A stretch of DNA of 64,000 nucleotides from the IMG/VR virus record IMGVR_UViG_3300020294_000004; one strand, written 5' to 3'. The translations under genes were made by a program, and so were the position numbers. A model generated the notes under the pieces. The model worked only from the letters and a program-made list of their open reading frames with translations. It did no database searches and had not been told where the DNA came from. The stretch's first letter is position 1; each line of letters begins with the position of its first letter. This DNA is from an uncultured virus (IMG/VR IMGVR_UViG_3300020294_000004) (taxonomy: Duplodnaviria; Heunggongvirae; Uroviricota; Caudoviricetes; Crassvirales). Positions 1-64,000 of the stretch are shown one piece after another.

Positions 1-14
1 TTCCTTTTCCCATT

Positions 15-323
15 TTATTGTTTTTTATTTGCATCTTTTTCCCATTGCAAAGCTGGACTACCTTCTTTCATTTTTGATCTGGCATAACGTTTACCTCTAT
101 AGTAAACATATTTATCGTCATAATCTAAAATACCATCTTTCATTTGTTTGATATGTACTTCTTCATGTTTGATAACGTCTTTTCTTTGCTTTGGATCTGT
201 TATATCTTTATTAATTAATATATTTCCATTTCTATCAGCTTTACCTAAAACACCTTCTTCTAAAGCTACTTCATGTATTGCAGTAGAGTAATTAGGATAA
301 GGTCTATTTATTTTAAAAGCCAT
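15..323 (-). CDS. small HEXXH zincin-like metallopeptidase domain protein
   Basis: 102 aa; G...G.I.IN strand followed by VIKHEEVH (HEXXH) and a downstream WE. Confidence 0.5.
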   Translation of the reverse strand: MAFKINRPYPNYSTAIHEVALEEGVLGKADRNGNILINKDITDPKQRKDVIKHEEVHIKQMKDGILDYDDKYVYYRGKRYARSKMKEGSPALQWEKDANKKQ

Positions 324-324
324 A

Positions 325-480
325 TTATTGTTTATATGGAAACATTTTGTTTAACGCTTCTTTTCTTGATTGACATCCACAAGGAATATTAAGACCTTCG
401 CTAACTTTATCAACGACGGTCTTAATACCTGTTTTAGTAGTAAACTTTTCTATTGAATCGCCTAGTCCTTGTGATTTCAT
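325..480 (-). CDS. small conserved phage protein (GLGD...CGC motif)
   Basis: Translated by hand, absent from the ORF track: MKSQGLGDSIEKFTTKTGIKTVVDKVSEGLNIPCGCQSRKEALNKMFPYKQ; fills the gap between neighbours exactly. Confidence 0.75.
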   Translation of the reverse strand: MKSQGLGDSIEKFTTKTGIKTVVDKVSEGLNIPCGCQSRKEALNKMFPYKQ

Positions 481-484
481 AATA

Positions 485-880
485 CTATGCGTATGTTACT
501 GCGCTAAAGTACATTTGTAACGGAGTAGCCGCTTGATCTTTACCTAATTGTACAGTAGAAGAAACACCACCTGGGTTAGCAGTTAGTGATTTATTTACTG
601 CATTATAAATAGTATTAGCTTGACCAGTAGTAAGCGTTGGATTTACAGATCCATCAGTATCTGCATGAACAGCAAATGTAGCTGTTTTTGGGTTTGTAGC
701 GTCTGGTGTACCTATAGCTGATTGCTTATAGCTAACAACTAAAGTTTTTGCGTTTTGTCCAGTATTACCTGTAGCTGCTATTTTAGCTATATCTTCAATG
801 TTAATCAAAACATCATAAGATGGTCCTAGTGGCTGAGCTGCGCTATCTTTAACTATTGGAAATTTTATAAATTTTGCCAT
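485..880 (-). CDS. hypothetical protein, possibly virion-associated
   Basis: 131-aa ATG ORF, Ala/Thr/Gly-rich, preceded by an A-rich repeat leader. Confidence 0.6.
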   Translation of the reverse strand: MAKFIKFPIVKDSAAQPLGPSYDVLINIEDIAKIAATGNTGQNAKTLVVSYKQSAIGTPDATNPKTATFAVHADTDGSVNPTLTTGQANTIYNAVNKSLTANPGGVSSTVQLGKDQAATPLQMYFSAVTYA

Positions 881-920
881 TTTGTTTTTGTTTTTGTTAT
901 TGTTTTTGTTATTGTTATTG
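881..920. repeat. short tandem repeat (TTGTTW)n in the 5' leader of 485..880
   Basis: ttttgtttttgtttttgttattgtttttgttattgttattgg; reads CAAWAA repeats on the coding strand. Confidence 0.7.
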
Positions 921-953
921 GTTAGATTTATACAGTTCTATTCTGTTTTTTAT

Positions 954-1895
954 TTAGCTTCTATAGTAATTATCTCCCTCGTAAGCTTTCATTCTGCTTG
1001 ATAGTCTATTTGCTCTTTTTACAGCTCTATAAGCTTTTCTTTTAGCTCTACCTCTAGCGGCTGCATCAACATCAGCACCTACACCACCTGTGTTTGATCT
1101 ATTAACAACTTTACCATCTCTTGATTTAGTTACAGATCCACCAGCGGCAGCCATATTGGCTGTAGCTTTAGCTAATTGTTTTTGTAATCTTGCCTCTCTT
1201 TTAGTTACACCTTTTGCTAAACTATCTTTTCTTAATCCTTGTCTATATAATCTTCCAGCTTTTCCAGTACCTTGTTGAGCAATTTCTCTATCAACTACAG
1301 CTCCAGCAAATTTACCTTGTAAAGCTTTACGTACTAAACCAGTTCCTCCATCATTTTTAGAAGTAGATTTAGAAGTAGTTTTTGTTGATCCTAACAATCT
1401 AGATTCGCCTCCTTTTCCAGATGGTTTATCATCTACAGTTGGTATTATTGGTTTTATACCAGCATTAACAGATTTAGTAGGCTCTCTTTTACTTCCACCA
1501 GAACTTACTGTTTCTCCTTCTCCTCTACCTATAGTATCATATCTATCTTGAAACCCTAAATCTTTTCTACTTTTCCATACACCTGTTTCTCTATAATTTG
1601 CTAATTGAGATTTAGCAAAATTACTATATTGTTGTAAGCTTTCTCCAGGAACAGTCAAGCCTTTGTCTTGAGCAATTTTATATGCTTCAGAATATGACCT
1701 ACCAGAGTCTAATTTACCTTGTTTATTTGTTTTAGGATCAGTATATGTTTTGTAATCAGGTCCTTCACCTTTATTTGGATCTTGTTTTTTAGTATCAATA
1801 TAATTAAGTTTAGGTCTATCATAAGTGTATCCAGAATTTGGATCACCTATTTGATTAAAAACGCTACCTATTTTATAAAATGGTTGTTTTGGCAT
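954..1895 (-). CDS. basic low-complexity protein, possible internal head protein
   Basis: 313 aa, K/R/G-rich C-terminal half. Confidence 0.6.
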   Translation of the reverse strand: MPKQPFYKIGSVFNQIGDPNSGYTYDRPKLNYIDTKKQDPNKGEGPDYKTYTDPKTNKQGKLDSGRSYSEAYKIAQDKGLTVPGESLQQYSNFAKSQLANYRETGVWKSRKDLGFQDRYDTIGRGEGETVSSGGSKREPTKSVNAGIKPIIPTVDDKPSGKGGESRLLGSTKTTSKSTSKNDGGTGLVRKALQGKFAGAVVDREIAQQGTGKAGRLYRQGLRKDSLAKGVTKREARLQKQLAKATANMAAAGGSVTKSRDGKVVNRSNTGGVGADVDAAARGRAKRKAYRAVKRANRLSSRMKAYEGDNYYRS

Positions 1896-1897
1896 GA

Positions 1898-2134
1898 TTA
1901 TTTATATTTTTTAGAATCATATTTTATATCTCCAGCCAGCTTAGAAATATGCTTTTCATCAGCTGTCATGTCAATATCACTATGATTGTGTTTTGCGTCA
2001 TAATCAATATCTCTTTTTAAATAAGAAATATGAGCTGCATCATCTCTTTCAGCAGCATGAACATTTGTTTTTGTTATCGGTGTGTGTGAGTGTCTAGCAT
2101 TACCAGTGTAATGGCCATAGTGTCCTTTTTCCAT
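1898..2134 (-). CDS. His/Asp-rich small protein with an internal repeat
   Basis: HISYLKRDIDYD and HISKLAGDIKYD repeat; tight packing with neighbours. Confidence 0.65.
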   Translation of the reverse strand: MEKGHYGHYTGNARHSHTPITKTNVHAAERDDAAHISYLKRDIDYDAKHNHSDIDMTADEKHISKLAGDIKYDSKKYK

Positions 2135-2137
2135 AAT

Positions 2138-2293
2138 TTATTTTTTATCATCTTTTAATTTTAACCATTTAGATACAGTATATCCTATAGTTACTACTAA
2201 AAGAATTATTTTAAGTGAAACTTCTATATGTGTCATTGATACAGCAAGAGCTATACCATTAATAGCTAATAGTTTAATATCTGAAATTGCCAT
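2138..2293 (-). CDS. small membrane protein, holin-like
   Basis: Translated by hand: MAISDIKLLAINGIALAVSMTHIEVSLKIILLVVTIGYTVSKWLKLKDDKK; two hydrophobic segments and a charged C-tail. Confidence 0.6.
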   Translation of the reverse strand: MAISDIKLLAINGIALAVSMTHIEVSLKIILLVVTIGYTVSKWLKLKDDKK

Positions 2294-2294
2294 T

Positions 2295-2510
2295 TTATCC
2301 TTGTACTAACTTAGTTATAGGAAACTTTACTTGATAAGCATTTGGGCCACAAGGAGCTTTAGATACTTCCATACCAGTAATACCTGAACTAGAACCTACT
2401 CCATGTATTCTACCTTGTTGATTTAAAGGACCATCCCATATATGAGATTCTCCAACTATACCTACTTTTTTGTTTTTACTTGCTTTGTTATAACCTGGAT
2501 CGTGTTTCAT
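2295..2510 (-). CDS. hypothetical protein
   Basis: 71-aa ORF; start overlaps the upstream stop (ATGA). Confidence 0.6.
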   Translation of the reverse strand: MKHDPGYNKASKNKKVGIVGESHIWDGPLNQQGRIHGVGSSSGITGMEVSKAPCGPNAYQVKFPITKLVQG

Positions 2511-2722
2511 TTTTTTGATTTTTTATTTTTACATCCAAAATTGTTAGCATAGTTTGCCATAGCTACTACATTTTTAGAATATTTATCTTTACTTTTCATT
2601 ATTGATGAAGCAGCACTGCAAGTATCTTTACCAGGCATATTTTTCTTTACCCATTTAGTAAACTTACCTTGTTTTGCTTTTGGTACTTCTGGAAAACCTT
2701 CTTTGTTAAATGGTGAGTTCAT
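2507..2722 (-). CDS. small basic phage protein
   Basis: 71 aa, Lys-rich, GKFTKW...MANYANN. Confidence 0.65.
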   Translation of the reverse strand: MNSPFNKEGFPEVPKAKQGKFTKWVKKNMPGKDTCSAASSIMKSKDKYSKNVVAMANYANNFGCKNKKSKK

Positions 2723-2724
2723 AG

Positions 2725-3069
2725 TTATTGATTTTTTAACATTTCTTGTGCTTTTTCGTAATCACCACCAGTATCTGCCATAGCCTTTCCAAAAGCGTTA
2801 CCTTCTAGTGGTGAACCTGAAGATTCATCTAGCTTTGTTAATCCACTCATTGAACTTAAACCTGACATAGATTCTTGTCTGTTTGTATCACTACCATAAA
2901 TTGCATTAGCAGCAAATTGTGTTTTATCACTAAAAACTGGATTAGCACTACCCATAGTGTTTGACTGTGGTGGTAATTGAGTTTGTATATTTGGATTAAC
3001 CGTACTTATTGGGTTTACAGTTTGGTTTGGATCTACCATACCCATTTGTAAAAGTGCGTCTTTTTTCAT
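2725..3069 (-). CDS. hypothetical protein
   Basis: 114-aa ORF in a tightly packed operon. Confidence 0.6.
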   Translation of the reverse strand: MKKDALLQMGMVDPNQTVNPISTVNPNIQTQLPPQSNTMGSANPVFSDKTQFAANAIYGSDTNRQESMSGLSSMSGLTKLDESSGSPLEGNAFGKAMADTGGDYEKAQEMLKNQ

Positions 3070-3512
3070 CTTGTTTTGTCTTTATTAAGATTATGTATTG
3101 CTGTTATTAAAACTTTATCTGTATATGTTTTTCCCCTCATTATAGGGTTTCTTCTTTTACTTGTAGGTAAATCTTCTTCACCTAACATAATACGGTACAT
3201 TCTAGCTATTAGTTGTTTACACTTAAAAGAAACTTTATAGATATTATACTTTTGCGTTGTTCTGTTTCGTTGTCTCCACGTTACAATCCAATTGTTTTTT
3301 ACCATTTTGTTCCAGCGCCTGTTGTCCCAACTATACGCATAAGTACCGATTTTAAAATCTTGTTTAGTAAATAAATCCATACAGTCAAAGTATATTAATA
3401 ACTCTAAATCTGCATCATTTAAATTATTGTTTTTGCAAGCCCATTTACGAATTAACCTATAATGTTTTAATAGGTTTAAATCTCTGATGTCACTTGCATT
3501 AACTTTTTTCAT
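3066..3512 (-). CDS. winged-helix (MarR-like) DNA-binding protein
   Basis: NNLNDADLELLIY...MVKNNWIV...IYKVSFK pattern resembles wHTH; basic. Confidence 0.45.
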   Translation of the reverse strand: MKKVNASDIRDLNLLKHYRLIRKWACKNNNLNDADLELLIYFDCMDLFTKQDFKIGTYAYSWDNRRWNKMVKNNWIVTWRQRNRTTQKYNIYKVSFKCKQLIARMYRIMLGEEDLPTSKRRNPIMRGKTYTDKVLITAIHNLNKDKTR

Positions 3513-3769
3513 AATACAACTACAACATCCTGTAACTTAATAACAATAAATTTTTCTTTATTAAACTCTATACCATGACCAGCAGCTTTATCATAATATA
3601 TTATAGTATCTTTTTTTAATACTTTTATTTCATCACTAACAGAAATTATTTTAGCTTTTCTATATCTTAAATCTTCCCTGTCTTTTTCAACTATTAATAA
3701 ACCACCTTTAGTTTTTTCAGTAATTACTTTTTCGGGTTTAATAATTATATTATTACCTATTGCTTTCAT
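3509..3769 (-). CDS. groES: co-chaperonin GroES
   Basis: [12 protein letters not shown]...KTKGGLLI...DVV motifs; adjacent to groEL. Confidence 0.9.
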   Translation of the reverse strand: MKAIGNNIIIKPEKVITEKTKGGLLIVEKDREDLRYRKAKIISVSDEIKVLKKDTIIYYDKAAGHGIEFNKEKFIVIKLQDVVVVL

Positions 3770-5315
3770 TAGTTCTTATGTTATTAATTACACAATCGGT
3801 TGATAATATTGTTGTTGCTACTGATACAGCATTTATTAAAGCACTTTTAGTTACAAGTAATGGATCTATAATTCCAGCTTTAATCATGTCTACATTTTCA
3901 CCAGTAATTACATTTAATCCTTTACCTTTTATTTGGCCTATTAATTTAGGCAAATTTTCACACTCAATACCTGCGTTATTTAAAATAACTTTAAAAGGGT
4001 ATTTTATAGCATTTAAAAGTACTTGTTCTGCAGTGTTTTTTGTTTTAATTTCTTCTGAAGCATTTAATAAAGCAATACCACCACCAGGTACAATACCTTC
4101 TTTAATAGCTGCTTTAGTAGCACATATTGCATCTTCTATTCTATCTGCTTTTTCTTTTAACTCTATATCAGAGTTTGCACCAACTTTAACAACTGCGATT
4201 TTAGCTGATAACCTTGCTAATCTTTTTTCTAATCTTATTACATGTGCTGGATTAGGTTTATTAGCTAATTCTTCTTTTACTGTTTCAATAGCTTTTATTA
4301 CAGCTTCACTTGGTTCACCAACTTGTATTATGGTATCTTTTTCATCCGTTATAGATTTTAAGCAACTACCTAAAAATTCAGGTTGAATTAAATCCATATC
4401 ATCTCCAAGATCTTCATTAATGACAGTAGCTCCTGTAAGCATAGCTAAATCATCTAATGTTTCACGTTTATTAACACCAAATGTAGGTGCGTTAATAATA
4501 TTTATTTTAATATTACCTTTTGTTTTATTCATGGCAAGTGTAGCCATGACAGGTGCTTCTACATCAGCAACAATTAATAAAGGTATATTCTTTTTTATAA
4601 CATATTCTAATACAGACTGTATTTGTCTTATGTTTTCTACAGGTGATTCTATAAGTAAAATAGCAGGTTTTTCTAGCTCTGCAGTTTTCTTTGCTTTATT
4701 TGTAATAAAATGTTGGTTTGTTAAACCTTTATCATATTGAACTCCATCAACTAAATCAACATTTGTTTCAGGAAGTGATGAATGTTCCATCATTACAACA
4801 CCTGTTTGACCAACAGATCTAAAAGCATCACCAATTATTTTACCAAGTTTAGGTTCATTATTAGTAGATATAGTAGCTATTTGATCTATCATATCACCTT
4901 TTACAGGTAAAGTATTTTTTTCTAAATATTTTAATACTTTTTTAAGAGCAGAATTTATACCTTGTTTTAATTCTCTACTATTTATTTCTAAATTTTCTGC
5001 TTCTTTTAATATAGCATGAGATAAAACTGTAGCTGTGGTTGTACCATCTCCTGCTTCATTTACTGTTTTACGTGCAGCTTCTTTTAAAAGTCTTGCACCC
5101 ATATTTTCTACAGGATCTAATAAAGTTATTGAATTAGCAACAGTAACACCATCTTTTGTTATTATAGGATTACCTTGATCATCTTCAAGTAACACACACT
5201 TACCGCTAGCACCTAAAGTAGAGCTAACGGCTTGTGTTAGTTTATCAATTCCTTTAAATACTTGACTTTGAGCTACTTGCCCAAAATTAAGATTTTTGAC
5301 TATTAAGTCTGACAT
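3753..5315 (-). CDS. groEL: chaperonin GroEL
   Basis: [33 protein letters not shown] motifs; 520 aa, no GGM tail. Confidence 0.97.
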
Positions 5316-5347
5316 ATTTGATTAAATTTAATTTTATTTATTGAATT

Positions 5348-5635
5348 TTATTTAAAGGTCTTAACGACTTTTGGACCGTTTAAGAACTCCATTTTTTTCT
5401 TGTAATGCTCAACAGAAGCTATTACAGCTTCTTCTGCGCCTTCAAGTGTTTCTCTACGGGTTACATCTATCCACTCTTCAGCTTCAGGATCTTGGTATTC
5501 AGTTTGATAAAAACCGTTAGGTAATTGGGTTATCCGCCAATTTTTCTTTTCAGCGACGTGTTTCCAAAGGGTTTTTGTTTTTTCTGAAACTTGTGGTTGA
5601 CTACTCCACGAACTAGTCTGGTAATATAGTGTCAT
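5348..5635 (-). CDS. hypothetical protein
   Basis: 95-aa ATG ORF downstream of a class II promoter motif. Confidence 0.7.
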   Translation of the reverse strand: MTLYYQTSSWSSQPQVSEKTKTLWKHVAEKKNWRITQLPNGFYQTEYQDPEAEEWIDVTRRETLEGAEEAVIASVEHYKKKMEFLNGPKVVKTFK

Positions 5636-5674
5636 AAGGTTTGGGTTTTAATTGTTTGACATTTGGTTATAAAG

Positions 5675-5704
5675 TATATAGTTACTTGTTTTTTTTGTTT
5701 TTTA
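5675..5704 (-). promoter_or_regulatory. putative class II (middle/late) promoter TAAA-N15-GTAANTATA
   Basis: Reverse complement reads TAAA-aaacaaaaaaaacaa-GTAACTATATA, upstream of the groEL operon. Confidence 0.55.
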
Positions 5705-5706
5705 GG

Positions 5707-7443
5707 CTAAGGTGCTGTTTCTGTATATAAAGCATTTACTTGAGTTGCTGTTAAAGTTGTATTAAACCATCTAATTTGATCTAAAGCACCTCCAAAATCA
5801 TAACTACCATTAGGATATGATCCTATTCGAACATCTCCAGTATTAATATTAATTGTTCCTGATGTTACTGATGCTTCTAAATTTGCATCCATATATAGTT
5901 TATAACCTGTTCCAGCTGAATCAACAGTTATAACAAAATTATACCATGTACTAGTAGTGTTTGCTGTTGAAGTAATTAATGAAGTAGATCCAGCAGATGT
6001 ATATATTGTAAGATAATAATTAGTACCCCACCAAAACGCATAAGATTCAGGATTACCTTTATTTATAATATGAGAGGTAGAATTAGTTCTATAAACCCAA
6101 AAACTTAAACTTGTTGATGCTGCTAAATCAAAAATAGAATTATCTGGTAAATTTATAAGAGAAGTTGATCCATTAAATTGAGCTGCATTTCCATATTTAC
6201 CAGCTGCATATGTTATATCTGTTGATGTACCATTATAACTTCCACATGTATCTGGTACATTGTTTGTACTTCCACCATCATTATTTAATTGATATAAAGC
6301 CGCTCCTGTTGTAGGATAATTACAAGAAGTTGTTGTCCCTGATTGTGGTACAACTGTACTACTACTTAATTGATACCAATTAGATCCATCGTAATACTCT
6401 ACTCTTTTATCTGTAGTGTTATATCTAAATTCGCCATCAACAGCACTACTAGGTCTTCCACCTGTAACTGTTCCACTAAAAGTAACTGTTTGACTTGCAT
6501 CTGTAGTTGCAGTAACTATCCATATATTGTCTCCAGTAGAAGTATCTGGAGCTATTGTTCCTCCAGTACTACCATTAGCTGTTACACCACTTGAAAAACT
6601 AGCTGTAATTCCAGTTGGAACTCTTATAACTACAACACCAGAACCTCCTGCTCCTGAAGTAGATGATCCTAAAGTACTACCACCACCGCCACCGCCGCCT
6701 GTATTAGCTGTACCATTATTTCCGTTTGGATCTCCTCCGCTGCCACCACCTCCAGTACCTCCAGTGCCTGGCGTACCTGAAACATGTACACCACCGCCAC
6801 CACCACCTGCATAATAATTTCCTGTTCCTCCTATTATATTTACCTCTAACCCTGCACCACCTGTGCCACCATCATTTCCTGTTGTGCCGCCTCCTACACC
6901 TACAGCTGCAGCACCACCACCTCCTGAGCCTCCAGCAGAACCTGCTCTTGTTCCTCCAGCATATCCTTGATTAGTAGTTCCCGCACCACCTGGTGCACTA
7001 AGTCCGTAACCACCATTACCACCACCTCCAGAACCTCCAGTATTTCCACTAGTATTTCCTCCAGAACCACCTCCGCCACCTGTAGAGGTAATATCATCGA
7101 ATACAGAGTCTTCTCCATCATTTTTAGTGGTATTGTATGAGCTAGCTGTAATAGCAGCACCACCAGCACCTACTGTAATGGTGTATGAAGTTCCTGTTGC
7201 AAGATTTTTGTTTGTTTCAGCTGTACTTCCTCCTCCTGAATTAGATCCAAAAGAAGTTCTTAAACCACCGGCACCACCGCCACCTCCTCCTGCTCCTGCT
7301 GGAGCGCCAGCACCACCTCCAGCTACAACTAAATAATGAACTGCAAGACCATTAGTAGGTCCTTTTGGTAGTACTACCCCAGCAAAATTATCAACCGCTG
7401 GAAGATCTATTAAATCAGGTGTTGTTATTTTTGTATTTGCCAT
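5707..7443 (-). CDS. Gly-rich / LamG (concanavalin A-like) tail-fibre-type protein
   Basis: YLVVAGGG...GGSGVVVIR Gly-rich domain; RYNTT..VEYYDG linker; C-terminal LamG-like GALDQIRWFNTTLT. Confidence 0.7.
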   Translation of the reverse strand: MANTKITTPDLIDLPAVDNFAGVVLPKGPTNGLAVHYLVVAGGGAGAPAGAGGGGGGAGGLRTSFGSNSGGGSTAETNKNLATGTSYTITVGAGGAAITASSYNTTKNDGEDSVFDDITSTGGGGGSGGNTSGNTGGSGGGGNGGYGLSAPGGAGTTNQGYAGGTRAGSAGGSGGGGAAAVGVGGGTTGNDGGTGGAGLEVNIIGGTGNYYAGGGGGGVHVSGTPGTGGTGGGGSGGDPNGNNGTANTGGGGGGGSTLGSSTSGAGGSGVVVIRVPTGITASFSSGVTANGSTGGTIAPDTSTGDNIWIVTATTDASQTVTFSGTVTGGRPSSAVDGEFRYNTTDKRVEYYDGSNWYQLSSSTVVPQSGTTTSCNYPTTGAALYQLNNDGGSTNNVPDTCGSYNGTSTDITYAAGKYGNAAQFNGSTSLINLPDNSIFDLAASTSLSFWVYRTNSTSHIINKGNPESYAFWWGTNYYLTIYTSAGSTSLITSTANTTSTWYNFVITVDSAGTGYKLYMDANLEASVTSGTININTGDVRIGSYPNGSYDFGGALDQIRWFNTTLTATQVNALYTETAP

Positions 7444-7452
7444 AATTTTAAC

Positions 7453-8985
7453 TTATAATCCAAAATCTGCTTTATCAGCATTATAATTTTTTAATACTTC
7501 TGCATCTGATAGTGCTTTTGTATAAACTCTTATTATTCCTAACTCTCCTACGAAACTATTGCTAGATCCCCATGGTAAAAATCCATAATCTATTGATGCA
7601 TTAGCACCCGCTGCAGTTCTTCCAGCTCCTCTTGTAGAAGTTGCTACCGAAGATCCATCTATCCATCCATATCTTACATTACTACTATATGATTGAACTA
7701 TTTGATGCCATACTCCTACGCTTACATCAATATTTGGGTTATAATAATCTGTTGTTCCAGTATAACTAGCCCATTGCAAATCGGCATTTGTACCTGGTGC
7801 TTGTATATAATTTATAAATCCTCCCCCTGTATACATAGAGGCACTTTGAACATAAATACCTGCTGTTGGCAGTTTAACCCATAATTCAACAGTAAAATTA
7901 GCACCATAGCCACTTGGCATAGGATGAGATAATTTAGTGGTACTGTTAGTTGTTATTATTTTACTTGTAGTATCATAGCTAAAAGCATTACTTCCACTAT
8001 ATACTGCAAAAGTACCGTTCCTGCTATTTCCAGATAAATCTACCCATTGCGTGTTTGCCGCATTAGTACCACTGCTAAAGTTAGCAGTAGATGTACCATC
8101 TTTAGCTGATAAATAAACAGCTAAATCACTTGTAACATAATTTGGAGGAATTGAATAATTTGTTAGTGTAACCCAACCACTTGTAACAGGATCACCTGTT
8201 GTTTTATAAAATTGCATAGCGCTAGTAGAACCAGCTGATGATAAATCAGTGTTTGTTCTTAGCATACCTTCAACTTTTGTTAATTGGCCTTCTGTATATA
8301 ATTGAGATATTTCAGAAGCCGTTAATGCACTACTATAAAATCTTATTTGATCTAATGAGCCAGTATAACCATCTCCTAATCTAGTTAATGAAGCTAAATC
8401 AGTTAAATTACTAAATGAACCTGTTGCACTTTGAGTTCCATTAGTATAAAAAGTATAACCACCAGAACCATCTGATACAGCAGCAAAATGTGTCCATGTG
8501 TTTGCTGTTAATTCTGAGCTTACATTTGTTATATTGCTATTATCAGAATCTCTAAAAGTTATATATGCTGCTTCTTGAGCTATATAATACCTAGTAGCAT
8601 TACTACTATTGTAAGAATAAAATAATATTTTATCACTGTCTGTTACATTGCCTAGATAAATCCACATACTTAATGTATTAGCATTTTCTCTTTCAAACAT
8701 GCCACTAGGAAGAGTAATATAACTTACGCTAGTAAAATTAGCTGCATTACCATATTTACCAGCAGAATAACTTATACTATTATCACCAGTAGAGTTGTAA
8801 TTACCACACGTATCATTACCGTTACTATTAAGTTCATATAAAGCTCTGGCAGCTGTTATAAAAGAACAACCTTGACTTACACCATCTGTTATATTAGATG
8901 TTGTACCTACACATCCTTTTAATCCTTGTGTATTACCAGTCTGATTTAAATCGATAAGATCATTTATTATTTTTGTTGTTGCCAT
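7453..8985 (-). CDS. double LamG-domain virion protein
   Basis: Two LamG-like domains (WTHFAAV...GSLDQIRFYSSAL; WHQIV...GELGIIRVYTKALS). Confidence 0.7.
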   Translation of the reverse strand: MATTKIINDLIDLNQTGNTQGLKGCVGTTSNITDGVSQGCSFITAARALYELNSNGNDTCGNYNSTGDNSISYSAGKYGNAANFTSVSYITLPSGMFERENANTLSMWIYLGNVTDSDKILFYSYNSSNATRYYIAQEAAYITFRDSDNSNITNVSSELTANTWTHFAAVSDGSGGYTFYTNGTQSATGSFSNLTDLASLTRLGDGYTGSLDQIRFYSSALTASEISQLYTEGQLTKVEGMLRTNTDLSSAGSTSAMQFYKTTGDPVTSGWVTLTNYSIPPNYVTSDLAVYLSAKDGTSTANFSSGTNAANTQWVDLSGNSRNGTFAVYSGSNAFSYDTTSKIITTNSTTKLSHPMPSGYGANFTVELWVKLPTAGIYVQSASMYTGGGFINYIQAPGTNADLQWASYTGTTDYYNPNIDVSVGVWHQIVQSYSSNVRYGWIDGSSVATSTRGAGRTAAGANASIDYGFLPWGSSNSFVGELGIIRVYTKALSDAEVLKNYNADKADFGL

Positions 8986-8988
8986 ATT

Positions 8989-11031
8989 TTAAGATCTAAA
9001 TGCCATATATATAAATGAACTACTTACAGAGTTATCATTTAAACCACTTGTAACATCAAATCCTGTTGAAGTAAAAGTTACATAATTAGTGGTTGACTCT
9101 GCGGTACCTGTATTTACTGTTATACTATTTTGACTTCCTCTTTTATTGTCTTGAACAAACCAAGAACCTCCTGCAGTATAATCTTTTATCATAACCCAAC
9201 CTACTTCAAAACCTGTGTTTATAGATTGTGTATTTCCACTACCTGTACCGGCATAACTGCCTATTTTAGAATATCCGCTAATAGAAGACCAACAATACGC
9301 AATCCAAATTACCGAACCACTTGTCCAATCATTTTCAAATATTGTAGAATTGACAGTAGAAAAACTATTAGCTCTAGTTGTTTGTGCAGCAGTAGAAGAC
9401 AGTAATAAGTATTTTCCTGTACCTACATCTTTATGCCAAACTTGCCAATCTTCTGCAACGTCTACTCCTTTAAGTATAATCATGCCTATATCGGATCCTA
9501 GACCATGACCTACATTAATTGTTCCACCAGCAGAAGAAGTTTTTACAATACTAAAACCAGCAGTTGCATTTTTAGATATTGTTGAAGTTGTAGTACCATC
9601 AGGATTTGATACAGCTGTACCTCCGGCTTTCCATGCCCATTGTACATTAGTACCACTACCTCCTGAGCCAATAGAAGCATAAGTACCTATTGTAGTACTT
9701 GTTGCATTAAAAGCAGTTACACCTGATCTAACGCCTTCAGCGTCATTACTAGTCGGCCAAAGATTATTACTAGCACCTCTTACTGAATCATAAATAAAAT
9801 TACCATTTGCATATTGCCTGTTTGAAACCCAAGCTAAATCAGCTTGAAAACCTGTTGTAACAGTTGTATTGTTACCATTAAATAATGTGGTAATAAAATT
9901 ACCTGTAGCAGTTGGTGGTGTATAATCAGAAACTAATGTACCTGCTATTTGTTGCCATAAAGATCCGTTATAAAACTCTAAAGCACCAGTATCTGTATTA
10001 TCTCTTAATAATCCTTCTGTAGGTGAAGAGGGTCTACCAGTTCCTGTACCTGTAAAAGTTACAGTACCAGTACCTGCTGTTATTTTTATATATTTATCAC
10101 TACCTATAGTTACTTCAGCATCAGCTGCTCCTCCTGCTCCTGCACTATATGTAGCCGTAAGACCATTAGAATACCTTAAGATTATTACTCCAGAGCCACC
10201 TGCTCCTGTAATTGTAGCATTGCTAGCGGAAGCATTAGCACCGCCGCCTCCACTCCCGGTGTTTATTGCGCCATCAAATCCTGAAGTGTTAAGTGGTGCT
10301 GGTCCACCATTACCACCAACTCCTGATCCACCTGTACCTGGAGACCCTGAGAGATAAGTTCCACCGCCGCCACCGCCTGCATAAAACACTCCTGTAGCGC
10401 CAGTTATTTGATTTTCTAATCCATCGCCACCATTACCGCCGCCACCAGACGTAGCATTAACACCTACTGATCCCGCTCCTCCACCACCGCCTGGGGGAAA
10501 AGGATTAGAATTTTGTCCACCATCACCTCCTGCAAATCCTTGGACTACGGGTGAGCTTACAGCTGCTGCTCCGGTTTGGTTATTAGCACCGCCCCCTCCT
10601 CCTGATCCACCAGTGCCAGGTGTTGTTTGTGTATTATAAGAAGACCCTGCTCCTCCTCCAGTTGAGGTTATAGGAGATCCAGTAAAGCTTCCAGAAAATG
10701 TAGAATCTGATCCGTTATTTCCAGATAGATTTGTTCCTCCAGAGCTAACCCCAGCTGCGCCAGCACCAACTGTTACCGTATAGGCAACATTTATTGATAA
10801 AGCCACTGGAGACTCCATTGATCCTCCGCTTAATGTAATAGGTGATACCGTTCCATAAGAGGTTCGGTAACCGCCTGCTCCTCCACCGCCTCCATGGAAA
10901 GTTGCTCCACTTCCGCCACCAGCTACAACTAAAAAATCAACATTAAGACTAGTTGTACCTGAGGGTATAGTTAAAGCTGTAGTGTTACCACTAAGATCTA
11001 TGCTATCTGTTGATAATTTAGTTAATGCCAT
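8989..11031 (-). CDS. Gly-rich tail-fibre-type protein
   Basis: FLVVAGGG...GGSGVIILRY domain plus C-terminal domain with DSVRG, AGFSIV, GYSKIGSY, GFEVGWVMIK, IYMAF. Confidence 0.7.
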   Translation of the reverse strand: MALTKLSTDSIDLSGNTTALTIPSGTTSLNVDFLVVAGGGSGATFHGGGGGAGGYRTSYGTVSPITLSGGSMESPVALSINVAYTVTVGAGAAGVSSGGTNLSGNNGSDSTFSGSFTGSPITSTGGGAGSSYNTQTTPGTGGSGGGGGANNQTGAAAVSSPVVQGFAGGDGGQNSNPFPPGGGGGAGSVGVNATSGGGGNGGDGLENQITGATGVFYAGGGGGGTYLSGSPGTGGSGVGGNGGPAPLNTSGFDGAINTGSGGGGANASASNATITGAGGSGVIILRYSNGLTATYSAGAGGAADAEVTIGSDKYIKITAGTGTVTFTGTGTGRPSSPTEGLLRDNTDTGALEFYNGSLWQQIAGTLVSDYTPPTATGNFITTLFNGNNTTVTTGFQADLAWVSNRQYANGNFIYDSVRGASNNLWPTSNDAEGVRSGVTAFNATSTTIGTYASIGSGGSGTNVQWAWKAGGTAVSNPDGTTTSTISKNATAGFSIVKTSSAGGTINVGHGLGSDIGMIILKGVDVAEDWQVWHKDVGTGKYLLLSSTAAQTTRANSFSTVNSTIFENDWTSGSVIWIAYCWSSISGYSKIGSYAGTGSGNTQSINTGFEVGWVMIKDYTAGGSWFVQDNKRGSQNSITVNTGTAESTTNYVTFTSTGFDVTSGLNDNSVSSSFIYMAFRS

Positions 11032-11040
11032 ATTATACTA

Positions 11041-13668
11041 TTATGTTGTTGAAACAACTTCTATTCCGTTTGTTTGCGTTACAGGTGGAGGATTACTTAC
11101 TCCAAAATCAAGAGTTGATCCTGATATTGAATATGAATTTTTTTGTTGATAAACACCTGATATGTATACATCAGTGTAAGCTGTGCTAGATGGAGAAACA
11201 CCTAAGGTAAATTGATAAGCGGTTCCATCTCCTGTAAAATTGTTTACTGTTTTAGTTGGAAGTCCACCAGCATCTTGCCAAGTACCATCACCTCTTAAAA
11301 ATTTAGTTGTGTCTGTTCCACCACTTGCATCTGGTACATGACCAATTGTAGCACCACCTCCAAAAACTGTAGATGTTATAGTTAAGGTATCGGTAGCACC
11401 AGCAGCTGTAGTTATAGCTGTATTGCCTGATGTTATAAGAACTGTGTTATTATTTGAAATATCTTGTGTACCTGTTTGACCAGTTAACACCCACTTTTCA
11501 TAACTTACAGGTGCATTGATCCAATCAACACCAGCACCTCCACCACCAAGTGAAGATAATAATTGACCAGCTGAACCTGTACCTCCATTTACATCAATTA
11601 AATCTGCATCAAGTTCTAAATCTGCTTGCGCTGTTATTTTTCCTGTAACATTTGTAGGATTACTAATAGTAACTAAACTACCTGTATCTGCAATACTTGA
11701 ATCTGCTAATGCACTTGTTCCACTCCATTTAGCTAATTGGTTTGCTGTACCTGTACCTGTTACAGTACCTGTACCTGCACCAATATAAGTTTTAATTGTA
11801 GATAATGTAACTTCTTTTACTTCATTTCCTGCAGTTGAATCGTTTACTATAATTTTATCATTATTAACTACTGTGCCTAAAACGTTAGGTGCTGCAAGTA
11901 CTATATTGTTAGCTGTTGTATAATCAGGTGATATTGTACCTGTACCTGTTATTGGACCACCTGTTAAACCAGCGCCTGTTGCAACACTTGTAACACCTGT
12001 ACCTGTAGCAGTAGCAAAAATATTACCACCCATACTAGCACCGTGTATATAACATGTATAGTAAAGCGTTGGAGATCCTTGTTGTAGTGTTACTCTTAAT
12101 CTCCTAGTTGTAGCTGCATTAAAGTTTGTTGTATTAACCCAATCAGATTGTGTTGTTACAACGTTATCTAATAAATAAACTACACCTGTATTATAAACAG
12201 TTGTACTAGGAGTAGTTGTGCTTATTACAAGTGGATGCCCATCATTAGTTGCAGCATCTTGATTTATAAAAAATGTAGTACCTCTAGCAAGATACATGTC
12301 TTCTTGAGAGTTACCATCAACTACAAAAACACCACCAGCTACAGTTATAGTAATACTATTTAATGTTGTTGACGTTACAAAACCATCTGCAGTAGCAGCA
12401 AACATTTGGTTATCAAAACTTGCTACACCTTTAGTTGTACCAGCATCTGTTGCACCAGCTGTTGCAGGTACTACGTTTGATTCAACTGTTGTCCAATCAT
12501 TAACTGTAGAAGCACCAATAGCAGCAGCTGTTTTACATATTACTTGATCACCGATACCAAGTGGTTCACTACCGTAAAAACTACCAGCTGTTGTAACTAC
12601 ATATAAATCACCGACTGCAATTGCAACTCTTGATGCACCTGTTGTTAAATTACCACCACCATCTATTGCACCTGTACCCGCATTAAATCCACCTTTAAAT
12701 TCTACAGATCCAATAAGTGCGTTATCAATAGCTGTTTGTATTTGAGCACCTGTAGCTAAGTTAGGTGAGCTACCACTTACCGCTGCTGTTACAGCTGTTA
12801 AAGCTGGAGTTGAACTTGGGTTTGCTACAGTTATAGTATCAGTGTTAGCTGAGCTTACATTAGTAACACCTGCTGTTGCAGCTGCTATAGTAACCTGCGT
12901 AGCATTATCTCTTGTAAGTGTCATGTTATTACCAGCAACAAGTTTAACTGTAGAGTCATCACCTGTTGATGTAGATACTAAATTTAAATTAACATCATTA
13001 ACACTTTGTGTTGCGTTTAAATCATATTTATCTGCTACGGTTGTAAGATCTAACCATTGAGCAGCACCTGCACCTTGAGAGCTTAATACATAACCTGATG
13101 TACCAGTACTACCATTTGCTGATAATGTACCTGTTATTGTAACATTTGTGCTGTTTACATTTACAGCACTAGCTGTACCTGATAAAAATAAATCTTTCCA
13201 CCTGCCTGTACCTGTTATACCTAAATCATATGTTGCATCTGCTAATGGTGTAAGTATTTTACCAACAGTTATAGTTGTGCCACCACCTGGTTCTGCAAGT
13301 GATGAATTACCAAGCGCTGCAGTTGTAGACCATATTGGTATAGCATATTGAACACCTGATATACCACCTAGTTTGTTATTAAAAGTTGTCCAATCAGTAG
13401 AACTTAAATAACCATCTGTTGATGTATCTGCTTGTGGAATACTTACTGTACCATCTTTTGTTATTGTACCACCTGTAAGTGGGGCTGTAAATGTTATTGA
13501 CTCAACACCTATACCACCTAACGTTTTAATATAATCTGTTAGGGTTTGTATTGAATAACTTCTTGTTACATTAGTTTGTTTACCGTCCTGTGTAACAGTA
13601 GAAGTACCAATTAAAAGATCGGCAGCTTGTGGATTTGTTTCTTGAGGATAGCTGTATATTATTGCCAT
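11041..13668 (-). CDS. tail fibre protein with a cupredoxin-like insert
   Basis: MAIIYSYP N-terminus; T/G-rich repeats (GYLSSTDW, FLRGDGTW); GHP...YYTCYIHGASM motif. Confidence 0.7.
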   Translation of the reverse strand: MAIIYSYPQETNPQAADLLIGTSTVTQDGKQTNVTRSYSIQTLTDYIKTLGGIGVESITFTAPLTGGTITKDGTVSIPQADTSTDGYLSSTDWTTFNNKLGGISGVQYAIPIWSTTAALGNSSLAEPGGGTTITVGKILTPLADATYDLGITGTGRWKDLFLSGTASAVNVNSTNVTITGTLSANGSTGTSGYVLSSQGAGAAQWLDLTTVADKYDLNATQSVNDVNLNLVSTSTGDDSTVKLVAGNNMTLTRDNATQVTIAAATAGVTNVSSANTDTITVANPSSTPALTAVTAAVSGSSPNLATGAQIQTAIDNALIGSVEFKGGFNAGTGAIDGGGNLTTGASRVAIAVGDLYVVTTAGSFYGSEPLGIGDQVICKTAAAIGASTVNDWTTVESNVVPATAGATDAGTTKGVASFDNQMFAATADGFVTSTTLNSITITVAGGVFVVDGNSQEDMYLARGTTFFINQDAATNDGHPLVISTTTPSTTVYNTGVVYLLDNVVTTQSDWVNTTNFNAATTRRLRVTLQQGSPTLYYTCYIHGASMGGNIFATATGTGVTSVATGAGLTGGPITGTGTISPDYTTANNIVLAAPNVLGTVVNNDKIIVNDSTAGNEVKEVTLSTIKTYIGAGTGTVTGTGTANQLAKWSGTSALADSSIADTGSLVTISNPTNVTGKITAQADLELDADLIDVNGGTGSAGQLLSSLGGGGAGVDWINAPVSYEKWVLTGQTGTQDISNNNTVLITSGNTAITTAAGATDTLTITSTVFGGGATIGHVPDASGGTDTTKFLRGDGTWQDAGGLPTKTVNNFTGDGTAYQFTLGVSPSSTAYTDVYISGVYQQKNSYSISGSTLDFGVSNPPPVTQTNGIEVVSTT

Positions 13669-13681
13669 TTTTTATTTTTTA

Positions 13682-15223
13682 CTATGTTAATTGTAGTGTA
13701 CCTGTTATTGTTGTTACTACGGTTTGTGTTCCATTTATTGTTCCTGATGCATTTGTTATTGTAGGTCCAGCTGAAAAAGTATACCCAGCAGATTGCGTAC
13801 ATGTTGTTGAAAAAGCATTAACTGTTAAAGGTGAAGTACCTGTTTGTGTTGCGCCTGTTAAACTACCACCGAGTGTAAACCCTGAACCATCAGATGGTCC
13901 ACCTTGAATGTTTGTTATAACTAAAAGTGTAGCTGTTACTGTTGGTGTAGGCACAGCAGCTATAACACCTGTTAATGTTTGATTTACATTTGTTGTAGAT
14001 GCTATTGTACCTGTTTCTGTTAAACCACCAGCTGGAGTTGAAAAATAATAACCAGCTGCAGGTGTGGCTATAGTTGTAAATGAATAAGGTTCACCTGATA
14101 TACCTGTTTGTGTCGCTCCGTTTACATCGCCAGATAATACATATTCTACACCCGCTGTTCCACCAGTAATACTGTTTGTTGTATTTAAAGTAACTGTAAA
14201 AGCTGTTCCTGCGCTAGCATTAGCAATTACTACATAAAAAGTATTTACATCTTTAGGGCTTAAAGCTGTATATTCTGCTTGTGTTAATGTTACAACGTTG
14301 TTTACTACAGCGGTTGTTGTATATGTATCTGTATTATTTTTTACAGTATTACTATCACCTGTGTCTATATATTGTTTTACAAGAGGTAATGCTGTTTCTG
14401 GTATATCTAAAAGTCTAGTAGTTTTTACATCACTAGAGCTTAATTGGTTAAATGGTATAAAATCATCTTGTGTAGGTGTTGCTGCAGAAGATCCTACTAT
14501 TATATAATTATTAGAACCTGTATAGCTAACACCAATATTAGGGTTAGATGTATTTGTTCCAGATCCTAAAACTAAACCATCACCTGGTAAAACACTTTGT
14601 ACTGTGCCTGGATTATTTTCTGCATTTATTGTTACATTACCTAAACCAGTAGCTGGTGCTAAAGTTATGTTTGATCCAGCTACAAGAGATAATACACCTG
14701 TATTTGTAACAGTTACATTACCTGTTGCTTGATCTACGCTTATACCATTACCAGATATAATACTTGTTACAGCACCTGTTACTGAAGGTATATTTACAGT
14801 TACATCATTGCTAGATCCTACGGTTGCAGTCACACCACCACCTGTAAAATTTAAAGAAGTTACAGCACTTGTTATACTAGAACCTTCGTCTAACACAGCA
14901 ATATTAGGTGATCCAGTGCTTGTTGCAGGTGACCAAGTATTATCACCTCTTAAAAATGTTGTATTAGATGGAGTACCTGTTGCAGAAAGTGATGCTGTTA
15001 AAGTACCACTACTTGTTATAGGTCCACCCGCTATACTTATAAATGTTGAGTCGGCAGTAGCTACACTTGTAACTGTACCTGTACCTGATGTAACAGAAAC
15101 CAACGCGGCTAAACTAGCTATAGTAAAACCTTTTGTTTCTTTATCATTATCCATTTTAGTTCCAAGAAGAACATCATTTGTTGTAGGTGTTGCTGCATTT
15201 GGATAACTATATATTATTGCCAT
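13682..15223 (-). CDS. tail fibre protein
   Basis: MAIIYSYP N-terminus; GTVTSV, FLRGDNTW and LTQAEY..L motifs. Confidence 0.7.
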   Translation of the reverse strand: MAIIYSYPNAATPTTNDVLLGTKMDNDKETKGFTIASLAALVSVTSGTGTVTSVATADSTFISIAGGPITSSGTLTASLSATGTPSNTTFLRGDNTWSPATSTGSPNIAVLDEGSSITSAVTSLNFTGGGVTATVGSSNDVTVNIPSVTGAVTSIISGNGISVDQATGNVTVTNTGVLSLVAGSNITLAPATGLGNVTINAENNPGTVQSVLPGDGLVLGSGTNTSNPNIGVSYTGSNNYIIVGSSAATPTQDDFIPFNQLSSSDVKTTRLLDIPETALPLVKQYIDTGDSNTVKNNTDTYTTTAVVNNVVTLTQAEYTALSPKDVNTFYVVIANASAGTAFTVTLNTTNSITGGTAGVEYVLSGDVNGATQTGISGEPYSFTTIATPAAGYYFSTPAGGLTETGTIASTTNVNQTLTGVIAAVPTPTVTATLLVITNIQGGPSDGSGFTLGGSLTGATQTGTSPLTVNAFSTTCTQSAGYTFSAGPTITNASGTINGTQTVVTTITGTLQLT

Positions 15224-15228
15224 ATTTT

Positions 15229-17886
15229 TTAATTTTCTATTATTACTATTTCACACGTTTGTCCGTTAGACATCGCTGCAAATTGTGCTGATCTATAACT
15301 TAAACTTGTACTACCTGATGTCCATGTTTCATAATAAGGAATTACTCTATTACCATCTAGTTTTGCTTCCCACTCGCCACTACCTTCAGGTGTTGTTACT
15401 GGGCATTGATATTGTGCACCACAAGTTGGTGTATAAAGTTGACCGCCAACACAACTGTTAGTATTATCACACCAAGAAGCACCTTTTCTTTGTAATGAAA
15501 CATTAACTGTATTACTTGATGATACTTGGAAACCAGTTAACTGTTGACTACTGTTTCCATATACAGTAAATGTTTGAGATGCACCTCCACCACTAAATGT
15601 TACTTCATATGTAGCATTACTCTGTAAAGTGGGAGTTACTTTTACAGTTACTGTTATAGGTGTCATTGTAGCTGAACCTGTTATTGTAGGATTATTTTCT
15701 ATTAATGGATCACCACTGCTTGTTCCACTACCACTTTGACCACCAGTTACATTAAATGTAACAGTACCATTACTACCTATAGGTGACATGCTTACTGTAG
15801 GTGCACTTGGATTAAAATAATAACCGCCGCTAGCTTGAAATGAAGGTGTTGTATATAGGTATGTACCTGAAGCTGCAGGTGATGGCGTTTGCACAGCACT
15901 TACTAAACTATACTGACTACCTGATATAGCTGCATTCATTACAGCTGTTGCATCTAATTTTCTGTATTGTAATGGAGGCGGTGCACTATATGTTATTTGT
16001 CCAGTTAAGGTAACATTTACCGTTGCGTTTGCACCACTTATTGTTCCACTTGATGGAGTAAACGTAGCTGTGATTGGTGTTGTCCAAGCATAATTTGCTT
16101 CATTAATACTAGGTTGATTTGAGTTTAGTGTAAACGAATAAGAAGCACCTTGTGTTAAACCACTTAGCGCAGCGCTTATTGTTCCACCTGCTTGTGAAAT
16201 ACTAGAAGATTGAGATGAATTACCAGTAAAACCTAATGTATAAGTTGGTGTTCCAGCACCTGACCCTGTTACAGTAACATTATTGGTTACAACTAAATCA
16301 ACACTATAACTTATATAATTTAAAGAACCACCTACATATATAGGTTCATTCGATTGTCCATTATTAGTAAACGATAAACTAGCAGGTGTTACAAATGGAC
16401 CGCCTGAGCTTGTTGACCAACCAACACTTCCAGTTGCAACTGATGCATTAAAAGAAGCTGATGCATTAAATGTACTTGTACCTCCACAAGACGTAGTATC
16501 TGTTAATGGAGATGGTGGAGTTATTGTTGCAGTGCCTGCTGCATTACCAGATATTACATTAACCACTTGAACACTCATTTGACAACTACTGACAGGAGGT
16601 GTTATACTAGCTGTTATAGTTTGGTTAAGTGTAGCACTACCATTTATAGTACCTGTTATAGGTGTTGTTGGTGAAAACGTAGGGCCTGATGAAATGCTAT
16701 ATCCGTTTAAAGCTGTAAATGATGTTGCAAAATTATAAGGCGTACCATTAACACCAGTTATGGATGTACCTGGATTACTATTAATTGTTGTGCTTACATT
16801 ATAATTTGATGGGCTTGCTGTTCCACCGGTACTTGTATCTGTTATATTTAAAATTCTATTAAGTGTTACAGTGTGTGCTGTACCTGCACCTACAATTAAA
16901 TATACAGTATTAGGATCTTTTGTTACTATTTGGTTATACTCTGTAATAGTTATTGTTACCATTTGCATGGCCTTAGCTGTAGTTGTATAACCTACTGGTT
17001 CTACATTAGCTACTTTATTTTTATCCGCACTATCAATATATGTTTTGATGGCAGAAAGCATGTCTTGTGTTATATTACCTGCTCTACTTGTTTTAACATT
17101 ACTCGATGTTAGTTGATTATAAGGAAGTATATCATCTTCTGTTACTGTTTCAAGAACATCTGTTCTTATGTAGTTATTACTGCTTGTTAAATCAATTTCA
17201 AGTTTTGCGTTTGTAGTTGCATCTGTTACTTCTGTACCTATAGATGAATTTACAGAAATTACAGTACCAGCATTTTTAACCGTACTTATTGTTATATTAC
17301 CTGTTGTGCTAGACAACGTTGTGTTACCACCAGCTCTTAATTGATACAAGTTATTAGTTATTGTAACATTACCAGTTGATGGGTTTGTTGTTGTGTCACC
17401 TGTTGTTGTAATACCTATTCCGTCTAAAACAGAATCTACAAAAGTACCTACACCTGGTATATCAACAGTTACTTGATCATTACTAGATACATTAGCTGTA
17501 ACACCTGTACCAGTAAAATTCCAAGAAGCTGTATCGGTTGTTAATGTATTACCACTTGTTATTGTGGTAATGTCCGTTGGCGTGGGACCCGGTAGTGCCC
17601 AAGTCCCATCTCCTCTCAAGTAGGTGAGTGATGAGGGAGTGCCGGTGGCAGACAGACTCGCAGTAAGGGTACCCGACGTTGTGATGGGTCCGCCTGTAAA
17701 TGATATAAATGTTGAATTAGCTCCAGTTACCGATGTTACTGTGCTGTTATTCAGTGAAGCTAAAATAGTGTTAACAACCTCAGAGACTTTAAAGCTACGC
17801 ATTGCATTTTCTTCGCTTCTGTCTGTTCCTATTAAGAAATCACCTAGAGCAAGAGTATCTTGAGGGTACTTATATATGATGGCCAT
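15229..17886 (-). CDS. tail fibre / adhesin-like protein
   Basis: MAIIYKYP N-terminus paralogous to 13682..15223; S/T-rich beta-sandwich-like repeats. Confidence 0.7.
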   Translation of the reverse strand: MAIIYKYPQDTLALGDFLIGTDRSEENAMRSFKVSEVVNTILASLNNSTVTSVTGANSTFISFTGGPITTSGTLTASLSATGTPSSLTYLRGDGTWALPGPTPTDITTITSGNTLTTDTASWNFTGTGVTANVSSNDQVTVDIPGVGTFVDSVLDGIGITTTGDTTTNPSTGNVTITNNLYQLRAGGNTTLSSTTGNITISTVKNAGTVISVNSSIGTEVTDATTNAKLEIDLTSSNNYIRTDVLETVTEDDILPYNQLTSSNVKTSRAGNITQDMLSAIKTYIDSADKNKVANVEPVGYTTTAKAMQMVTITITEYNQIVTKDPNTVYLIVGAGTAHTVTLNRILNITDTSTGGTASPSNYNVSTTINSNPGTSITGVNGTPYNFATSFTALNGYSISSGPTFSPTTPITGTINGSATLNQTITASITPPVSSCQMSVQVVNVISGNAAGTATITPPSPLTDTTSCGGTSTFNASASFNASVATGSVGWSTSSGGPFVTPASLSFTNNGQSNEPIYVGGSLNYISYSVDLVVTNNVTVTGSGAGTPTYTLGFTGNSSQSSSISQAGGTISAALSGLTQGASYSFTLNSNQPSINEANYAWTTPITATFTPSSGTISGANATVNVTLTGQITYSAPPPLQYRKLDATAVMNAAISGSQYSLVSAVQTPSPAASGTYLYTTPSFQASGGYYFNPSAPTVSMSPIGSNGTVTFNVTGGQSGSGTSSGDPLIENNPTITGSATMTPITVTVKVTPTLQSNATYEVTFSGGGASQTFTVYGNSSQQLTGFQVSSSNTVNVSLQRKGASWCDNTNSCVGGQLYTPTCGAQYQCPVTTPEGSGEWEAKLDGNRVIPYYETWTSGSTSLSYRSAQFAAMSNGQTCEIVIIEN

Positions 17887-17991
17887 TTATGAATAAACTA
17901 GTATGTCACCTATATAAATCTCACTTATTGCATCTGTTCCTACATAAAATGCGTCTGGTTGTATGCTTCCTAAATATATATCTGTCGCCAT
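17887..17991 (-). CDS. 34-aa tail-fibre-associated peptide
   Basis: Translated by hand: MATDIYLGSIQPDAFYVGTDAISEIYIGDILVYS; three (I/F)Y(L/V/I)G repeats; stop abuts the next ATG. Confidence 0.7.
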   Translation of the reverse strand: MATDIYLGSIQPDAFYVGTDAISEIYIGDILVYS

Positions 17992-18014
17992 AATTTTTAC
18001 GTTTGTGTATACTC

Positions 18015-18044
18015 TATATACTTACAGAAAAGACTAAATTTTTA
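18015..18044 (-). promoter_or_regulatory. putative class II promoter
   Basis: Reverse complement TAAA-aatttagtcttttct-GTAAGTATATA, upstream of the tail-fibre operon. Confidence 0.55.
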
Positions 18045-18071
18045 CGCAAAAGCTAGTTTATTTACTATAAA

Positions 18072-18119
18072 GGTGACATAAGGTAGTTACTCTTAGTATC
18101 ATTAGTAGCTAGTGTCACC
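18072..18119. repeat. inverted repeat GGTGACA-N34-TGTCACC
   Basis: Read directly; a similar element occurs at 22869-22915. Confidence 0.7.
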
Positions 18120-18231
18120 ACTTGCTCGTATTTAGTTGTTGTAAGCATAGGGTATTTGTGTGGCGCTTAACTTGCTGGTTATCAGCACTTTACGGAAACG
18201 ACCTTGTTTTGCCCCAGGGCCCCCTTTTTTG

Positions 18232-18405
18232 TGACATTTTGACAAAAAGTTTTGACAATTTGTCATATTTTGTAGGTTTGGCATGGTTTTTGGCCCCGGA
18301 CAAACTAAAAACGATATTATGTAGATAATATAAAGATGTATTTTGATTTAAAATCTGATTAATGACATTATGACAATAAAAAGTATTTTATATGACAATA
18401 TGTCA
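18232..18405. repeat. two TGACA arrays (iteron- or operator-like)
   Basis: TGACA at 18232, 18240, 18253 plus TGTCA at 18261; TGACA at 18363, 18371, 18393 plus TGTCA at 18401. Confidence 0.7.
18301..18332 (+). promoter_or_regulatory. putative class I (early) promoter TAAATACG-N10-GATAATATA
   Basis: caaacTAAAAACG-atattatgta-GATAATATA. Confidence 0.65.
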
Positions 18406-18455
18406 TGCGGTATACTATTTAATAAATTTATATTAATAAATAAAATTACACCTTT

Positions 18456-18486
18456 AAACTAAATACGAAATATAAAAGATAATATA
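18456..18486 (+). promoter_or_regulatory. putative class I promoter
   Basis: aaacTAAATACG-aaatataaaa-GATAATATA. Confidence 0.7.
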
Positions 18487-19113
18487 AATGTAAAAACAAA
18501 TAAATATGTTTAATAAAAATGAAAAAAAAGTATTAATTGATTTATTATTTGATTTAATCAATTCTGATAAAATTGAATGTTATAATCCAAAAACAATTGA
18601 TAGTTTATTTGAAAAATTAAAAGTTAAAAATATATAATATGAATAAAAAAGTAATTGATTGGAATATAACTGGATCGTTATTAATTAACAAATGGAATTT
18701 AAATATCATTTATGATAATAACACTAAAGAAACAATAACAGATACAATGTCAAATGTAATTAAAATAAAAAATAATTTAAATGAGTATAAAAGAATTAAT
18801 AAATAAGTTAAAAGAAATTAAAAATAAAGAAGATTATATTGTAGATGTAAATTTTACAAATCCTTTTCAAATAGATATAAAAATAAATAAATAAAATATA
18901 TAAACAGATGGAATTCGACAAAACAAAAAACAAAGCTACGATTTATCTTAGATATAATAGATATAAAAAATTTAAAAATAAAATAGAAGAATTAAAAGAT
19001 CTTATTGATGAATTAACAAATCTTGGTGAAGACTATTCAATATTTCAAAATGCAAAAATAAGTCATAAGAAATTAAAAAGCATAAAGAAAGATTTAGAAA
19101 ATGTTGGATAACA

Positions 19114-19145
19114 CAAACTAAATACTAAAACAACAAGATAATATA
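19114..19145 (+). promoter_or_regulatory. putative class I promoter
   Basis: caaacTAAATACT-aaaacaacaa-GATAATATA. Confidence 0.65.
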
Positions 19146-19609
19146 ATCAAATAACATACAATGGAAAAAATTTATCAAGAATTATACTATAACGAAACAG
19201 AAAAAGGTTATGAAAGATCTAAAGCAATTGGTACAATATTAGGTAAAATATCAGGCCTTAAACAAGATATAAAATATATTGGTACTCTGTATACCAAAGA
19301 AGAATTAACAGAAAAAATAAATCAAATATATAAATTAATAAATAAAATAGAATTATGAGTAATGAAATAGAATTAAAAGGCCAAGAATTAGTTAACTATA
19401 TAATGCACAGGTGGAATTGGTCAGAAGAAAAAACACTACATTGGTTGGCAGATAACTTAAATAATAATAAATAATGAATAACTACAGCGCTTATATTGAA
19501 ATGGGATTACATAGCATTGCACAACACAAATATGATTGTGATGGATACCATAATCTGAATGAAGATCAAAGAGAAAATTGTAAACAAACATTAATAAATT
19601 GGATTCAGT

Positions 19610-19641
19610 CAAAGTAAATACGTTATAATACAGATAATATA
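19610..19641 (+). promoter_or_regulatory. putative class I promoter
   Basis: caaagTAAATACG-ttataataca-GATAATATA. Confidence 0.7.
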
Positions 19642-20842
19642 TTAAAATAATAAAATGAATAAATACTTTAATAATAAACCAAAATCACAAACATCATTTC
19701 AAATATATTATTCACCAAAATTTAAAATGTATGACTTTACAGTATTTAACTATAAAAAAGAAGTTATATACCATTATCACTTCTCAAACTTAAAAAATAT
19801 AAATAAATTAATTCAAGAATATAAATAACATGAAAACATTTGACAGATATAAAGTAAACTTAAGAGAACATAATAATAAAATTTATTCTTATGATACTCA
19901 TGTGGCAACCATTCATTATGGTCCTAATATGAAAAAAGATGAGGATGCTTTAATACAACATGGTTGGTGGAGTGTAACAACTCAGAAACATGTTAACTAT
20001 ATTTCTAGAGAATATAATTTACCAATAATTGAAATGGATGAAGGTAAATACGTTGCAGGACATTTAAATATAAAAGCATGAAAGTAGATAATAATAATTA
20101 TGCAAACGGTAAAACCGTGGAAGAAATGCAAGAGCAATTAGATAGATGCTTAGCATATGAAGAAAAATACCAGTCTTGTGTAAGATCAAGATCTTGGATT
20201 AAGTGGTGTACAAGTGAAGACTACAGAAGAAGATCAAGAGATTTTAATAGAGCTATTATAAGATCAATTAAAGCCATGGGTCCAATAGAATATAATAATC
20301 TAATTAATAATAAAGATTATGGAGAGATCTGAAATAAATTGTATTGAAGAGGTCTTGTATTGGCTTCAACATACAACAATGTCAAGAGAACAAATAACAT
20401 TAATATTTAAAGATAAATTAAAAGAAATACAAAATGACAAATAGAAAAAAATTACCGGATAATTGGTGGGATTTAGGTATCAATCCAATAGTAGGATATA
20501 AAATACCTAAACAAACACAGAAATTTCTGTATAGAAAAAATAGTAGTGAATTTCATCCTGATGATGATATAAAATATTGGAAAAATGATGAATGAAGTAG
20601 TATCAAATTGCTGTGGAGCTAGTCCTTATATGGAGATGATAGAATATCAAAGATGTAGCAGATGTAAAGAAAATTGTGAATTTATAACACCTGAATAAAT
20701 ATGAAAACCTTATTACAAAAAACTATAAATAAAGATTATCGAGTATTGTGGAAAGATGGTCCTATAAAAGGTGGATACAGAGATTTTACAACTAAACTGG
20801 ATGCAAATAATTATATAAAAAGACTAAAAGAAAATAAACATA

Positions 20843-21340
20843 ATGACTAAAAAAATAAATTCTTTCACAATTAAAAAAGCTGTGGAAAGTGTTTTTAATA
20901 CTAAGCTTAGTGTTAAAACAAGAAAAAGAGATGTAATATATATGAGGTGCATTTATTATAAACTATGCAGAGATCTCACTTTTGAATCATTAAACTCAAT
21001 AGGTAAACAAGTCAATAAAGATCATGCAACTGTTCTTCATGGCCTTAAAACATTTGATAATATTATTAATGAGTTTTGGGAAAAAGAATATTTTAACGTT
21101 TATAATAATCTAAAAACAAATTTAAAGCAAAGGATTAAAATAAATAAAAAATATCAAGAACCTGAGGGCTTTTATAGAAACAAGTACAAGATTAAATTAT
21201 TACAAAATAAAGAGCTCTACGGTTTTACTAATCAACTTTTAATTAAATTAGATAGTATGGGTCATAAATTTACTAAAATGCTCAGAAATCAGCTTAAAAC
21301 AATAGTTGACGATAAAAACCAAAAATATAATGATAAATAA
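20843..21340 (+). CDS. DnaA C-terminal (domain IV)-like HTH protein
   Basis: KTRKRDVIYMR..YYKLCRDLT..SLNSIGK...KDHATVLHG matches the DnaA domain IV signature. Confidence 0.75.
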   Translation: MTKKINSFTIKKAVESVFNTKLSVKTRKRDVIYMRCIYYKLCRDLTFESLNSIGKQVNKDHATVLHGLKTFDNIINEFWEKEYFNVYNNLKTNLKQRIKINKKYQEPEGFYRNKYKIKLLQNKELYGFTNQLLIKLDSMGHKFTKMLRNQLKTIVDDKNQKYNDK

Positions 21341-21496
21341 AACTATATTAAAAACAGATAAAGGAACATACAAAGGTTATTTATTAGGAGATTTACCTCC
21401 TTCATTCGGTTATCAATTCAAAGAAGAATTAAACGAGAAAAATGAAGTGATACAAATTAAAGGTCTTAATAAATGGTTTAATAGAAAAGGATTAAC

Positions 21497-21781
21497 ATGG
21501 ATAAAAATATAGATCAAAAAGAAATACATACAAGAGCAACAAATAAAGCTCACTCTAAAATATATTTTTTAAAAGAAGATATACAAAGAACAATGCAAGA
21601 AATTGCAAATGGTTCTGATGATGGAAGAATAAGCATAGAACTTTTAGAAAAATCTTTAAACTCATATAAAAGAGATCTTAAAACATGGAAATATATTTTA
21701 AATTTAATTTATAATAATGAGCCAGAATCTGATGAATACGAATTATTAAATCAGCTACAAAGTAAATACGAAAATAAATAG
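21497..21781 (+). CDS. hypothetical protein
   Basis: 94-aa ATG ORF. Confidence 0.55.
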   Translation: MDKNIDQKEIHTRATNKAHSKIYFLKEDIQRTMQEIANGSDDGRISIELLEKSLNSYKRDLKTWKYILNLIYNNEPESDEYELLNQLQSKYENK

Positions 21782-21789
21782 ATAATATA
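21758..21789 (+). promoter_or_regulatory. putative class I promoter of the tRNA
   Basis: caaagTAAATACG-aaaataaata-GATAATATA directly before the tRNA. Confidence 0.7.
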
Positions 21790-21791
21790 AT

Positions 21792-21864
<73 letters not shown>

Positions 21865-21884
21865 CTAATTTTAAATCAAATATA

Positions 21885-22337
21885 ATGGGAACAAGAAGTT
21901 TAACTAGAGTAATACCAAGACAAAAAGGTATATCATTTGCAGAAGGCCATAAGATGGCTAAGAAGGCAATAGTAAATATGTATCAACAATATGATGGTTA
22001 TCCTGAATGGGTAGGCGTTAAGCTTGCTGAGTTCACAGGACCAATAAAAATGGGAAATGGAATATCAGGCCAAGTTAAAATGGGTGAGTTTGCTAATGGT
22101 GCAGGTTGTTTTGCAGCTCAACTAGTAAATAAATTTAAAGATAAAGTTGGTAATTCATATTTATATGAGTGTGATGGTGAGATCGGTGATTATGGTGAAG
22201 AGTATATTTATACTTTATATCCAAAAACAGGTGAAGAAACTTACATCTCTATATATAATGTATGGCAAAAAGAATGTATCTTTGTAGGTACCGCTGATGA
22301 ATTAATTAAAAAATATAAATCAAAAAAGAATGACTAA
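21885..22337 (+). CDS. conserved phage hypothetical protein
   Basis: 150 aa, MGTRS...YQQYDGYP...EYIY. Confidence 0.7.
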   Translation: MGTRSLTRVIPRQKGISFAEGHKMAKKAIVNMYQQYDGYPEWVGVKLAEFTGPIKMGNGISGQVKMGEFANGAGCFAAQLVNKFKDKVGNSYLYECDGEIGDYGEEYIYTLYPKTGEETYISIYNVWQKECIFVGTADELIKKYKSKKND

Positions 22338-22578
22338 CGAAGAGTTAGAAGCTCTAGCTCAAAGGGTTGCTGAAATAGTACTAGATAAATTAGTTAATTA
22401 TTATGACAACCATGAAACTTTAGAAATATACAGACCTTCTGAGAAGGAGGTCTTAGCTTTAGAAATTGATAGATTAAATCGTTTACTCAGTAAGTATGTT
22501 GATAAAGAAGATTATAAAAAAGCAACTATTATTAAAAGAAAATTAGAGATCTTAAATAATAAGTTAGATAGTATATAA
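22330..22578 (+). CDS. UvrB/UvrC (UVR) coiled-coil motif protein
   Basis: C-terminal L...V.KEDYKKA..IKRKL. Confidence 0.5.
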   Translation: MTNEELEALAQRVAEIVLDKLVNYYDNHETLEIYRPSEKEVLALEIDRLNRLLSKYVDKEDYKKATIIKRKLEILNNKLDSI

Positions 22579-22667
22579 AAAATATTATATGTCACAAACT
22601 AAATTATATAAACATTTAATAGGAGTAAATTTATTTAATATAAACGATAAACGTAAAACTAAAAAAA

Positions 22668-22868
22668 ATGTTAGGAAAAAGCAGAAAAGCCGCTCATAAA
22701 GATTATTTATGGGAATCAATATATCAATTAAGATTAGACATAACTAATTATGTTCTTAAATGTAAAGTCAAAAATAAAGATATAAAGATTAAAAAACTAG
22801 AACATAAAGCAGAATTAATACATAAATATTCAAAGAAACTTAAAAAGTTTCATAGTGAATTAAATTAA
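22668..22868 (+). CDS. hypothetical basic protein
   Basis: 66-aa ATG ORF. Confidence 0.5.
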   Translation: MLGKSRKAAHKDYLWESIYQLRLDITNYVLKCKVKNKDIKIKKLEHKAELIHKYSKKLKKFHSELN

Positions 22869-22915
22869 GTGACAATAGGTAATAATAAGTATAAATAGTA
22901 GCAAGCTAGTGTCAC
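22869..22915. promoter_or_regulatory. inverted repeat GTGACA-N35-TGTCAC overlapping the start codon of the HTH gene
   Basis: Shares both half-sites and the AGCTAG flank with 18072-18119. Confidence 0.6.
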
Positions 22916-23523
22916 ATAGAAATATGAAATATTTAATTGATAATAGAGTTATATACAACAGAGATCCTATTAATGATAAACCAACACATGTTTATAATTG
23001 GGGTAAGTATTATCAGAATGGAACTTATGAATGTTATCAGTTATTCAGAAGCAAAGCTAAAATAAATAGTTTTAAATCACTTAAATGGCATTTACTTGTA
23101 TTAAGATATTTAAATCCTGATATGAACAATAATAAGTTTAAAAAAATAGCTGAGCATATAACCAATAAACAAAATAATTTTATTACCTTTAACATTAAAG
23201 AAAAATTTTTACTAGACATGCTTAGTAATTTAGATGTTGTTTTTGATAGACCTCCTAATAATAGAATAAGGAAAGTTATATTTAAACAATCAACAGGACT
23301 TACAACAATACAAAAATTAAAAATTGTAGGTAAATTAGTTGGTAGATCAAAAAGAATAAATGAAAAAGATATATATCAGTGTATGATAAATTTAAATTAT
23401 TTAGGTAAAAAAATTACATGGTCTGAAGTAGCAGGCTTGTTAGATGTATCTAAAAGAACTATATATAGAAATATATGTAAAAAATTAAAGATGGAAAAAT
23501 ATAAATTAAATGAAGAAATATAA
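22909..23523 (+). CDS. HTH DNA-binding protein (regulator or replication-initiator-like)
   Basis: C-terminal HTH ITWSEVAGLLDVSKRTIYRN; GTG start. Confidence 0.65.
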   Translation: MSHRNMKYLIDNRVIYNRDPINDKPTHVYNWGKYYQNGTYECYQLFRSKAKINSFKSLKWHLLVLRYLNPDMNNNKFKKIAEHITNKQNNFITFNIKEKFLLDMLSNLDVVFDRPPNNRIRKVIFKQSTGLTTIQKLKIVGKLVGRSKRINEKDIYQCMINLNYLGKKITWSEVAGLLDVSKRTIYRNICKKLKMEKYKLNEEI

Positions 23524-24262
23524 TATTCAAAATTATATTCGATACAAACAAGATGTTAAGATCAGCCAACCACAAAATAAAAATATACTAGATTATAAAA
23601 GAGAAGAATTAATAATAAAGTTTTTGCCATTAGTAGAAAATATAGCACGCAAGTTTTCTACTTCACAGCAAGCGTCAGGAGTTATGGATATAACAGATTT
23701 TATACAAGAGGGTTCAATTGGGTTAACTAAAGCAGTTGACAAGCTTGATTATACTCTATTAAAAGATTCGAAAGACAAAGAAAAAACTTTAAAATCTTTC
23801 TTTTTTAAAAGAATTAAAGGTAGCATCAGAAGAGCTATCGACACAAACCGAGGAAATATTAGAATACCAGAACATAAAATGAATGAGATAAGAAATAATC
23901 CTCGAGACAAAAAAATGGTTGAGATGTTTTTTAATTCTATATTTTTAAGTATAGATGCTAAAAAACAAACCAACGATGAAGACATGGTTTACCAAATTCC
24001 TGATCAATCAGAGCCTTATAATTTAATTATATTAAATTCATATTTAAAAAGTTTAATGCAAAAACATTTAAATAAAAATGAATATGAAGTTTTACGATTA
24101 TCATATGGCCTTGATTGTGATAAACATTCAGCTAAAGATATAGCAAGCAAAATTAATATTGAAGGAACTAGCGCTTATGTGCGTATTTCTGAGTTAAAAA
24201 AGCAAGCTGTTCAGAAGCTGATAGACAACGTAGATCATTCACAAGTACTTGACTATCTGTAA
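23510..24262 (+). CDS. phage sigma-70 family RNA polymerase sigma factor
   Basis: LPLVENIARKF, DFIQEGSIGLTKAVDK (region 2), IRIPEH, LN..EYEVLRLSYGL...SAKDIA (region 4). Confidence 0.9.
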   Translation: MKKYNIQNYIRYKQDVKISQPQNKNILDYKREELIIKFLPLVENIARKFSTSQQASGVMDITDFIQEGSIGLTKAVDKLDYTLLKDSKDKEKTLKSFFFKRIKGSIRRAIDTNRGNIRIPEHKMNEIRNNPRDKKMVEMFFNSIFLSIDAKKQTNDEDMVYQIPDQSEPYNLIILNSYLKSLMQKHLNKNEYEVLRLSYGLDCDKHSAKDIASKINIEGTSAYVRISELKKQAVQKLIDNVDHSQVLDYL

Positions 24263-24272
24263 GTTACAGATG

Positions 24273-24301
24273 TAAATAGTACATATATTATGTAATTATA
24301 T
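24273..24301 (+). promoter_or_regulatory. putative class II promoter
   Basis: TAAA-tagtacatatattat-GTAATTATAT, immediately after the sigma gene. Confidence 0.55.
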
Positions 24302-24325
24302 TAATAACTAAAACCCTTTAAACCT

Positions 24326-24841
24326 ATGAACATTAACGAAAAGTTAGCAACTATTCAGACTAAATTTAAATCAAAAAAATCAAGATTTAATTCATTCGGC
24401 AAATATTACTTCAGATCAGCCGAAGACATCCTCGAAGCAACTAAACCCTATTTATTAGAATTAGGAGTTACTGTAACATTAAATGAAAATTTAATTGCTA
24501 GTGATCCTATGCCTATTATAGAGAGTAAAGCAACTATTTCTGACGGTAAAGAAACAATTAAAGCAACGGCTTTAGTTGGTGTAGACCTTATGCAAAAAGG
24601 TATGCAAACACCTCAGCAATTTGGTTCTGCTTCTAGCTACGGTAAAAAGTATGCCCTTGGTAATCTATTTTTAATAGATGATACTCAGGATAGTGATGCA
24701 GTAAACGATCACTCTAAAACTATGTCTACCGATCAAATATCTAAAGCAAAACAATTTATTAAAGCTGGCGGAAAAATAGAAGCTATTAAAGCAAAGTATA
24801 ATTTAACAAAACAATTAGAAGAAGAATTAACAACTTTATAA
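24326..24841 (+). CDS. ERF-family ssDNA annealing protein
   Basis: N.FGKY.FRSAEDI...Q..GSASSYGKKYAL..LF.IDD..D.D. Confidence 0.85.
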   Translation: MNINEKLATIQTKFKSKKSRFNSFGKYYFRSAEDILEATKPYLLELGVTVTLNENLIASDPMPIIESKATISDGKETIKATALVGVDLMQKGMQTPQQFGSASSYGKKYALGNLFLIDDTQDSDAVNDHSKTMSTDQISKAKQFIKAGGKIEAIKAKYNLTKQLEEELTTL

Positions 24842-25573
24842 ATGAACGAAAGTGATATTTTAAAAAAGTTAGAAATAGATGAACATTATTATGGGCCATT
24901 TGGTCAGAAATATTTAAGTAATTCAGACATTTCTACTTTATTAAAAAATCCTTTAGCGCTTCATACTCCTTCTATACCTAGACCTGCTTTTTTAATAGGT
25001 GGTTATTTTCATACCGCTATTTTAGAGCCAAACAAACTTAAAAAATTTAAAATAGTTGAGTCTACTACAAGGAATACTAAAGCGTATAAAGAGATCTCTA
25101 ATGGTGAACTTTGTTTATTACAACACGAAGTAGATCAGATAGAGCTAATGGTAAAAATAGTAATGGATAATAAAGTCTGTCAAGATCTTATAAGATCAGG
25201 TAATGTAGAATATGAAAGACCTGGTATAAAAGAAATTGAAGGAGAAATGTGGAAAGGTAAAGCCGATATAGTTAATCATGATGAAAAATTAATAGTAGAT
25301 TTAAAAACTACATCAGATATAGATAAATTTAAATTTTCAGCATCAAGATATAATTATGATAGCCAAGCTTTTATTTATAACAAACTGTTTAATTATGAAA
25401 TGATTTTTATAGTTATAGATAAACTAACACATCAGATTAAAATATGTGAATGCTCTAATGAATTTTATGAAAGAGGTCAACGTAAAGTACAAGATGCAGT
25501 AGCACAATATAAACTATTTTTTAAAACAAAAAACTTTGACCCTAAACAATTTTTTAAAACAGAAATTTTATAA
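24842..25573 (+). CDS. PD-(D/E)XK exonuclease (RecE/ExoVIII-like)
   Basis: LSNSDI, G..FH..ILEP, KGKAD, IVDLKTT, Y..QA..Y. Confidence 0.85.
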   Translation: MNESDILKKLEIDEHYYGPFGQKYLSNSDISTLLKNPLALHTPSIPRPAFLIGGYFHTAILEPNKLKKFKIVESTTRNTKAYKEISNGELCLLQHEVDQIELMVKIVMDNKVCQDLIRSGNVEYERPGIKEIEGEMWKGKADIVNHDEKLIVDLKTTSDIDKFKFSASRYNYDSQAFIYNKLFNYEMIFIVIDKLTHQIKICECSNEFYERGQRKVQDAVAQYKLFFKTKNFDPKQFFKTEIL

Positions 25574-25574
25574 T

Positions 25575-25784
25575 ATGGCACGAGTTAAAAGACGTACAAA
25601 AAAATGTACAATAACAGGTAGGAGATTTCCTGTTGCAGAATTTTATAAAAATCCAAGTACAATAGATGGTTATCACCCTTATTCAAAGGTTGCAGATAAC
25701 TTTAGACGTAGATTAAAAGATACTAATTTAAAAACTAGTGATTTACGTAAAATGTTTAATAATTTAAATTTAAAAATAGCATAA
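25575..25784 (+). CDS. small basic protein
   Basis: ATG at 25575 (MARVKRR) just after the exonuclease stop. Confidence 0.55.
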   Translation: MARVKRRTKKCTITGRRFPVAEFYKNPSTIDGYHPYSKVADNFRRRLKDTNLKTSDLRKMFNNLNLKIA

Positions 25785-26092
25785 TGGCATCAATATTAAA
25801 AACAAGTATTAATTTAAATAATATCCCTAAGGATAAGATTATTGTAGGAGCTAAAGGTAAATATTTACCTATAAGTATTACAATAAATGACGAGATCGAT
25901 CAATTTGGAAACAACGGTCCTGTAATAGTAGAACAAACTAAAGAAGAAAGAGAAGCTAAAGAATCTAAGGTTTATTTAGGTAATGTAAAAGTTGTATGGA
26001 CTAATGGAGATAATGTTAGTGCTGCACCTAAAAATGAACCAGTTAAACCTAAATCTGAACCAGCTCCAGTTGAAGATGATTTACCGTTCTAA
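25784..26092 (+). CDS. putative single-stranded DNA-binding protein
   Basis: Acidic C-terminal tail EDDLPF; position in the recombination/replication module. Confidence 0.65.
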   Translation: MASILKTSINLNNIPKDKIIVGAKGKYLPISITINDEIDQFGNNGPVIVEQTKEEREAKESKVYLGNVKVVWTNGDNVSAAPKNEPVKPKSEPAPVEDDLPF

Positions 26093-26093
26093 T

Positions 26094-26120
26094 TAAATAC
26101 GAAACAAGTACGATAATATA
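26094..26120 (+). promoter_or_regulatory. putative class I promoter
   Basis: TAAATACG-aaacaagtac-GATAATATA, 3 nt before the primase ATG. Confidence 0.7.
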
Positions 26121-26123
26121 TAT

Positions 26124-27836
26124 ATGCAGACAACAGAGATCAATGGATTTTTGATTGATAACTTTAATCAATACAGTCTAGATACAAAGGCCACACAAGG
26201 TATATGCCCGTGGTCTGATGAACATAGAAAACCTGAAAATAGAAAGAAAAAATGTTCTTCTTATGATTGGGAACGTGGTCTTGGTACTTGTCATAACTGC
26301 AATAAAACATATCAATTACATACTTACAAGCGTAAAGGTGATAGTGAAAAAAATTATATTCGTCCAGACTCATTAGAAACTAATAAGCCTGTAGGATCAA
26401 AAATAATTGATTGGTTTAAAAGCAGAGGTATATCTCAGAAAACTCTCAAAGATTTAAATGTCTCTGAGGGTTCTGAGTATATGCCACAAACAAATAAAAA
26501 AGAAAACGCTATTAAATTTAATTATATGATAGGTGGAGAACTTATTAATATAAAATACAGAGATGGTAGAAAAAACTTTAAACTATATAAAGGAGCAGAA
26601 AAAATATTTTATAATATTGATAACATTGTTGGGTATAATGATTGTTATATTGTGGAAGGAGAAATGGACGTTTTATCTTTTTATGAAGCTGGCATACCTA
26701 ACGTGGTTTCTGTACCAAATGGAGCTACTTTAAACTCTAATAATTTAGACTATTTAGATAATTGTATAGATTATTTTGATAACAAAGAAAAAATAATATT
26801 AGCAGTTGACAATGATGAAGCAGGCCAAGCACTACAACAAGAATTAATAAGACGTCTTGGTGCAGAGGTTTGTTATATTATAGATTTTGAAGACTGTAAA
26901 GACGCTAACGAATACTTATTAAAACATGGAAAAGAAAACTTTCTCAGCTGCATTTCAAAGGGAAAACCCGTGCCTTTGGAAAATGTTACAACATTTAAAG
27001 ATATTGAGACAGAGATTACAGACTTTGTACAACATGGTTTTAAACCCGGTTATCAAGTGGGTCTCAAAAACTTTGACAAAATTTTTTCGACTTATACCGG
27101 ACAGTTTATTACTGTTACTGGCATACCTAGCAGTGGTAAGTCTGACTTCGTGGATCAAATGGTGGTCGGATACAACGTAAATTATAAATGGAAAACAGCT
27201 TTTGCATCACCTGAAAATGCACCTACATATTTACATGCACATAAACTTATGCGTAAAGTGTGGCAAGATATGCCTACACCTGGAGATATAAATACAACAC
27301 AGTGGAATAAAGTTGCAGAACATATTAATGATAATTTCTTTTTTATTGATATGGAGCGTTATACTTTAGAATCTGTATTAAAAAAAGGTGCAGAGCTTGT
27401 TAAAAGAAAAGGTATAAAATGTTTAGTTATAGATCCATTTAATAAAATCAGAGATGTTGATTGTAAAACAGAAGATGTTAATCGTTATACTATGGAATAC
27501 CTTACAAAAATTGAGGTATTTGCTAAAAAGTTTGATGTATTAGTTTTTATTGTAGCACATCCTACAAAAATGTATAGAGATAAAGATGGTAAGCTTGAAG
27601 AACCTAATATGTATAATATTAAAGGTGGAGGTGAGTGGTATGATGCTAGTTACCATGGTATATTAGTACACAGAAACTATGAAGAAAAAACAGTTAAAGC
27701 TAAAGTATTAAAAGTTAAATTTCAAAACTTAGGTGAAAATGGTGCTGAAGCACATTTTAAATGGGAACCTAAATCAGGATGTTTTATTCCTCATGAAATT
27801 AATAAAGATGTAATTGATATAATGCCATGGGATTAA
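26124..27836 (+). CDS. primase-helicase (T7 gp4/Twinkle-like)
   Basis: Zn-binding CP...CHNC; TOPRIM EGEMD, DND.AG, KDAN; SF4 helicase G.PSSGKS, VIDP, VAHP. Confidence 0.93.
   Translation: MQTTEINGFLIDNFNQYSLDTKATQGICPWSDEHRKPENRKKKCSSYDWERGLGTCHNCNKTYQLHTYKRKGDSEKNYIRPDSLETNKPVGSKIIDWFKSRGISQKTLKDLNVSEGSEYMPQTNKKENAIKFNYMIGGELINIKYRDGRKNFKLYKGAEKIFYNIDNIVGYNDCYIVEGEMDVLSFYEAGIPNVVSVPNGATLNSNNLDYLDNCIDYFDNKEKIILAVDNDEAGQALQQELIRRLGAEVCYIIDFEDCKDANEYLLKHGKENFLSCISKGKPVPLENVTTFKDIETEITDFVQHGFKPGYQVGLKNFDKIFSTYTGQFITVTGIPSSGKSDFVDQMVVGYNVNYKWKTAFASPENAPTYLHAHKLMRKVWQDMPTPGDINTTQWNKVAEHINDNFFFIDMERYTLESVLKKGAELVKRKGIKCLVIDPFNKIRDVDCKTEDVNRYTMEYLTKIEVFAKKFDVLVFIVAHPTKMYRDKDGKLEEPNMYNIKGGGEWYDASYHGILVHRNYEEKTVKAKVLKVKFQNLGENGAEAHFKWEPKSGCFIPHEINKDVIDIMPWD
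26926..27180 (+). CDS. putative overprinted (+1 frame) small membrane protein within the primase-helicase
   Basis: 84-aa ATG ORF; host gene shows a local C/G-ending codon shift; hydrophobic C-terminal segment. Confidence 0.4.
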   Translation: MEKKTFSAAFQRENPCLWKMLQHLKILRQRLQTLYNMVLNPVIKWVSKTLTKFFRLIPDSLLLLLAYLAVVSLTSWIKWWSDTT

Positions 27837-28099
27837 AAAATAAATATGCTAATCCATTACCACAATATTCAGCAGGTTCTGAAGAAAACAAATGGTATAG
27901 GTATTGTGTTAACAACAATATAAGAATATCACAAAAACCTGTTGATGGTGAAAAAGGAAAATGGTATATTACAGTAAGTTTAGGACCGTATAAAAAAGGT
28001 GAAACATCACACGTTTCTCCATCAATTTATACTCAAGACAATATAATGGAATCTTATTATCAAATGTGTAAATATTATTATGACAAACGTAAAAAATAG
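27827..28099 (+). CDS. hypothetical protein
   Basis: 90-aa ATG ORF. Confidence 0.6.
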   Translation: MGLKNKYANPLPQYSAGSEENKWYRYCVNNNIRISQKPVDGEKGKWYITVSLGPYKKGETSHVSPSIYTQDNIMESYYQMCKYYYDKRKK

Positions 28100-28733
28100 T
28101 TTTTTAAACGCAGACAAAGTTTTTAAATATTTTTACAAAAAAATAATTAAAGACGGTATAAAGTATGGAGATACTAAAGCTTTATTTAATATAGGTTTTT
28201 ATATTAAAAACCCAAGCGATGTTGATATTACTCATGAAGGAAGAAACTGGAATAAAAAATATGCGCAAGCTGAATGGGAGTGGTATTTAACTGAAGATCC
28301 TCATATATCACAACTAGGTGAAATATATGGTAATGTACCACCAATTTGGGAAAAAATGCAAGACTCAGAAGGTAAATGTAGGTCTAATTATGGTTGGCAA
28401 TGGAGTAGAAATTATCAATTAGATCATATTGTAGCTATGTTAAAAAAAGTTAAAGATACAAGGCAAGCTGCTATAAGTATTTATGATGGTAAAGAAATAA
28501 ATACATATACAAAAGATACACCATGTACATATGCTGTACAGTTTAGTATAGTTAATAATAAATTAAACATGGCTGTGTTAATGAGATCTAATGATTTATG
28601 GTATGGATTTTGTAACGATCAGTACTGTTTTTCTATGCTACAAAAGCTTGTATCACAAAGAATAAATGTGCCTATAGGTACATATTATCACTTTGCTCAT
28701 AACTTACATTTATATAATAATAAAATCAAATAA
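28080..28733 (+). CDS. thymidylate synthase-family enzyme, T4 gp42-like dCMP hydroxymethylase/methylase
   Basis: EWEWY, P.IW, SNYGW, catalytic PCT, RSNDLWYGFCND with Asp at the ThyA Asn177-equivalent position. Confidence 0.8.
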   Translation: MTNVKNSFLNADKVFKYFYKKIIKDGIKYGDTKALFNIGFYIKNPSDVDITHEGRNWNKKYAQAEWEWYLTEDPHISQLGEIYGNVPPIWEKMQDSEGKCRSNYGWQWSRNYQLDHIVAMLKKVKDTRQAAISIYDGKEINTYTKDTPCTYAVQFSIVNNKLNMAVLMRSNDLWYGFCNDQYCFSMLQKLVSQRINVPIGTYYHFAHNLHLYNNKIK

Positions 28734-28738
28734 AACTT

Positions 28739-29512
28739 ATGTATTACTTATATCATATACCTGGTAAAAAAATAGGAGTGACACGTAATCTTAATACAAG
28801 AGTTACACTTATACAAGGGTATAAAGAAGGAGAGTATGAAGTTCTAGAAACTAGTGAAGATATAGATTATATATCTGAAAAGGAGATAGAACTTCAAAAG
28901 TCTTATGGCTATAAAGTTGATAGACAACGTTATAATAAATTAATTAATTCTAATAAAATGAAAATAAATATAACAGAGCAAACAACAACATTTCCATGTT
29001 CTCTACAAGATCTACCTGCAATGTTGAATGATGCTAAAGGTACTGAGTGGGATACATCACATGGTACATATATAATTTCAGATGAAACCATGTATTGGAT
29101 TATACAAAATGCTAAAAAATCTATGTATAATGAAGATAGATCTTATATATATAATAAAGCTTACTATGAAGCGTTTTTAACTACAGAAACAAAAGTTAAA
29201 AAATGTAATAAAAAACCTTTAAAAATGTTTCAACAAATTAGAGATTGGGCTGAAGAAAAAGGTATATATGAAAAAGGTAACATACACGTTCAGTATATGA
29301 AATTACAAGAAGAAGCTGGTGAGCTAGCAGAAGCTTTGTTAAAAGATAATCAAGAAGAAATTATAGATGCTATAGGTGATATTGTTGTAGTTTTAACTAA
29401 CTTAGCAAATCAAAGAGGTGTACATATAGAAACTTGTATATCAAGCGCTTACAATGAAATTAAAAACAGAACAGGTAAAATGGTAAACGGAACATTTGTA
29501 AAAGATAAATAA
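28739..29512 (+). CDS. GIY-YIG-like N-terminal domain fused to a MazG-like NTP pyrophosphohydrolase
   Basis: N-terminal YYLYHI..KKIGVT.NL..R; C-terminal KLQEEAGELAEA...DAIGDIVVVL. Confidence 0.75.
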   Translation: MYYLYHIPGKKIGVTRNLNTRVTLIQGYKEGEYEVLETSEDIDYISEKEIELQKSYGYKVDRQRYNKLINSNKMKINITEQTTTFPCSLQDLPAMLNDAKGTEWDTSHGTYIISDETMYWIIQNAKKSMYNEDRSYIYNKAYYEAFLTTETKVKKCNKKPLKMFQQIRDWAEEKGIYEKGNIHVQYMKLQEEAGELAEALLKDNQEEIIDAIGDIVVVLTNLANQRGVHIETCISSAYNEIKNRTGKMVNGTFVKDK

Positions 29513-29513
29513 T

Positions 29514-29783
29514 ATGAAATTAAATACAAAAGATGATATAGTAAAGGCTGTTATTAAAAAAATGGATCAGCGTAGTTTAGTTGGCCAAAAAAAATATGGT
29601 CGTACAATGATGTCTGAAGTTAAAGAAGGTAAAAAAGGATTACATGAATTTTTAGTTGATGTACAAGAAGAAATAATGGATGCATTATTATATATTGAAG
29701 CTGCTAAACAATGTCTACAAGATGAAATAGAAGAAGGAGTATTAAAACATATTCATGTAGATTATGAAGAAGTTTCGCCGTAA
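29514..29783 (+). CDS. small all-alpha nucleotide pyrophosphohydrolase-like protein
   Basis: G.KKYG...QEEIMDALLY acidic helix motif. Confidence 0.5.
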   Translation: MKLNTKDDIVKAVIKKMDQRSLVGQKKYGRTMMSEVKEGKKGLHEFLVDVQEEIMDALLYIEAAKQCLQDEIEEGVLKHIHVDYEEVSP

Positions 29784-30210
29784 AAAAGGACCTGTACAGT
29801 CTAAAAAAATATCACATGATGGTATTAATTTTGCTTCAGGTCTTGAAAAATACATGTATATAGCTTTAAAAAAAGCTAGAATACCTGTAGTTTATGAAGG
29901 ACAAACTTATGAAATATTTTCAGGGTTTGATTTTCCTCATGAATCTTATGAAAGGTGTGGTAATGGTAAAGGAGATTACAAAAATAGAGGTAATAAAAAA
30001 ATTCTTAACATTAAATACACGCCGGATTTTATAGGTAAAGGTTTTATAATTGAAACTAAAGGAAGAGCAAATGAAAGTTTTCCTTTACGTTGGAAAATGT
30101 TTAAAAAATACATAGTAAACCATTTACCTGGTGTTACTCTTTACAAACCACAAAATCAAAAAGAATGCGATATAACAATAAAGCTGATACAAGAAACAAA
30201 AAACAATTAG
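29764..30210 (+). CDS. T7 endonuclease I-like Holliday junction resolvase
   Basis: FASGLE...YE...YTPDF...IETKG. Confidence 0.8.
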   Translation: MKKFRRKKGPVQSKKISHDGINFASGLEKYMYIALKKARIPVVYEGQTYEIFSGFDFPHESYERCGNGKGDYKNRGNKKILNIKYTPDFIGKGFIIETKGRANESFPLRWKMFKKYIVNHLPGVTLYKPQNQKECDITIKLIQETKNN

Positions 30211-30335
30211 CTAGACAAAAATATGCCGAAAGACAAATTGATAAATGGGTAAAGTGGAGAGAAGAATATAAAGGTTTTATCCTATATAAAGATCTTGTAG
30301 AAATGCAAGACAAGTTTAATATAAAATGCTATTAA
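30165..30335 (+). CDS. hypothetical protein
   Basis: 56-aa ORF translated by hand, MRYNNKADTRNKKQLARQKYAERQIDKWVKW... Confidence 0.5.
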   Translation: MRYNNKADTRNKKQLARQKYAERQIDKWVKWREEYKGFILYKDLVEMQDKFNIKCY

Positions 30336-30336
30336 A

Positions 30337-30480
30337 ATGAAAGAAAGAAGTTGGGAGTTAACATTAGGTTTTTATCCCGGTATACTTATAGGTATAAGAT
30401 CTTACGATCACAAGGGATCTGTACAACACGTTATTTATTTACCGTTTGTCGACTTGTGTTTAGAAGTTTTTAAAGATTAA
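30337..30480 (+). CDS. hypothetical protein
   Basis: 47-aa ORF translated by hand, MKERSWELTLGFYPGILIGIRSY...YLPFVDL. Confidence 0.55.
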   Translation: MKERSWELTLGFYPGILIGIRSYDHKGSVQHVIYLPFVDLCLEVFKD

Positions 30481-30499
30481 ATAAATTAAATTAAATATT

Positions 30500-30745
30500 A
30501 TGAAAAAATTATTTTACTTTAGTATAATAATACTATTAACCTCATGTGCTGGAGGACAATTATTTGTTGAAGCTAGGACAACTTACGATATACCATTAAA
30601 CAATGATGGTCAGTTTGATAAAGATCAAATGGATTTTCAACAAGGGTTAAGACCTTTTAATCCTCAAGTTAGACTAACATACAGACATTATATATTTGAT
30701 AACAAACGTTATCCTAAATCCAGACCATATAAACTAAAAAAATAA
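30500..30745 (+). CDS. lipoprotein
   Basis: MKK, hydrophobic stretch, then LLTSC lipobox. Confidence 0.65.
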   Translation: MKKLFYFSIIILLTSCAGGQLFVEARTTYDIPLNNDGQFDKDQMDFQQGLRPFNPQVRLTYRHYIFDNKRYPKSRPYKLKK

Positions 30746-30747
30746 AT

Positions 30748-31716
30748 ATGGGATTATTTGATCAAAGAATACATTATAAACCATTTGAATATCCTGAATA
30801 CTATAATGATGGATGGTTAAAACAAGCACAAGCTTTTTGGTTACACACAGAAATACCTATGTCAAGTGATGTTAAAGACTGGCAAGAAAAACTTACTGAT
30901 GGTGAAAAAAATTTAGTAGGTAATATATTACTAGGTTTTGCACAGACAGAGTGTGCTGTATCAGATTATTGGACACAAAAAGTTGTAGGTTGGTTTCCTA
31001 AACATGAAATACAACAAATGGCTATGATGTTTGGATCACAAGAAACAATACATGCGGTAGCTTATTCTTATTTAAATGAAACACTTGGTCTTGAAAATTT
31101 TGAAGCGTTTTTACAAGACGAAGCAACAATGGAACGCTTTGATAATTTAATTAGTTATGATGGAAACGACACCACAGGAATTGCAAGAAGCATTGCAATC
31201 TTTAGCGCCTTTGCTGAGGGCGTTAGTCTTTATTCTGCCTTTGCTGTTTTATATAGTTTTCAACTCAGAAATCTTTTAAAAGGTATAGGTCAGCAAATGA
31301 AATGGTCTGTTAGAGACGAATCTTTACATTCTAAAATGGGTTGTAGGTTATTTAGACATATGTGTGAAGAGGATGATTCACTTTTAAATAAATGTAAAAA
31401 AGATGTTATTAATGCAGCAAACGCAATGCTCGTCGCAGAAGAAAAATATATTGATAAAATGTTTGAACAAGGAGATATTGAAAACCTCAAATCCTACAAT
31501 CTTAAACAATTTATCAGAAAAAGACTTAATGAAAAGCTCGTGGAACTCGGTTACAGGAACGAACGGGAGCACTTTGATTATAACAAAAACGCAGCAAAAA
31601 AACTTGATTGGTTCTACCACCTTACAGGAGGGCATACTCATACTGATTTTTTCGCTGTTAGGCCTACTGATTATTCAAAAGCGAATGAGGGCGAAGATTT
31701 TGAAGATATATGGTAA
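30748..31716 (+). CDS. nrdB: ribonucleotide reductase class I beta subunit
   Basis: KPFEYP, FW..EI, ETIH..AYS, EG..LYS.F, RDE.LH, DFF..R.T.Y. Confidence 0.95.
   Translation: MGLFDQRIHYKPFEYPEYYNDGWLKQAQAFWLHTEIPMSSDVKDWQEKLTDGEKNLVGNILLGFAQTECAVSDYWTQKVVGWFPKHEIQQMAMMFGSQETIHAVAYSYLNETLGLENFEAFLQDEATMERFDNLISYDGNDTTGIARSIAIFSAFAEGVSLYSAFAVLYSFQLRNLLKGIGQQMKWSVRDESLHSKMGCRLFRHMCEEDDSLLNKCKKDVINAANAMLVAEEKYIDKMFEQGDIENLKSYNLKQFIRKRLNEKLVELGYRNEREHFDYNKNAAKKLDWFYHLTGGHTHTDFFAVRPTDYSKANEGEDFEDIW
31157..31279 (+). CDS. putative overprinted (+1) membrane peptide within nrdB
   Basis: MMETTPQELQEALQSLAPLLRALVFILPLLFYIVFNSEIF; local GC-rich synonymous codons. Confidence 0.35.
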   Translation: MMETTPQELQEALQSLAPLLRALVFILPLLFYIVFNSEIF

Positions 31717-31738
31717 AAAGAAATATAATAAAATGTAG
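31403..31738 (+). CDS. putative overprinted (+1) membrane protein within the nrdB 3' end
   Basis: 111-aa ORF; CTC/GTC/CGG codons in nrdB avoid +1 stops; TM segment followed by a basic tail. Confidence 0.45.
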   Translation: MLLMQQTQCSSQKKNILIKCLNKEILKTSNPTILNNLSEKDLMKSSWNSVTGTNGSTLIITKTQQKNLIGSTTLQEGILILIFSLLGLLIIQKRMRAKILKIYGKKKYNKM

Positions 31739-31889
31739 TCAATGTGACGCAGAGTTTCCTAGTGGTGTAGAGTATAGAGAACATTGGGAAGAAAAACATT
31801 TTTATCCTTATTTAAAAAATGGTAGCTTTGATACTAAAAGAGCTTTAGCTGAAGAACAATCAGTAAAAATTTATAATGAGAACTTGTAA
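31710..31889 (+). CDS. C2H2 zinc-finger protein
   Basis: Translated by hand, 59 aa: CSQC-x3-F-x5-Y-x2-H-x4-H. Confidence 0.65.
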   Translation: MVKRNIIKCSQCDAEFPSGVEYREHWEEKHFYPYLKNGSFDTKRALAEEQSVKIYNENL

Positions 31890-32226
31890 TATATGTAAAA
31901 AAACAAAAAAAGATTCTAAATTTAAACACGAATATAAAAAAACTTGTATGCGTTGTGAGTTTAGATGGAAAAGATCTTTTTTAAGATTATTAGTACATGA
32001 TAGAAGATTAAGCGCAAAAGAACGAATAGCAAATAGATTAGGATATATGGGTACAGCATTTATTATGGTAGGCCCTTATTTGTTACCACAAGGAAACATA
32101 GGTGTTGTTTGTTATATTTTAGGAGGTTTAATTTCCATACCTCAAGTGTGGGTAGCAAAACAATGGAATTTAGTTTTAGTAAACATTAATGTAATTATAG
32201 GTTACACAATATATTCAATGCAATGA
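31876..32226 (+). CDS. Zn-ribbon plus membrane domain protein
   Basis: CNIC...CMRC followed by three hydrophobic segments. Confidence 0.6.
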   Translation: MRTCNICKKTKKDSKFKHEYKKTCMRCEFRWKRSFLRLLVHDRRLSAKERIANRLGYMGTAFIMVGPYLLPQGNIGVVCYILGGLISIPQVWVAKQWNLVLVNINVIIGYTIYSMQ

Positions 32227-32453
32227 AAGAAAGTAAATTAATAGGTAAATTAAACGAAACAGATAAAAAAATTAATGCTATAAGTAGAGTATTACAAAGA
32301 TTAATTCAAGATGTTTCTAAATTAGAAACTTTAGCTAATGGAACATTAAGTTCTTTACAAATGTTTATGGGTGAAGATGAATGGAATAAACTTGTAGAAA
32401 AAATGAAAAAACTACAAGAAAAAAATAAAGAAAAAAAACTAGAAACAAAATGA
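32223..32453 (+). CDS. hypothetical coiled-coil protein
   Basis: 76-aa ORF with ATGA overlaps. Confidence 0.6.
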   Translation: MKESKLIGKLNETDKKINAISRVLQRLIQDVSKLETLANGTLSSLQMFMGEDEWNKLVEKMKKLQEKNKEKKLETK

Positions 32454-32824
32454 AAAAACTAATAATATTATTTTTATTTTTATCAAACAGTTTATTTAGT
32501 CAAAACACTTTACAAGATTTTGAAGGTATATGGTCTTCACCTTATTCATATTGGTATAAAATTTTTACATACAATGAAAAAGATGATATATTAGAAATAT
32601 ATACTTTTAGTTTTGGAGATCCATCAGCTGTAGTAGAAAAAATAGTTAAAATAACTAGTAATTATGCTATTGATACTAAATTAATAAACCATGATAATAG
32701 ATGGAAAGTAAATATAACATATCGTATGTTAGAAAATAAAAAAATAATAGCTACTTATACAGGTGATATAAACACTATAGCAGAACTAACAAAAGCAACT
32801 TTAAAATTAAATCATGTGGAATAA
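32450..32824 (+). CDS. secreted protein
   Basis: MKKLIILFLFLSNSLFS-Q signal peptide, with Gln at +1 as is typical of Bacteroidota. Confidence 0.65.
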   Translation: MKKLIILFLFLSNSLFSQNTLQDFEGIWSSPYSYWYKIFTYNEKDDILEIYTFSFGDPSAVVEKIVKITSNYAIDTKLINHDNRWKVNITYRMLENKKIIATYTGDINTIAELTKATLKLNHVE

Positions 32825-34532
32825 CGATTGGGTAAAAGGTGAAGATTATCCTTCTTGGGGTAATAATGATATATACAAACAAACAATATCTGGCGGATAT
32901 TTATTTAACGGTGAATCACCTCGTGATGCTTATATGCGTGTAGCTAAAACGGTAGCTAGACGTTTATATAAACCAGAACTAGCTGATAGATTTTTTGAAT
33001 ATATATGGAATGGTTGGCTTTGTTTAGCTTCACCTGTCTTATCAAACACAGGTACAGATAGAGGTTTACCAATAAGTTGTTTTGGTATTGATGTTGCTGA
33101 TAGTATAAATGATATAGGAAAGAAAAATTTAGAAATGATGTTACTTGCAAAACACGGCGGCGGTGTAGGTATAGGCATTAATATGATTCGCCCTGCCGGA
33201 GCTAAAATTACAGGTAATGGAACTTCAGATGGCGTTGTCCCTTTTTGCAAAATATACGACTCAACTATACTCGCGACCAATCAGGGTTCCGTTAGAAGAG
33301 GAGCTGCAAGCGTTAATATCAACATTGAACACAGTGATTTCCTCGAGTGGTTGGAAATTAGAGAACCTAAAGGAGATGTCAATAGACAATCTCTTAACCT
33401 TCACCAGTGTGCTGTCATTGGCGATAAGTTTATGCGAAAGCTTGAGCAAGGAGATCAAGACGCAAGAAACAAATGGAGTAGATTACTTCAAAAACGTAAA
33501 GCAACTGGAGAACCATATATCTTATTTAAAGGAAATACAAACAAAGCTAATCCAGAAGCATATAAGAAAAACAGTTTAAAAGTACATATGACTAATATAT
33601 GTAGTGAAATAGTATTACAAACAGATGAATCTCATAGTTTTGTTTGTTGTTTATCTAGTTTAAACCTAGCTAAATATGAAGAGTGGAAAAATACTAACAT
33701 TATTTATGATTCAATATGGTTTTTAGATGGTGTGTTAGAAGAGTTTATACAAAAAGCAAAAGGTAAAATAGGTTTTGAAAATTCAGTTAGATCTGCTGAA
33801 AAGGGTAGAGCATTAGGTTTAGGAGTTTTAGGTTGGCATACTTATTTACAAGAAAAAAATATACCATTTGAAGGGCTATTGGCACAATATGAAACTAGAA
33901 AAATATTTAGTCAGATAAAAATAGAATCTGATCGAGCAAGTAGAAACTTAGCTGAAACTTATGGAGAACCTTTATGGTGTGTAGGTACAGGCATGCGTAA
34001 TACTCATCTTAGAGCTATAGCACCAACTGTTAGTAATAGTAAATTATCAGGTAATATATCACCAGGTATTGAACCATGGGCCGCTAATGTATTTACAGAA
34101 CAATCAGCTAAAGGTACATTTATTAGAAAAAACCCTACACTTATAAAGTTATTAAGAAAGTATAAACTCAACACAAATGAAATTTGGGATAAAATACTTG
34201 AAGACGGAGGTTCTGTACAGAATATTAGAGAACTTGATGATATTATGTTTAATAACAACATATCGGCTAAAGAAGTTTTTAAAACATTTAAAGAAATTAA
34301 TCAATTAGAATTAATAAATCAAGCAGGATTAAGACAACAATATGTTGATCAATCTGTATCTCTTAATTTAGCTTTTCCTTCTGAAGCAACACCTAAATGG
34401 ATTAATAAAGTACATTTTGATGCATGGAAAAAAGGTATTAAAACTTTATACTATATGAGAACTGAATCTGTTCTTAGAGGTGATATTGCTGCTTCTGCTA
34501 TGGATGAAAACTGCTTAGCTTGTGATGGTTAA
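32814..34532 (+). CDS. nrdA: ribonucleotide reductase class I alpha subunit
   Basis: SPVLSN, ISCF, QG..RRGA, TNICSE, CCLSSLN, AIAPT.S, DQSVS.N, KTLYY, C-terminal C..C. Confidence 0.96.
   Translation: MWNNDWVKGEDYPSWGNNDIYKQTISGGYLFNGESPRDAYMRVAKTVARRLYKPELADRFFEYIWNGWLCLASPVLSNTGTDRGLPISCFGIDVADSINDIGKKNLEMMLLAKHGGGVGIGINMIRPAGAKITGNGTSDGVVPFCKIYDSTILATNQGSVRRGAASVNINIEHSDFLEWLEIREPKGDVNRQSLNLHQCAVIGDKFMRKLEQGDQDARNKWSRLLQKRKATGEPYILFKGNTNKANPEAYKKNSLKVHMTNICSEIVLQTDESHSFVCCLSSLNLAKYEEWKNTNIIYDSIWFLDGVLEEFIQKAKGKIGFENSVRSAEKGRALGLGVLGWHTYLQEKNIPFEGLLAQYETRKIFSQIKIESDRASRNLAETYGEPLWCVGTGMRNTHLRAIAPTVSNSKLSGNISPGIEPWAANVFTEQSAKGTFIRKNPTLIKLLRKYKLNTNEIWDKILEDGGSVQNIRELDDIMFNNNISAKEVFKTFKEINQLELINQAGLRQQYVDQSVSLNLAFPSEATPKWINKVHFDAWKKGIKTLYYMRTESVLRGDIAASAMDENCLACDG
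33217..33579 (+). CDS. putative overprinted (+1) helical protein within nrdA
   Basis: 120-aa ATG ORF; nrdA uses CTC/GTC/ATC/GCG here, unlike its flanks. Confidence 0.5.
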   Translation: MELQMALSLFAKYTTQLYSRPIRVPLEEELQALISTLNTVISSSGWKLENLKEMSIDNLLTFTSVLSLAISLCESLSKEIKTQETNGVDYFKNVKQLENHISYLKEIQTKLIQKHIRKTV

Positions 34533-34537
34533 AATAA

Positions 34538-34567
34538 TAAAGGGAGATCAATTAAGACCTCCCTTTA
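34538..34567. terminator. bidirectional intrinsic terminator between convergent arms
   Basis: TAAAGGGAGATC-AATTAA-GACCTCCCTTTA hairpin. Confidence 0.8.
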
Positions 34568-34596
34568 TGCAGGAACTTTGGGGGTGGAATCCCATT

Positions 34597-34875
34597 TTAT
34601 CGTGTTCCTTTTTCTAATTTATTAATGACAGTTTTTTTATTAATAATTCGTTTATTTTTACTTGATGTTATCTTAATGTAGTCCGTTGTTATTTTTTTTT
34701 TGATGACAATTATTACGTCTTCATTATCATAAACTTTTTGAATAACATTAATTATTGGATTATCTTTTTGTGAATCCAACCACTGTGTTTTTTCAGTAAT
34801 ATCTTTTTCTGATATTAACTTACTACTTCCACAACTACTTAAAAATAACAATAGTATTATTGTTAATTTTTTCAT
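34597..34875 (-). CDS. lipoprotein (spanin candidate)
   Basis: MKKLTIILLLFLSSC lipobox; next to the endolysin. Confidence 0.55.
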   Translation of the reverse strand: MKKLTIILLLFLSSCGSSKLISEKDITEKTQWLDSQKDNPIINVIQKVYDNEDVIIVIKKKITTDYIKITSSKNKRIINKKTVINKLEKGTR

Positions 34876-34885
34876 AATTATTTAT

Positions 34886-35239
34886 TTAATATGTCCAAAT
34901 CACATCCATGGGCTTTCCAGGATCTGAATCTACATGTATAAAGGTATTACCTATACCTATTCTATTAAAGCCTACATCTAGTAAACATATTAACAATTCA
35001 TATCTATCTCTTGAATTATTACAATGTAAATCAGCTGCATAGCCTGTTAAATGTGAGGAGTTATATTTTCCTCCTACTTTTTTATTGTGTTCTTCTGTAC
35101 GTACACCACTGTTTATTTTTATAGGTTTATCAAACTTAGCTCTTACTAAATCTAATTTTTCTAAAAAATCTTCATTCATTAATTTTCCACTACCAACTAC
35201 ATCTGGTGAATCAAACTCTGTTATTGTAAAATATTTCAT
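34886..35239 (-). CDS. peptidase M15 endolysin
   Basis: INSG.RT..HN..VGG...SSH..G.AAD...HVD; start placed at MKYF. Confidence 0.85.
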   Translation of the reverse strand: MKYFTITEFDSPDVVGSGKLMNEDFLEKLDLVRAKFDKPIKINSGVRTEEHNKKVGGKYNSSHLTGYAADLHCNNSRDRYELLICLLDVGFNRIGIGNTFIHVDSDPGKPMDVIWTY

Positions 35240-35616
35240 TTTTCTCCACATTTTTTACTAGGATCATTAACTTGTCTCCAGTCTTCTTTTTCAAACCAAT
35301 CTCTTAAAGTAGCACCTTTTTTTCTAGCACCTTTAACATTTGTTTTAGATGATCTTTTATATTTACCTTTTGCTCCGGCTGATTTTTTGGCATTAACAAG
35401 TTTTTTTCTTTGTTCTTTACTCATACTTCTTATTTTAGAAGCAGGTAAACAAGTTTTAGTTGTACCACCACCTTTTTGTTTTTTTGTAGCTGGTGAATTG
35501 CTTGAAGATCCTTTTGGAACGCAATTAGGAACTTCTCTACCCTCTTTCATTTTTGTTCCACGTTGTTCATGGGTTTTCCAACAGTTAAAAGGTGAAGATG
35601 GTTGAGTGTATGCCAT
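35236..35616 (-). CDS. small basic phage protein
   Basis: CW.....G.K.K.G..VPNCVP, CLP..K and L..WF..E.W motifs. Confidence 0.7.
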   Translation of the reverse strand: MAYTQPSSPFNCWKTHEQRGTKMKEGREVPNCVPKGSSSNSPATKKQKGGGTTKTCLPASKIRSMSKEQRKKLVNAKKSAGAKGKYKRSSKTNVKGARKKGATLRDWFEKEDWRQVNDPSKKCGEK

Positions 35617-35735
35617 TATTTTTTATATGATTTTTGCATAGCTTTAATATGCTTCTCAATTTTTTTTGCTTGAGCAGCGTGCATACGTGATGCTTTTTTT
35701 AATTCAGCTACAACTGATTTTAAATTTTTATCCAT
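35616..35735 (-). CDS. small basic phage protein
   Basis: Translated by hand: MDKNLKSVVAELKKASRMHAAQAKKIEKHIKAMQKSYKK; fills the gap with stop/start overlaps. Confidence 0.65.
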   Translation of the reverse strand: MDKNLKSVVAELKKASRMHAAQAKKIEKHIKAMQKSYKK

Positions 35736-35878
35736 TATTTTTTCTTTTTTGATTTACCCATTTTACCAGGCCCACCAGCTTTAGTACATCTTACACCCCA
35801 TCCAGAAGCGTATGCACTTGGCCATACTTTAAATTTTCTTTTAGCTGCTGCTTTACAAGGTCCACTTATTTTTCCCAT
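35735..35878 (-). CDS. small basic phage protein
   Basis: MGKISGPCKAAAKRKFKVWPSAYASGWGVRC; ATG at 35878. Confidence 0.7.
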   Translation of the reverse strand: MGKISGPCKAAAKRKFKVWPSAYASGWGVRCTKAGGPGKMGKSKKKK

Positions 35879-35879
35879 A

Positions 35880-36164
35880 TTATTTTTCTTTATTTGAACT
35901 ACAAAAACTACGAGCTTCACCTCTATTAGCAAAACCCCATTTTTTTAATGCCATAGCATATTTACTTGGTCCACCGCTTTTATCTGTCATGCTAGCTTTC
36001 ATACCTGCAAATCTACAAGCAAAAGAAACTCTACGTTTACCTTTACCACTAGTCTGTCTAGTACCTAATGTTTTACCAGTATCTTTTTTATGCTCGCTAC
36101 GCATCTTTTTATTTGATTTCTCGTAAGCTTTTTCTGTAATATTTATTGGATTTTTATATGCCAT
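35880..36164 (-). CDS. small basic phage protein
   Basis: RRVSFACRFAG...ALKKWG motif. Confidence 0.7.
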   Translation of the reverse strand: MAYKNPINITEKAYEKSNKKMRSEHKKDTGKTLGTRQTSGKGKRRVSFACRFAGMKASMTDKSGGPSKYAMALKKWGFANRGEARSFCSSNKEK

Positions 36165-36166
36165 AA

Positions 36167-36580
36167 TTATTTTCCTTCACATTTACAACTTTCTTTACCA
36201 CAAGTACATTTTTTAGGATGGTATATAGTATCAAAAGCATTCGATCCTAACATAGTTAGTTGATCTATTATATTAGTTTGTACCGTTATAAGCATTTTTT
36301 CCAACTCATCTTTTTGTTGTACTAAATGCTCAACTTTAGAACTTAAACCTTCATTAGATTTTTTAAGTTCATTAACCTCGTCTGGATTTCGTCCTATAAC
36401 TGTCATAATTACAACCGATAAACTACCAACAATCATTCCTATAATAGACACAATAATGTCTTTATTTACTGTAGGTATTTCGTGAAACGATAAAAATGTT
36501 AATATACCTACAACAAATATAAATATACCTATTGCTCCTACGTAATGTCTTATTTCTTTTTGTCTTCCGTTTTTTATCAT
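36167..36580 (-). CDS. membrane protein (holin or spanin candidate)
   Basis: Two TM helices, a coiled coil and a Cys-rich tail, in the lysis region. Confidence 0.55.
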   Translation of the reverse strand: MIKNGRQKEIRHYVGAIGIFIFVVGILTFLSFHEIPTVNKDIIVSIIGMIVGSLSVVIMTVIGRNPDEVNELKKSNEGLSSKVEHLVQQKDELEKMLITVQTNIIDQLTMLGSNAFDTIYHPKKCTCGKESCKCEGK

Positions 36581-39500
36581 TTAAAATTTTTTCTTTTTAG
36601 ATTTTTTCTTTATTACACGTCTTGTTTTTTTGGTTTTTGTAGACTTAGTTTTTACATCTTTAATACCTAAATCCCAATCAGACCAACCTGCTATTAAGGC
36701 TATTCTTTGCCAAGCTTCTAAATCTGATCTACTTGAGTTTCTAATATTATCAATTTTTTTAAATGCCCTGTCTAATGGTATGTTGGTTGTTGCAGCTATA
36801 ACTTGACCTGCTGCTAAATAAGCTGGGTTGTCTATAGACCAACCTTTTTCTAACATTTCTTTTTTATTCCAAGAATAAGATCTACCTGCTGCTTGTATTT
36901 TTCTTATTTTAGATCCTAAAGGTGGAGATGCTTGTGCTAGTTCTAAAACTGCATCTTGATATTTAGGTGATTTCTTTTTACTTTCTTTTTCTAATTTAAT
37001 CAGTGTATTTTTTATAGTAGCAAAAACAACACCGCCAACTCCTGTACCTCTTATAATACTATCTGCCATACTATTTAATATACTATAGTATTTTTTCTCT
37101 CTTTTTTCTTCTTCTTCTTCTGTATCACCAAAACCTAAAGCAAATGCGGCTTGTTGTAGCGAATTAAATATTAAGTTTTGTACAAACCCATAATATAGTA
37201 TTTTAGATATATTGGTCTTTGCATCTCCTCGGCTATTCTTAAGATCACTAGCGGCTTTTTTAATTAATCTAGCATATTGCATTGGAGTATTTTGAAAAGC
37301 TAATATAATACGTCCTAATGGTCCTGCTTGCTGTGAACTAATTCTATCAGGTCTACTTGATTGTTGAGACTCTTCTGCAACCTCTCTAAAATCTTGAAAT
37401 GCTTGTTTTTCTGCTTCTTTAGCTGTTAATCCTTGTTTTTCTAATGTTTTTATTCTATTCCTATAAAAAGTAGCACCACCAGATGATATAGCAAAACTAT
37501 CTGCAAGTTGTGTAGGTAAAAATCCTAATCTTAATAACTCACTAATAACACCTCTTACACCACCTTTTTTAGCGAGCTCAGCAATATCAGCTTCATTTAC
37601 ATTTAATTTAAGACCAGCTCTTCTATCTACTAAAAAATCAGAGTTAAATAATTTTTTAAAGTCAGTCCAAAATTGTGGTTGATTAGCAAAAGCTTTTGAT
37701 GCAGCTAAAATATTATTATCTTTAAAGTTTATAAAGTTAACTGTAGATATGGTTTGAAGTACAGCTGATCTCATATTAAAAAACATAATAGCACCAATAG
37801 AGTTACTTAGCCAATCTGTAAATCTACCTGTTAATGAATCACCTGGAAAAGTTTTGTTTCTTCCAGTTTGCATACGTTTAAGTATATTTTCCAATGAACC
37901 TCTATATTCTTTACCATATATAGCTTCAAGCTTATTTAAGTTTTCTTGGCTAAATATTTCATCTACATTTTGTTGCCATACTTCTAAATATTTTGCTCTT
38001 TTAGTTGTATTAATACCTTCTATTAAATCAGTTGTAATAGTACCAGCATTCCAACCATCTCTTGGTGCAGCATATAAATCACCTTTTTGTAATGCAATTA
38101 ATTGATTAGCAAATAACTTTAAATCTTTTTTACTATTTACAAAGTCTACTAGTTCTTTAACGTCTGATTCTTTCATGCCTGGAATATCCATAGCTTGTTG
38201 ATCCCATATATAAATTCTTACCGCTTGTTCTTGTGTAAAACCTTCACCTGGTATTTTTTTCTTTAATGTTTTAGGTATAACTTTTAACTCTTTTTTTAAT
38301 GCTTTAAAATCATTCATTAAAGCAACTCTATCTCTAGTTAAATTATCCATTGCTCTTGCAAAAGGATTTAATAAATGTGCCTTATACCAAGCCATTTGGC
38401 TATTACCAAGTTTACCTTTACCTAGTGTTTTATATAATAAACCTACAAAATCTTCAGCTGATGGTGGTATAAAGAAATTAAATCTACCTTTATTAGCACC
38501 AACTACTTGTGCTTTTACTTTAGAATATGTTTTATCTGCAGCAATACCTGTTTTCTTTTCTAGTATTTCATTAAAACCTTTACTTAAATTAGCTGATTTA
38601 CTAAATTTTGTTTCTTCTTTTACACTAGCATTATCAACTTCAGCCATTTTATTTAATACTTCTGTATTATTAAAATTACCTTTAAGTTTATCAACTGGAG
38701 GTAAAATACTATTATTAAGTTTTGAAGCTAATATTTTATTACCACCAACGTTTAAAACAATTTCAGCTTGTTGTTCATTTTGCATTGATAGTGTTTCAGT
38801 ATCAGACAAAACTTTTTTTGCTTCATTTGTTAATGTAGGAACAGCAATTCTACTAATAGTAAAGTTACCATTTGCTCTTGGTTTACTTGGTTTCCATTGT
38901 GTTCTAACTTCTACATCAATTAATTTTCCATCTTTATTTTCTTGTAATAAAGAAGCAACAGGAAAATTTTGAGGATTTTTGTTCATATAAAAAGTACCTA
39001 TATCTCCAAAATCTATATAATATGTATTTTTTCTATTATAAATATCACTAACAAAATCTATAGGTAATTTTAATCTTTTTTCAACAGCTTTATTTTGTTT
39101 TGCTAATTGTCTTTTTGCTCCATAATAAGCACCAGGTGTAACTACTATATTTATTTTATCACCTCTTTTTTCTTCAAATATTTCATTAGGATATTTTTCT
39201 TTAATAAAATCTATTAAAACATTTCTATTATTAGAATCTTCTTTTATTATACGATCAATATATTTTTTATCAGCTCTGTTTTCAGTAGCATAAACTTTAT
39301 TTTTTTTATTTCTGTGTAAATAAACTTGACTTAATCGAGCTTGATCATTTTTCTTTACTTCAATAAAAACTTTGTCACCATTTAATATAAATTCTATATC
39401 TACTTTTTGAGCATCTTTATTTAATTCTACTTGAGTTATTTTAATACCAGGAATTTTATTTTCTAATATTTTAATATTTTTTAAAACTGTTTCTTCAGCA

Positions 39501-42500
39501 TTAGGCCAAGCCATTTTGTCAGCTGCTTTTCTTGCTTTAATATAAGGTTGAAAATATTTTTTATTATATACATCAAAAAGCTCATCTGTTAATTCATTAT
39601 TTATATCAACAAGAGCTTTATCAATAGAGTTTTTAGTTAATCTTGTATTAAGTTTTTTTCCTAATTCAATTACATATTCTGGTGCACCTTTAAATGATTT
39701 GCTAAATTTTAAACCAGGATCTCGTTCTACTTTTTCTAATAATTGTTCTCTATCTTTTTCTACTACTTTTCTACCTTGTGCTTCTTCAGCTCTTGCTCTT
39801 CTTTGTTTTGATTCTGTTTCAGCTGTAACCTCTGGTAAAGCATCTTTAACTAAGTTTTCAGCTATTACACCTGCAAAAGCATTACGTTTTTTACTTGTAA
39901 AAAAGTCTGCAACTTGTTCTGCAGTAACATCAAGTCTTTCATATAGTTTAGGCCCAGACAGTCTATTTGTACCTTTAGGTAATTTACCTTCTTCAATTGC
40001 TTTGTCAACCTGTGTAGGGCTAATATTGTTGGCTACTATTTTAGCAAATATTTTATCTTTTTGTAATCTTTCTAACTTAACTAAGTCTTGCACTGGTAGT
40101 GTTTTAACTATCTCAAGTTTTTGATTATCAGTTAAATCATTTAATAAATCTCTAATTTCAGTAAGATATTCATCTCTTGCCTGTTTGTTTATTTGACTTC
40201 TAAGTTTTTTATCACTAAGATCAGGTAATTTACCTTTAACAATATTACGTGCTATTTCTAAACCTCTTTTTCTTTCTACACCAACTATTTTTCTTAATTT
40301 AGAAGCTGTTTGTGTTTCTGGTATTACTTCTTCAACTGTTTCTTGTACTTCAGTTACACCCTTAGCTTCAGTTACATCGTCTTCAAATACTTCTTTAGTA
40401 GCAGCTTCACCTTTTTTAAATACATTACCTATTTTGTTTTGTAGCTGTGAATTAATCCAACCAGATAAACTATTGTTTTGTTCTGGATTAAAATTTCTTA
40501 TATGTGGTATTAATTCTTCTACAGTACCACTTACAAAATCTTCTTGTGAAAAACCAGGTGGCCTATCTATAGGTATTTTACTTTCAATTAAACCTTGAAG
40601 TTTAGGAAATATTTTAGATAATGTTTCATCTGCTTTACCTGCATCCCATTCAGCTTTAGTTAATGTGTATTGGCCATCAGTTTTAGGGCCTACTAATGCG
40701 TCTATATCTGCAGATCTTGAAAATTTAGTATCTTGATCTTGTTGTTGTGTATCAATAGCTTGTAAAATATCTCTACTTATTTGACCTTGATCCATGCTCT
40801 TACTATATTCGCGCATGAAATTATAAACGTCTCTACCTGTATCAAATTTAATTTTACTAAAACCTACAGTTCTTAATATTGGTGTTATTAAATCACCTAG
40901 TTTAGTAAATAAATTTTCATTATAAGATATTTCTCCAGCTGCTATAGCATCAGAAAACTGAGTTATAAATTCATCTGGATTATTTTTTATATAATTAGCA
41001 TCATAATTATCTGTAAGTCTTTTATTAACTATATTTATTTGATTAGTAGATAATTGTTTTTTAAAATCTTCAAGTATTTTGTTATCTATTTTTGCAGCAT
41101 TAGCTAATATACCATGTAATAGTTCGTGACTTCCTACAGTTACTTTTTCTTTTTTAGCTGCTTCAACTTTATCAATGTATATTTTATTGTCTTTAGGACT
41201 ATATGCACCTTCTACACCACTAACCTTTTTGCCTTTTTTATCTACAAACACTTCGTCTATAATTTTTTGATCTTCAGGTCTTTGTTCTACATCTAACACT
41301 TGTACTTCTATACCTAATTTTTGTGCTGTATCTTCAGTAAAAGCAATATCTTTTTCTATTAATAAATTACCAAGCTCTGTATTTATTTCATCTATTCTAG
41401 CTTGTTGAGTTTGTGTTAAAGCAGAGTTGTTTACTTCTTTAACAATTTGTTTTAATTTATCTAATTCTATAAGCTTATTAGTTGCTTCTGTTTCTTGTGT
41501 AGCCTTTAAATTTAAACTTTTTATTCTGTTAACAGCGCCTTGGGTTTTAATAAAATTTTCTTTTATTTCATTACCTTGTTCTACTGTTATTTCGTTGTTG
41601 TTTATTTTTCTATCAACTTCATAATTTAAAAGCTTTTGAGATTTTTTAAGCTTACTTATTTCTATTTTAGAATCTGTTATATTACTGTCTTCAAAAGCAT
41701 CTGCAATATTTTTATATTTATTTTCTTTTTTAAGTATAGAAGATGTTTTAACTTCATCTTGAAGTGTTCTAACTTGAGCAGCATACGTTCCTAAACTAGT
41801 AAATTTACCATAAGGCCCTATTAAACCTTCATCAAGTATTTCTTTTGCACTTAATTCTTGTTCAGAAGCTAAAAGCCCAGCTGTTTCACCTAACATACCA
41901 ACACCAGCTTCCGTTGTAATAGTTGCTCCACCGCCCGCTGTAAGTGCAGCTGCTTTAGTAAGTTTTCCTGAACCTTTACCAATTTGTTTTGTTACAGCAC
42001 GACCTGCTTTTACTGGTGTTAATGCTAAAAGAGTTTCTATGGCAGCTACTGACATACCTCTTCTTTCACCTTTTTTAATAATATCTTTTATAAAATCTTC
42101 ATCTTGAAGTTTTTTTTCTAGTTTTTCTTGAGTTAACTCACCTTCAATGCTTTCATTTAAAAGTTCAGAAAATAAAAGATTTGATTCTAGTTGTTTCATT
42201 GCACCAAAATACATACCTCTTATTCCAAAACTAATACCACCAGCTGTAGACGTTGCTGGTGCAAGAGGTCCAGATAAAGTACCCGCAGCTACACCTACAG
42301 GAGCAGCCAAAGCACCTGCGGTTAATGCAGATTTTCTAACACCAGATACAGCAAGTGAACCACTTATTGTTGCTAAAGATTGCATAAATTTAGGAAAACC
42401 AGATTCAGGGTTTTCATATAATGCTTTTAAATAAGCACTTACTCCATTACTACCTTCTTTTACTAATCTATCATACTCTTTATTAAATCTAGTTATAGAT

Positions 42501-42910
42501 TCTATTTCTTTATTGTTTTGTATTTCTTGATTTGCTTGAATATATTTTAAAAGGCTTTCATCTTTAATCTCATTGTTTTCAAAATCGTCTTGTAAAGCTT
42601 CTACTGCTCTTTGTAGTTCTATATTTTCAAGCCCTTCCATAAAAGCTCTATATGATTCTTCTATTATACTTTCACTTTCTTTACCACCTTCTGTTTCGTT
42701 ATCTACTTCTGCTACAGTAGTTGGTTCTTTTTCAGTTATATTTGAATCATAATCAGTATTAAATTGATCAAAGCTACCTGTATAATAATCATTATCATTT
42801 AATTTATTATATAACTCTTGATAATTTTCACCACCATAGTCTGATTGAAATTGTTCAAACGTACCTGTATATAAACCTTGATTATATAGCGAGTTATATA
42901 GTTCTTTCAT
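36581..42910 (-). CDS. giant internal/ejected virion protein, polyvalent
   Basis: 2109 aa; HELLH zincin motif, sigma-region-2-like segment, D..EVK nuclease-like motif, three KFS[RK]S motifs. Confidence 0.7.
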   Translation of the reverse strand: MKELYNSLYNQGLYTGTFEQFQSDYGGENYQELYNKLNDNDYYTGSFDQFNTDYDSNITEKEPTTVAEVDNETEGGKESESIIEESYRAFMEGLENIELQRAVEALQDDFENNEIKDESLLKYIQANQEIQNNKEIESITRFNKEYDRLVKEGSNGVSAYLKALYENPESGFPKFMQSLATISGSLAVSGVRKSALTAGALAAPVGVAAGTLSGPLAPATSTAGGISFGIRGMYFGAMKQLESNLLFSELLNESIEGELTQEKLEKKLQDEDFIKDIIKKGERRGMSVAAIETLLALTPVKAGRAVTKQIGKGSGKLTKAAALTAGGGATITTEAGVGMLGETAGLLASEQELSAKEILDEGLIGPYGKFTSLGTYAAQVRTLQDEVKTSSILKKENKYKNIADAFEDSNITDSKIEISKLKKSQKLLNYEVDRKINNNEITVEQGNEIKENFIKTQGAVNRIKSLNLKATQETEATNKLIELDKLKQIVKEVNNSALTQTQQARIDEINTELGNLLIEKDIAFTEDTAQKLGIEVQVLDVEQRPEDQKIIDEVFVDKKGKKVSGVEGAYSPKDNKIYIDKVEAAKKEKVTVGSHELLHGILANAAKIDNKILEDFKKQLSTNQINIVNKRLTDNYDANYIKNNPDEFITQFSDAIAAGEISYNENLFTKLGDLITPILRTVGFSKIKFDTGRDVYNFMREYSKSMDQGQISRDILQAIDTQQQDQDTKFSRSADIDALVGPKTDGQYTLTKAEWDAGKADETLSKIFPKLQGLIESKIPIDRPPGFSQEDFVSGTVEELIPHIRNFNPEQNNSLSGWINSQLQNKIGNVFKKGEAATKEVFEDDVTEAKGVTEVQETVEEVIPETQTASKLRKIVGVERKRGLEIARNIVKGKLPDLSDKKLRSQINKQARDEYLTEIRDLLNDLTDNQKLEIVKTLPVQDLVKLERLQKDKIFAKIVANNISPTQVDKAIEEGKLPKGTNRLSGPKLYERLDVTAEQVADFFTSKKRNAFAGVIAENLVKDALPEVTAETESKQRRARAEEAQGRKVVEKDREQLLEKVERDPGLKFSKSFKGAPEYVIELGKKLNTRLTKNSIDKALVDINNELTDELFDVYNKKYFQPYIKARKAADKMAWPNAEETVLKNIKILENKIPGIKITQVELNKDAQKVDIEFILNGDKVFIEVKKNDQARLSQVYLHRNKKNKVYATENRADKKYIDRIIKEDSNNRNVLIDFIKEKYPNEIFEEKRGDKINIVVTPGAYYGAKRQLAKQNKAVEKRLKLPIDFVSDIYNRKNTYYIDFGDIGTFYMNKNPQNFPVASLLQENKDGKLIDVEVRTQWKPSKPRANGNFTISRIAVPTLTNEAKKVLSDTETLSMQNEQQAEIVLNVGGNKILASKLNNSILPPVDKLKGNFNNTEVLNKMAEVDNASVKEETKFSKSANLSKGFNEILEKKTGIAADKTYSKVKAQVVGANKGRFNFFIPPSAEDFVGLLYKTLGKGKLGNSQMAWYKAHLLNPFARAMDNLTRDRVALMNDFKALKKELKVIPKTLKKKIPGEGFTQEQAVRIYIWDQQAMDIPGMKESDVKELVDFVNSKKDLKLFANQLIALQKGDLYAAPRDGWNAGTITTDLIEGINTTKRAKYLEVWQQNVDEIFSQENLNKLEAIYGKEYRGSLENILKRMQTGRNKTFPGDSLTGRFTDWLSNSIGAIMFFNMRSAVLQTISTVNFINFKDNNILAASKAFANQPQFWTDFKKLFNSDFLVDRRAGLKLNVNEADIAELAKKGGVRGVISELLRLGFLPTQLADSFAISSGGATFYRNRIKTLEKQGLTAKEAEKQAFQDFREVAEESQQSSRPDRISSQQAGPLGRIILAFQNTPMQYARLIKKAASDLKNSRGDAKTNISKILYYGFVQNLIFNSLQQAAFALGFGDTEEEEEKREKKYYSILNSMADSIIRGTGVGGVVFATIKNTLIKLEKESKKKSPKYQDAVLELAQASPPLGSKIRKIQAAGRSYSWNKKEMLEKGWSIDNPAYLAAGQVIAATTNIPLDRAFKKIDNIRNSSRSDLEAWQRIALIAGWSDWDLGIKDVKTKSTKTKKTRRVIKKKSKKKKF

Positions 42911-42912
42911 TA

Positions 42913-44514
42913 TTAGTTTTTATCTAAAAATCCTTTTTTAATGTTTATACCAGAGTTAGGATCTACACCAGTAATAGTGTTTCTAAAATCAAATAATAAT
43001 TTTTGACTAGCATCACTTCCTCCAGTATAAAGTTCAGCCATTCTATTTAACCATTGATTTCTTCCTTCTACTCTATCTCCAGTAGCGCCTGGTATACTAT
43101 CACCACTTGGATCATTTAAATAATATACGGTATCTTGATATTCTTCTTTTGTAACTTTATCTTTTCCTTCTCCTTCTGTAATTTCAACTTTTTCAGAAAC
43201 AGTTATAGTATTATTTTGAGGGTTATACGCTATTTCTTGTGTATCAGAGTCTAATGCTGATTCTACATGAGCAACTTGTTGTTGTGGTGATTTGTTAGAT
43301 AAATTTAATAAATCTTGTAAAGTTAGTTTGTTACCTTTAATACTACCTCCTTTTGAAGACTTAATCTTAGGATCTTTTATTGGTGAACCAGCTAACCTCA
43401 TTTTAGGTACTTGAGTTAATGCTTTTAATTGTAAACCCTCTATAATAGCTTGTGTTGATGATTGATTTAGTTTAGTTGCTACACCATTAGGCATTTGAAA
43501 ATTACCTACCTGTAAATCTTCACCTACACTATATTTTTTCATCATATTATTTTTAATATCTTTTGGTAAACTATCCCAAAAAGCTTCAGCTGTATTAACA
43601 TCTTTAGCATAACTTAACGCCACAGCTTCTGCTTGAGGTGCTAATTGTTGAGCAACCATATCCATATTAGTTTTATAAACTGGTTGTAACATACCATCTT
43701 CGCTTGTTTTAACATATGTTACGCTAGGTGCCATTACTCCATCAATCATTTGACCCATTAAAAACTGATCATCAACCTTACCTGTTTTAACATTAATTGC
43801 TTTTATTTTGTTTTCTAAAATATCTTGCATTTCATTTGTACTTTCAGGTATTATACCTGGTTCATAACCAAAAAACAAAGCGGCTTTAGTTTCAGTTGGG
43901 GATTCAAGTCTTTCACCTTCGTGTCTTACAGACCAATCACCATCTTTATCTACAAACCAAGTCATAGTACCTGGATTCATACCTGTAGTAATAGCCATTT
44001 TTTTACCCCATTCTAAAGCCTTAGGGTTATTTAAATTTAAATTACCTTCTGTATTTAATGATCCTTGAGTATCTTCTGTAAACACACCCATAGCATCATT
44101 CATAAGCTGTACATTTGTAGCTCCAGCATTTAATCTTTGTTTATATGAACCAACTTCATTTAACAATGCTCTTTGTTCTTCAGGTGTAGAAGCTTGTCTA
44201 GCTCTTCCAGCTAAATCACCCATCATATTTATTTGCTCCATAAACATAGCAGTAAGTTGTGGATTTTTATTACCAGCTTTTTGAAGTTGATCTAAATACT
44301 TGTCTTGGTTTTTTAATGTCCAATCCATAGTCCACTTCATTTGTTCATTTGCAGCTCTTTGTCTTTCAGTTTCTTGCGCTACTTTTTTATCTATAATACC
44401 AGCTGTAACAGCACCAATATTTCTAATAGTGTCAGCATAGATCATATCTGCTTCTCTATCTATAACTGCTACTGGATTTTCGTAAGCGCCTGATTTATAA
44501 TATTGTTTTGCCAT
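42913..44514 (-). CDS. putative internal virion protein
   Basis: 533 aa, helical and Gln-rich, between tail genes and the giant protein. Confidence 0.55.
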   Translation of the reverse strand: MAKQYYKSGAYENPVAVIDREADMIYADTIRNIGAVTAGIIDKKVAQETERQRAANEQMKWTMDWTLKNQDKYLDQLQKAGNKNPQLTAMFMEQINMMGDLAGRARQASTPEEQRALLNEVGSYKQRLNAGATNVQLMNDAMGVFTEDTQGSLNTEGNLNLNNPKALEWGKKMAITTGMNPGTMTWFVDKDGDWSVRHEGERLESPTETKAALFFGYEPGIIPESTNEMQDILENKIKAINVKTGKVDDQFLMGQMIDGVMAPSVTYVKTSEDGMLQPVYKTNMDMVAQQLAPQAEAVALSYAKDVNTAEAFWDSLPKDIKNNMMKKYSVGEDLQVGNFQMPNGVATKLNQSSTQAIIEGLQLKALTQVPKMRLAGSPIKDPKIKSSKGGSIKGNKLTLQDLLNLSNKSPQQQVAHVESALDSDTQEIAYNPQNNTITVSEKVEITEGEGKDKVTKEEYQDTVYYLNDPSGDSIPGATGDRVEGRNQWLNRMAELYTGGSDASQKLLFDFRNTITGVDPNSGINIKKGFLDKN

Positions 44515-44531
44515 GTTTTATTTTTTTACTA

Positions 44532-45404
44532 TCAAAACGTTAGTTTAGTAGGAGTTATGTCCATTGGTGTGTAATTTGCAAATCTAGAAAAATCATTACT
44601 TGGACCTAAATAAGGAACACCTGCACTACTAGTACTTGCTTGACTACTAATGCCATAAGGCCCAGTTTTTCCACCTCCGCCTCCTAATCCAGATAAAGAT
44701 CCTGCTATATCTCCAACAGCTCCAATACCACTACTAATATAACCAGCTTTACTAGCCCTTTCAGCAACTTGTTGTTGTTGAGCACCAGTTATTTGTGCTT
44801 GTACTCTATTTAATTGTTCACCTTCTCTTCTTTCTCTTTCACCATATACAAATTCTTTTCCTACTGCCTCTGCTTGTTGTATTCTTCTTGCTTCACCTAA
44901 TTGCTGTCCTTGAACTCTAATAGATTCATTCATTCTTGCTGATTGTAAGTTAATTTCTCCATCAGCTCTTAGTTTTTGATTATAAGCCTCTTGTTTTTCT
45001 ATACTAGAACTAATACCTCTTTTACTTTGTAATGCAGCTTGTGCTAAAGCTGTTGCTCCACCAGCTGAGGCACCACTAGCTTGTAATGCATCTAGTGTAT
45101 TTGCTAAGGCAATATCAGCTTCTTCTGCTTGAAATTCAGCAGCTTGAGTAGCTACAGATAGATTATTATAAGGATTTGAAAGCTCATTACTAGTATTAAA
45201 TATCATACTAGATAAACTAGTTACACCTTCAAAAGGGTTTATAATAGCTTGTCTGCTTTTTTCTAAACCTTCAAGTTTATCTTCTAATCTTGCTGCTTTT
45301 CTACCTGCTCTTTTAGCTCTCTTACCAGCTCCAATAGCTCCTGCTGTAGAAGCGCCTGCTGACAGTAAAGCAGCTCCTGCTGTTATTGCTGTTACTACTC
45401 CCAT
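44532..45404 (-). CDS. putative ejection/pilot protein
   Basis: Ala/Gly-rich hydrophobic N-terminus and Q/A-rich coiled coil. Confidence 0.6.
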   Translation of the reverse strand: MGVVTAITAGAALLSAGASTAGAIGAGKRAKRAGRKAARLEDKLEGLEKSRQAIINPFEGVTSLSSMIFNTSNELSNPYNNLSVATQAAEFQAEEADIALANTLDALQASGASAGGATALAQAALQSKRGISSSIEKQEAYNQKLRADGEINLQSARMNESIRVQGQQLGEARRIQQAEAVGKEFVYGERERREGEQLNRVQAQITGAQQQQVAERASKAGYISSGIGAVGDIAGSLSGLGGGGGKTGPYGISSQASTSSAGVPYLGPSNDFSRFANYTPMDITPTKLTF

Positions 45405-45405
45405 G

Positions 45406-45813
45406 TTATATTTGTTTTGTTATTTCGTAAGATGCTTTTTCATCTATACTCCAATTAAGTTTTTTATGTATATTTATTAATGATTTGTTTCTACCTATAG
45501 AAAACATATATTTTTTATTATTGTTTTTACAAAATATTTCTGCTGATTGTATTAATGTTTCAATAGCTTCTTTTCTATCTTTTTCTTTATATTTTGGATT
45601 AGATATAATCCATTCTAATAAAACAGCTGCAGAGTTTGTAAAATACAAAAAACCCGCAACTATAGGTGTATTATTTTTTTCTATTATTAATCCACCTGTT
45701 CCATTGTCAGGTAAAAAATCTTTTGGAGGATTAACCCAACTAGGCCAAGCATCCCACCAAGATACTAATGTATCCCAATCATTTTCTGTAAGTTTACGTA
45801 TATTAAATTTCAT
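45406..45813 (-). CDS. GNAT-like acetyltransferase
   Basis: IR.LTEND...LIIE...VAGFLY...LEWIISNP; such genes often precede podovirus internal protein genes. Confidence 0.55.
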   Translation of the reverse strand: MKFNIRKLTENDWDTLVSWWDAWPSWVNPPKDFLPDNGTGGLIIEKNNTPIVAGFLYFTNSAAVLLEWIISNPKYKEKDRKEAIETLIQSAEIFCKNNNKKYMFSIGRNKSLINIHKKLNWSIDEKASYEITKQI

Positions 45814-45822
45814 TTAATTTGT

Positions 45823-47295
45823 TTAATATGCAGATTCTACATAATCTGATGAAGCTGCAAAAAGTTCTTTCATACCTCCTGGATCTGTTAAAGTATCAGT
45901 AGATATTTTAACTGTTGCAAAATATCCTTTAATACCTGTCATTTTATTACCAAATATAATTTCTCCAGGAGCTGCCGTACTATTGTTTACTAAATTAGCC
46001 ATATATTTATTTTCTTTTCTAGTAAACCCAGCATAATTAACTGGTGGTACAAGTGGTTTTGTATTGGCTGTAATTGGTGTAGTAGTAGTATTAACAAATG
46101 TATTACCATGATTATCATATGAACCTTCGTTAAAACTATATATAAAACTAACACTATCGTTAGTATTTACTGTACTAAAATTGTCAAAATCAATATTAGT
46201 ATATCCTATACCTGTAGAATCTGATATAAAACTATCTACCTGCCAACCATTACTACCTTCGTAATTTATTGTTTTAAATACTTTAGATACACTTACATTA
46301 GGATTAAAAATAAATTCTATTGAAGCTTTACTCTGTGTACCATAAAAATTACATCGAGGTTGTGTATCTATATAATGTTGATATAAACCAGCTGTATCTG
46401 TACTACCAACAACAGATGGTCCTGTTGTATAAAACTTATTTCTTAAACTTAACATCATACCAGGTTTATAACTATATAAACTAGTCCAACCTTGTACTGT
46501 TTCATCAAAAGATAGTGTTTTATATTCTATTCCAGTGTTAGAAGGTTGTATAGATAAAACATATTGTTTATTATATATATCCCAACCACCTTGTAGTTTA
46601 CCTGTACCTAATGTACCAAATTGATCTCTAAAGAAATCAATCATACCATAGTTAGATATTTCTGTTAAACCATCTTGTGATAGTCTCATTACAGCATTTC
46701 TATCTTTATCAGTAAAATATTTTCTTCTACCATATACAGCAAAGCTTTCAGGATTTTTACTTATACCAAAGTTACCTACATAAGCTTGTATTTGGCCTAT
46801 TACATTAGGCCCAGATGTTATAGTTGCATTACCTTCTGCAGAATAAATAGCATCTTTATCTATTAACGCTCTACTTATTTTCTTTTCTTGGAATATAATT
46901 AAGTTAGTGTCTTCTGCATAAATTTTTTGTATACTACCATTTGCAGGGTCTACACTTTTAATTATATCTTCACCTACAGAAAATACATTGGTGTCATTTA
47001 TACCTGTTCTTGAATTAAATATACCTGAGTAAATAAGCGAGTTAATTCTAAATGAAGCATTAGGACTATCTTCTACTAAAAATGCTTTAACTCCTTGGCC
47101 AACATAAGTATTGTTATATCCACCTCTAATTCTTGCTTCTTCAACAGCCCAGTTATTCATGTTAGCAGGTAAAGTACCTAAAGTAGCATCACCTCTAGAG
47201 CCATTCCATCCTACAGCAGAAGGCTGTGTGCCATCTGTTGCGGTTTTACGAAGTATAAAACTATTAAAATATTTTACCTCTATAGTTGCTGCCAT
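45823..47295 (-). CDS. tail tubular/stabilisation protein, C-terminal-type part
   Basis: GSIQK, GISKNPESFA.YG..YFTD, RLS.DGLT.IS, GWTS, K.FKTINYEG, KENKY. Confidence 0.65.
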   Translation of the reverse strand: MAATIEVKYFNSFILRKTATDGTQPSAVGWNGSRGDATLGTLPANMNNWAVEEARIRGGYNNTYVGQGVKAFLVEDSPNASFRINSLIYSGIFNSRTGINDTNVFSVGEDIIKSVDPANGSIQKIYAEDTNLIIFQEKKISRALIDKDAIYSAEGNATITSGPNVIGQIQAYVGNFGISKNPESFAVYGRRKYFTDKDRNAVMRLSQDGLTEISNYGMIDFFRDQFGTLGTGKLQGGWDIYNKQYVLSIQPSNTGIEYKTLSFDETVQGWTSLYSYKPGMMLSLRNKFYTTGPSVVGSTDTAGLYQHYIDTQPRCNFYGTQSKASIEFIFNPNVSVSKVFKTINYEGSNGWQVDSFISDSTGIGYTNIDFDNFSTVNTNDSVSFIYSFNEGSYDNHGNTFVNTTTTPITANTKPLVPPVNYAGFTRKENKYMANLVNNSTAAPGEIIFGNKMTGIKGYFATVKISTDTLTDPGGMKELFAASSDYVESAY

Positions 47296-47298
47296 AAC

Positions 47299-47327
47299 TT
47301 ATTATTACTTATTTATTTATCTTATTA
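47299..47327 (-). promoter_or_regulatory. putative class II promoter (variant)
   Basis: Reverse complement TAAT-N15-GTAATAATAA, just before the ATG at 47295. Confidence 0.4.
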
Positions 47328-47328
47328 C

Positions 47329-50300
47329 TTAGGTTATTACCCAATAAAAGTTAGATGGATTCTGAGGAAAACCAATTCCTGAAAGATCTGTTATTGTATT
47401 ATTAAAAGTTATTCTATCATAACCATTAAAACTTTGCCACAACACTGTAGTTGTACTTGTATTTAAGGTAATATCTAACAATTGAGCATAAGGACTATCA
47501 CCATCAAAAACTACTAATGAATCTGTAGAGCTTGTAACTGAATAAGATACGTTTTGTACTGCTGATACACCTGTTAAAAAATTAATTAAAGTTTGCCCAC
47601 TAGATGTGGTTTCAGAAAAATTAACAACAAATTCATTGTTACCTAGGTTACTCATGTTATATATGTTCATTTTACCATACTGAACACCACCTGCCGGCGT
47701 ACTACACGGTAACCTTTGCGCATCACTTAGTGATCTAAAATTAGTTGCTGTATTAAGGGAACTATTACCAATACAAGGTTGAGCTGTTTGCATTAATTTT
47801 TTACCCGTATTACTAAATTGAGCAGTCCATTTTCTAACAAATGGTTGACCTGTTCTACTGTATGTTGATGTTGATGATGATGAGCTAGTAGGGTTTGGTG
47901 CACCACCATTTTCTGAATTTGCATTTTCATTACCCCATACAACATTTAAATCATCATTATTAACGCCGCTGTATGAAAAATATTTATCACCTGTAGTACC
48001 AGGTACATAAGCAGAAGTTAAAGCAGGATCAGTAAATAATTGTGATATATATCTAAAAGCCCACTCTCTTGCATATACTAATATACTAGGTGTTTGACAA
48101 GCTGCCATTTCTCTTGTGTCATATGCTTCACTTATTCTATATTCATACGATACAGGATTACTAACACTTGTTGTTTTTGTAGCTACTCCTAACTGGTTTA
48201 CATATGTATTTAATAGTTGTTCAGGATTATAAAAATCTCCATAACTTAAATAAACTTGTTGATTTTTAGTTGCTTGATTATAAGACATATACTGTGTAAC
48301 TTCTACATTACCACTAAATACACCTGGACATGTATTAAATTGAGAAAAAGTAGGTATAATCTTATTACCTGCATTAAAACCAGGCGTATTAAAAGGTGGA
48401 GCTGATGCTAAATCTGATTTTATATTATCTCCATAAGGGTATCTTACAACTAATCTATATTCTCCATATCTATCTGGAGCGCTTGATGGTGCTTGACCGT
48501 TACTTTCTCTGTAAGCTGAATTTCTACCTATAGCAAATATTTTTCTACCTGTTGTATTAACAGCAATATTACCACTGTCTTGCTGGCCTGTATATGTACA
48601 CTGAAAAGCGTCATTAACATTGAAAAAATTATCTGAATCTCTTGCTGCATCTGCTTTGTCTATAATACCTGTGTTTCTAAACAATGAACCTAAAGACGTT
48701 GTTATATTTTCATTGTTTATTTGTGTACCACCAAATTTAATTAGTTTACCTTCAACATCATACGCATCAGACCAAGGATCATTACCATTTTCTCTATACT
48801 GAAGTTTAGTTGGCCATATAACTGATGGCTGATACCTTCCAGAACCACCTGTTGGTATATCTAAGTAATTAGTTAATTCATAATCTATAACTATATATGC
48901 TGTTCCAGATTTTAATCCAACAGCAGGTGTTCCACCTTGAGCGCTTGAGGTTTGATCATTTCTTTCTCCTGCCGCAGATCCAGCTAAACCATTTCTAATA
49001 CCTGAACCAGGTCTTATATTAGCATTTCTATTTGTGTTATAAAAATTCCAAGAGTCTAACATTGCTGAAACAGGGCAATCACTAACACTTGTAGTAAGAT
49101 CAAATACAGAACCTCCTGTAGTAGGATTAGCCGCAAAACCTTCAAATTTAGGTGTTAAACTTCCTACATTTTGTTGCCAACCAATAGTGTCTGGATCATA
49201 AAAACCAGGACTAGTAGATTGACCCCAACCAAAAATAGATGATTCAGAACCTAAATTAATAGCTACATTTTTAGCAGCAAAAAAGTCAGTGTTTAAAACA
49301 TCAGATTCATAACCATTACTACCATTTATTGTAAATGAACACGTTGTAGTAGGGTTTCCATTAGGTAAAGGGTATGTTGTATCTACAGCACCTGCGTCTG
49401 TCACAGCTACTGTTATAGGGTAACTTACATTTAACAAACCAGATTCATCTTTTATTGTTGCAGAACCATTACTACCTGTTACAATTTTTATTTCTGGTAA
49501 ACCATCAGTTGGAGAAGCAGGTATTGTAGGTGCAAAACCACTTGTTTGATTTAAACCATATGCTATACCCCATGTAAGATCATCATATTGTTTAGATGTG
49601 TCCGCTGTACCATTTACAGCATTTAATGTAAATAAATCAGTAATACCTGCGTCTGTTCCTACAACACCTGTTGCTGGACAGTTTTGTATTATAGGTGACT
49701 TATTTAACAGTCTTTGATCAAAAGTTAATATTGTTTTAGTTCCAAAATTAGGATTTGTTGATGCATTACCATCTAAATTTTCTACTTCAAATGTAAAAGT
49801 AAAGCTATCATTATCTATAGATTGTTCACCAAAATAAAAATAAGAGTTATTTATAAATATTTGGTAACTAACAGGTGAAGCATTTGCATTTCTTACTAAT
49901 TTAAATTTATTAGAAACATCTTCACCATTGTTGTTAACAACTTGAAAACCAGGTTGTTGTGTTGTGGGCATTGTAGTGCCTGATGTAGCAACTGCTCCTG
50001 ATATGTTACTGTTTTGTACTACTGTTTTTAAACCTGCTGCATCTTCTGTATAAGGAAAAAATGGTTTAGCTACAGCTGTAGCATAACTTCCTGAATAACT
50101 TACATTAGGAGATTGTCCAGGTGCTATATCTTCAAATAAATTAAATGTCCAACTTGATGGTGGATTACTACTTGTATCTGTAGTAAATCCTTTTATACCT
50201 GCTGTTGTTTGTATTGCTTCATTTAACTCAGCTATTGTACCTGTTGTAGAAGTTTCCCAATATATATCTAGTCTAGATTCAGTAGGTATTGTTTCATATA

Positions 50301-52851
50301 TACTTAACCAAGTATTAACAGCTGTTGTACCTGATGCAGGAACTGTAGAACCAACAGGTTGAGTTATAGATACTCTAGCCATTGATGGATTAGAAGCTGT
50401 TTGATATATAGATCCAAACTTTATATTCGTAGTGTTATCAAATAAATCATTTTGATCACTAATTGTAGCAACTGTATCAGGTAAAGCAATATTTGTAGCT
50501 GTATTTATAGGGTTAAACTGATAGTTATCTAAAGGTTGAGCTATTGAAGAGGGTGCTACTCTACCAAATAAACGAACAGAACTTCTAAATTGTTTTTGTT
50601 CTGGACCTACTTCTGTAAGATCTCTTGGTACTTTATTTATATTATCGTTTAATAAAGTTATATAAGATACGGATCCAGCTACATCTGGATCAGCTGTAAC
50701 AGGAGGATAAAAATTCATTAAACCAGGTAAATACACATTATAATAATCTTGTTCTGTTTGTTTAACTACTATTTTATAACTGTACCAACCTAACGGATTA
50801 TAGCTTGCACTTGTTGGATCACCATTATATAAACCTGGCCAACCATTTTGTGTATTAGCTTGAAACTCAGGAACAATAGCATTAAATAATACTTTAATAG
50901 AATCACCTGGCCATGTATTTATATTGTTATCTGCATTATTAGTACTAGATACAGTATTATAAGGAAAATATATTGTATCACCTAATAAAGTTAAATTATC
51001 TTCATCTGTTCCTTGGCTTGTTGCTGATGATAATATTGTAGTAGATGATCTACCATATTTATCAGATAATACAACCCCTACTTGATAGTTTCTATTTTGT
51101 TTAATAGTGTGCATTGGATACTCCCTAGATGATGTTTTATATAGTGGAGCAGGCACCGTAGGATCATCTGTTACAAAATTTGTGTATTTTTCTGATACAG
51201 CAACATTATAATTTAAAGTTTCTGGTGGTGTATGTTTATTTTGAAAGTTACTATATACTACCCTATTACTTATTATTTCTTGACCTAAAGCTCTTACCGG
51301 TGATTTATCATATACTCTTATTAGTTCACTTTCAGGTAAAGTTTTATAAGGTTTAGTACTTTGATAGTTATAAGGTATAACATTACCTGCACCACCTAGC
51401 TCTGCATAACCACCAGTACCCTCCCAAGAAATAGCATCTACTACTTGAACAGCTAATGCATCAGACTCTTTATAAAGTATTTCTATTTCTTCAATTTTTA
51501 ATTTAGTAAATAATTCATTAGCTGGTACATGGTTGTTGTTTTCATCTAATGGTGTAGGTATTTGTAATATAATATTATTAACTTTATTTTCCATAAAATC
51601 AACAACTGTACTTCTGAATGTAGATTGTTCATCAGTAGTCATACCTGTAGGAGTTGTGTTATTTAAAAAATAACCATCTTGTTTAGGTATAAAAGCAGCC
51701 TGCGTAAAAGGTGCCATAATAGAATATTCACCTGTATCGTATTTAAATCTATAACTAAATTTTACAAACTTATCTTCTAAAAAATCAGGATCTCCATTAA
51801 ACTTAGGGTTGTAATTAGGATTTGTTGTTAAACCAGGATAATCAGAGTTATATGTTCCGCCTGGATTCATTTTACTACTAGCATCTAACATACTGGTTAC
51901 ATAGTAGTTAGGTGTAGATATATTGGTAAGAGTATTCTGATTAAAATATATAATAGTACCAGAAGGTATATCTTGAGTTACAGTAGCTAAAGGTGTACCA
52001 GCTGCTATATTAGCAACATCAATTATAGTCATTTGATTACCATTAGCAAAGCTTTGTAATACTGAATTAGCTGGTATACCAGGTACAGTTGCACCATTTG
52101 CATCTACAGCTGTAATAGTAGATCCTACTAAAGTTTTAGGATCTGTTCCTAATGTTGCAGCAATACCTAAACGATTATTAGATGTTATTAATATAGTACT
52201 GCTTCCTGTAGATGTTATGCCATCTGTAACAGCTGAACCTCCATTAGGTAAAAATGTTGACTCTCTTTTGTAATATAAATTTATAGGTTGAAAAGGAGCA
52301 TATGTTGCAACCGATATTTGGTCTTCAGTTGTATAATAACCTGCTTCTTTTGTTATATCTATTCTTCTTGGTTGGTTTCTATTGTCTGTCCAAAATAATA
52401 TGTTTTCTAATAAATTAACACCAATAATAGGTTTGTTTTTAGAAAAATTTAAAAAGGCTCCACTTAGTAATTGAATAGAAACACCTGTAGCTACATTATA
52501 AACATATACATAGTTGTTAGCTGTAGAAGAATAATTAAGTGATTGAGGTGTATAAGTATAACTAGCTGTGTTTAATGTTTCGTCATAGTCAGTTAGAAAT
52601 ATATATATGTTCGTACTTACTTCGTCTGTGTAAAAACCAATAGTTTCTAAGTCACAATTACAACCACTTATACTTTTATAGTCTTGTATTTCTATATTAC
52701 CTAATACATTTTCTAACGCTCCAACGTCGGCACCTTCTGATTTACTTACTTGTATATTAATTCCTTCACGATACTCACCATTTGGTAATAGCCTGGCATC
52801 CAGGTCTTTATTCATTTTGGACTTAATAAAAGCATTTTTAACTTCTGCCAT
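47329..52851 (-). CDS. large tail (nozzle/stabilisation) protein
   Basis: MNKDLD.RL.P.GEYR, LFWTDN.NQPR, FSYRFKY..GEYS, R.YQVGVV..D.YGR. Confidence 0.7.
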   Translation of the reverse strand: MAEVKNAFIKSKMNKDLDARLLPNGEYREGINIQVSKSEGADVGALENVLGNIEIQDYKSISGCNCDLETIGFYTDEVSTNIYIFLTDYDETLNTASYTYTPQSLNYSSTANNYVYVYNVATGVSIQLLSGAFLNFSKNKPIIGVNLLENILFWTDNRNQPRRIDITKEAGYYTTEDQISVATYAPFQPINLYYKRESTFLPNGGSAVTDGITSTGSSTILITSNNRLGIAATLGTDPKTLVGSTITAVDANGATVPGIPANSVLQSFANGNQMTIIDVANIAAGTPLATVTQDIPSGTIIYFNQNTLTNISTPNYYVTSMLDASSKMNPGGTYNSDYPGLTTNPNYNPKFNGDPDFLEDKFVKFSYRFKYDTGEYSIMAPFTQAAFIPKQDGYFLNNTTPTGMTTDEQSTFRSTVVDFMENKVNNIILQIPTPLDENNNHVPANELFTKLKIEEIEILYKESDALAVQVVDAISWEGTGGYAELGGAGNVIPYNYQSTKPYKTLPESELIRVYDKSPVRALGQEIISNRVVYSNFQNKHTPPETLNYNVAVSEKYTNFVTDDPTVPAPLYKTSSREYPMHTIKQNRNYQVGVVLSDKYGRSSTTILSSATSQGTDEDNLTLLGDTIYFPYNTVSSTNNADNNINTWPGDSIKVLFNAIVPEFQANTQNGWPGLYNGDPTSASYNPLGWYSYKIVVKQTEQDYYNVYLPGLMNFYPPVTADPDVAGSVSYITLLNDNINKVPRDLTEVGPEQKQFRSSVRLFGRVAPSSIAQPLDNYQFNPINTATNIALPDTVATISDQNDLFDNTTNIKFGSIYQTASNPSMARVSITQPVGSTVPASGTTAVNTWLSIYETIPTESRLDIYWETSTTGTIAELNEAIQTTAGIKGFTTDTSSNPPSSWTFNLFEDIAPGQSPNVSYSGSYATAVAKPFFPYTEDAAGLKTVVQNSNISGAVATSGTTMPTTQQPGFQVVNNNGEDVSNKFKLVRNANASPVSYQIFINNSYFYFGEQSIDNDSFTFTFEVENLDGNASTNPNFGTKTILTFDQRLLNKSPIIQNCPATGVVGTDAGITDLFTLNAVNGTADTSKQYDDLTWGIAYGLNQTSGFAPTIPASPTDGLPEIKIVTGSNGSATIKDESGLLNVSYPITVAVTDAGAVDTTYPLPNGNPTTTCSFTINGSNGYESDVLNTDFFAAKNVAINLGSESSIFGWGQSTSPGFYDPDTIGWQQNVGSLTPKFEGFAANPTTGGSVFDLTTSVSDCPVSAMLDSWNFYNTNRNANIRPGSGIRNGLAGSAAGERNDQTSSAQGGTPAVGLKSGTAYIVIDYELTNYLDIPTGGSGRYQPSVIWPTKLQYRENGNDPWSDAYDVEGKLIKFGGTQINNENITTSLGSLFRNTGIIDKADAARDSDNFFNVNDAFQCTYTGQQDSGNIAVNTTGRKIFAIGRNSAYRESNGQAPSSAPDRYGEYRLVVRYPYGDNIKSDLASAPPFNTPGFNAGNKIIPTFSQFNTCPGVFSGNVEVTQYMSYNQATKNQQVYLSYGDFYNPEQLLNTYVNQLGVATKTTSVSNPVSYEYRISEAYDTREMAACQTPSILVYAREWAFRYISQLFTDPALTSAYVPGTTGDKYFSYSGVNNDDLNVVWGNENANSENGGAPNPTSSSSSTSTYSRTGQPFVRKWTAQFSNTGKKLMQTAQPCIGNSSLNTATNFRSLSDAQRLPCSTPAGGVQYGKMNIYNMSNLGNNEFVVNFSETTSSGQTLINFLTGVSAVQNVSYSVTSSTDSLVVFDGDSPYAQLLDITLNTSTTTVLWQSFNGYDRITFNNTITDLSGIGFPQNPSNFYWVIT

Positions 52852-52856
52852 TTAAT

Positions 52857-54080
52857 TTAGTTTTTAAGCCATTTAGATTTACCTCTCATAATCTGAATAA
52901 ACTCGTTAGATTTTATATTAGATAATCTTATTTTTGCGTTTCTTAATTTTGCACTTTTTTCTTGTTTAAGTCTTCTTATTATATATTCAGGTTGATTTAT
53001 TCTACTAGCTAGTATAGCGTGACTTAAATAAGCATATACTGCTTCTTCAGCTAATTTTGGTACACGCATATCTTGATCATATGCAAGACCATCTGAAATA
53101 TATTCTAAAACAATTAATTTTTCTTTTAGATCACTAGAAAAAGAAAACTTACCATCTCTATCATTAATAGTAAACCAACCATTCATTTGTGCTCTTTCAG
53201 GCTGTAAACCATACATTTGGCCATAACCATATAAACCATAACCAAAATAACCATATAAACCATCAGATATAAGTCTACCTGCTATATCATCTCTTACTTC
53301 TTTTAATATCTCTGTGTTTTGATCTCTATATCTTTCTTCTGTTAGCGATGTGCCAGTTAAATTACTACCGGAATTATCTTGTGTAGCAATACCACTAGTA
53401 TCTTGAATAGGTTTACTATATGGATTAGTAGTCAATGAGTTAGGGTATATAATGTGTTTTATACCATTTTGATCTATCCAAGAAACATTAACATAATTAA
53501 CATAGTCTTGAGGTATTGGCACACTTAAACTAGGTGGTATAGTTAACTCTTGAGATTTAATACTTTTTAATGTATCATAACTAAATTCTTGTAAAGCTCT
53601 TTTAGTATGAAAAATAACATCTGTTCTTTTAACACTAGGTATTAATTTTCCAGCCCCTACATAAGCTACTAAAAAGTTTGTTACAAGCTCTGCAACTCTT
53701 ATATATGAATAACTATTATAATTTTCTTGTACAACTTTACCTAACGCATCTTTATTACCATAGTTACCACCTCCTTGAGTTAAAAGCTGAATAACTACAT
53801 AAGTACCAGCTGCTTGTGATGGTAATGTAAAAGTATTATTTACTACAGTGTAAGTTGTTGTGTATTCTGTAAAAGTACCTGTAGCTCCACTTGCACTTGT
53901 ATATAATCTAAAATTGTTATCATTATATGCTTCTTTTGTAGGATCAGAACTTCCAAATTTTATATCTGTATCAAAAGTAGCTTTAAAAACAGTTTGATTT
54001 GTAGTAGCAATAAAGATTTGACTTCCTGCATAATATTGTGCGTTTGTCTCAGTAATTAAACCTCCATTTGGTTGTGACAT
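52857..54080 (-). CDS. tail adaptor / tubular protein
   Basis: 407 aa, P.DYVNYV, LEY.SDG; lies downstream of the capsid genes. Confidence 0.6.
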   Translation of the reverse strand: MSQPNGGLITETNAQYYAGSQIFIATTNQTVFKATFDTDIKFGSSDPTKEAYNDNNFRLYTSASGATGTFTEYTTTYTVVNNTFTLPSQAAGTYVVIQLLTQGGGNYGNKDALGKVVQENYNSYSYIRVAELVTNFLVAYVGAGKLIPSVKRTDVIFHTKRALQEFSYDTLKSIKSQELTIPPSLSVPIPQDYVNYVNVSWIDQNGIKHIIYPNSLTTNPYSKPIQDTSGIATQDNSGSNLTGTSLTEERYRDQNTEILKEVRDDIAGRLISDGLYGYFGYGLYGYGQMYGLQPERAQMNGWFTINDRDGKFSFSSDLKEKLIVLEYISDGLAYDQDMRVPKLAEEAVYAYLSHAILASRINQPEYIIRRLKQEKSAKLRNAKIRLSNIKSNEFIQIMRGKSKWLKN

Positions 54081-54086
54081 AGTTTA

Positions 54087-54845
54087 TTATATTTTTTCGT
54101 TCTGTTCATTAATAGCAACTTGCTGTGAAGCATCTTGTACTATTTGTGGATCTCTTATTATAACTCCAGCATATTTTAAAATTTGAAGTATAGTATTTGT
54201 TTGTTCTGACTCATGTAATTCAAAATTACGTGAACCTGTTGGTGCATTAGTTGGATTATAATCAGCATTGTTATATATATACTGACCTAAAGTACCTACA
54301 TCAAAACCCCATATTGGATCATTAGGTTTTTTAATATAATCTAACTGTATATCACCATTAGTAACTATAGTTGTTGGTTTAACATATAGTTTATTATCCT
54401 CATATAAATATATAGGAAAAGTTGTTGAAGGTTTTGTTAACAAAGATTTGTCTACTTGATAAAACTCTTGTCTATCTAATCTTTGTACTTCTGTTTCATT
54501 ATTATATAAAACTGTACCAAGCCTATAAAGCTCTACAGTATTACCATATGAATCTGAAGTTGGTGGTACCCAATAAGAAAGGTTACCTGAGGTGACATAA
54601 GAAGCATCACCGAAAGTTTTAAATATAGCTATTTTTTCATCTAAATTTTTCACTCTATCAGCATAATCTGTATCTGTTTGTGGAACACGTATTTGCTGAT
54701 TCATATCTTCAAAATATTTTTCAAATATTTCTAGTTGTACTTGTGTTCCTATACTATTAAATTCAGTAGGTGTTATATAACCTCTTTGTTCTTTATTTAA
54801 TATAAGTAAAACAGTTTGGTATACCGTATTTACATTTATAGCCAT
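54087..54845 (-). CDS. head-tail connector / ring protein
   Basis: NKEQRGY.TP.EFN, Y.KKP..P.W motifs; position. Confidence 0.6.
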   Translation of the reverse strand: MAINVNTVYQTVLLILNKEQRGYITPTEFNSIGTQVQLEIFEKYFEDMNQQIRVPQTDTDYADRVKNLDEKIAIFKTFGDASYVTSGNLSYWVPPTSDSYGNTVELYRLGTVLYNNETEVQRLDRQEFYQVDKSLLTKPSTTFPIYLYEDNKLYVKPTTIVTNGDIQLDYIKKPNDPIWGFDVGTLGQYIYNNADYNPTNAPTGSRNFELHESEQTNTILQILKYAGVIIRDPQIVQDASQQVAINEQNEKI

Positions 54846-54860
54846 GTGTATTTTTTATTA

Positions 54861-54891
54861 TAATAAAGGAGGCATTACACCTCCCTTATTA
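54861..54891 (-). terminator. stem-loop (terminator or mRNA stabiliser)
   Basis: Reverse complement TAATAAGGGAGGTG-TAA-TGCCTCCTTTATTA. Confidence 0.6.
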
Positions 54892-54901
54892 GTATTACAT
54901 A

Positions 54902-55672
54902 TTAAGAAAGTTTTTTCTCTATAGACTTGTATATATCAAGTCCTTCATCTGTCTTAAAAAATTGTGCCATTGCAGAATATGGATGTTCATCAAATGGTAC
55001 AGTCATTAGTTTTTTATTGTTAGATGCCCAATGAAAAGTTTTTTGATCTGAACTTAAAGTTATTATACCTGCTTCAGTTGCTTTTATTGCAAAGTTTCTT
55101 AGTTGCACATTTTCATCATTAGCTAAATCTAAGAACAATTTTGCATTCTTTTTAGCAAACACTAACAAATCTCTTTTAATTTCTTTAGAGCTCATCTCAG
55201 ATACCTTAGATCCAACCTCTACTCTTAATATAGCTTCTGCTTGATCAATATCAATTGTTCTTGCCATATTTAAAGCATCTATTTCCATTTCAAGATCTAT
55301 TAAATCATCTTCAGCTTCTATTACTTCATCAACTTCTTTATATCTTTTGTTTTTTAAAGGATGATATAAAGATAATATTTTTTGAAGTGCTTGTTCTTTT
55401 TTATTTACATATAAAGAACCATCTCTAAATATTATATGGCCTAATGTTGCTTCTCCTTTTTGTTCATCTTTAAAAGGTGAATTTTGATTAGTGGCATATC
55501 TAATTTCTCTCTGTTCTTTATTTACAGTGTCATACCATAATAATGAATGTCTAGTTGTATGACGTGATGGTATTTTGTATGTTAATGGACTATAAGGTCC
55601 TGTTAAGACATATGTCCTATCTTTTACTTCCCAGCTATTTTTAACAGCTGATTTTTCAGTTTTTGTTTTCAT
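54902..55672 (-). CDS. conserved hypothetical protein downstream of the capsid gene
   Basis: 256-aa ATG ORF. Confidence 0.7.
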   Translation of the reverse strand: MKTKTEKSAVKNSWEVKDRTYVLTGPYSPLTYKIPSRHTTRHSLLWYDTVNKEQREIRYATNQNSPFKDEQKGEATLGHIIFRDGSLYVNKKEQALQKILSLYHPLKNKRYKEVDEVIEAEDDLIDLEMEIDALNMARTIDIDQAEAILRVEVGSKVSEMSSKEIKRDLLVFAKKNAKLFLDLANDENVQLRNFAIKATEAGIITLSSDQKTFHWASNNKKLMTVPFDEHPYSAMAQFFKTDEGLDIYKSIEKKLS

Positions 55673-55697
55673 GATATAATATAATTAAATAGTTAAT

Positions 55698-55736
55698 GTA
55701 AAGGCAGGAGCACCATTAAGATGCTCCTTTCTTTAC
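55698..55736 (-). terminator. stem-loop after the major capsid gene
   Basis: Reverse complement GTAAAG-aa-AGGAGCATC-TTAAT-GGTGCTCCT-gc-CTTTAC. Confidence 0.65.
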
Positions 55737-55743
55737 TAAAAAA

Positions 55744-57192
55744 TTAAATACCTTTGAATAATACAAAGTTATTTGCAGCTTGAGTTACTAAACATCTTTC
55801 TGATAGGAAGTTTACTTCCATAGCATCAAGATTAGAAGTGTAAGCACCTCCAGCTGATCCAGTTAACCAAGACTTCATACGTCTGTCTTCTGTTTGAGAA
55901 GCTCTATATCTAACGTGTAAGAATGGTCTTCTAATGTTTGTACCTAAAATTTGGTCATAAACAGTTGAAGTACCAGCAGGGATTAATACTCCTTCAATTG
56001 ATTGAGTACCATCAATAGCACCTCTTGTAGAAGCGTCATTTAAGTATTTCCAATCAGTTTTGTAGAAGTCATATGAACCTCTTCTGAAACCACTAAATCC
56101 AAGATTTAAAGCCATTTCTTCTGAGTTTTCAAATAATCCATAAGCAGTACCACCATTGCTACCGTAAGATACATTAGATAACATGTTATCAAAGTCTAAA
56201 GCTGTAGATCTTTGTAAGAATAACATATTTTCTTCAATAGCACCTTGAGTATCTAGGTTTTTAAGTATTGCATCAAAGTCATCTAAACCAGAAGCCGCAG
56301 AAAATCCTACTTCTACGTTACCTCTTGTAGAGATAGCAGCGAAAAGACCTTCAGTACCTTTGAAACCAGCAGCAAATGCATCACCAGCTCCAACGTTAAC
56401 AGCTTTTTCACCTTCAACACATACCATTTCTAAATAATCTTCAAATCTAAGTCTTGTTTCAGACTCAGCTTTTAAATACCATAAATAACCTGTAGTTCCA
56501 TCTTCTGTAGCAACTTCAACCCAACCTATTTGAGCCATATCAGATCCGTTTATTGTGTAAACATTTCTAATTATGATAGGTGAATTGTTATATTGTTGAA
56601 AAGCAGGAGTTACAGTTATCTGTGGTTGAACAGCTGTATTTCCAGTTATGTTACCTGCAGCAGCGTTAGATGTAGCAGCGCCTTTAACAAATTCTGAACC
56701 ATATACAAATATTTTAAATTTAGCTGCATTAATGCTAGCTAAAGTTGTAGCAGTATAAGGAGATACGTGAACGTGACCGTTTGCAGTATCTGACTCAGTT
56801 ACAACACCTTTAAGCTCTGCACCTTGATCATCTAATAAAACTACTGTTGAACCGGGTGAAATAACATTTCTTGTTACACCTGGAGAAGTAGGAAGTGGAA
56901 CAGTTACTCTTCTTGTTCCGTTGTGAGTACAGTTATCATATGCAATATGTAATCTGTTTTGTTCTGACCAAACAACTTGATCTGAAGTCATAGGCATTTC
57001 AGCACCTACCATACGTAAAAAACCAGAAAGAGTTCTGTTTCCATATCTTTCTACTTCTTGTTCGTATATTTCAGGTAGATATTGCTGAGCAAAATCATTA
57101 TTACCATCTGTAAAAGATAGGTAATTACTGGCTAATAGCTGCTGATTAGGAGCAGGAACTATTGAGCCAAATTGTGGAGTTAAAATTCCCAT
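55744..57192 (-). CDS. major capsid protein
   Basis: 482 aa, follows scaffold and portal; biased codons (TTC, AAC, TAC); downstream hairpin. Confidence 0.8.
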   Translation of the reverse strand: MGILTPQFGSIVPAPNQQLLASNYLSFTDGNNDFAQQYLPEIYEQEVERYGNRTLSGFLRMVGAEMPMTSDQVVWSEQNRLHIAYDNCTHNGTRRVTVPLPTSPGVTRNVISPGSTVVLLDDQGAELKGVVTESDTANGHVHVSPYTATTLASINAAKFKIFVYGSEFVKGAATSNAAAGNITGNTAVQPQITVTPAFQQYNNSPIIIRNVYTINGSDMAQIGWVEVATEDGTTGYLWYLKAESETRLRFEDYLEMVCVEGEKAVNVGAGDAFAAGFKGTEGLFAAISTRGNVEVGFSAASGLDDFDAILKNLDTQGAIEENMLFLQRSTALDFDNMLSNVSYGSNGGTAYGLFENSEEMALNLGFSGFRRGSYDFYKTDWKYLNDASTRGAIDGTQSIEGVLIPAGTSTVYDQILGTNIRRPFLHVRYRASQTEDRRMKSWLTGSAGGAYTSNLDAMEVNFLSERCLVTQAANNFVLFKGI

Positions 57193-57209
57193 AATTTATT
57201 TATTTATTT

Positions 57210-58490
57210 TTAATTAAACGTTTTTCTTTTTATTTTTAACTTTGAAGAATCAACACCACTAATTGCTTTTACTTTTAAACCATTTACAAATAATTCACCT
57301 GAAGCTGTTTTACGAGGTTCAGTTGTTATATTTTTAGATTTAGCCATCTGTTCTTTTAATGCATCAGTTTTACCTTGTTCATAAAAGTGATTAGCAATAG
57401 TATCAGCATTTCGTGCAGCAAATAAAGCTTTGTGGTATCCTTTAGCGTCAGTTACATCTCCTTTTTCATTTAAGAACGTCTTAATAAAGTTTGATATATT
57501 ACTTTGACTTTGGGCCACTGATGAAGGGTCTTTAATACCATATCTGAATTTTTTTTCTCCTAATTTAAAATCAAAACCTTTGAATTCTTCGTTGAGAAGG
57601 TTTTTTGTTTCAGATACAAACCTTTCATGACTAGCTTCACGTGCTTTTTGTTCTTCATTATAGCGATTAAAAAAGTCATTAGCTTTTTGTTGGTCCTGTG
57701 TTATGCCGGGTCTCAACTTGATTTCGTCATAATACTTTGTTTTTAGGTCCTCTAAATAGTTTTTGGCTTTTGCTATCTCTTCTTTATAAGCAAGTTTTTT
57801 CTTTTTTATATCTCGCTCATCATCCACCTCAGTATCAAATCTAAAAGAATCTTCAATTATAAAGTTTCTTTCTTCAGCGTCTAAATGAGGTTTAGCTTGT
57901 TTATAATATTCATGAAGTAATACATCATTATTTACGTTTGTATAATCAGCATTTAAACGGGCATAATCTTGTACGTCACCACCCGTTTCTTCCATGAATT
58001 TTATTAATTTTTCTATGTTTTCAGGTAACTTTTGTGTTTCAGTTTCCTGTGATATTTTTTCTTGTTTCGATGTGGTAGCGGTAGTTTCATCGCTTCCTGC
58101 CACTCTTGTCTTGTCAGTATTATCTTCTTCATCTGTTATTAATTGTAAAGGTGAATCAGATTCTTCTTTTATTTCTTCAGATTCTTTTTTATCTGTAACA
58201 TCTTGAATGGTGTCTTGTACTTGTTCGTCCACCTTAGCGCTATCTCCGGCTTGTTCGCCCACATCCACCTTCTTTGTTTCTCCGACTGGAATGGCATCTT
58301 CTTTTGGTTTTTTAGTTAAATCTACTTTTACTAAATCAGGTATTATTTTTTCTTCACCTAATTGTTTTGGCTTAGTTACTTTTTTTATTTTAAAACTACC
58401 TTCTTCTTTTGGAGGTGTTGTATTTGTAGCTTGTTCTTGTTTAGTTTCTTTTACAGGTTCTTCAACCATTACTTCTTCTTTTTGTGACAT
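57210..58490 (-). CDS. capsid scaffolding protein
   Basis: Acidic disordered N-half and helical C-half, between portal and MCP; start placed at MSQKEE. Confidence 0.7.
   Translation of the reverse strand: MSQKEEVMVEEPVKETKQEQATNTTPPKEEGSFKIKKVTKPKQLGEEKIIPDLVKVDLTKKPKEDAIPVGETKKVDVGEQAGDSAKVDEQVQDTIQDVTDKKESEEIKEESDSPLQLITDEEDNTDKTRVAGSDETTATTSKQEKISQETETQKLPENIEKLIKFMEETGGDVQDYARLNADYTNVNNDVLLHEYYKQAKPHLDAEERNFIIEDSFRFDTEVDDERDIKKKKLAYKEEIAKAKNYLEDLKTKYYDEIKLRPGITQDQQKANDFFNRYNEEQKAREASHERFVSETKNLLNEEFKGFDFKLGEKKFRYGIKDPSSVAQSQSNISNFIKTFLNEKGDVTDAKGYHKALFAARNADTIANHFYEQGKTDALKEQMAKSKNITTEPRKTASGELFVNGLKVKAISGVDSSKLKIKRKTFN
58013..58132 (-). CDS. overprinted (+1) small basic protein within the scaffold gene
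   Basis: MKKIILTRQEWQEAMKLPLPHRNKKKYHRKLKHKSYLKT. Confidence 0.6.
   Translation of the reverse strand: MKKIILTRQEWQEAMKLPLPHRNKKKYHRKLKHKSYLKT
58169..58297 (-). CDS. overprinted (+1) small basic protein within the scaffold gene
   Basis: MPFQSEKQRRWMWANKPEIALRWTNKYKTPFKMLQIKKNLKK. Confidence 0.7.
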   Translation of the reverse strand: MPFQSEKQRRWMWANKPEIALRWTNKYKTPFKMLQIKKNLKK

Positions 58491-58515
58491 AATATAATAA
58501 TATAAAATTAATAAT

Positions 58516-60933
58516 CTATTGTGGAGCAAACTGCTCTAAACCAAATCCATCTAAATTATCATTACCAGCACTTTCAAAATTTACAGGTAATGTATCATTT
58601 TGTCTTTGATTTATTAATTCACTCTCTTGAGTTCCTTGCATTTGTACGCGTTTGTCTTTTCTATCTTCTATTTCTGTTTCTTTTTGACGTTTTGTTTGAG
58701 ATCTCATTTCTTCAAGCTGTATGTTATATCTAAATTCTTCAGCCATTAATTGTTTTTTAATTAATGCTTCTTGTTCCATACGTTGTATCTCAAATTGAGA
58801 TTTTGCTTGTTCTATTTGAACTTCGGTATCAGCTAATGCTTGGTTTTTTTGTACTTCTGCCATTGCAGCTTTTTCAGCTGACTGTGCATTGGCAGCTGCT
58901 TGAGCTTGTATATTTTCTAATTGTTGTGCTCTGTCTTTTTCTTGCTTTTGTTTTTGCCTTAACTTAAGCATTTGATTAGCAAGTTTAATATTTTTTATTT
59001 CTCTTAAATCTATTGCATCTTCTAAACCTATATTTTTAGCTTGTAATGCAATTTGTATACTTTGTTCTAGTTGAGCTTTTTCTTCTTCATCAGGTTCAAG
59101 TTCTAAAAATATACCAAAATCATGTAAAGATAATTTTTCAACTTCTTCTAATGTTGCTGTATTAAAACCATTTATACTGTTTATTAAAGACTGTTTAGTT
59201 GTTGGAAACTGTAACATATCTGATACTCTTAAACTAATATTTTCACAAACTCTTACAGTTAAATACATTAATGCTTGTAACACATGTCTTGTAGCTGTAT
59301 TAGAATTAGCAGCTGCAAGCTTTTGTAAACCAACTAAAGCATTTTTATCAGGCGTGCTACCATCTCTTGCTTCATTAAGCCCGGTTACATCTCTTATCAT
59401 TTGTAAATAATATTGATAAGTTTGTATCATTGACTGTATTTTAGACATGCCTGAAGACGTCTGTAATTCTTGCACCGGTACTTTACCTCTATTTAAATCA
59501 CCATCTTGAGTTAAAGATCTTCCTACTACACTACCTGTTTGAAAATACATATTTAACGCTTCAGCAGGATTATAATTTGTACCATTACCTAAATCAACTT
59601 CGGCTAACCCATCAACATCTAAATAAACACCATCAGGTACTAACCTTGATATTACTTGTTGTAGTTTTAAATGAGTTAATTGAATCATATCTGCAAATCC
59701 AACTGTTTTACTTACAATAGATTCTATACGGCCTTGATACATTCTAGGTGAACTAATAACGTAATTCATATTAACTTTAGTCGTATCACCAAAAGGCCTT
59801 GTCATGTTTTCACTTAATTCCCATTTTAAAAGATTATTACCAAGACCTAAAACTTTAGCTCCAGTATATAATACTTCTATTGATCTTGATATTCTATTAA
59901 AGTTATCACTAGGTGGTGGATTAAATGTATCTGGTTTTTCTAATGTTTTTTCTAAACCTTGTTCTGTTTGTTTTATTTTAAAAACTTGATCTTGATAAGT
60001 TTTATATTCAAAATATAATATTTGTACTTGATCTTTAGTGTCTTGGCCCCACCAAGTGTTTTCTAGATATGTATTTCTACCAGGGTATTTTTGTATTTCT
60101 TCTAATTCTGAATCTGTTAAATAAGGAAATTGTCTTTTAACTTCTGATAATGACATACTTTTAACCTCACCTACATAATATATATCTTCAAAATTTGGAT
60201 CATCAGTATATGAATATACTAAATTAGCTGGATTTACATAATCTATAGTTATTCCTTCAGATAAATTAAAATCAGTTTTAACACAACCTATACCTAAAAC
60301 AGTTAGATCGTATGCTAATTGTTTTTTTACTTGATCATATTTATTATAGTCTAAAATATTATTTATAACTTCTTCTTCTGCTATTTCAACACTTTGTTTA
60401 AAGTTTAATTGTAAATAAAGATCTAATTCTTCTGTAGTTCCTGGTAAATCATCTGGTGATGCTGAAGCAAATAAATTAGCATTAGGGCCTAATTGAGCTT
60501 GTAATGCTTCAATCATTTCTTTATTTTCAATATCTCTTATAGCATTTTGAGCAAATGTAGTTTTATTTTTTATAGCAAATGGATCTTGAGCAAAAGATTT
60601 TATTTCATAACCTTTTTGTGTCATACCATTTACTACTATATCTACAAACTTAGATAATATTGGTACAGGCTTCCAATCTAAATTTAAATAAGATAAATCA
60701 CCATTTATAGCTAATTCATCTTTATATTTTTGTACTGGTTGTTCTCCTCTAGCGTAAAGTCTTAGTCTATTAAAATTTTGAAAATTATTAATATATCTAT
60801 TTTGACCACTAGAGTTTTTAAACCACTCATATTCAATTGCTTGGGCTACTTGTAAACCATACTCTTTTGACTTTTTCTCTTCTTCAGGTACCACCTGATC
60901 TGGAAAAGCACTGTTATAGTTAATATTAACCAT
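58516..60933 (-). CDS. portal protein
   Basis: 805 aa directly after terminase; LDWKPVPI..KFVDIVVNG, TGLNEARDG, Q-rich C-terminal coil. Confidence 0.8.
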   Translation of the reverse strand: MVNINYNSAFPDQVVPEEEKKSKEYGLQVAQAIEYEWFKNSSGQNRYINNFQNFNRLRLYARGEQPVQKYKDELAINGDLSYLNLDWKPVPILSKFVDIVVNGMTQKGYEIKSFAQDPFAIKNKTTFAQNAIRDIENKEMIEALQAQLGPNANLFASASPDDLPGTTEELDLYLQLNFKQSVEIAEEEVINNILDYNKYDQVKKQLAYDLTVLGIGCVKTDFNLSEGITIDYVNPANLVYSYTDDPNFEDIYYVGEVKSMSLSEVKRQFPYLTDSELEEIQKYPGRNTYLENTWWGQDTKDQVQILYFEYKTYQDQVFKIKQTEQGLEKTLEKPDTFNPPPSDNFNRISRSIEVLYTGAKVLGLGNNLLKWELSENMTRPFGDTTKVNMNYVISSPRMYQGRIESIVSKTVGFADMIQLTHLKLQQVISRLVPDGVYLDVDGLAEVDLGNGTNYNPAEALNMYFQTGSVVGRSLTQDGDLNRGKVPVQELQTSSGMSKIQSMIQTYQYYLQMIRDVTGLNEARDGSTPDKNALVGLQKLAAANSNTATRHVLQALMYLTVRVCENISLRVSDMLQFPTTKQSLINSINGFNTATLEEVEKLSLHDFGIFLELEPDEEEKAQLEQSIQIALQAKNIGLEDAIDLREIKNIKLANQMLKLRQKQKQEKDRAQQLENIQAQAAANAQSAEKAAMAEVQKNQALADTEVQIEQAKSQFEIQRMEQEALIKKQLMAEEFRYNIQLEEMRSQTKRQKETEIEDRKDKRVQMQGTQESELINQRQNDTLPVNFESAGNDNLDGFGLEQFAPQ

Positions 60934-63155
60934 TAATTTAGTATTTTTGAAGTTACTCCTTTATTATTATACTTTTTAAAGTCTAAAGGTAAATTATTTA
61001 TAGTTCTTTTTACTGTTGGTGTATATCTGTTTTTATTACAAGCCATAATAGCTAAGCCAGAACTTATGGAAGCATCGTGTTTAGTTCTATTATTTATATT
61101 AAACTTAGCCCAGTCTTCTAGTGTTCTTTGAAAATACATATCACCATATCTTTCATTATTAAATCCAATAAAATTTTCAATATAATCTTCTATCGCAGCT
61201 GCATGTGCTTGTTTTATATCTTCACTTGAATTAGGTATACCACCTATTTCTCTTTCTGTAACAGATAATTTATTATATACTTTATCAGGACGATTCATAG
61301 AATAACCTCTATAACCTCTTCTTTTTAAATAATATAATAATCTAGGTTTATTATTTTCTGCAAGTAATGGCATACCATAAAAAACTAAAGCCATTAAAAC
61401 ATCTTCAAAAAATATTTCTGCTGTTTGAGGTCTTGCAATATATTCTAAAAAAAATAAATTAGGTGGTACATCTTCCATTGAAAACTTAGTTAAACCATGT
61501 AAAGAAGCTTTTGAACCTCTACCATCAACTGTTCCTGAAATATCATATGGATCACAACCAAAAGCACCAGTATGATCGTTACCTGGATATTTAACACCAT
61601 TTTTTATAATATACTTGTTTTGTAAATTATCATTAGGTACCCAAGAAACTAAAAATCTACCATTATTATTAGGAATAAATATAACTCTACTATCTTTAAT
61701 CCCATTTTCCCATTGAAAATTACCTTTTGTAATTACATTTGTATTTCTTAAATCTTCATTATAATCAATTTGTTCATAAATTTTAGTTAGATTAAATAAA
61801 GATTGTTTTGCTTCATCTCTAAAAGCGTGTTTTTCTGTTCTAGGAAATTGTCTATAAAATTCATTTAAACCGTCTTGATCATTTTTTAAACCTTCAACTT
61901 CGTTTTCCCAGTGTGAGATAACGCCAATTTCAATGTTGGATCCGTCAATACTTTTGACCGGTTTTTTTGGAGTTTCGAATACAGGAAACCCATAAGTATT
62001 AAGGTATCCTTCGTAGTTCCATTCCATAGGTATGAACAAACTATATAATCCTGAATTAGTCTGTCCGTTGCGGTTTCTTTTTGTAACATCTGACGCATCA
62101 TATAATTTTTTAAAATTATTACCTCCTTTATCTAAAGCATTAGATGTAGATCCCATCATACACCTACCTATAATTCTACTACCTAATCTTAGCGTTGTCT
62201 TCGTGACCCTCCAGTTGTTGAGGATGTTATCTGGCCTCTCCCACTTGCCCGATTCATCGTGTGCGAGGAGTTTGAGTTTCTCCCCGTCGTATGAGTTGTC
62301 ACCGGTATTCTTCCAGTCGATCGTGGTATCGAGCCCAACGAGTTCCTCGGGACGTTCATTCTGATCGATCTTACGCCTTGTGAACTTCGACGCGGGTACA
62401 CGATATGCAAGTTCCGTTTTGGGACGATCCATACCGTCCTGTATCGGTTTAAAAAAGAATGGGTAATTAACGGATATTGGTACCACTTTGTCTGTAAACA
62501 TTTTCTTCGCATCTGCTCCAGTCTTTGATAATATCCCGTACCGTGAATCACTAGATATTGTTGCCTGGTGTACGAGTTCTGATGAGGCCATAAAAGAAAA
62601 TCCCGATCTTCTATTCTTGAGATAGCACATTCCATAGGATCTGGTATCAAGTTTACAGGCTTCCCAAAATATGAAAAAGATTCTATTGGCTTCTCTGAAT
62701 TCCGCGTTGCCAACATCAATTTTTGTCCACTGCAAGTACATATAATGAGACCCAGTAATATAGCTAGGAATACCTTTGTTATAGAAACAAAAGCCTTCTT
62801 CACGTCTTTTAAACTCTTCGTCAATATAATCATACCAAGTATTTTTAAAATCTAATGATGTTTGGTTCCAATCAAAAACTGTTTTAAGTTTTGATAATTG
62901 TTTTGGGTACTCAAATATTTCCCAATATTGATCTGTTTTATTTACAGATCTTTTATATACATTTTCACTTAAAGGTAAAGCTATTTTTAAACCCTGTATT
63001 TCATATATTTCACCTATTTTACCTGTTTTACTTATAACAACTACATCGTGTTCTTTGTTATAACCTGGTTCCCATTTTTTATACCTATTATTATTTTTTA
63101 TAATTTTAGGTTTTATATGATTAGGTAAAATTTTATATAAAGTGTTTGTATACAT
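60933..63155 (-). CDS. terL: terminase large subunit
   Basis: Walker A-like KNRRSGFS, Walker B HDESGK, GST, nuclease GCDPYD...ENN...HD. Confidence 0.88.
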   Translation of the reverse strand: MYTNTLYKILPNHIKPKIIKNNNRYKKWEPGYNKEHDVVVISKTGKIGEIYEIQGLKIALPLSENVYKRSVNKTDQYWEIFEYPKQLSKLKTVFDWNQTSLDFKNTWYDYIDEEFKRREEGFCFYNKGIPSYITGSHYMYLQWTKIDVGNAEFREANRIFFIFWEACKLDTRSYGMCYLKNRRSGFSFMASSELVHQATISSDSRYGILSKTGADAKKMFTDKVVPISVNYPFFFKPIQDGMDRPKTELAYRVPASKFTRRKIDQNERPEELVGLDTTIDWKNTGDNSYDGEKLKLLAHDESGKWERPDNILNNWRVTKTTLRLGSRIIGRCMMGSTSNALDKGGNNFKKLYDASDVTKRNRNGQTNSGLYSLFIPMEWNYEGYLNTYGFPVFETPKKPVKSIDGSNIEIGVISHWENEVEGLKNDQDGLNEFYRQFPRTEKHAFRDEAKQSLFNLTKIYEQIDYNEDLRNTNVITKGNFQWENGIKDSRVIFIPNNNGRFLVSWVPNDNLQNKYIIKNGVKYPGNDHTGAFGCDPYDISGTVDGRGSKASLHGLTKFSMEDVPPNLFFLEYIARPQTAEIFFEDVLMALVFYGMPLLAENNKPRLLYYLKRRGYRGYSMNRPDKVYNKLSVTEREIGGIPNSSEDIKQAHAAAIEDYIENFIGFNNERYGDMYFQRTLEDWAKFNINNRTKHDASISSGLAIMACNKNRYTPTVKRTINNLPLDFKKYNNKGVTSKILN
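61886..62101 (-). CDS. possible overprinted (+1) ORF within terL
   Basis: 71-aa ATG ORF in the same +1 frame as 62189..62833. Confidence 0.3.
   Translation of the reverse strand: MMRQMLQKETATDRLIQDYIVCSYLWNGTTKDTLILMGFLYSKLQKNRSKVLTDPTLKLALSHTGKTKLKV
62189..62833 (-). CDS. putative overprinted (+1) membrane/lipoprotein within terL
   Basis: 214 codons without a stop; strong GC rise at about 62190-62480; basic-hydrophobic-Cys N-terminus. Confidence 0.55.
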   Translation of the reverse strand: MIILTKSLKDVKKAFVSITKVFLAILLGLIICTCSGQKLMLATRNSEKPIESFSYFGKPVNLIPDPMECAISRIEDRDFLLWPHQNSYTRQQYLVIHGTGYYQRLEQMRRKCLQTKWYQYPLITHSFLNRYRTVWIVPKRNLHIVYPRRSSQGVRSIRMNVPRNSLGSIPRSTGRIPVTTHTTGRNSNSSHTMNRASGRGQITSSTTGGSRRQR

Positions 63156-63427
63156 TATCTAGATCTTCCTTCAGCAAAACCTCCAAAATTAGAAGCTTTA
63201 GTATTTTTATTAATAGAATTAATTATATTTTCTTCTTCTTCAATTCTTGATAGTATTTCAAAAGCATCAAATATAGCTAATTTTTTTGTAGCAGCAGCGT
63301 TTTTTAATCTGTCAGCTGATACATCATCTTCTGAATCTACAATTTTTTCTTTAGCTACTTTTATTAATTCTTCAACTGCTTTTTGCCCAGCTTGGATTAT
63401 ACGTTTTTTGGTTTTGTTTATTTCCAT
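63155..63427 (-). CDS. small helical protein upstream of terL (terminase small subunit candidate)
   Basis: ATG at 63427; RLKNAAATKKLAIFDAFEIL; position. Confidence 0.5.
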   Translation of the reverse strand: MEINKTKKRIIQAGQKAVEELIKVAKEKIVDSEDDVSADRLKNAAATKKLAIFDAFEILSRIEEEENIINSINKNTKASNFGGFAEGRSR

Positions 63428-63974
63428 ATTTAAATAAAATATCATTTGATTCCATACAGTATAAAAGTTCATTATCAATAACAAACTCAAATTCTCTATT
63501 ACTTTTAAACCCAACTAGATCTCCTGTGTTAATTTTAAGGGCTTCTAACGTGCTGTTTGTATATTTTAATACTCCAGTATTTTTTATTAATTTGGTATCT
63601 TTATATACATCTTTTTCTAATACTGGTTTTACAAAACAATAATCTGCGTTTGTTTTCCACCCTTTTTTATAATACATATAAATTTGAGATGGATGTGCAA
63701 AATATAAATTGTCTTTAAAAAACTTAGTACTATTTACTGATTTGCCTTTTAAATTATAATACCTTCTAAATAAATTATGATGTACTATAACTTTGTCACC
63801 TTTTTTTATATTTGTTTTATAAGCAAGAGGTGCAGCAACTATTTCAGCATGTCTATTTATAAATTTATGATTTGATATACTTGAGTTAAGTATAAGTTCT
63901 GTGTTGTTGATTTTTAATTTATTATTATATCTTTCACCTATAGGTTTTATAATAAATTGATATATACTATTCAT
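63372..63974 (-). CDS. tandem GroES-like fold protein
   Basis: Two repeats of F(I/V)KP...GD.V... ending EF.ID.E.LYCM...DI. Confidence 0.5.
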   Translation of the reverse strand: MNSIYQFIIKPIGERYNNKLKINNTELILNSSISNHKFINRHAEIVAAPLAYKTNIKKGDKVIVHHNLFRRYYNLKGKSVNSTKFFKDNLYFAHPSQIYMYYKKGWKTNADYCFVKPVLEKDVYKDTKLIKNTGVLKYTNSTLEALKINTGDLVGFKSNREFEFVIDNELLYCMESNDILFKYGNKQNQKTYNPSWAKSS

Positions 63975-64000
63975 TAATATTCTAAATCATATTCAACCGA

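Follow-up and report, generated by a model that had tools for sequence, protein, structure and literature searches.

Candidate genes nested in the +1 frame of core genes in an AT-rich marine tailed phage

Most of the eight ORFs described here are probably genuine protein-coding genes that lie inside essential phage genes and share their strand but are read in the +1 frame, as judged by comparison with related genomes. Nested genes of this kind escape annotation. The window (the whole stretch of 64,000 nucleotides that was analysed) comes from an AT-rich marine phage with tailed dsDNA affiliation and a genome of >64 kb. All eight ORFs listed in an earlier sequence-only reading were confirmed, each running from an ATG to a stop on the strand of its host gene and in its +1 frame (Table 1). 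The products would be small accessory proteins, made from the mRNA of the host gene by internal initiation at the ATG of each nested ORF, something that is plausible because the genes of this phage have no Shine-Dalgarno signal, only A-rich leaders. Four of them (terL A, the primase-helicase +1 ORF and both nrdB ORFs) look like single-pass membrane proteins, with one conserved hydrophobic segment predicted in each; the nrdA+1 product is predicted to form a helical bundle, and s42 and s39 would be short basic peptides adjoining the head-assembly genes. Searches of family and structure databases matched none of the eight products to a known function or fold.

Table 1. Nested ORFs and the genes that contain them, with positions in the window
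Feature	Position	Strand	Description
terL A	62189..62833	-	214 aa; +1 in terL, codons 107-321
terL B	61886..62101	-	71 aa; +1 in terL
nrdA+1	33217..33579	+	120 aa; +1 in nrdA, codons 134-254
nrdB ORF 2	31403..31738	+	111 aa in window; extends 22 nt beyond the nrdB stop
nrdB ORF 1	31157..31279	+	40 aa in window; +1 in nrdB
primase-helicase +1 ORF	26926..27180	+	84 aa
s42	58169..58297	-	42 aa; +1 in the putative scaffold gene, within its variable N-terminal part
s39	58013..58132	-	39 aa, basic; +1 in the same putative scaffold region as s42
Host terL	60933..63155	-	740 aa; phrog_6681, E 5.5e-162
Host putative scaffold	57210..58529	-	439 aa from TTG; K/E/T-rich
Host nrdA	32814..34532	+	PF02867 + PF00317
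Host nrdB	30748..31716	+	PF00268
Host primase-helicase	26124..27836	+	Toprim_2 + DnaB_C

The lengths of the ORFs were compared with 1000 within-gene synonymous shuffles of the 71 ORF-genes of the window, in which the longest +1 ORF window-wide had a mean of 73.5 aa, a 99th percentile of 115 aa and a maximum of 162 aa. Within-gene shuffles never reached the 214 aa of terL, the 120 aa of nrdA or the 104/111 aa of nrdB ORF 2 (104 aa inside nrdB, 111 aa in full), and the 84 aa primase-helicase ORF has a per-gene P of 0.004. Shuffles routinely produce ORFs like the scaffold ones of 39 and 42 aa (P = 0.229), and the length of the 40 aa nrdB ORF does not stand out; the expectation that shuffling would not routinely give such ORFs held for four of the eight. 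ORFs of at least 39 aa number 21 in the +1 frame vs 1 in the +2 frame, so that long alternative-frame ORFs are a property of the +1 frame here.

What decided the question was the comparison with relatives. Over all diverged relatives the ratio of observed to expected (O/E) +1 stops is 0.04–0.35 for the candidates, as against 0.77–1.69 in eleven and 0.43–0.63 in three of 14 control +1 open segments (31–64 codons), most of the controls being at 0.8–1.1, and the frames are stop-free in most diverged relatives, although counts of relatives, here and below, ignore kinship, the metagenomic genomes being phylogenetically related and not independent trials. For relatives whose frame is open, stop-prone columns (xTN before A or G) were set against control columns (xTN before C or T). 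At the stop-prone third base T, C and G interchange freely and A is nearly absent, whereas A is the commonest base where no +1 stop results. All 13 stop-prone columns of nrdA vary and only one contains A, and 15 of the 16 in primase-helicase vary with A in none; the corresponding counts with A are 2/19 for terL A, 0/4 for nrdB ORF 1 and 0/16 for nrdB ORF 2. Control columns contain A in 5/6 (nrdA), 3/3 (primase-helicase), 11/18 (terL A), 5/6 (nrdB ORF 1) and 0/2 (nrdB ORF 2) cases. Lineages that retain an ORF also retain its ATG and stop positions, which have decayed where the ORF was lost, as had been anticipated. Judged by these alignments, selection is shown to keep the nested frames stop-free and their ATG and stop positions in place, while synonymous sites of the relatives turned over; for the nrdB and primase-helicase ORFs it is shown to act on openness and hydrophobic character only. 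The proposal of systematic overprinting is largely supported, in that most ORFs are selected open in relatives, but some of its boundaries (nrdB, terL B) were misplaced. Several ORFs appear to be accessory, since they have been lost repeatedly among relatives, and such loss with an unchanged host protein suggests that they are dispensable and lineage-variable.

In terL, which is annotated in relatives as the terminase large subunit, the span of ORF A is stop-free in 28 of 79 relatives and has at least three stops in 46, the ATG being kept in 27/28 open vs 30/46 closed relatives. Its composition-corrected codon-identity excess is 0.155 vs 0.044 in the remainder of terL (120/120 pairs), an excess that emerges only after the correction, raw synonymous identity being 0.54 in the patch vs 0.62 elsewhere in the gene. 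The predicted product has an N-terminal hydrophobic helix, a conserved C-T-C-S-G and a long S/T/R/G-rich tail; most of it is of low complexity and predicted to be disordered, and the AF2 model has a helix at 2–44 with pLDDT <50 for the remainder. Database homologues fall in 45 unnamed clusters. RNA-library contigs cover terL and are uninformative as to frame, strand or ends. The full terL B ORF is open in only 11/80 relatives, its C-terminal part being specific to the clade of the window, but a conserved core of about 48–56 codons (about codons 352–399, window about 61955–62098) is stop-free in 76/80, with ∼2 stop-prone sites per sequence and 1.28 stops expected. Codon-identity excess in this core is 0.192 vs 0.046 for the rest of the gene (116/120 pairs).

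The nrdA+1 frame is stop-free in 52/69 relatives, with a length of exactly 120 aa in nearly all of these and the same stop column in 50/52, and the ATG is kept in 49/52 open vs 9/17 closed relatives. Codon-identity excess is 0.092 vs 0.050 (87/120 pairs). The AF2 model is all-helical, with five helices (pLDDT 67.6, pTM 0.60); a PDB search gave no match at E ≤ 1e-3, and none of 78 database clusters is functionally named for the +1 frame. For nrdB ORF 2 the conserved core is 31529–31738 (69 aa), stop-free in 57/64 relatives (O/E 0.10) with the ATG kept in 50/57 of these, and the conserved ORF starts at 31529 rather than 31403, the extension 31403–31528 being specific to the clade of the window (O/E 0.78). 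The core comprises about 25 aa, a hydrophobic segment of ∼20 aa and a basic tail, with KD 1.83 in open vs 0.41 in closed relatives. ORF 1 of nrdB, the weakest candidate of the eight, is hydrophobic in its C-terminal half (KD 1.65 open vs 0.47 closed); in relatives it is 66–74 aa long, beginning close to nrdB codon 109 (about 31076 in the window), whereas in the clade of the window a +1 stop at codon 133 removes the front and leaves a truncated form. The long form is stop-free in 26/64 relatives (O/E 0.33) and the span seen in the window in 37/64 (O/E 0.23). The primase-helicase +1 ORF, with a hydrophobic segment near its C terminus, is stop-free in 23/39 relatives (O/E 0.28), with the ATG kept in 23/23 open ones and a length of 107–129 aa in many; no called homologue was found in the protein database, and the codon excess (0.103 vs 0.079) is marginal. 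Neither nrdB ORF has a site-specific codon-identity excess after composition correction. Of the synonymous constraint looked for, terL A and the core of terL B give a clear signal after this correction, nrdA and primase-helicase a modest one and both nrdB ORFs none.

The putative scaffold gene is so named solely because it directly follows the portal gene; it matched no Pfam or PHROG family, its true start is likely an ATG 13 codons in, and its N-terminal third is poorly conserved. The two ORFs in this region are chance-like by length, yet have the best amino-acid-level support of the set. Own-frame identity of s42 is 0.61 vs 0.50 for the host frame (22/23 relatives). Its window copy matches phrog_1375 (E = 3.3e-4), as do 10/16 homologues (best 9e-6), and tblastn found it in 28/80 loci. 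A profile search returned 3527 representative proteins, the motif MPF[QK]SxKQRRxMWANxPExAxxW being N-terminal in nearly all of the 150 matches listed. In 24/25 relatives no stop interrupts the scaffold frame upstream of s42, and the direction of overprinting may here be reversed, since s42 belongs to a large existing family. By tblastn, s39 was found in 15/80 loci at 53–95% identity, two matches being interrupted by stops; it is exactly 39 aa in 13/14 closer relatives, and in 14/14 relatives its own frame (identity 0.76) is better conserved than that of the host (0.57), the third frame being at 0.58. Family searches with s39 gave no match.

It is improbable, although the best placed of the alternatives, that the frames are translated into functionless peptides, with selection acting on translation itself (ribosome traffic, mRNA protection) or against harmful premature termination after spurious internal initiation. 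The nrdB ORFs without site-specific amino-acid constraint and the marginal primase-helicase ORF would agree with this, as would the fast evolution of the products (terL A copies are 37–53% identical to each other) and the lack of a Shine-Dalgarno signal, which may let translation start easily at internal ATGs amid A-rich sequence. Against it, codons of terL A, the terL B core and nrdA are conserved site by site, and there are conserved motifs, such as C-T-C-S-G in terL A, that need rare G/C-ending codons in the host gene. The hydrophobic segments of the nrdB ORFs also persist in open lineages and disappear from closed ones, s42 belongs to a real protein family, and the nrdA+1 alignment gives a confident helical prediction.

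Programmed ribosomal frameshifting from the host gene, which would fuse an N-terminal fragment of the host protein to a +1 peptide, would select for stop avoidance equally well, but is judged very improbable. Most of the nested ORFs have a weaker start context than annotated genes, which also counts against their being independent genes, and among internal +1 ATGs those of nrdA+1 (28th percentile) and terL A (56th percentile) are poor, that of terL B (98th percentile) being good. Public chimeras (such as P0198 and P0233) join a ribonucleotide-reductase Pfam domain to the nrdA +1 peptide, although these may instead be assembly frameshifts. Against frameshifting, 94–100% of open lineages keep the ATG, which has decayed in the closed lineages, a +1 stop usually lies 2–26 codons upstream of it, leaving little room for a shift site, and homologues of s42 are widely stand-alone, starting at the same methionine.

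Genuine nested genes would also account for the patches of C/G-ending codons that the sequence-only reading had pointed out, and which are borne out most strongly in terL, where GC3 is 0.30–0.67 over codons 120–330 vs 0.00–0.17 over codons 0–119 and 420–739. The patches of nrdA, the C-terminal part of nrdB and primase-helicase reach about 0.3–0.47, those of the scaffold are raised weakly, and the terL B region is raised in all lineages. Third codon positions in the host gene are shown to coincide with second positions in the nested one, and GC2 of the nested ORFs is 0.25–0.46 vs 0.13 in other +1 frames and 0.39 in real genes. With this position shared, the need of the nested protein for an ordinary amino-acid mix pulls host GC3 from the 0.13 of the genome to 0.25–0.46, giving rise to the patches. 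Where a lineage has a broken or shortened ORF, the patch is shown to return to AT-rich past the break; the GC3 rise in terL ends at codon 321/323, 293 or about 262, matching the ORF end of each lineage, and is absent from lineages without ORF A.

The converse, that the ORFs are by-products of GC3-rich patches (arising by mosaic recombination with GC-richer phages or from codon-optimised conserved domains) with no +1 product, is the least credible alternative and is largely refuted by the context-specific stop-avoidance test, A being avoided only at sites that make a +1 stop and present at 24–49% elsewhere in the same patches. Each long ORF does coincide with a patch, terL alleles with and without the patch are intermingled on the tree, as recombination could produce, and an antisense ORF of 110 aa opens too in the terL patch; this ORF, open in only 6/31 relatives that retain full terL A, is clearly a by-product of the patch. 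Shuffling within the patch, with its codon mix preserved, nevertheless predicts 4–8 +1 stops for terL A, against zero in 28 relatives, and sequences of equal GC3 carry many stops: relatives L054/L055 (GC3 0.52) have no ORF and 10–11 stops, and in the outgroup MW202828 (about 0.42 throughout) the longest +1 ORF is 35 aa. The conserved ATG and stop positions also argue against it, as does TerL protein identity of 0.75–1.00 per 40-codon block across the patch between relatives with the full ORF and those with none, meaning that most differences between the two states are synonymous.

Among known systems, gene E inside gene D of phiX174 and the single-gene lysis genes of ssRNA phages are embedded in other genes. 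Overprinting in small phages likewise concerns same-strand, out-of-frame ORFs wholly within an essential gene and missed by gene callers, with products that are often short membrane or disordered, compositionally odd proteins (for related work see PMC8227390, PMC6195259, PMC7693330). The present case differs in lying in a tailed phage with no obvious size pressure, and in having eight nested ORFs of up to 214 aa in five core genes, with no lysis role implied. The embedded spanins Rz/Rz1 of lambda also place a small +1 gene inside another gene of a tailed phage (for related work see PMC6139136). The basic N terminus, hydrophobic stretch and conserved Cys of terL A are loosely lipoprotein-signal-like, but none of terL, nrdA, nrdB and primase-helicase is an i-spanin, and terL A has 214 aa vs about 60. 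The usual lipobox has G/A/S at position -1, which the L-I-[I/T]-C-T-C of terL A, read up to its Cys, does not fit. In the case of PHROG 1375, a phage protein family, s42 matches the profile and has the same N-terminal motif as thousands of homologues that stand alone or are placed N-terminally; here, however, the member is nested in +1 in the scaffold N-terminal region at 24 of the 25 loci examined, and in one relative (L200) it forms the in-frame N terminus of the scaffold core. In mycobacteriophage Patience, embedded out-of-frame ORFs were detected by mass spectrometry; this too is a tailed phage, in which same-strand ORFs in a different frame lie entirely within annotated genes, one of them a replication gene, and its composition differs from that of its host (PMC4324244). 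The ORFs described here, unlike those of Patience, are known from sequence alone, and their conservation is strong across dozens of diverged relatives.

All eight ORFs that the sequence-only reading placed in the +1 frame of core phage genes are present, each running from ATG to stop on the strand of its host gene, with nrdB ORF 2 overrunning the nrdB stop by 22 nt. Pfam confirmed primase-helicase, nrdB and nrdA as hosts and PHROG 6681 confirmed terL; the 'scaffold' gene matched no Pfam or PHROG family, and its name rests on its place after the portal gene. The amino acid identity of host proteins within the patches (the GC3-raised stretches of host genes) is 0.8-0.97, so the host frames are constrained genes across the overlap, except over the scaffold ORFs s39 and s42, where the scaffold frame stays open but is conserved no better than the third frame. 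The switch to C/G-ending codons reported from the sequence is likewise real, with GC3 in terL reaching 0.30-0.67 in codons 120-330 compared with 0.00-0.17 in codons 0-119 and 420-739; genome-wide, GC1/GC2/GC3 are 0.42/0.39/0.13. The nested ORFs have a GC2 of their own of 0.25-0.46, compared with 0.13 in +1 frames elsewhere. GC3 rises because the host third position is the second position of the nested gene, where a middle base that is nearly always A or T would leave a protein with only hydrophobic or charged residues and with many stops. In composition, the patches are the price of a second gene.

Positions of nested ORFs, host genes and other features, with the composition-corrected excess of synonymous codon identity between diverged open sequences (those without +1 stops)
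Feature	Position (strand)	Host gene, position (strand)	Patch excess	Rest-of-gene excess	Pairs with patch > rest
terL A	62189-62833 (-)	terL, 60933-63155 (-)	0.155	0.044	120/120
terL B (excess for core)	61886-62101 (-)	terL	0.192	0.046	116/120
s42	58169-58297 (-)	scaffold, longest ORF 57210-58529 (-)			
s39	58013-58132 (-)	scaffold			
nrdA+1	33217-33579 (+)	nrdA, 32814-34532 (+)	0.092	0.050	87/120
nrdB ORF 1	31157-31279 (+)	nrdB, 30748-31716 (+)	0.040	0.034	59/120
nrdB ORF 2 (excess for core)	31403-31738 (+)	nrdB	0.031	0.032	57/120
primase-helicase +1	26926-27180 (+)	primase-helicase, 26124-27836 (+)	0.103	0.079	79/120
Further +1 open segment, 64 codons	26182-26376 (+)	primase-helicase			
Further +1 open segment, 36 codons	27556-27666 (+)	primase-helicase			
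73-aa +1 ORF	6900-7121 (-)	gene 5707-7443			
Antisense 110-aa ATG ORF	62032-62364 (+)	terL			
Stretch compared with RNA-library contigs	62229-62292	terL			
GC-richer 2-kb stretches	6001-8000; 10001-12000				
Scaffold region of relative L200	631-1816 of L200				
Scaffold region of relative L214	1058-2212 of L214				

Over 1000 synonymous shuffles made gene by gene in 71 genes, the mean length of the longest +1 ORF in the whole window was 73.5 aa, with 115 at the 99th percentile and 162 at most. The claim that the ORFs are longer than codon usage alone would give therefore holds for part of the set: lengths of 214, 120 and 104/111 aa were never reached in the ORFs' own genes and 84 aa was rare (P = 0.004), but the 39 and 42 aa scaffold ORFs are ordinary (P = 0.229) and the 40 aa ORF does not stand out either. 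The 71 aa terL B ORF is about as long as the mean window-wide maximum of the shuffled null. In the window genes, ORFs of at least 39 aa number 21 in the +1 frame compared with one in the +2 frame. The only other +1 ORF of at least 60 aa in the window, a ninth candidate of 73 aa, lies in a GC-richer host gene and has only three diverged full-length relatives among 24 loci.

The decisive signature is stop avoidance. A +1 stop arises only where a purine comes after a host xTA codon or an A after xTG. Inside the patch of relatives bearing terL A, xTN codons before a purine end in A in 1% of cases; the figure is 36% for this patch when a pyrimidine follows, and 41-52% in all other comparisons. As open sequences were selected, these pooled frequencies are partly circular and the per-column view carries more weight. 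Among unique open sequences, the stop-prone columns are variable in 13/13 cases for nrdA, 15/16 for primase-helicase, 18/19 for terL A, 4/4 for nrdB ORF 1 and 12/16 for nrdB ORF 2; they alternate among T, C and G, with A found in 1, 0, 2, 0 and 0 columns, respectively. In control columns, where the next codon begins with a pyrimidine, A occurs in 5/6, 3/3, 11/18, 5/6 and 0/2, in the same order. This is what selection against +1 stops would look like with synonymous sites still turning over. When ranked by observed/expected +1 stops (O/E), candidate ORFs occupy the four lowest places (0.25-0.35), compared with a background of 14 other +1 open segments (31-64 codons, seven genes), of which eleven fall at 0.77-1.69 and three at 0.43-0.63. 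Purifying selection, seen as stop avoidance and as conservation of ATG and stop, maintains the ORFs in relatives, with the weakest evidence for nrdB ORF 1 and for terL B in its C-terminal part; the relatives share ancestry, and counts among them are not independent samples.

The synonymous constraint that overprinting would impose is clear in terL A and the terL B core, modest in nrdA and primase-helicase, and absent from both nrdB ORFs (see table), suggesting that amino-acid-level selection on the nested ORFs is moderate and uneven. Raw synonymous identity is lower in the terL A patch (0.54) than in the remainder of the gene (0.62), where AT-biased sequences match by chance; this inflates the apparent identity outside patches, so a naive synonymous-rate scan could miss nested genes. 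For nested ORFs without amino-acid-level constraint, translation without peptide function may be an explanation. A fusion product made by programmed frameshifting, which would depend on an upstream slippery site and not on a start codon of its own, may be another, although the nested ATGs are conserved and +1 stops lie close upstream of them. Codon optimisation, GC-rich mosaicism or an antisense gene would not yield avoidance of A confined to +1-stop contexts.

The window is an AT-rich phage genome segment (~30% GC), with a replication and nucleotide-metabolism block running rightward and structural genes running leftward; within the left-hand structural block, GC reaches 40-42% in two 2-kb stretches. 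Its terL shares 65-72% nucleotide identity, over parts of the gene only, with Flavobacterium 'elemo' podophages and an uncultured freshwater podophage, a kinship that appears distant. Closer relatives than these named podophages number in the hundreds in IMG/VR, where at least 599 stretches encode a terL relative, the best 80 at 74-91% amino acid identity.

When these 80 were codon-aligned, around two thirds had a GC3-rich patch in the same place together with a +1 ORF of 145-248 aa, and 28 had no +1 stop over the 214 codons of terL A, where shuffling the patch alone, with its codon mix kept, predicted 4-8. Around 20 relatives are free of the patch (GC3 0.11-0.22, as in the rest of their gene) and have 8-16 +1 stops. 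The patch ends where the ORF ends: GC3 is 0.59-0.68 up to codon 321 and then 0.18-0.21 when the ORF stops at codon 321/323 (n = 29), 0.64 before and 0.25 after a stop at codon 293 (n = 16), and down to 0.17 beyond a stop near codon 262 (n = 8). As controls, relatives L054 and L055 have a GC3 of 0.52 yet 10-11 +1 stops, and the outgroup MW202828, with GC3 ~0.42 throughout, has a longest +1 ORF of 35 aa. On the terL tree the full-length state is scattered across the ingroup and absent from both outgroups, and the starred branches require at least eight changes of the 'none' state, which fits an old ORF that would have been repeatedly lost or replaced. Sister pairs with and without the patch are already near synonymous saturation outside it, and the two kinds of terL allele may reflect either loss or recombination. 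In pairs differing in state, TerL amino acid identity is 0.75-1.00 per 40-codon block across the patch, so the two states differ mainly at synonymous sites. These lineages are natural 'knock-outs' and show the nested ORFs to be the reason for the unusual codon patches.

The terL A product has a conserved sequence, L-I-[I/T]-C-T-C-S-G, whose C-T-C-S-G motif requires three rare G/C-ending host codons; its model has a helix at residues 2-44 followed by ~170 residues predicted to be disordered (pLDDT 40), and the 45 protein database clusters that it matched bear no functional name. An o-spanin is recognised by a canonical lipobox lipoprotein signal, small size and a position embedded in or adjoining the i-spanin gene. 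An embedded Rz1-like o-spanin was rejected for terL A, which has no canonical lipobox, is 214 aa long and is hosted by terL. The antisense ORF within the terL patch has a frame that is stop-free in 6/31 relatives with full terL A and in 0-1 in each other group, and looks like a by-product of the patch. Near-identical short terL contigs occur in four marine RNA libraries from three studies, though they show no frame, strand or ends and could be DNA carry-over. Over the stretch listed in the table, these contigs differ from the window mostly at every third base, which is the terL third codon position, so co-occurring strains alter the terL A peptide and not TerL.

The nrdA+1 ORF is stop-free in 52/69 diverged relatives and nearly always exactly 120 aa long, with its ATG kept in 49/52 open compared with 9/17 broken lineages and its stop column shared by 50/52. 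Its model has five helices (pLDDT 67.6, pTM 0.60); Foldseek against the PDB gave no match at E ≤ 1e-3, generic helical bundles only, the ESM Atlas gave no usable match, and none of 78 protein database clusters names this frame, one being a chimera with a ribonucleotide-reductase name. Several database proteins (P0198, P0233, P0243, P0258 and others) combine a ribonucleotide-reductase Pfam domain with a match to the nrdA +1 peptide, and such chimeras could be assembly frameshifts or real frame-joining variants. The primase-helicase +1 ORF is stop-free in 23/39 relatives, with a length of 84, 107 or 119-129 aa by clade and its ATG kept in 23/23; the protein database returned no match to it. The two further +1 open segments of this gene are open in 43% (64 codons) and 62% (36 codons) of relatives, with O/E of 0.57 and 0.43, and could be more nested ORFs or noise from few stop-prone sites.

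In nrdB, the map of +1 stops and ATGs has two conserved open stretches. The first runs from around codon 109 to 172-183 (66-74 aa in relatives), and in the clade of the window it is cut by a stop at codon 133, so that just the 40 aa of ORF 1 remain. The second begins with an ATG conserved at codon 260, ends shortly beyond the nrdB stop and is free of stops in 57/64 (O/E 0.10); the 42 additional N-terminal codons of ORF 2 in the window are not conserved (O/E 0.78). In several loci (L133, L141, L143, L148 and others) this C-terminal ORF extends beyond the end of nrdB to an acidic '...ITEEEIYEDLY...' tail, and there appears to be an N-terminal extension of a small downstream gene. This read-through suggests an origin by upstream extension of the neighbouring gene. 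The primase-helicase +1 ORF and both nrdB ORFs each have a single hydrophobic segment; relatives with an open frame preserve hydrophobic 19-residue windows (Kyte-Doolittle mean of 1.65-2.27, with T as the host third base at 0.60-0.63), and for the nrdB ORFs the Kyte-Doolittle value falls to 0.41-0.47 in frame-broken relatives. For terL B, codons 352-399 are open in 76/80 relatives, though with only around two stop-prone sites per sequence, and the full 71 aa in 11/80.

The scaffold ORFs s42 and s39 are chance-like by length, but have the best amino acid evidence of the set. Among all eight products, s42 gave the sole match in Pfam and PHROG scans, to PHROG 1375 (E = 3.3e-4 for the window copy; 10/16 aligned homologues match, the best at 9e-6), and tblastn found it in 28/80 loci, where the scaffold frame is just 15-37% identical. 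A profile search returned 3527 independently called representative proteins at E ≤ 1e-3, 534 of them at E ≤ 1e-10, and in nearly all of the 150 listed, 42-502 aa in length, the s42 motif begins at residue 1. Of 25 loci examined, 24 have s42 nested in the +1 frame, and one (L200) has it joined in frame with the scaffold core. Over identical nucleotides, the own frame of s42 is 0.61 identical compared with 0.50 for the scaffold frame (22/23 relatives), and that of s39 0.76 compared with 0.57 for the scaffold and 0.58 for the third frame (14/14 relatives). Both products are short basic peptides. Here it is the nested frame that is constrained, with the K/E-rich N-terminal region of the scaffold merely open. 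Being in an existing family and constrained in its own frame, s42 did not arise de novo, and the scaffold ORF may have created the overlap by expanding over it. The scaffold layout varies: L200 has the K/E-rich N-terminal segment as a 76-aa ORF of its own and a 347-aa scaffold protein that opens, in frame, with the s42 motif, and L214 and the window join the two in the opposite way. The longest scaffold ORF opens at a TTG overlapping the end of the portal gene; its start is more likely the ATG (MSQKEE...) 13 codons on, where the conserved peptide begins.

The 53 ATG-start genes of at least 80 aa in the window have A-rich leaders, with A enriched at -3, -5, -6 and -12, and no Shine-Dalgarno motif among them, as expected if the putative host is a member of Bacteroidota. 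The start contexts of the internal ATGs are mostly poorer than those of annotated genes, and start-context scoring gave them no general support. A Bacteroidetes-type promoter pattern had one match in the window, not close to any nested ORF, compared with 4.75 expected. Small phage membrane proteins often serve in lysis timing, exclusion or manipulation of the host envelope, and such roles could be proposed for the nested products by analogy only.

We are evenly divided on the wider reading, that a cosmopolitan marine clade of AT-rich, Flavobacterium-phage-related podophages has a conserved 'second proteome' of six to eight genes or more, written in the +1 frame of its most essential genes (terL, nrdA, nrdB, primase-helicase and scaffold). 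Its genes would be gained, resized and lost by lineage with host proteins untouched, Shine-Dalgarno-independent initiation in A-rich mRNA would make their births easy, and GC3 islands in an AT-rich genome could act as a single-genome detector. If this reading is true, nested genes would be common in AT-rich dsDNA phages and systematically missed in their annotation. If the nested ORFs are translated, a very abundant group of marine phages has more coding capacity than is counted, marker genes for phylogeny and codon usage (terL, nrdA) bear a second layer of constraint, GC3 islands with context-specific xTA avoidance before purines form a simple signature for finding such genes, and the system is tractable for studying gene birth inside old genes.

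Nested out-of-frame genes are textbook features of tiny ssDNA and ssRNA phages such as phiX174, and of the Rz/Rz1 spanins. In tailed dsDNA phages they are regarded as rare curiosities, and annotation pipelines disallow them. Searches of openly available full-text literature found no report of conserved nested ORFs in tailed-phage terL, nrdA, nrdB or primase-helicase. In mycobacteriophage Patience, two non-conserved embedded ORFs were detected by mass spectrometry (PMC4324244). The present genome has eight nested ORFs in five core genes. It stands out from the known cases in how many, how long and how conserved these ORFs are, and in having relatives with natural losses, which link the codon patches to the nested frames.

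Follow-up and report, generated by a model that had tools for sequence, protein, structure and literature searches.

Given that a short open reading frame (ORF) lies out of phase inside the apparent scaffold gene of an uncultured Crassvirales virus, we questioned whether it is a gene in its own right, and which of the two overlapping frames selection has kept. The window (the whole 64,000-nucleotide stretch analysed, IMG/VR record IMGVR_UViG_3300020294_000004) carries the locus among genes of the virus head:

58516..60933, minus strand: portal gene (phrog_6547, E = 7e-137)
57210..58490, minus strand: host gene for a 426-aa scaffold-like protein, ATG at 58490 (ORF, alignment A3, AlphaFold2, pN/pS)
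58038..58490, minus strand: part of the host gene for the predicted disordered N-terminal region (aa 1-151), holding both nested ORFs (alignment, pN/pS, AlphaFold2)
58169..58297, minus strand: putative nested gene, 42 codons plus TAA (ORF list, phrog_1375 match, conservation, pN/pS)
55744..57192, minus strand: major capsid or virion structural protein gene (phrog_13704, E = 2e-88)

The host protein has a conserved N-terminal peptide (EG.FK.KK..K.L...KVDL.KK in alignment A3). Its linker (aa 1-151) is predicted to be disordered, with AlphaFold2 pLDDT values of 30-45, and is followed by a C-terminal domain (aa ~155-426) of helical make-up, long helices appearing past aa 157. Neither Pfam nor PHROG gave it a name, nor did a PDB profile search, and its fold matches in BFVD are unnamed proteins of Cellulophaga and crAss-like phages. 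A scaffold would fit its position between the portal and capsid genes and its predicted disordered-plus-helical make-up, the two grounds on which we call it scaffold-like. No prohead protease gene was seen between the portal and capsid genes in the window.

The original prediction placed a nested gene in the +1 frame of this scaffold-like gene, and the ORF was found at exactly 58169..58297, wholly within the 426-codon host ORF and one base downstream of its phase. From ATG to TAA it translates as MPFQSEKQRRWMWANKPEIALRWTNKYKTPFKMLQIKKNLKK. The unusually GC-rich scaffold codons noted at this place were also borne out: GC content is 0.50-0.55 in 60-nt windows at 58200-58289 versus approximately 0.25-0.35 in the flanks, and across 65 distinct relatives it averages 0.43 in the nested ORF versus 0.31 in the remaining host gene. 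The length of the ORF is not beyond chance, as 64 other ATG-started +1 ORFs of at least 37 codons occur in 64 such host genes; its homology, conservation in relatives and substitution pattern are far beyond chance. Stretches of the locus (e.g., 58085-58600 and 58175-58469) recur unchanged in DNA contigs of independent marine metagenomes. Contigs of two RNA libraries cover 57801-58048 and 58309-58600, and not 58196-58288; such libraries may also hold DNA.

We assessed the homology of the predicted peptide against viral protein sets. Against PHROG it matched phrog_1375 weakly over residues 3-27 (E = 3.3e-4, 22 bits), while a profile built from 31 nested peptides retrieved, at E <= 1e-3, 523 small called proteins (20-100 aa). 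The profile also matched 3949 cluster representatives, of which 119 reached E <= 1e-10. The stand-alone small basic phage proteins to which the motif had been ascribed are therefore numerous. Among the best 150 of the 3949 representatives, the profile match begins at residue 1 in 134, and 78 exceed 100 aa and bear the module as their N-terminal part. The N-terminus reads MPF in 239 of 267 fetched proteins (the window ORF begins MPFQS), and phrog_1375 was matched by 13 of the 40 long family members scanned. Examples from cultured phages include gp48 of Streptomyces phage FlowerPower (YP_009838084.1) and URG13095.1 of phage 023Pt_psg01. Judged by sequence, the predicted nested product belongs to this widespread MPF(K/Q)S..Q family (PHROG 1375) as a 42-aa, strongly basic member. 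It resembles the stand-alone members FlowerPower gp48 and URG13095.1 in its N-terminal MP(F/Y)KS.KQRR.., its size class and its basic tail, and differs from stand-alone PHROG 1375 genes in being embedded and recoded, with an open -1 frame.

Features of the family are the invariant N-terminal MPF(K/Q)S..Q, a predicted two-helix hairpin and a Lys-rich tail. For the window peptide, AlphaFold2 places helices at residues 6-15 and 17-26, with pLDDT 88-94 over residues 1-20 and a low-confidence tail. In a cysteine subtype, each of the seven Cys-type rows of alignment A1 has Cys at position 12 and again at position 20, as would be expected of a contact between the two predicted helices. Known folds and families added little: the 42-aa peptide matched no Pfam family at E <= 1, by which an identity with DUF3008 (PF11450) was rejected, and 40 long family members gave only DUF5661, DUF6321 and a sub-threshold AAA match, in one protein each. 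The ESM Atlas returned unnamed viral clusters only, the nearest named one being a cluster with 15% DUF3008 members at a score of 0.83 (the tool's mark is 0.9). Foldseek found nothing in the PDB at E <= 0.001 for the 42-aa model. A PDB profile search matched designed beta-propeller repeat proteins only, which we discarded as spurious because the scores sum individually insignificant repeats (i-Evalue >100).

The nested ORF had further been proposed as the constrained frame, with the scaffold linker reading through it, and the comparison of both frames bore this out. With alignments guided by the nested peptide, which is harmless for close pairs, nested-frame pN/pS was 0.054, 0.084 and 0.163 for pairs of >95%, 90-95% and 80-90% nucleotide identity, versus 5.0, 2.9 and 1.9 for the host frame over the same bases and bins; these pairs have common ancestry and are not independent events. 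Amino acid identity was higher in the nested than in the host frame in 27/28, 21/21, 64/64 and 116/117 pairs. Alignments guided by the host protein pointed in the same direction but more weakly (pN/pS 0.43-0.61 in the +1 frame versus 0.88-0.95 in frame 0). In the host gene's C-domain, frame 0 gave 0.05-0.44 and the +1 frame mostly >1, and in a control, +1 frames of the terminase gene gave about 0.66-9.7, mostly >=0.9. These patterns indicate that the nested frame is under purifying selection, and that the host frame over the overlap is free to vary provided that it remains open and hydrophilic. The locus thus shows both features of overlapping dual-coding phage genes that we assessed, a complete ORF in the other frame and purifying selection on the embedded frame.

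The cost of sharing is directly visible in the codons. T occupies 5.4% and G 51% of nested third positions, versus 38% and 11% in the C-domain of the same phages, so that T-ending codons drop from 38% to 5%. The nested protein carries a net charge of +0.28 per residue, compared with -0.19 in the host frame. Stand-alone homologues have normal third positions and 2-5 stops in the corresponding -1 frame. The local GC spike arises because nested third positions favour G and shun T, which leaves the host frame free of stops. From these sequence comparisons, we consider that 58169..58297 is very probably a genuine protein-coding gene, overlapping, in the +1 frame, the part of the host gene that encodes the disordered linker.

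The region just upstream of the nested AUG also codes for the host protein:

58298..58322, minus strand: A-rich unstructured stretch, presumed Shine-Dalgarno-less initiation region (A at -3, minimum free energy, column entropies)

The ATGCC at the nested start is invariant in all 65 distinct sequences, and beside it nested third positions are variable and host third positions are not. In the host frame, the T of this ATG ends an Asp codon. An A stands at -3 of the nested AUG in 57 of 64 distinct relatives, compared with 49% at same-phase positions elsewhere, and mean minimum free energy over -25..+15 is -0.39 kcal/mol at the nested start versus -3.43 kcal/mol elsewhere in the same genes and -0.22 kcal/mol at the host start. 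One study assigns both A at -3 and low structure a role at Flavobacterium starts (PMC6847099). On the late structural mRNA, ribosomes would initiate internally at the invariant AUG of the nested ORF. They would presumably be guided by a start context of the kind usual in Bacteroidota hosts (A-rich, unstructured and without a Shine-Dalgarno sequence), and the product would then be expressed late, together with the head genes.

We examined how the nested gene is distributed among related viruses. A homologous +1-frame ORF starting MPF(K/Q)S..Q is present in 68 of 80 related viral contigs (58 distinct peptides among 69 loci), and a second set of loci has a nested +1 ORF in 75 of 80; the frame is thus kept in relatives rather than broken. 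Of the 40 loci that phmmer detected, only L040 departs from the +1 arrangement, its ORF being in frame with the host gene. In four records of 75%-96% estimated completeness, the sole copy is the one nested in the scaffold gene. Twelve of the 80 contigs lack the gene, and a search of Maribacter phage Panino revealed no copy; therefore, it is dispensable or replaceable, at least sometimes. In loci without the nested gene the +1 frame is full of stops, and one locus (L022) holds a decayed remnant in which ATG has become ATA and three stops have appeared. Five loci without the gene (L027, L028, L032, L035, L036) have a +1 ORF at the same spot with similar pN/pS in both frames. On a quick tree, the loci labelled as lacking the gene require at least four changes, i.e., several losses.

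Moreover, the gene has moved. In two loci (L021 and L023) the flanks are approximately 99% identical and the cassette segment has been replaced, and the four peptide subtypes are incongruent with the host-gene tree (25 label changes versus a minimum of 6). Flavobacterium phage elemoF and Podoviridae ctfjg026 have a scaffold-like gene without this nested ORF; each carries one copy, nested in the +1 frame of a giant structural gene (about 3700-3860 aa). All 68 Elemovirus records harbour such a nested, unannotated copy in the giant virion-protein gene. Nucleotide similarity between scaffold-nested and giant-gene-nested copies stops at the ORF borders. The small gene is a cassette in a tolerant linker; phages that are nearly identical differ by its exchange or loss, and more distant relatives have it inside a different structural gene. 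It is unannotated in every public record examined, including 68 GenBank genomes of cultured Flavobacterium phages, because gene callers forbid long same-strand overlaps.

Complete small +1-frame genes within longer same-strand phage genes have well-known precedents in gene E of phiX174, which lies inside gene D (external scaffolding protein), and in Rz1 of lambda, inside Rz. The window gene shares this arrangement with both pairs and, with E/D, a scaffolding (here scaffold-like) host gene. E and Rz1, lysis factors of membrane or lipoprotein type, are confined to their lineages and usually seen as born by overprinting. In contrast, the window gene comes from an old family whose stand-alone or N-terminal members number in the thousands, its predicted product is soluble and basic, and it behaves as an exchangeable cassette in the disordered linker of a tailed dsDNA phage gene. 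Because stand-alone and N-terminal homologues occur in unrelated phages, the family evidently predates the overlap, and its sequence relationships argue that the small gene was not born by overprinting. In-frame nested scaffolds are also known, namely lambda Nu3 inside gene C and gene 6 inside gene 5 of phage 21, where residues are shared. The window locus would resemble these in yielding a second product from an internal start in a head-assembly gene, but its two frames differ and have no residues in common. Literature searches with the motif strings gave unrelated matches only (including a phage paper in which the letters end an unrelated 57-aa sequence), and searches for overlapping genes in scaffolding genes returned general and Microviridae papers and not this arrangement, within the openly searchable literature. 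This locus turns the usual account of overlapping genes around, the embedded gene being old and widespread and its tolerant partner a disordered linker.

What the product does is a matter for more tentative reading. Our guess, offered with limited confidence, is a small basic protein associated with the virion or with head assembly, which would attach to DNA or to a component of the head through its conserved N-terminal hairpin; the same module carries longer proteins in other phages. It is somewhat unlikely, though to be taken seriously, that the product is instead a host-directed or anti-defence factor hitch-hiking in the tolerant linker. The incongruence of the four subtypes with the host-gene tree (25 versus a minimum of 6 changes) and presence or absence among near-identical phages resemble the behaviour of accessory genes, and the neighbourhoods of stand-alone members vary: the FlowerPower copy adjoins lysis genes, that of 023Pt_psg01 lies between portal and head genes, and the P-RSP2 member sits in the 5' part of its record (approximately 7 kb of 42 kb). 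However, both known nesting sites are late structural genes, and longer module-bearing proteins are located at the end of structural gene blocks. Both points of location would also be compatible with packaging of the protein and its action in the next host. Searches by tblastn with two family members returned 10 and 1 phage records, too few for functional inference, and a complex prediction pairing the peptide with the host protein's C-domain (score 0.01, run without controls) speaks neither for nor against binding.

Returning to the head-associated reading, a working analogy is offered by the internal proteins of T4, which are diverse, basic, late and fast-exchanged small proteins bearing a conserved capsid targeting sequence that can carry other cargo (PMC3012670). 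The likeness is a short conserved N-terminal element able to carry cargo; there is no sequence relationship, and the window shows no prohead protease gene between portal and capsid genes. By this analogy the MPFKS hairpin might be a portable N-terminal tag that loads proteins into the phage head, and mini-genes bearing it mobile cassettes living in the disordered linkers of late structural genes, a generalisation that we regard as improbable as a whole. Such cassettes, recoded so that the host frame stays open, would need neither their own promoter nor intergenic space to be expressed late and coupled to the head genes. If the docking-tag reading were true, the second nested ORF (described below) and the Elemovirus copy would be further cases of a layer of genes within linkers that is invisible to current phage annotation.

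Among the readings in which the ORF is not a separate gene beside a full-length host protein, programmed frameshifting would fuse the MPFKS segment to part of the scaffold-like protein, with no separate product. Its appeal lies in L040, where the nested ORF continues in frame into the scaffold body and the N-terminal host piece stops, in two sequences (P0005 and P0104) that are chimeras of both frames, in a heptamer A_AAA_AAG six codons ahead of the nested stop in the window, and in the N-terminal position of the module in longer proteins in about half of the best family representatives (78 of 150 exceeding 100 aa). However, slippery heptamers have a density of 1.31 per 100 codons in the nested frame, no higher than the 1.37 of the remaining gene's +1 frame, they occur in only 31 of 65 distinct nested ORFs and at no fixed place, and the two chimeras are single contigs that could reflect assembly indels in A-runs. 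As the census found no conserved heptamer at a fixed place, a programmed frameshift site was rejected, and with the invariant AUG and MPF matching the true N-terminus of stand-alone homologues, we consider this reading very unlikely.

Equally hard to sustain is the proposal that only the small gene is real, the scaffold-like protein starting downstream and the upstream linker frame being untranslated. AlphaFold2 does find aa 1-151 unstructured, and host-frame pN/pS is about 0.9 over the overlap in the host-guided alignment. Yet every aligned relative has an open host frame beginning at a conserved MS(E/K).. start, the conserved N-terminal peptide is itself constrained (frame-0 pN/pS 0.39-0.58 at aa 31-55), and the window has no in-frame Met from that peptide to the conserved LPENIEKL motif. 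Avoidance of T at nested third positions, which the stand-alone homologues with their 2-5 stops lack, is understandable only under a need to keep the host frame open. Least credible of all is a decaying relic or chance open frame whose signal stems from host-protein or mRNA constraint: ORFs this long are common in the +1 frame and the gene has been lost several times (at least four changes), but host-frame pN/pS is about 1 or more at the overlap against 0.05-0.16 in the nested frame, the truly decaying L022 loses its start and gains stops at once and absent loci are stop-filled, RNA-level constraint would not keep amino acid identity across synonymous nested sites, and the start-region columns, pN/pS and third-position bias already contradict it.

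With two frames each probably coding for protein, the locus offers a natural system for how two proteins share one sequence and how Shine-Dalgarno-less ribosomes choose an internal start, and it bears on the role of a very common, little-studied family of small phage proteins. A cultured pair exists in Elemovirus on Flavobacterium sp. BAL314. Further genes of this kind may be concealed in structural-gene linkers, and a second candidate lies in the window itself, starting 37 nt past the end of the first:

58013..58132, minus strand: second nested +1 ORF, 39 codons plus stop, MKKIILTRQEW... (length kept, pN/pS)

Sixteen loci, with 12 distinct sequences, keep this ORF at exactly 39 codons; it is broken in L010 and L052. 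Its pN/pS is 0.05-0.27 in its own frame versus 0.72-1.11 in the host frame, and its amino acid identity exceeds that of the host frame in 63 of 66 pairs and is lower in none. Another +1 ORF, in the terminase gene (61886..62101), is open in relatives with pN/pS of about 0.9-1.0, and is therefore unsupported as a gene by this measure.

The small gene that the original prediction placed inside the scaffold-like gene, in the +1 frame, was found exactly there. We call the enclosing gene the host gene; its scaffold label derives from its position and from its predicted disorder and helices.

58169..58297 (-), nested ORF, ATG to TAA, 42 codons, reads MPFQSEKQRRWMWANKPEIALRWTNKYKTPFKMLQIKKNLKK
57210..58490 (-), host ORF, 426 codons, enclosing the nested ORF completely in +1 phase (one base)
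58516..60933, portal gene flanking the host ORF, phrog_6547 (E=7e-137)
55744..57192, major capsid gene on the opposite flank, phrog_13704 (E=2e-88)
60933..63155, large terminase gene, upstream of the portal/host ORF block
58013..58132 (-), second +1-frame ORF, 39 codons, MKKIILTRQEWQEAMKLPLPH..., beginning 37 nt after the first nested ORF

The codons there are also unusually GC-rich, as had been claimed, with a GC spike coinciding with the nested ORF (0.50-0.55 in 60-nt windows vs ~0.3 around it). The host gene has its nearest cultured relatives in Elemovirus (Flavobacterium phages), Tenacibaculum phages (2 records) and Maribacter phage Panino, alongside one uncultured podovirus; protein identity to Elemovirus and the uncultured podovirus is ~32-33% and limited to the C-terminal two thirds. 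AlphaFold2 predicts residues 1-151 to be disordered (pLDDT 30-45) and the remainder to form long helices, so the nested gene would sit in a linker tolerant of almost any hydrophilic sequence. Upstream of the nested gene, the host N-terminal peptide is conserved in the host protein alignment (frame-0 pN/pS 0.39-0.58), and the host frame of the window has no in-frame Met ahead of the conserved C-domain; judged from sequence, the host frame there reads as truly coding.

The length of the nested ORF is not by itself beyond chance, given that 64 related host genes contain 64 other ATG-started +1-frame ORFs of at least 37 codons, but all the other evidence is. The nested peptide alone matches phrog_1375, the PHROG of the small protein family (E=3.3e-4). 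When six-frame translations of 80 viral contigs encoding host-protein relatives (50-100% identity) were searched with profiles, 68 contained a homologous ORF, one copy being identical to that of the window, and of the 40 loci that phmmer recovered only one (L040) departed from the +1 relative frame, its nested ORF and host body forming a single continuous frame. A second set of 80 loci, retrieved with the peptide family as seed, included 75 in which a longer ORF encloses the small one in +1 phase; this longer ORF is a recognisable scaffold homologue in 71 and is truncated at the contig end in four. In the other five, the motif stands at the head of a long ORF. The frame is thus not broken in close relatives, and stops abound in the +1 frame of loci lacking the nested gene. 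Five of the related loci (L027:2771-2902, L028, L032, L035 and L036) have no MPFKS gene; in its place lies a different basic +1 ORF, 42-43 codons long (MLSKRKNQSNLLS...), with similar pN/pS in both frames.

We compared 65 distinct nucleotide versions of the nested ORF column by column. The initial ATGCC, the CA of the Gln-8 codon and the middle T of the third codon (F/I/L) are invariant, and the nested third positions beside them vary freely. In the host frame, the nested third positions serve as first positions and the invariant nested second positions as third positions, the reverse of what is expected of a singly coded host gene. Nei-Gojobori counts on a codon alignment guided by the nested peptide bear out the claim that the nested frame is the constrained one, since the same bases gave pN/pS of 0.054 (nested) vs 5.0 (host) for pairs above 95% nucleotide identity, 0.084 vs 2.9 at 90-95% and 0.163 vs 1.9 at 80-90%. 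Amino acid identity was higher in the nested frame in 27/28, 21/21 and 64/64 of these pairs, respectively, and in 116/117 pairs at 70-80%, counts that reflect common ancestry among pairs and are not independent events. With alignment guided by the host protein, the direction in the overlap was unchanged and the contrast smaller (frame 0, 0.88-0.95; +1, 0.43-0.61) because the linker aligns poorly, while the C-terminal domain gave 0.05-0.44 in frame 0 and mostly >1 in the +1 frame. As a control, the terminase +1 frame across 76 relatives gave pN/pS mostly >=0.9.

The GC spike (mean GC 0.43 in the nested ORF vs 0.31 in the rest of the host gene) arises because nested third positions favour G over T: T makes up 5.4% and G 51% of them, vs 38% and 11% in the scaffold C-domain of the same phages. 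A host-frame stop requires T at a nested third position, and G there yields Glu, Asp, Val, Gly or Ala; the nested protein is basic (+0.28 charge per residue) vs an acidic, hydrophilic host segment (-0.19). Stand-alone homologues in the phages FlowerPower, 023Pt_psg01, C75C1 and P-RSP2 lack this bias and have 2-5 stops in the corresponding frame, so the open host frame is not a family property and is instead an adaptation of embedded copies.

The claimed resemblance to stand-alone small basic phage proteins was borne out by a profile built from 31 nested peptides, which matches 523 called proteins of 20-100 aa (E<=1e-3). In an exhaustive library, 3949 cluster representatives were matched (119 at E<=1e-10); among the best 150 of these, the match starts at residue 1 in 134, and 72 are <=100 aa, whereas the other 78 reach up to 980 aa and carry the module N-terminally. 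MPF begins 239 of 267 fetched proteins. Partners in the long proteins were mostly unrecognisable (Pfam named something in 3/40; PHROGs returned mostly phrog_1375 itself). Three long members were placed on contigs, and each is part of a structural gene block or closes one. The first follows a virion structural protein, the second a 1325-aa protein, and the third lies downstream of both head and endolysin genes. Six proteins that begin with the MPFQSEKQRRYLWANEPEIA module (P0145, P0180, P0207, P0210, P0227 and P0236; 250-522 aa) share a Gly-rich C-terminal end and a second, partial profile match near the C-terminus (2-3 matched stretches). Members in cultured phages include FlowerPower gp48 (72 aa, between 'peptidase' and holin) and 023Pt_psg01 URG13095.1 (39 aa, between portal and head genes); those of C75C1 (L084:3100-4000) and Prochlorococcus phage P-RSP2 (L087:3480-3623) are stand-alone, unannotated ORFs, the former being one of a series of very small, basic ORFs in a region where the deposited annotation looks doubtful. 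An AlphaFold2 model of the nested peptide (68-row alignment; mean pLDDT 88 for residues 1-10 and 94 for 11-20) predicts two helices (6-15 and 17-26) and, beyond them, a flexible basic tail. Both positions 12 and 20 are Cys in all seven aligned peptides of the Cys subtype, and mostly Met/Leu and Ala in the W-type, to which the window belongs. The cysteines fit a contact between the two predicted helices, and the pair looks like a paired replacement across the predicted hairpin, possibly a disulfide or metal site.

Four peptide subtypes occupy one and the same place in the host gene. Their labels need 25 changes vs a minimum of 6 on a quick maximum-likelihood host C-domain tree with SH-aLRT support only, on which the window's own subtype lies beside a different one. 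Two loci (L021 and L023) are ~99% identical on both sides of ~130 nt that hold the gene and are replaced in L021, and a third (L022, about 2790-2920) retains a decaying copy with its start lost (ATG to ATA), Trp codons turned to stops and three stops in all; loss and exchange thus occur among close relatives. No second copy was found in four records (75-96% estimated completeness) with a scaffold-nested copy. Two distant relatives, Flavobacterium phage elemoF_6-3D and Podoviridae sp. ctfjg026, have no copy in their scaffold-like gene and exactly one elsewhere, nested +1 in a giant structural gene (~3700-3860 codons):

L089:1501-1629 (MT497071.1 52379-52507), copy in elemoF_6-3D
L088 (MW202828.1 9724-9596), copy in ctfjg026

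In 68/68 Elemovirus records and ctfjg026, the copy lies under the single annotation of the giant gene and is listed as a gene in none. Nucleotide similarity between giant-gene and scaffold-gene copies of the same subtype ends at the ORF borders. A family copy was not detectable in Maribacter phage Panino.

Nested +1-frame genes are well known in phages (phiX174 E in D, lambda Rz1 in Rz), and this protein family is already catalogued as a PHROG. The searched literature holds no description of this overlap with a scaffold-like gene. Nor does it describe the direction, in which a tolerant linker has taken in an old gene and no new gene has been overprinted, or the movement from the linker of one structural gene to that of another.

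The cultured relatives infect Flavobacteriia. Translation initiation in Flavobacterium johnsoniae proceeds without Shine-Dalgarno pairing and is favoured by A at -3 and weak mRNA structure (PMC6847099). Position -3 of the nested AUG is A in 57/64 distinct versions (same-phase background, 49%). The folding energy of -25..+15 around this AUG averages -0.39 kcal/mol, vs -0.22 at the start of the host gene itself and -3.43 in other parts of these genes; a mean of 94% of control windows match or exceed its stability. Both features would favour independent internal initiation at the nested AUG on the late mRNA. Programmed frameshifting, which would leave the nested segment fused to part of the scaffold-like protein, is unlikely: a slippery-heptamer census gives it no support, and the few in-frame chimeras that would fit it (L040, P0005 and P0104) are single contigs, which may represent genuine variants or indels introduced at A-runs by assembly. 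In L040:2560-2900 the nested ORF runs in frame into the scaffold body and the host N-terminal piece stops; in P0005 and P0104 the two frames are joined in other ways.

Pfam, PDB (by sequence and by fold) and the ESM Atlas returned nothing usable on the function of family members. Our guess, tentative and well below an even chance, is that the small basic protein works in, or travels with, the head: it would be co-expressed late with head genes, both nesting sites are structural genes, its predicted conserved N-terminal hairpin also begins long proteins encoded within structural gene blocks or at their close, and its variable remainder is exchanged rapidly. We rate a host-directed accessory role as similarly probable. 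An analogy for a head-travelling protein may be the T4 internal proteins, a diverse set loaded onto the scaffolding core through a common capsid targeting sequence (PMC3012670).

Two other +1-frame ORFs were observed in the window. A 71-codon ORF in the terminase gene (61886..62101, -) has a core that is stop-free in nearly all 76 relatives (0-3% of sequences with a stop per 20-codon window), and its pN/pS of ~0.9-1.0 does not support a selected gene. The second ORF in the linker (58013..58132) coincides with a host-alignment insertion specific to this subclade; a database search found no homologue, and its match to phrog_6310 is weak (E=0.019). It is exactly 39 codons long in 12 distinct sequences and broken in two loci (L010 and L052), with pN/pS of 0.05-0.27 in its own frame vs 0.72-1.11 in the host frame.

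Follow-up and report, generated by a model that had tools for sequence, protein, structure and literature searches.

The large terminase subunit gene (terL) of this phage holds, in its +1 frame, a second open frame of 214 codons, and the question raised by the locus is whether this frame encodes a protein and, if it does, what kind of protein. The window, meaning the whole stretch of 64,000 nt that was analyzed, comes from a dsDNA podovirus whose genome measures no less than 64 kb (the window length) and encodes an endolysin of its own; the endolysin gene (34886..35251) lies 27 kb from the nested ORF. Three features define the locus:

62189..62833, minus strand: nested +1-frame ORF of 214 codons plus stop (645 nt), whose stop avoidance is specific to frame and context
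62831..62833, minus strand: nested ATG start, formed by terL codon 108 (Tyr TAT) and the first base of the next codon
60933..63155, minus strand: terL, gene of the large terminase subunit, which contains the nested ORF (phrog_6681, E 5.5e-162)

The nested ORF begins with ATG, encodes 214 aa inside the 740-aa terL ORF and is offset from it by 322 nt, which places it in the +1 frame. The host gene is a large terminase by family match and by neighborhood, because its PHROGs match covers residues 27-737 and a portal gene (phrog_6547) adjoins it; relatives of terL were found in 87 phage records. The nested ORF sits within the packaging operon. A 1215-nt contig from an independent DNA run matches positions 62064-63278 with 0 differences and spans both edges of the GC island described below. 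The nested ORF region is real DNA, and an assembly chimera is ruled out. Contigs from RNA libraries also contain parts of the nested region, and such contigs record presence only, neither transcription nor translation being readable from them.

In the 44 genes of the window (18,386 codons), the longest +1 or +2 open stretches measure 220 codons (the one nested in terL), 130, 109 and 89, and the preliminary description was right to single this one out as the longest same-strand alternative-frame ORF. The nested frame has 0 stops in 215 codons, versus 5.8 expected from synonymous shuffles within the region, none of which (0/5000) reached 0. When codons were shuffled in blocks of 40, the expectation fell to 2.9 and P was 0.014. 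Composition alone would thus not keep a frame open over such a length in this genome.

Conservation of the open frame across related terL genes had been proposed as a check. Each terL set consisted of the best 80 sequences per scan from a collection with more than 600 terL relatives; of the 80 loci taken here, 79 were usable (L009 was too short), with terL identities of 74-91%. In 59 of the 79, the +1 frame runs open for 157-266 codons, and the nested products would measure 155-219 aa. Over the core, defined as terL codons 112-262, the 60 sequences of the ORF group (the window among them) average 0.0 stops in the +1 frame, versus 13.6 in the +2 frame and 5.9, 8.1 and 13.2 in the antisense frames. 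Synonymous shuffles of each sequence predict 3.4 core stops where 0 are observed (mean P 0.01), whereas ORF-less relatives carry 5.6 stops and are expected to carry 6.9.

The ORF-bearing genes fall into 25 clusters, and synonymous sites are near saturation between lineages: where the residue is the same, codon identity is 0.60 in the 3' flank versus 0.56 for random choice, and 0.51 versus 0.40 in the ORF core. The ORF-bearing lineages are therefore nearly independent at synonymous sites. As a control, 80 terL genes of the sister clade, with GC3 of 0.14-0.64, showed longest +1 stretches of 35-119 codons, and homologous genes with GC3 equal to or higher than that of the ORF group contained 7-12 stops or at most 119 open codons. 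Two further candidates were rejected by the same comparison. Another +1 stretch within terL of the window (codons 341-422) remains open in just 12/80 and is not conserved, and an antisense ORF at 62032..62364 corresponds to antisense frames that hold 3-18 stops in relatives. Judged from the aligned genes, the comparison shows a clade of marine phages in which selection evidently keeps the +1 frame, and it alone, free of stops.

The nested ORF is not universal. It is absent or destroyed in 20 of the 79 relatives, which are scattered over the tree, and it was found neither in the sister clade nor in the isolates examined; a search of a complete ORF-less genome for a second copy of the nested gene also found none. 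This distribution indicates that the gene is dispensable.

A more direct view of selection is offered by codons of the form NTA, which create a +1 stop when the next base is A or G and are harmless when it is C or T, so that context serves as a test. In the core of the ORF group, NTA was used at 1 of 957 sites before A or G and at 372 of 1046 before C or T, whereas in the flanks of the same genes the frequencies are 47.9% and 46.9%, with no context bias. Because the ORF group was defined by openness, this comparison is partly circular, but the difference also holds when all 80 sequences are pooled (108/1290 versus 525/1386). The 25 cluster representatives alone give 1/401 versus 161/435. At site 194, every GTA is followed by C (6/6). 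Nine stop-prone sites, at which 30-90% of ORF-less relatives have a +1 stop, show none in the ORF group (0/60), and yet their codons are variable. The codon counts point to selection that acts against stop-creating synonymous codons according to their context.

The same region stands out by composition, and one further feature belongs here:

62190..62795, minus strand: terL GC3 island (about codons 120-322), taken to be the trace that the nested gene leaves in the composition

Mean GC in the window is 0.31. It climbs to 0.44-0.50 in the 300-nt windows at 62051-62600, a peak surpassed only by those at 6301-7900 and 9351-11800; the stretch 62190-62480 is, as had been claimed, among the most GC-rich. 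The two higher islands have low GC3 (7-30%) and owe their GC to codon positions 1 and 2, whereas that of terL is an island of GC3 (40-67% versus about 10%) with sharp edges near 62190 and 62800. The islands other than that of terL contain no long alternative ORF.

In relatives, raised GC3 is confined to the extent of each one's own nested ORF; beyond the end of a truncated ORF, and in genes that lack one, it drops to background level. For codons 272-293, GC3 is 0.68-0.71 under the ORF (n = 48), 0.21 past its end (n = 12) and 0.14 in ORF-less genes; for codons 297-316 the values are 0.71 (n = 32), 0.33-0.34 (n = 28) and 0.24, respectively. It had been anticipated that relatives keeping the GC shift but having stops in the frame would speak against a gene, and what was found is that relatives keeping the shift have no stops in the frame and relatives with stops lack the shift, the only exceptions being L054 and L055, which are GC-rich throughout (GC3 0.48) and yet have 7 core stops. 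A reason for this coupling lies in the register of the two frames. Third positions of terL codons are second positions of the nested codons, so the GC3 of terL sets the residue classes of the nested product. At the 10-15% GC3 usual in this genome, the nested frame would consist almost only of L/I/V/F, K/N/Y/D/E and stops; with raised GC3, S, T, P, R and G become available to it and the stops disappear. The GC-richness is therefore more plausibly an effect of the nested gene than something independent of it.

The start of the ORF is conserved as well. An ATG occupies the aligned position in 52 of 59 ORF-bearing relatives versus 9 of 20 ORF-less ones, and in five others (L033, L037, L044, L048 and L057), which have lost the usual ATG, another lies four codons downstream, directly after a stop. 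The window and many relatives have a +1 stop 6 codons upstream of the ATG, and in some relatives the +1 frame is open upstream of it from codon 56-90. A scan upstream of the ATG for what we take to be the Bacteroidetes-type promoter consensus gave 9/59 ORF-bearing versus 2/20 ORF-less matches, which is no support for a promoter of this type. At the other end, the nested ORF of relatives stops at terL codon 262-271, 293 or 316-323, so the part of the product that follows the signal-like segment tolerates shortening from about 180 to about 120 residues.

The product itself has four recognizable parts:

62774..62833, minus strand: n-region, residues 1-20, net charge +4 in the window (family median +3)
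62732..62773, minus strand: uncharged hydrophobic h-region, residues 21-34, ending C-T-C, 12-14 residues long across the family
62729..62737, minus strand: T33-C34-S35, specified by terL-synonymous codons ending in G or C (Tyr TAC, Leu xTG, Gln CAG)
62192..62725, minus strand: basic tail rich in S/T/P/G/R/Q/N, residues 37-214, predicted to be disordered (pLDDT 34-40)

An N-terminus that is basic, then hydrophobic, then CTCS, followed by a tail rich in R, S and T, is thus present in the product as first described. The h-region is 12-14 residues long in 56 of 59 members and 10-15 in 58 of 59, and a positively charged n-region followed by an uncharged stretch of about 7-22 residues is what a lipoprotein signal has in this part. 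The tail has a pI of 11.3 and a net charge of +21 in the window (family medians 10.7 and +17) and contains no second hydrophobic segment. A tail so strongly basic (net +17) is an awkward substrate for export and may be cytoplasmic. AlphaFold, given 59 sequences, returned a pLDDT of 40.7 and a single helix at residues 2-44, the sole part above 50.

Constraint on individual residues is concentrated near the end of the hydrophobic stretch. Codon choices that are synonymous for terL clearly hold T33, C34, S35, G42, T180 and T192: at the first three, the 25 ORF-bearing cluster representatives use TAC (24/25), xTG (25/25) and CAG (21/25), whereas 18 ORF-less relatives have TAT (15), xTA (14) and CAA (17). 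Across the greater part of the ORF, changes between close pairs that are silent in terL proved, by BLOSUM score, no more conservative in the product than in a control +1 frame. Whether the overlap or the flank has the higher synonymous divergence varies from one close pair to another, a comparison that is confounded by recombination. No general signal of purifying selection on the residues of the product emerged, in tests whose power is limited by saturation and recombination.

The lipoprotein reading of this N-terminus is not established. A lipobox (PROSITE PS51257) has the form [LVI]-[ASTVI]-[GAS]-C, in which the cysteine follows G, A or S. The nested product instead has I or T before C32 and, in 24/25 representatives, T before C34, and thus departs from the canonical motif. 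The overlapping terL residues, H-Y-M-Y with Tyr codons, permit only I or T before either cysteine, and T is the one chosen. The N-terminus is signal-like in its simple features and in its selected T33-C34-S35, whereas the residues before the cysteines do not fit the lipobox. That the ORF spans both Walker motifs of the terminase ATPase is a tentative assignment. Two invariant stretches do lie inside the ORF, and their identity as Walker motifs was assigned by inspection:

62595..62618, minus strand: candidate deviant Walker A of terL, K180-N-R-R-S-G-F-S187
62253..62276, minus strand: candidate Walker B of terL, L294-K-L-L-A-H-D-E301

All of residues 180-187 except N181 (seven of eight) are invariant in 42 terL sequences, and L294, L297, H299, D300 and E301 are invariant in the terL sequences. 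For terL, Pfam gave no match and PDB searches by sequence or profile gave no relative, and the AlphaFold model has a pLDDT of 25-30 in this part; none of these confirmed the ATPase domain.

Searches with the product found little beyond the locus itself. Pfam returned one sub-threshold match (Peptidase_C71, E 0.075) for the window's product and, across the 59 members, 2 single-member matches near E 0.005; PHROGs returned no match for the nested product. Recognition in the ESM Atlas was low, and the nearest clusters are unnamed or called "putative lipoprotein", which is a lead only. A word-based search for stand-alone homologues yielded 45 proteins, and a profile search yielded 155 at E <= 0.001 among 1.84 billion. 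The matched proteins all look like calls of the same terL-nested frame: 49 of 149 profile matches are chimeras with the terL frame, and in five phage records the only match is the copy embedded in terL.

How else could such a frame arise? A GC-rich patch, for example one recombined from a higher-GC relative, might have been stop-free by luck and then inherited, since GC-rich DNA has fewer stop triplets. Recombination within terL does occur: L001 and L003 agree at all 396 synonymous sites of the 3' part and disagree at 25/71 sites further 5', and the pair L010 and L012 shows differences at 63/139 sites in the core versus 27/251 in the flank. Moreover, the window taken alone reaches only the modest significance of the conservative block shuffle. 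Inheritance of a lucky patch would nevertheless have to keep 59 of 79 relatives open despite near-saturated synonymous sites, with an avoidance specific to frame and context; the interrupted homologues of equal or higher GC3 argue against it too, and no relative has a confined GC3 island containing stops. This explanation is already largely refuted and is considered very unlikely. A nucleic-acid signal (an RNA structure, a packaging site or a DNA element), of which the open frame would be a by-product, is rated even lower, as extremely unlikely. The compositional shift is local and sharp, as expected of such a signal, and packaging signals can lie inside terminase genes, namely those of the small subunit. 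However, RNA folding of 62189-62488 gave z = +0.39, with 121/200 shuffles folding equally well or better; no direct or inverted repeats were found in the GC island; third positions are almost randomized between lineages, which a sequence signal would not allow; and a structure explains neither the single stop-free frame nor a GC3 rise that ends at each ORF's own stop.

The two other alternatives accept translation of the +1 frame. Ribosomes might shift out of the terL frame and fuse the terL N-terminus to a +1 polypeptide that has no initiation of its own. The relatives that are open upstream of the ATG would fit, as would the public chimeras of the terL and +1 frames, one of which, P0046, equals the window's two frames joined. 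The +1 stop before the ATG, the replacement ATGs directly after stops and the retention of the ATG itself speak for independent initiation, and the chimera junctions vary, which resembles DNA indel errors or defective variants rather than recoding; frameshifting is thus judged quite improbable. A stronger competitor, although less likely than not, is a real nested gene whose product is soluble, or anchored facing the cytoplasm, and acts on nucleic acid or the packaging machinery. The charge of the tail, its want of a second hydrophobic segment and the location inside the packaging operon favor it, as does the positive-inside rule, by which a strongly basic tail is placed in the cytoplasm. Yet much of the basic bias would be forced by the genetic code and the terL residues, the selected residues end the hydrophobic stretch and include a cysteine, as expected of a processing or modification site, and the tail survives being shortened by about a third.

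The evidence from relatives strongly supports the original proposal of a genuine gene overprinted on terL. On these comparative grounds, the nested ORF is very probably a real protein-coding gene, and the explanation as a whole, in which a coding gene in the +1 frame overprints terL where terL is most conserved, is probable. The protein would be a late product, translated from the terL message by ribosomes that start internally at the conserved ATG. Its lysine-rich n-region, uncharged stretch of 12-14 residues and C-T-C-S-G would direct the protein to the cytoplasmic membrane or through it, a cysteine might be modified, and in the long, basic, disordered tail composition and length would matter rather than exact sequence. 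Late in infection, the product might have its site of action in the cell envelope, where it would exclude superinfecting phages or control lysis. If the gene is coding, the chances that its product is targeted to the membrane are about even, and any specific envelope role is doubtful.

A second nested +1 ORF, at 33217..33579 in the gene for the ribonucleotide reductase large subunit, behaves like the one in terL and has the same GC3 signature. This invites a speculative extension, in which the lineage would repeatedly overprint the +1 frame of conserved enzymes (terL and the reductase), visibly as GC3 islands, and the terL product would be a de novo, membrane-targeted, cysteine-modified protein of lysis or exclusion, gained, truncated and lost between close relatives. 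Taken together, these elements are a tentative proposal that is rather unlikely to hold in full.

Known nested and envelope-directed phage genes offer partial parallels. In phage lambda, Rz1 (the o-spanin, about 60 aa) is a same-strand +1 gene nested in Rz, a larger late gene. The terL-nested ORF shares with it the same-strand embedding in the +1 frame, a signal-like N-terminus that closes with a cysteine and a mature part rich in small, polar or proline residues. It differs in that the host is a packaging ATPase gene, the product has 155-219 aa, the lipobox is non-canonical, the endolysin gene is remote, and no partner or periplasm-spanning logic is evident. An Rz1-like identity was accordingly rejected, given the embedding in terL, the 27 kb to the endolysin and a mature part of 120-185 residues. 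Gene E of phiX174, nested in D, encodes 91 aa and is the sole lysis factor of a 5-kb ssDNA phage under strong size pressure. The nested ORF resembles E as a +1 overprint with a constrained hydrophobic N-terminal helix and a truncation-tolerant basic tail of little-constrained sequence, whereas its own phage is a much larger dsDNA podovirus equipped with an endolysin. Llp of T5 and Cor of phi80/N15 are phage lipoproteins that block superinfection and have stand-alone genes, canonical lipoboxes and folded domains. Like them, the nested product is small, dispensable and has a signal ending in cysteine, which fits its patchy presence; unlike them, it is nested, has a non-canonical lipobox and no predicted folded domain, and family searches gave no homology.

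To our knowledge, tailed dsDNA phages seldom have long overlapping genes, and those that exist go unannotated because standard gene callers do not permit them. Overprinted viral genes, the subject of published reviews (PMC8227390, PMC6195259, bioRxiv 10.1101/229690), are born de novo, encode disordered products of odd composition, have a restricted range and evolve fast. The nested ORF agrees with this picture: it would have arisen de novo in another frame of an older gene, its product is odd in composition and predicted to be disordered, its range is narrow and its evolution fast. It departs from the picture in its length of 645 nt, in its place within a gene that is a hallmark of tailed phages, at the conserved ATPase part, and in the local GC3 rise that it leaves in an AT-rich genome. 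The literature surveyed by title and abstract yielded no gene nested in terL and no description of a local GC3 rise caused by overprinting in an AT-rich genome.

The significance of the nested gene lies in part in its host. terL is a hallmark gene for phage phylogeny and classification, and in this clade it probably hides a gene of 155-219 codons in its packaging ATPase, so that "synonymous" sites of terL are not neutral here and would distort analyses based on dS or codons. Gene birth by overprinting would extend beyond tiny genomes, and a local rise of GC3 in an AT-rich genome would be a cheap, single-genome screen for hidden +1-frame genes. Finally, the full-length, truncated and lost versions found in these phages may serve as a natural series for testing a young, disordered and putatively membrane-targeted protein.

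The window is an AT-rich piece of a phage genome (31% GC), whose minus strand carries a late operon made up of a GroES-like gene, terL, the portal gene and structural genes. The terminase gene and the reading frame nested in it are:

60933..63155, minus strand, terL, 740 aa, matching phrog_6681 over nearly its full length (E 5.5e-162)
62189..62833, minus strand, nested ORF of 214 codons with an ATG start, 322 nt into terL

The start 322 nt into terL places the nested ORF in the +1 frame, and it is present exactly as the preliminary description claimed. The nearest deposited terL relatives belong to an uncultured podovirus (62% identity) and to Flavobacterium, Cellulophaga and Tenacibaculum phages (about 45%). 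The GroES-like gene (63372..63974, minus strand, phrog_13932) lies immediately upstream of the terL operon; the same phage carries a GroEL gene (3753..5315, minus strand, phrog_5725, E 9.8e-132), inside which there is an antisense ORF of 208 codons (3760..4386). DNA near-identical to 61900-63400 turns up across numerous studies of marine and viral metagenomes, indicating that the phage is widespread in seawater samples; at least half of the sampled words of this stretch occur in each of 14 public runs, and all holders together represent 13 studies.

The GC-rich stretch noticed earlier is likewise real, 300-nt windows reaching 0.50 against a mean of 0.31, and it is not an assembly chimera because 62064-63278 lies on a single contig of an independent metagenome run with zero differences. 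The island arises from terL third codon positions, whose GC (GC3) is 40-67% there and about 10% elsewhere in the gene. The two strongest and larger GC islands of the window (6301-7900 and 9351-11800, up to 0.54) are in tail-fibre-like genes (phrog_2295, phrog_24898, phrog_19943); their GC sits in codon positions 1 and 2, with GC3 staying at 7-30%, and they reflect residue composition and hold no long alternative-frame ORF. An antisense ORF under the terL island (62032..62364, plus strand, 110 codons) was rejected as not conserved, the relatives having 3-18 antisense stops in the core of the overlap (terL codons 112-262).

Within the window, the nested frame is by far the longest +1 stretch (220 codons, followed by 130 and 109, among 44 genes and 18,386 codons). 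Synonymous shuffles of the region gave 5.8 expected stops, and none of 5000 reached zero; when shuffling was confined to 40-codon blocks, 2.9 stops were expected (P = 0.014). For comparison among relatives, the best 80 terL loci from a scan of viral contigs (74-91% protein identity), 79 of them long enough, were codon-aligned to the window terL. The conservation of the open frame, which the preliminary description had proposed as a check, was found in 59 of the 79, with 157-266 stop-free codons in the +1 frame. In +2, these 59 have 14-32 stops and the 20 relatives lacking the ORF have 21-40; the latter have 9-17 stops in the +1 frame and are scattered over both the core tree and the tree of the flank (terL outside the overlap). 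Averaged over the 60 ORF-bearing sequences (the window included), core stops number 0.0 in the +1 frame and 13.6 in +2, while the antisense frames have 5.9-13.2. The nested ORF comes in three length classes, with ends at terL codon 316-323 (n = 32), 293 (n = 16) and 262-271 (n = 12). The nested gene is dispensable, as 20 of 79 relatives are without it; no second copy was found in a complete ORF-less genome.

Common descent, chance and base composition have to be weighed as sources of this openness. Synonymous sites between lineages are close to saturation: at sites with the same residue, codon identity reaches 0.60 in the 3' flank (0.56 by chance) and 0.51 in the core (0.40 by chance). The ORF-bearing sequences form 25 clusters. 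Per-sequence synonymous shuffles of the core predict 3.4 stops where ORF-bearing sequences have none, and the ORF-less relatives fit their expectation (5.6 observed, 6.9 expected). The clearest result on selected versus chance openness is the context dependence of NTA codons, which, if followed by A or G, would put a TAA or TAG stop into the +1 frame. Within the ORF-bearing core, NTA accounts for 372 of 1046 NTN codons before C or T and for 1 of 957 before A or G; the corresponding proportions in the flanks of these genes are 47.9% and 46.9%. The bias holds with one representative per cluster (161/435 versus 1/401) and with all 80 sequences pooled, without choice by openness (525/1386 versus 108/1290). 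At nine sites, a +1 stop occurs in 30-90% of ORF-less relatives and in 0 of 60 ORF-bearing sequences, while harmless codons still alternate there; the codon GTA at site 194 is confined to sequences in which the next base has become C.

GC richness alone as the cause is ruled out by two relatives, L054 and L055, which are GC3-rich throughout (0.48) and yet have 7 core stops, and by the sister clade, whose best 80 terL genes span GC3 0.14-0.64 with longest +1 stretches of 35-119 codons (at least 100 in 5/80, at least 157 in 0/80). In the deposited relatives checked, the longest +1 stretches are 46 and 54 codons. The method does not call everything conserved, since another +1 stretch of the window terL (codons 341-422) stays free of stops in only 12 of 80 sequences. 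Residue-level constraint on the nested product was not found beyond a few sites: where close pairs differ by terL-synonymous substitutions, the resulting changes in the nested product are not more conservative than those seen in a control frame, and synonymous divergence of the overlap relative to the flank goes either way, recombination inside terL being clear. Breakpoints are seen between relatives L001 and L003 (synonymous differences 0/396 in the 3' part, 25/71 in the first 100 codons) and between L010 and L012 (27/251 in the flank, 63/139 in the overlap).

The GC3 rise tracks each relative's own nested ORF. At codons 272-293, GC3 is 0.68-0.71 in sequences whose ORF is still running (n = 48), 0.21 in those whose ORF has already stopped (n = 12) and 0.14 in the relatives lacking it; at codons 297-316 the corresponding values are 0.71 (n = 32), 0.33-0.34 (n = 28) and 0.24. 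The rise affects all terL codon classes, beyond the stop-capable NTN codons, and makes the nested product poorer in L, I, V and K and richer in S, T, R, P and G. RNA structure in the island has no support (z = +0.39), and no repeats were found in it. As the third position of terL is the second of the nested codon, we infer from these patterns that the island would be the footprint of +1-frame coding.

In the relatives' products, a lysine-rich stretch (median net charge +3) precedes an uncharged stretch of 10-15 residues and the motif C-[TI]-[CY]-[SN]-G in 58 of 59 (12-14 residues in 56). The remainder is basic (median pI 10.7, net +17; about 55% S/T/P/G/R/Q/N) and contains no further hydrophobic segment. 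AlphaFold, run on the 59-sequence alignment, gave one helix (residues 2-44; mean pLDDT 40.7) and no fold beyond it. Most of the invariant residues (G57, C112, W135, C32) are imposed by terL Met and Trp codons; T33, C34 and S35 are unforced, needing terL Tyr TAC, Leu xTG and Gln CAG, which are used by 24/25, 25/25 and 21/25 ORF-bearing representatives, versus TAT 15/18, xTA 14/18 and CAA 17/18 in ORF-less relatives. The residue before each cysteine is limited by terL to I or T, and T is chosen. Neither, directly before cysteine, conforms to the canonical lipobox rule, so the product is not filed as a lipoprotein, and this detail of the lipoprotein-like N-terminus proposed earlier is not established, nor are the roles suggested with it, lysis or superinfection exclusion.

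Of the 59 ORF-bearing relatives, 52 retain the ATG, compared with 9 of 20 ORF-less ones, and in five further ORF-bearing relatives a new ATG immediately follows a stop; this pattern argues for independent initiation over frameshifting. No family, fold or named homologue of the product was found; gene callers have repeatedly predicted the frame in public data, and every such call is unnamed or labelled "hypothetical". Among the profile hits, one in three is a chimera of the terL and +1 frames: the public proteins P0046, P0039 and P0043 and 46 more begin in the frame of terL, or in the upstream gene, and then run on in the nested one, with junctions that differ in place. P0046, on a 43-kb contig, joins window terL residues 1-115 to the nested product from residue 16. 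These chimeras are taken for indel errors or defective variants, not evidence of recoding. Contigs from RNA libraries speak only to the presence of the region's DNA or RNA in such libraries.

Two further +1 ORFs lie in the window:

33217..33579, plus strand, nested ORF of 120 aa inside the ribonucleotide reductase large subunit gene (32814..34532, plus strand, phrog_84)
31403..31738, plus strand, 111 codons over the 3' part of the reductase small subunit gene (30748..31716, plus strand)

The former shares with the terL-nested ORF a local GC3 rise (30-47% versus about 10-17% in the remaining gene). Among 75 usable sequences (the window and relatives at 74-100% identity), 57 have no +1 stop over codons 134-255, where +2 has 13-28; the AT-rich relatives L167, L168, L204 and L205 lack the ORF (8-10 stops, GC3 3-13%). 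It is probably a second overprinted gene. The latter has 109 open codons within its gene, at GC3 0.30 versus 0.22 for the whole gene.

An overprinted gene on terL, as first proposed, is thus strongly supported by the comparison of relatives, through the frame open in 59 of 79 and the avoidance of stops. Rz1 nested in Rz and E nested in D of phiX174 are +1-frame membrane or envelope proteins; the terL-nested product may work most like such proteins. In the portion of the literature that the search covered, no earlier description of a terL-nested gene was found. The product represents a new protein family, and terL is a new host for a nested gene.
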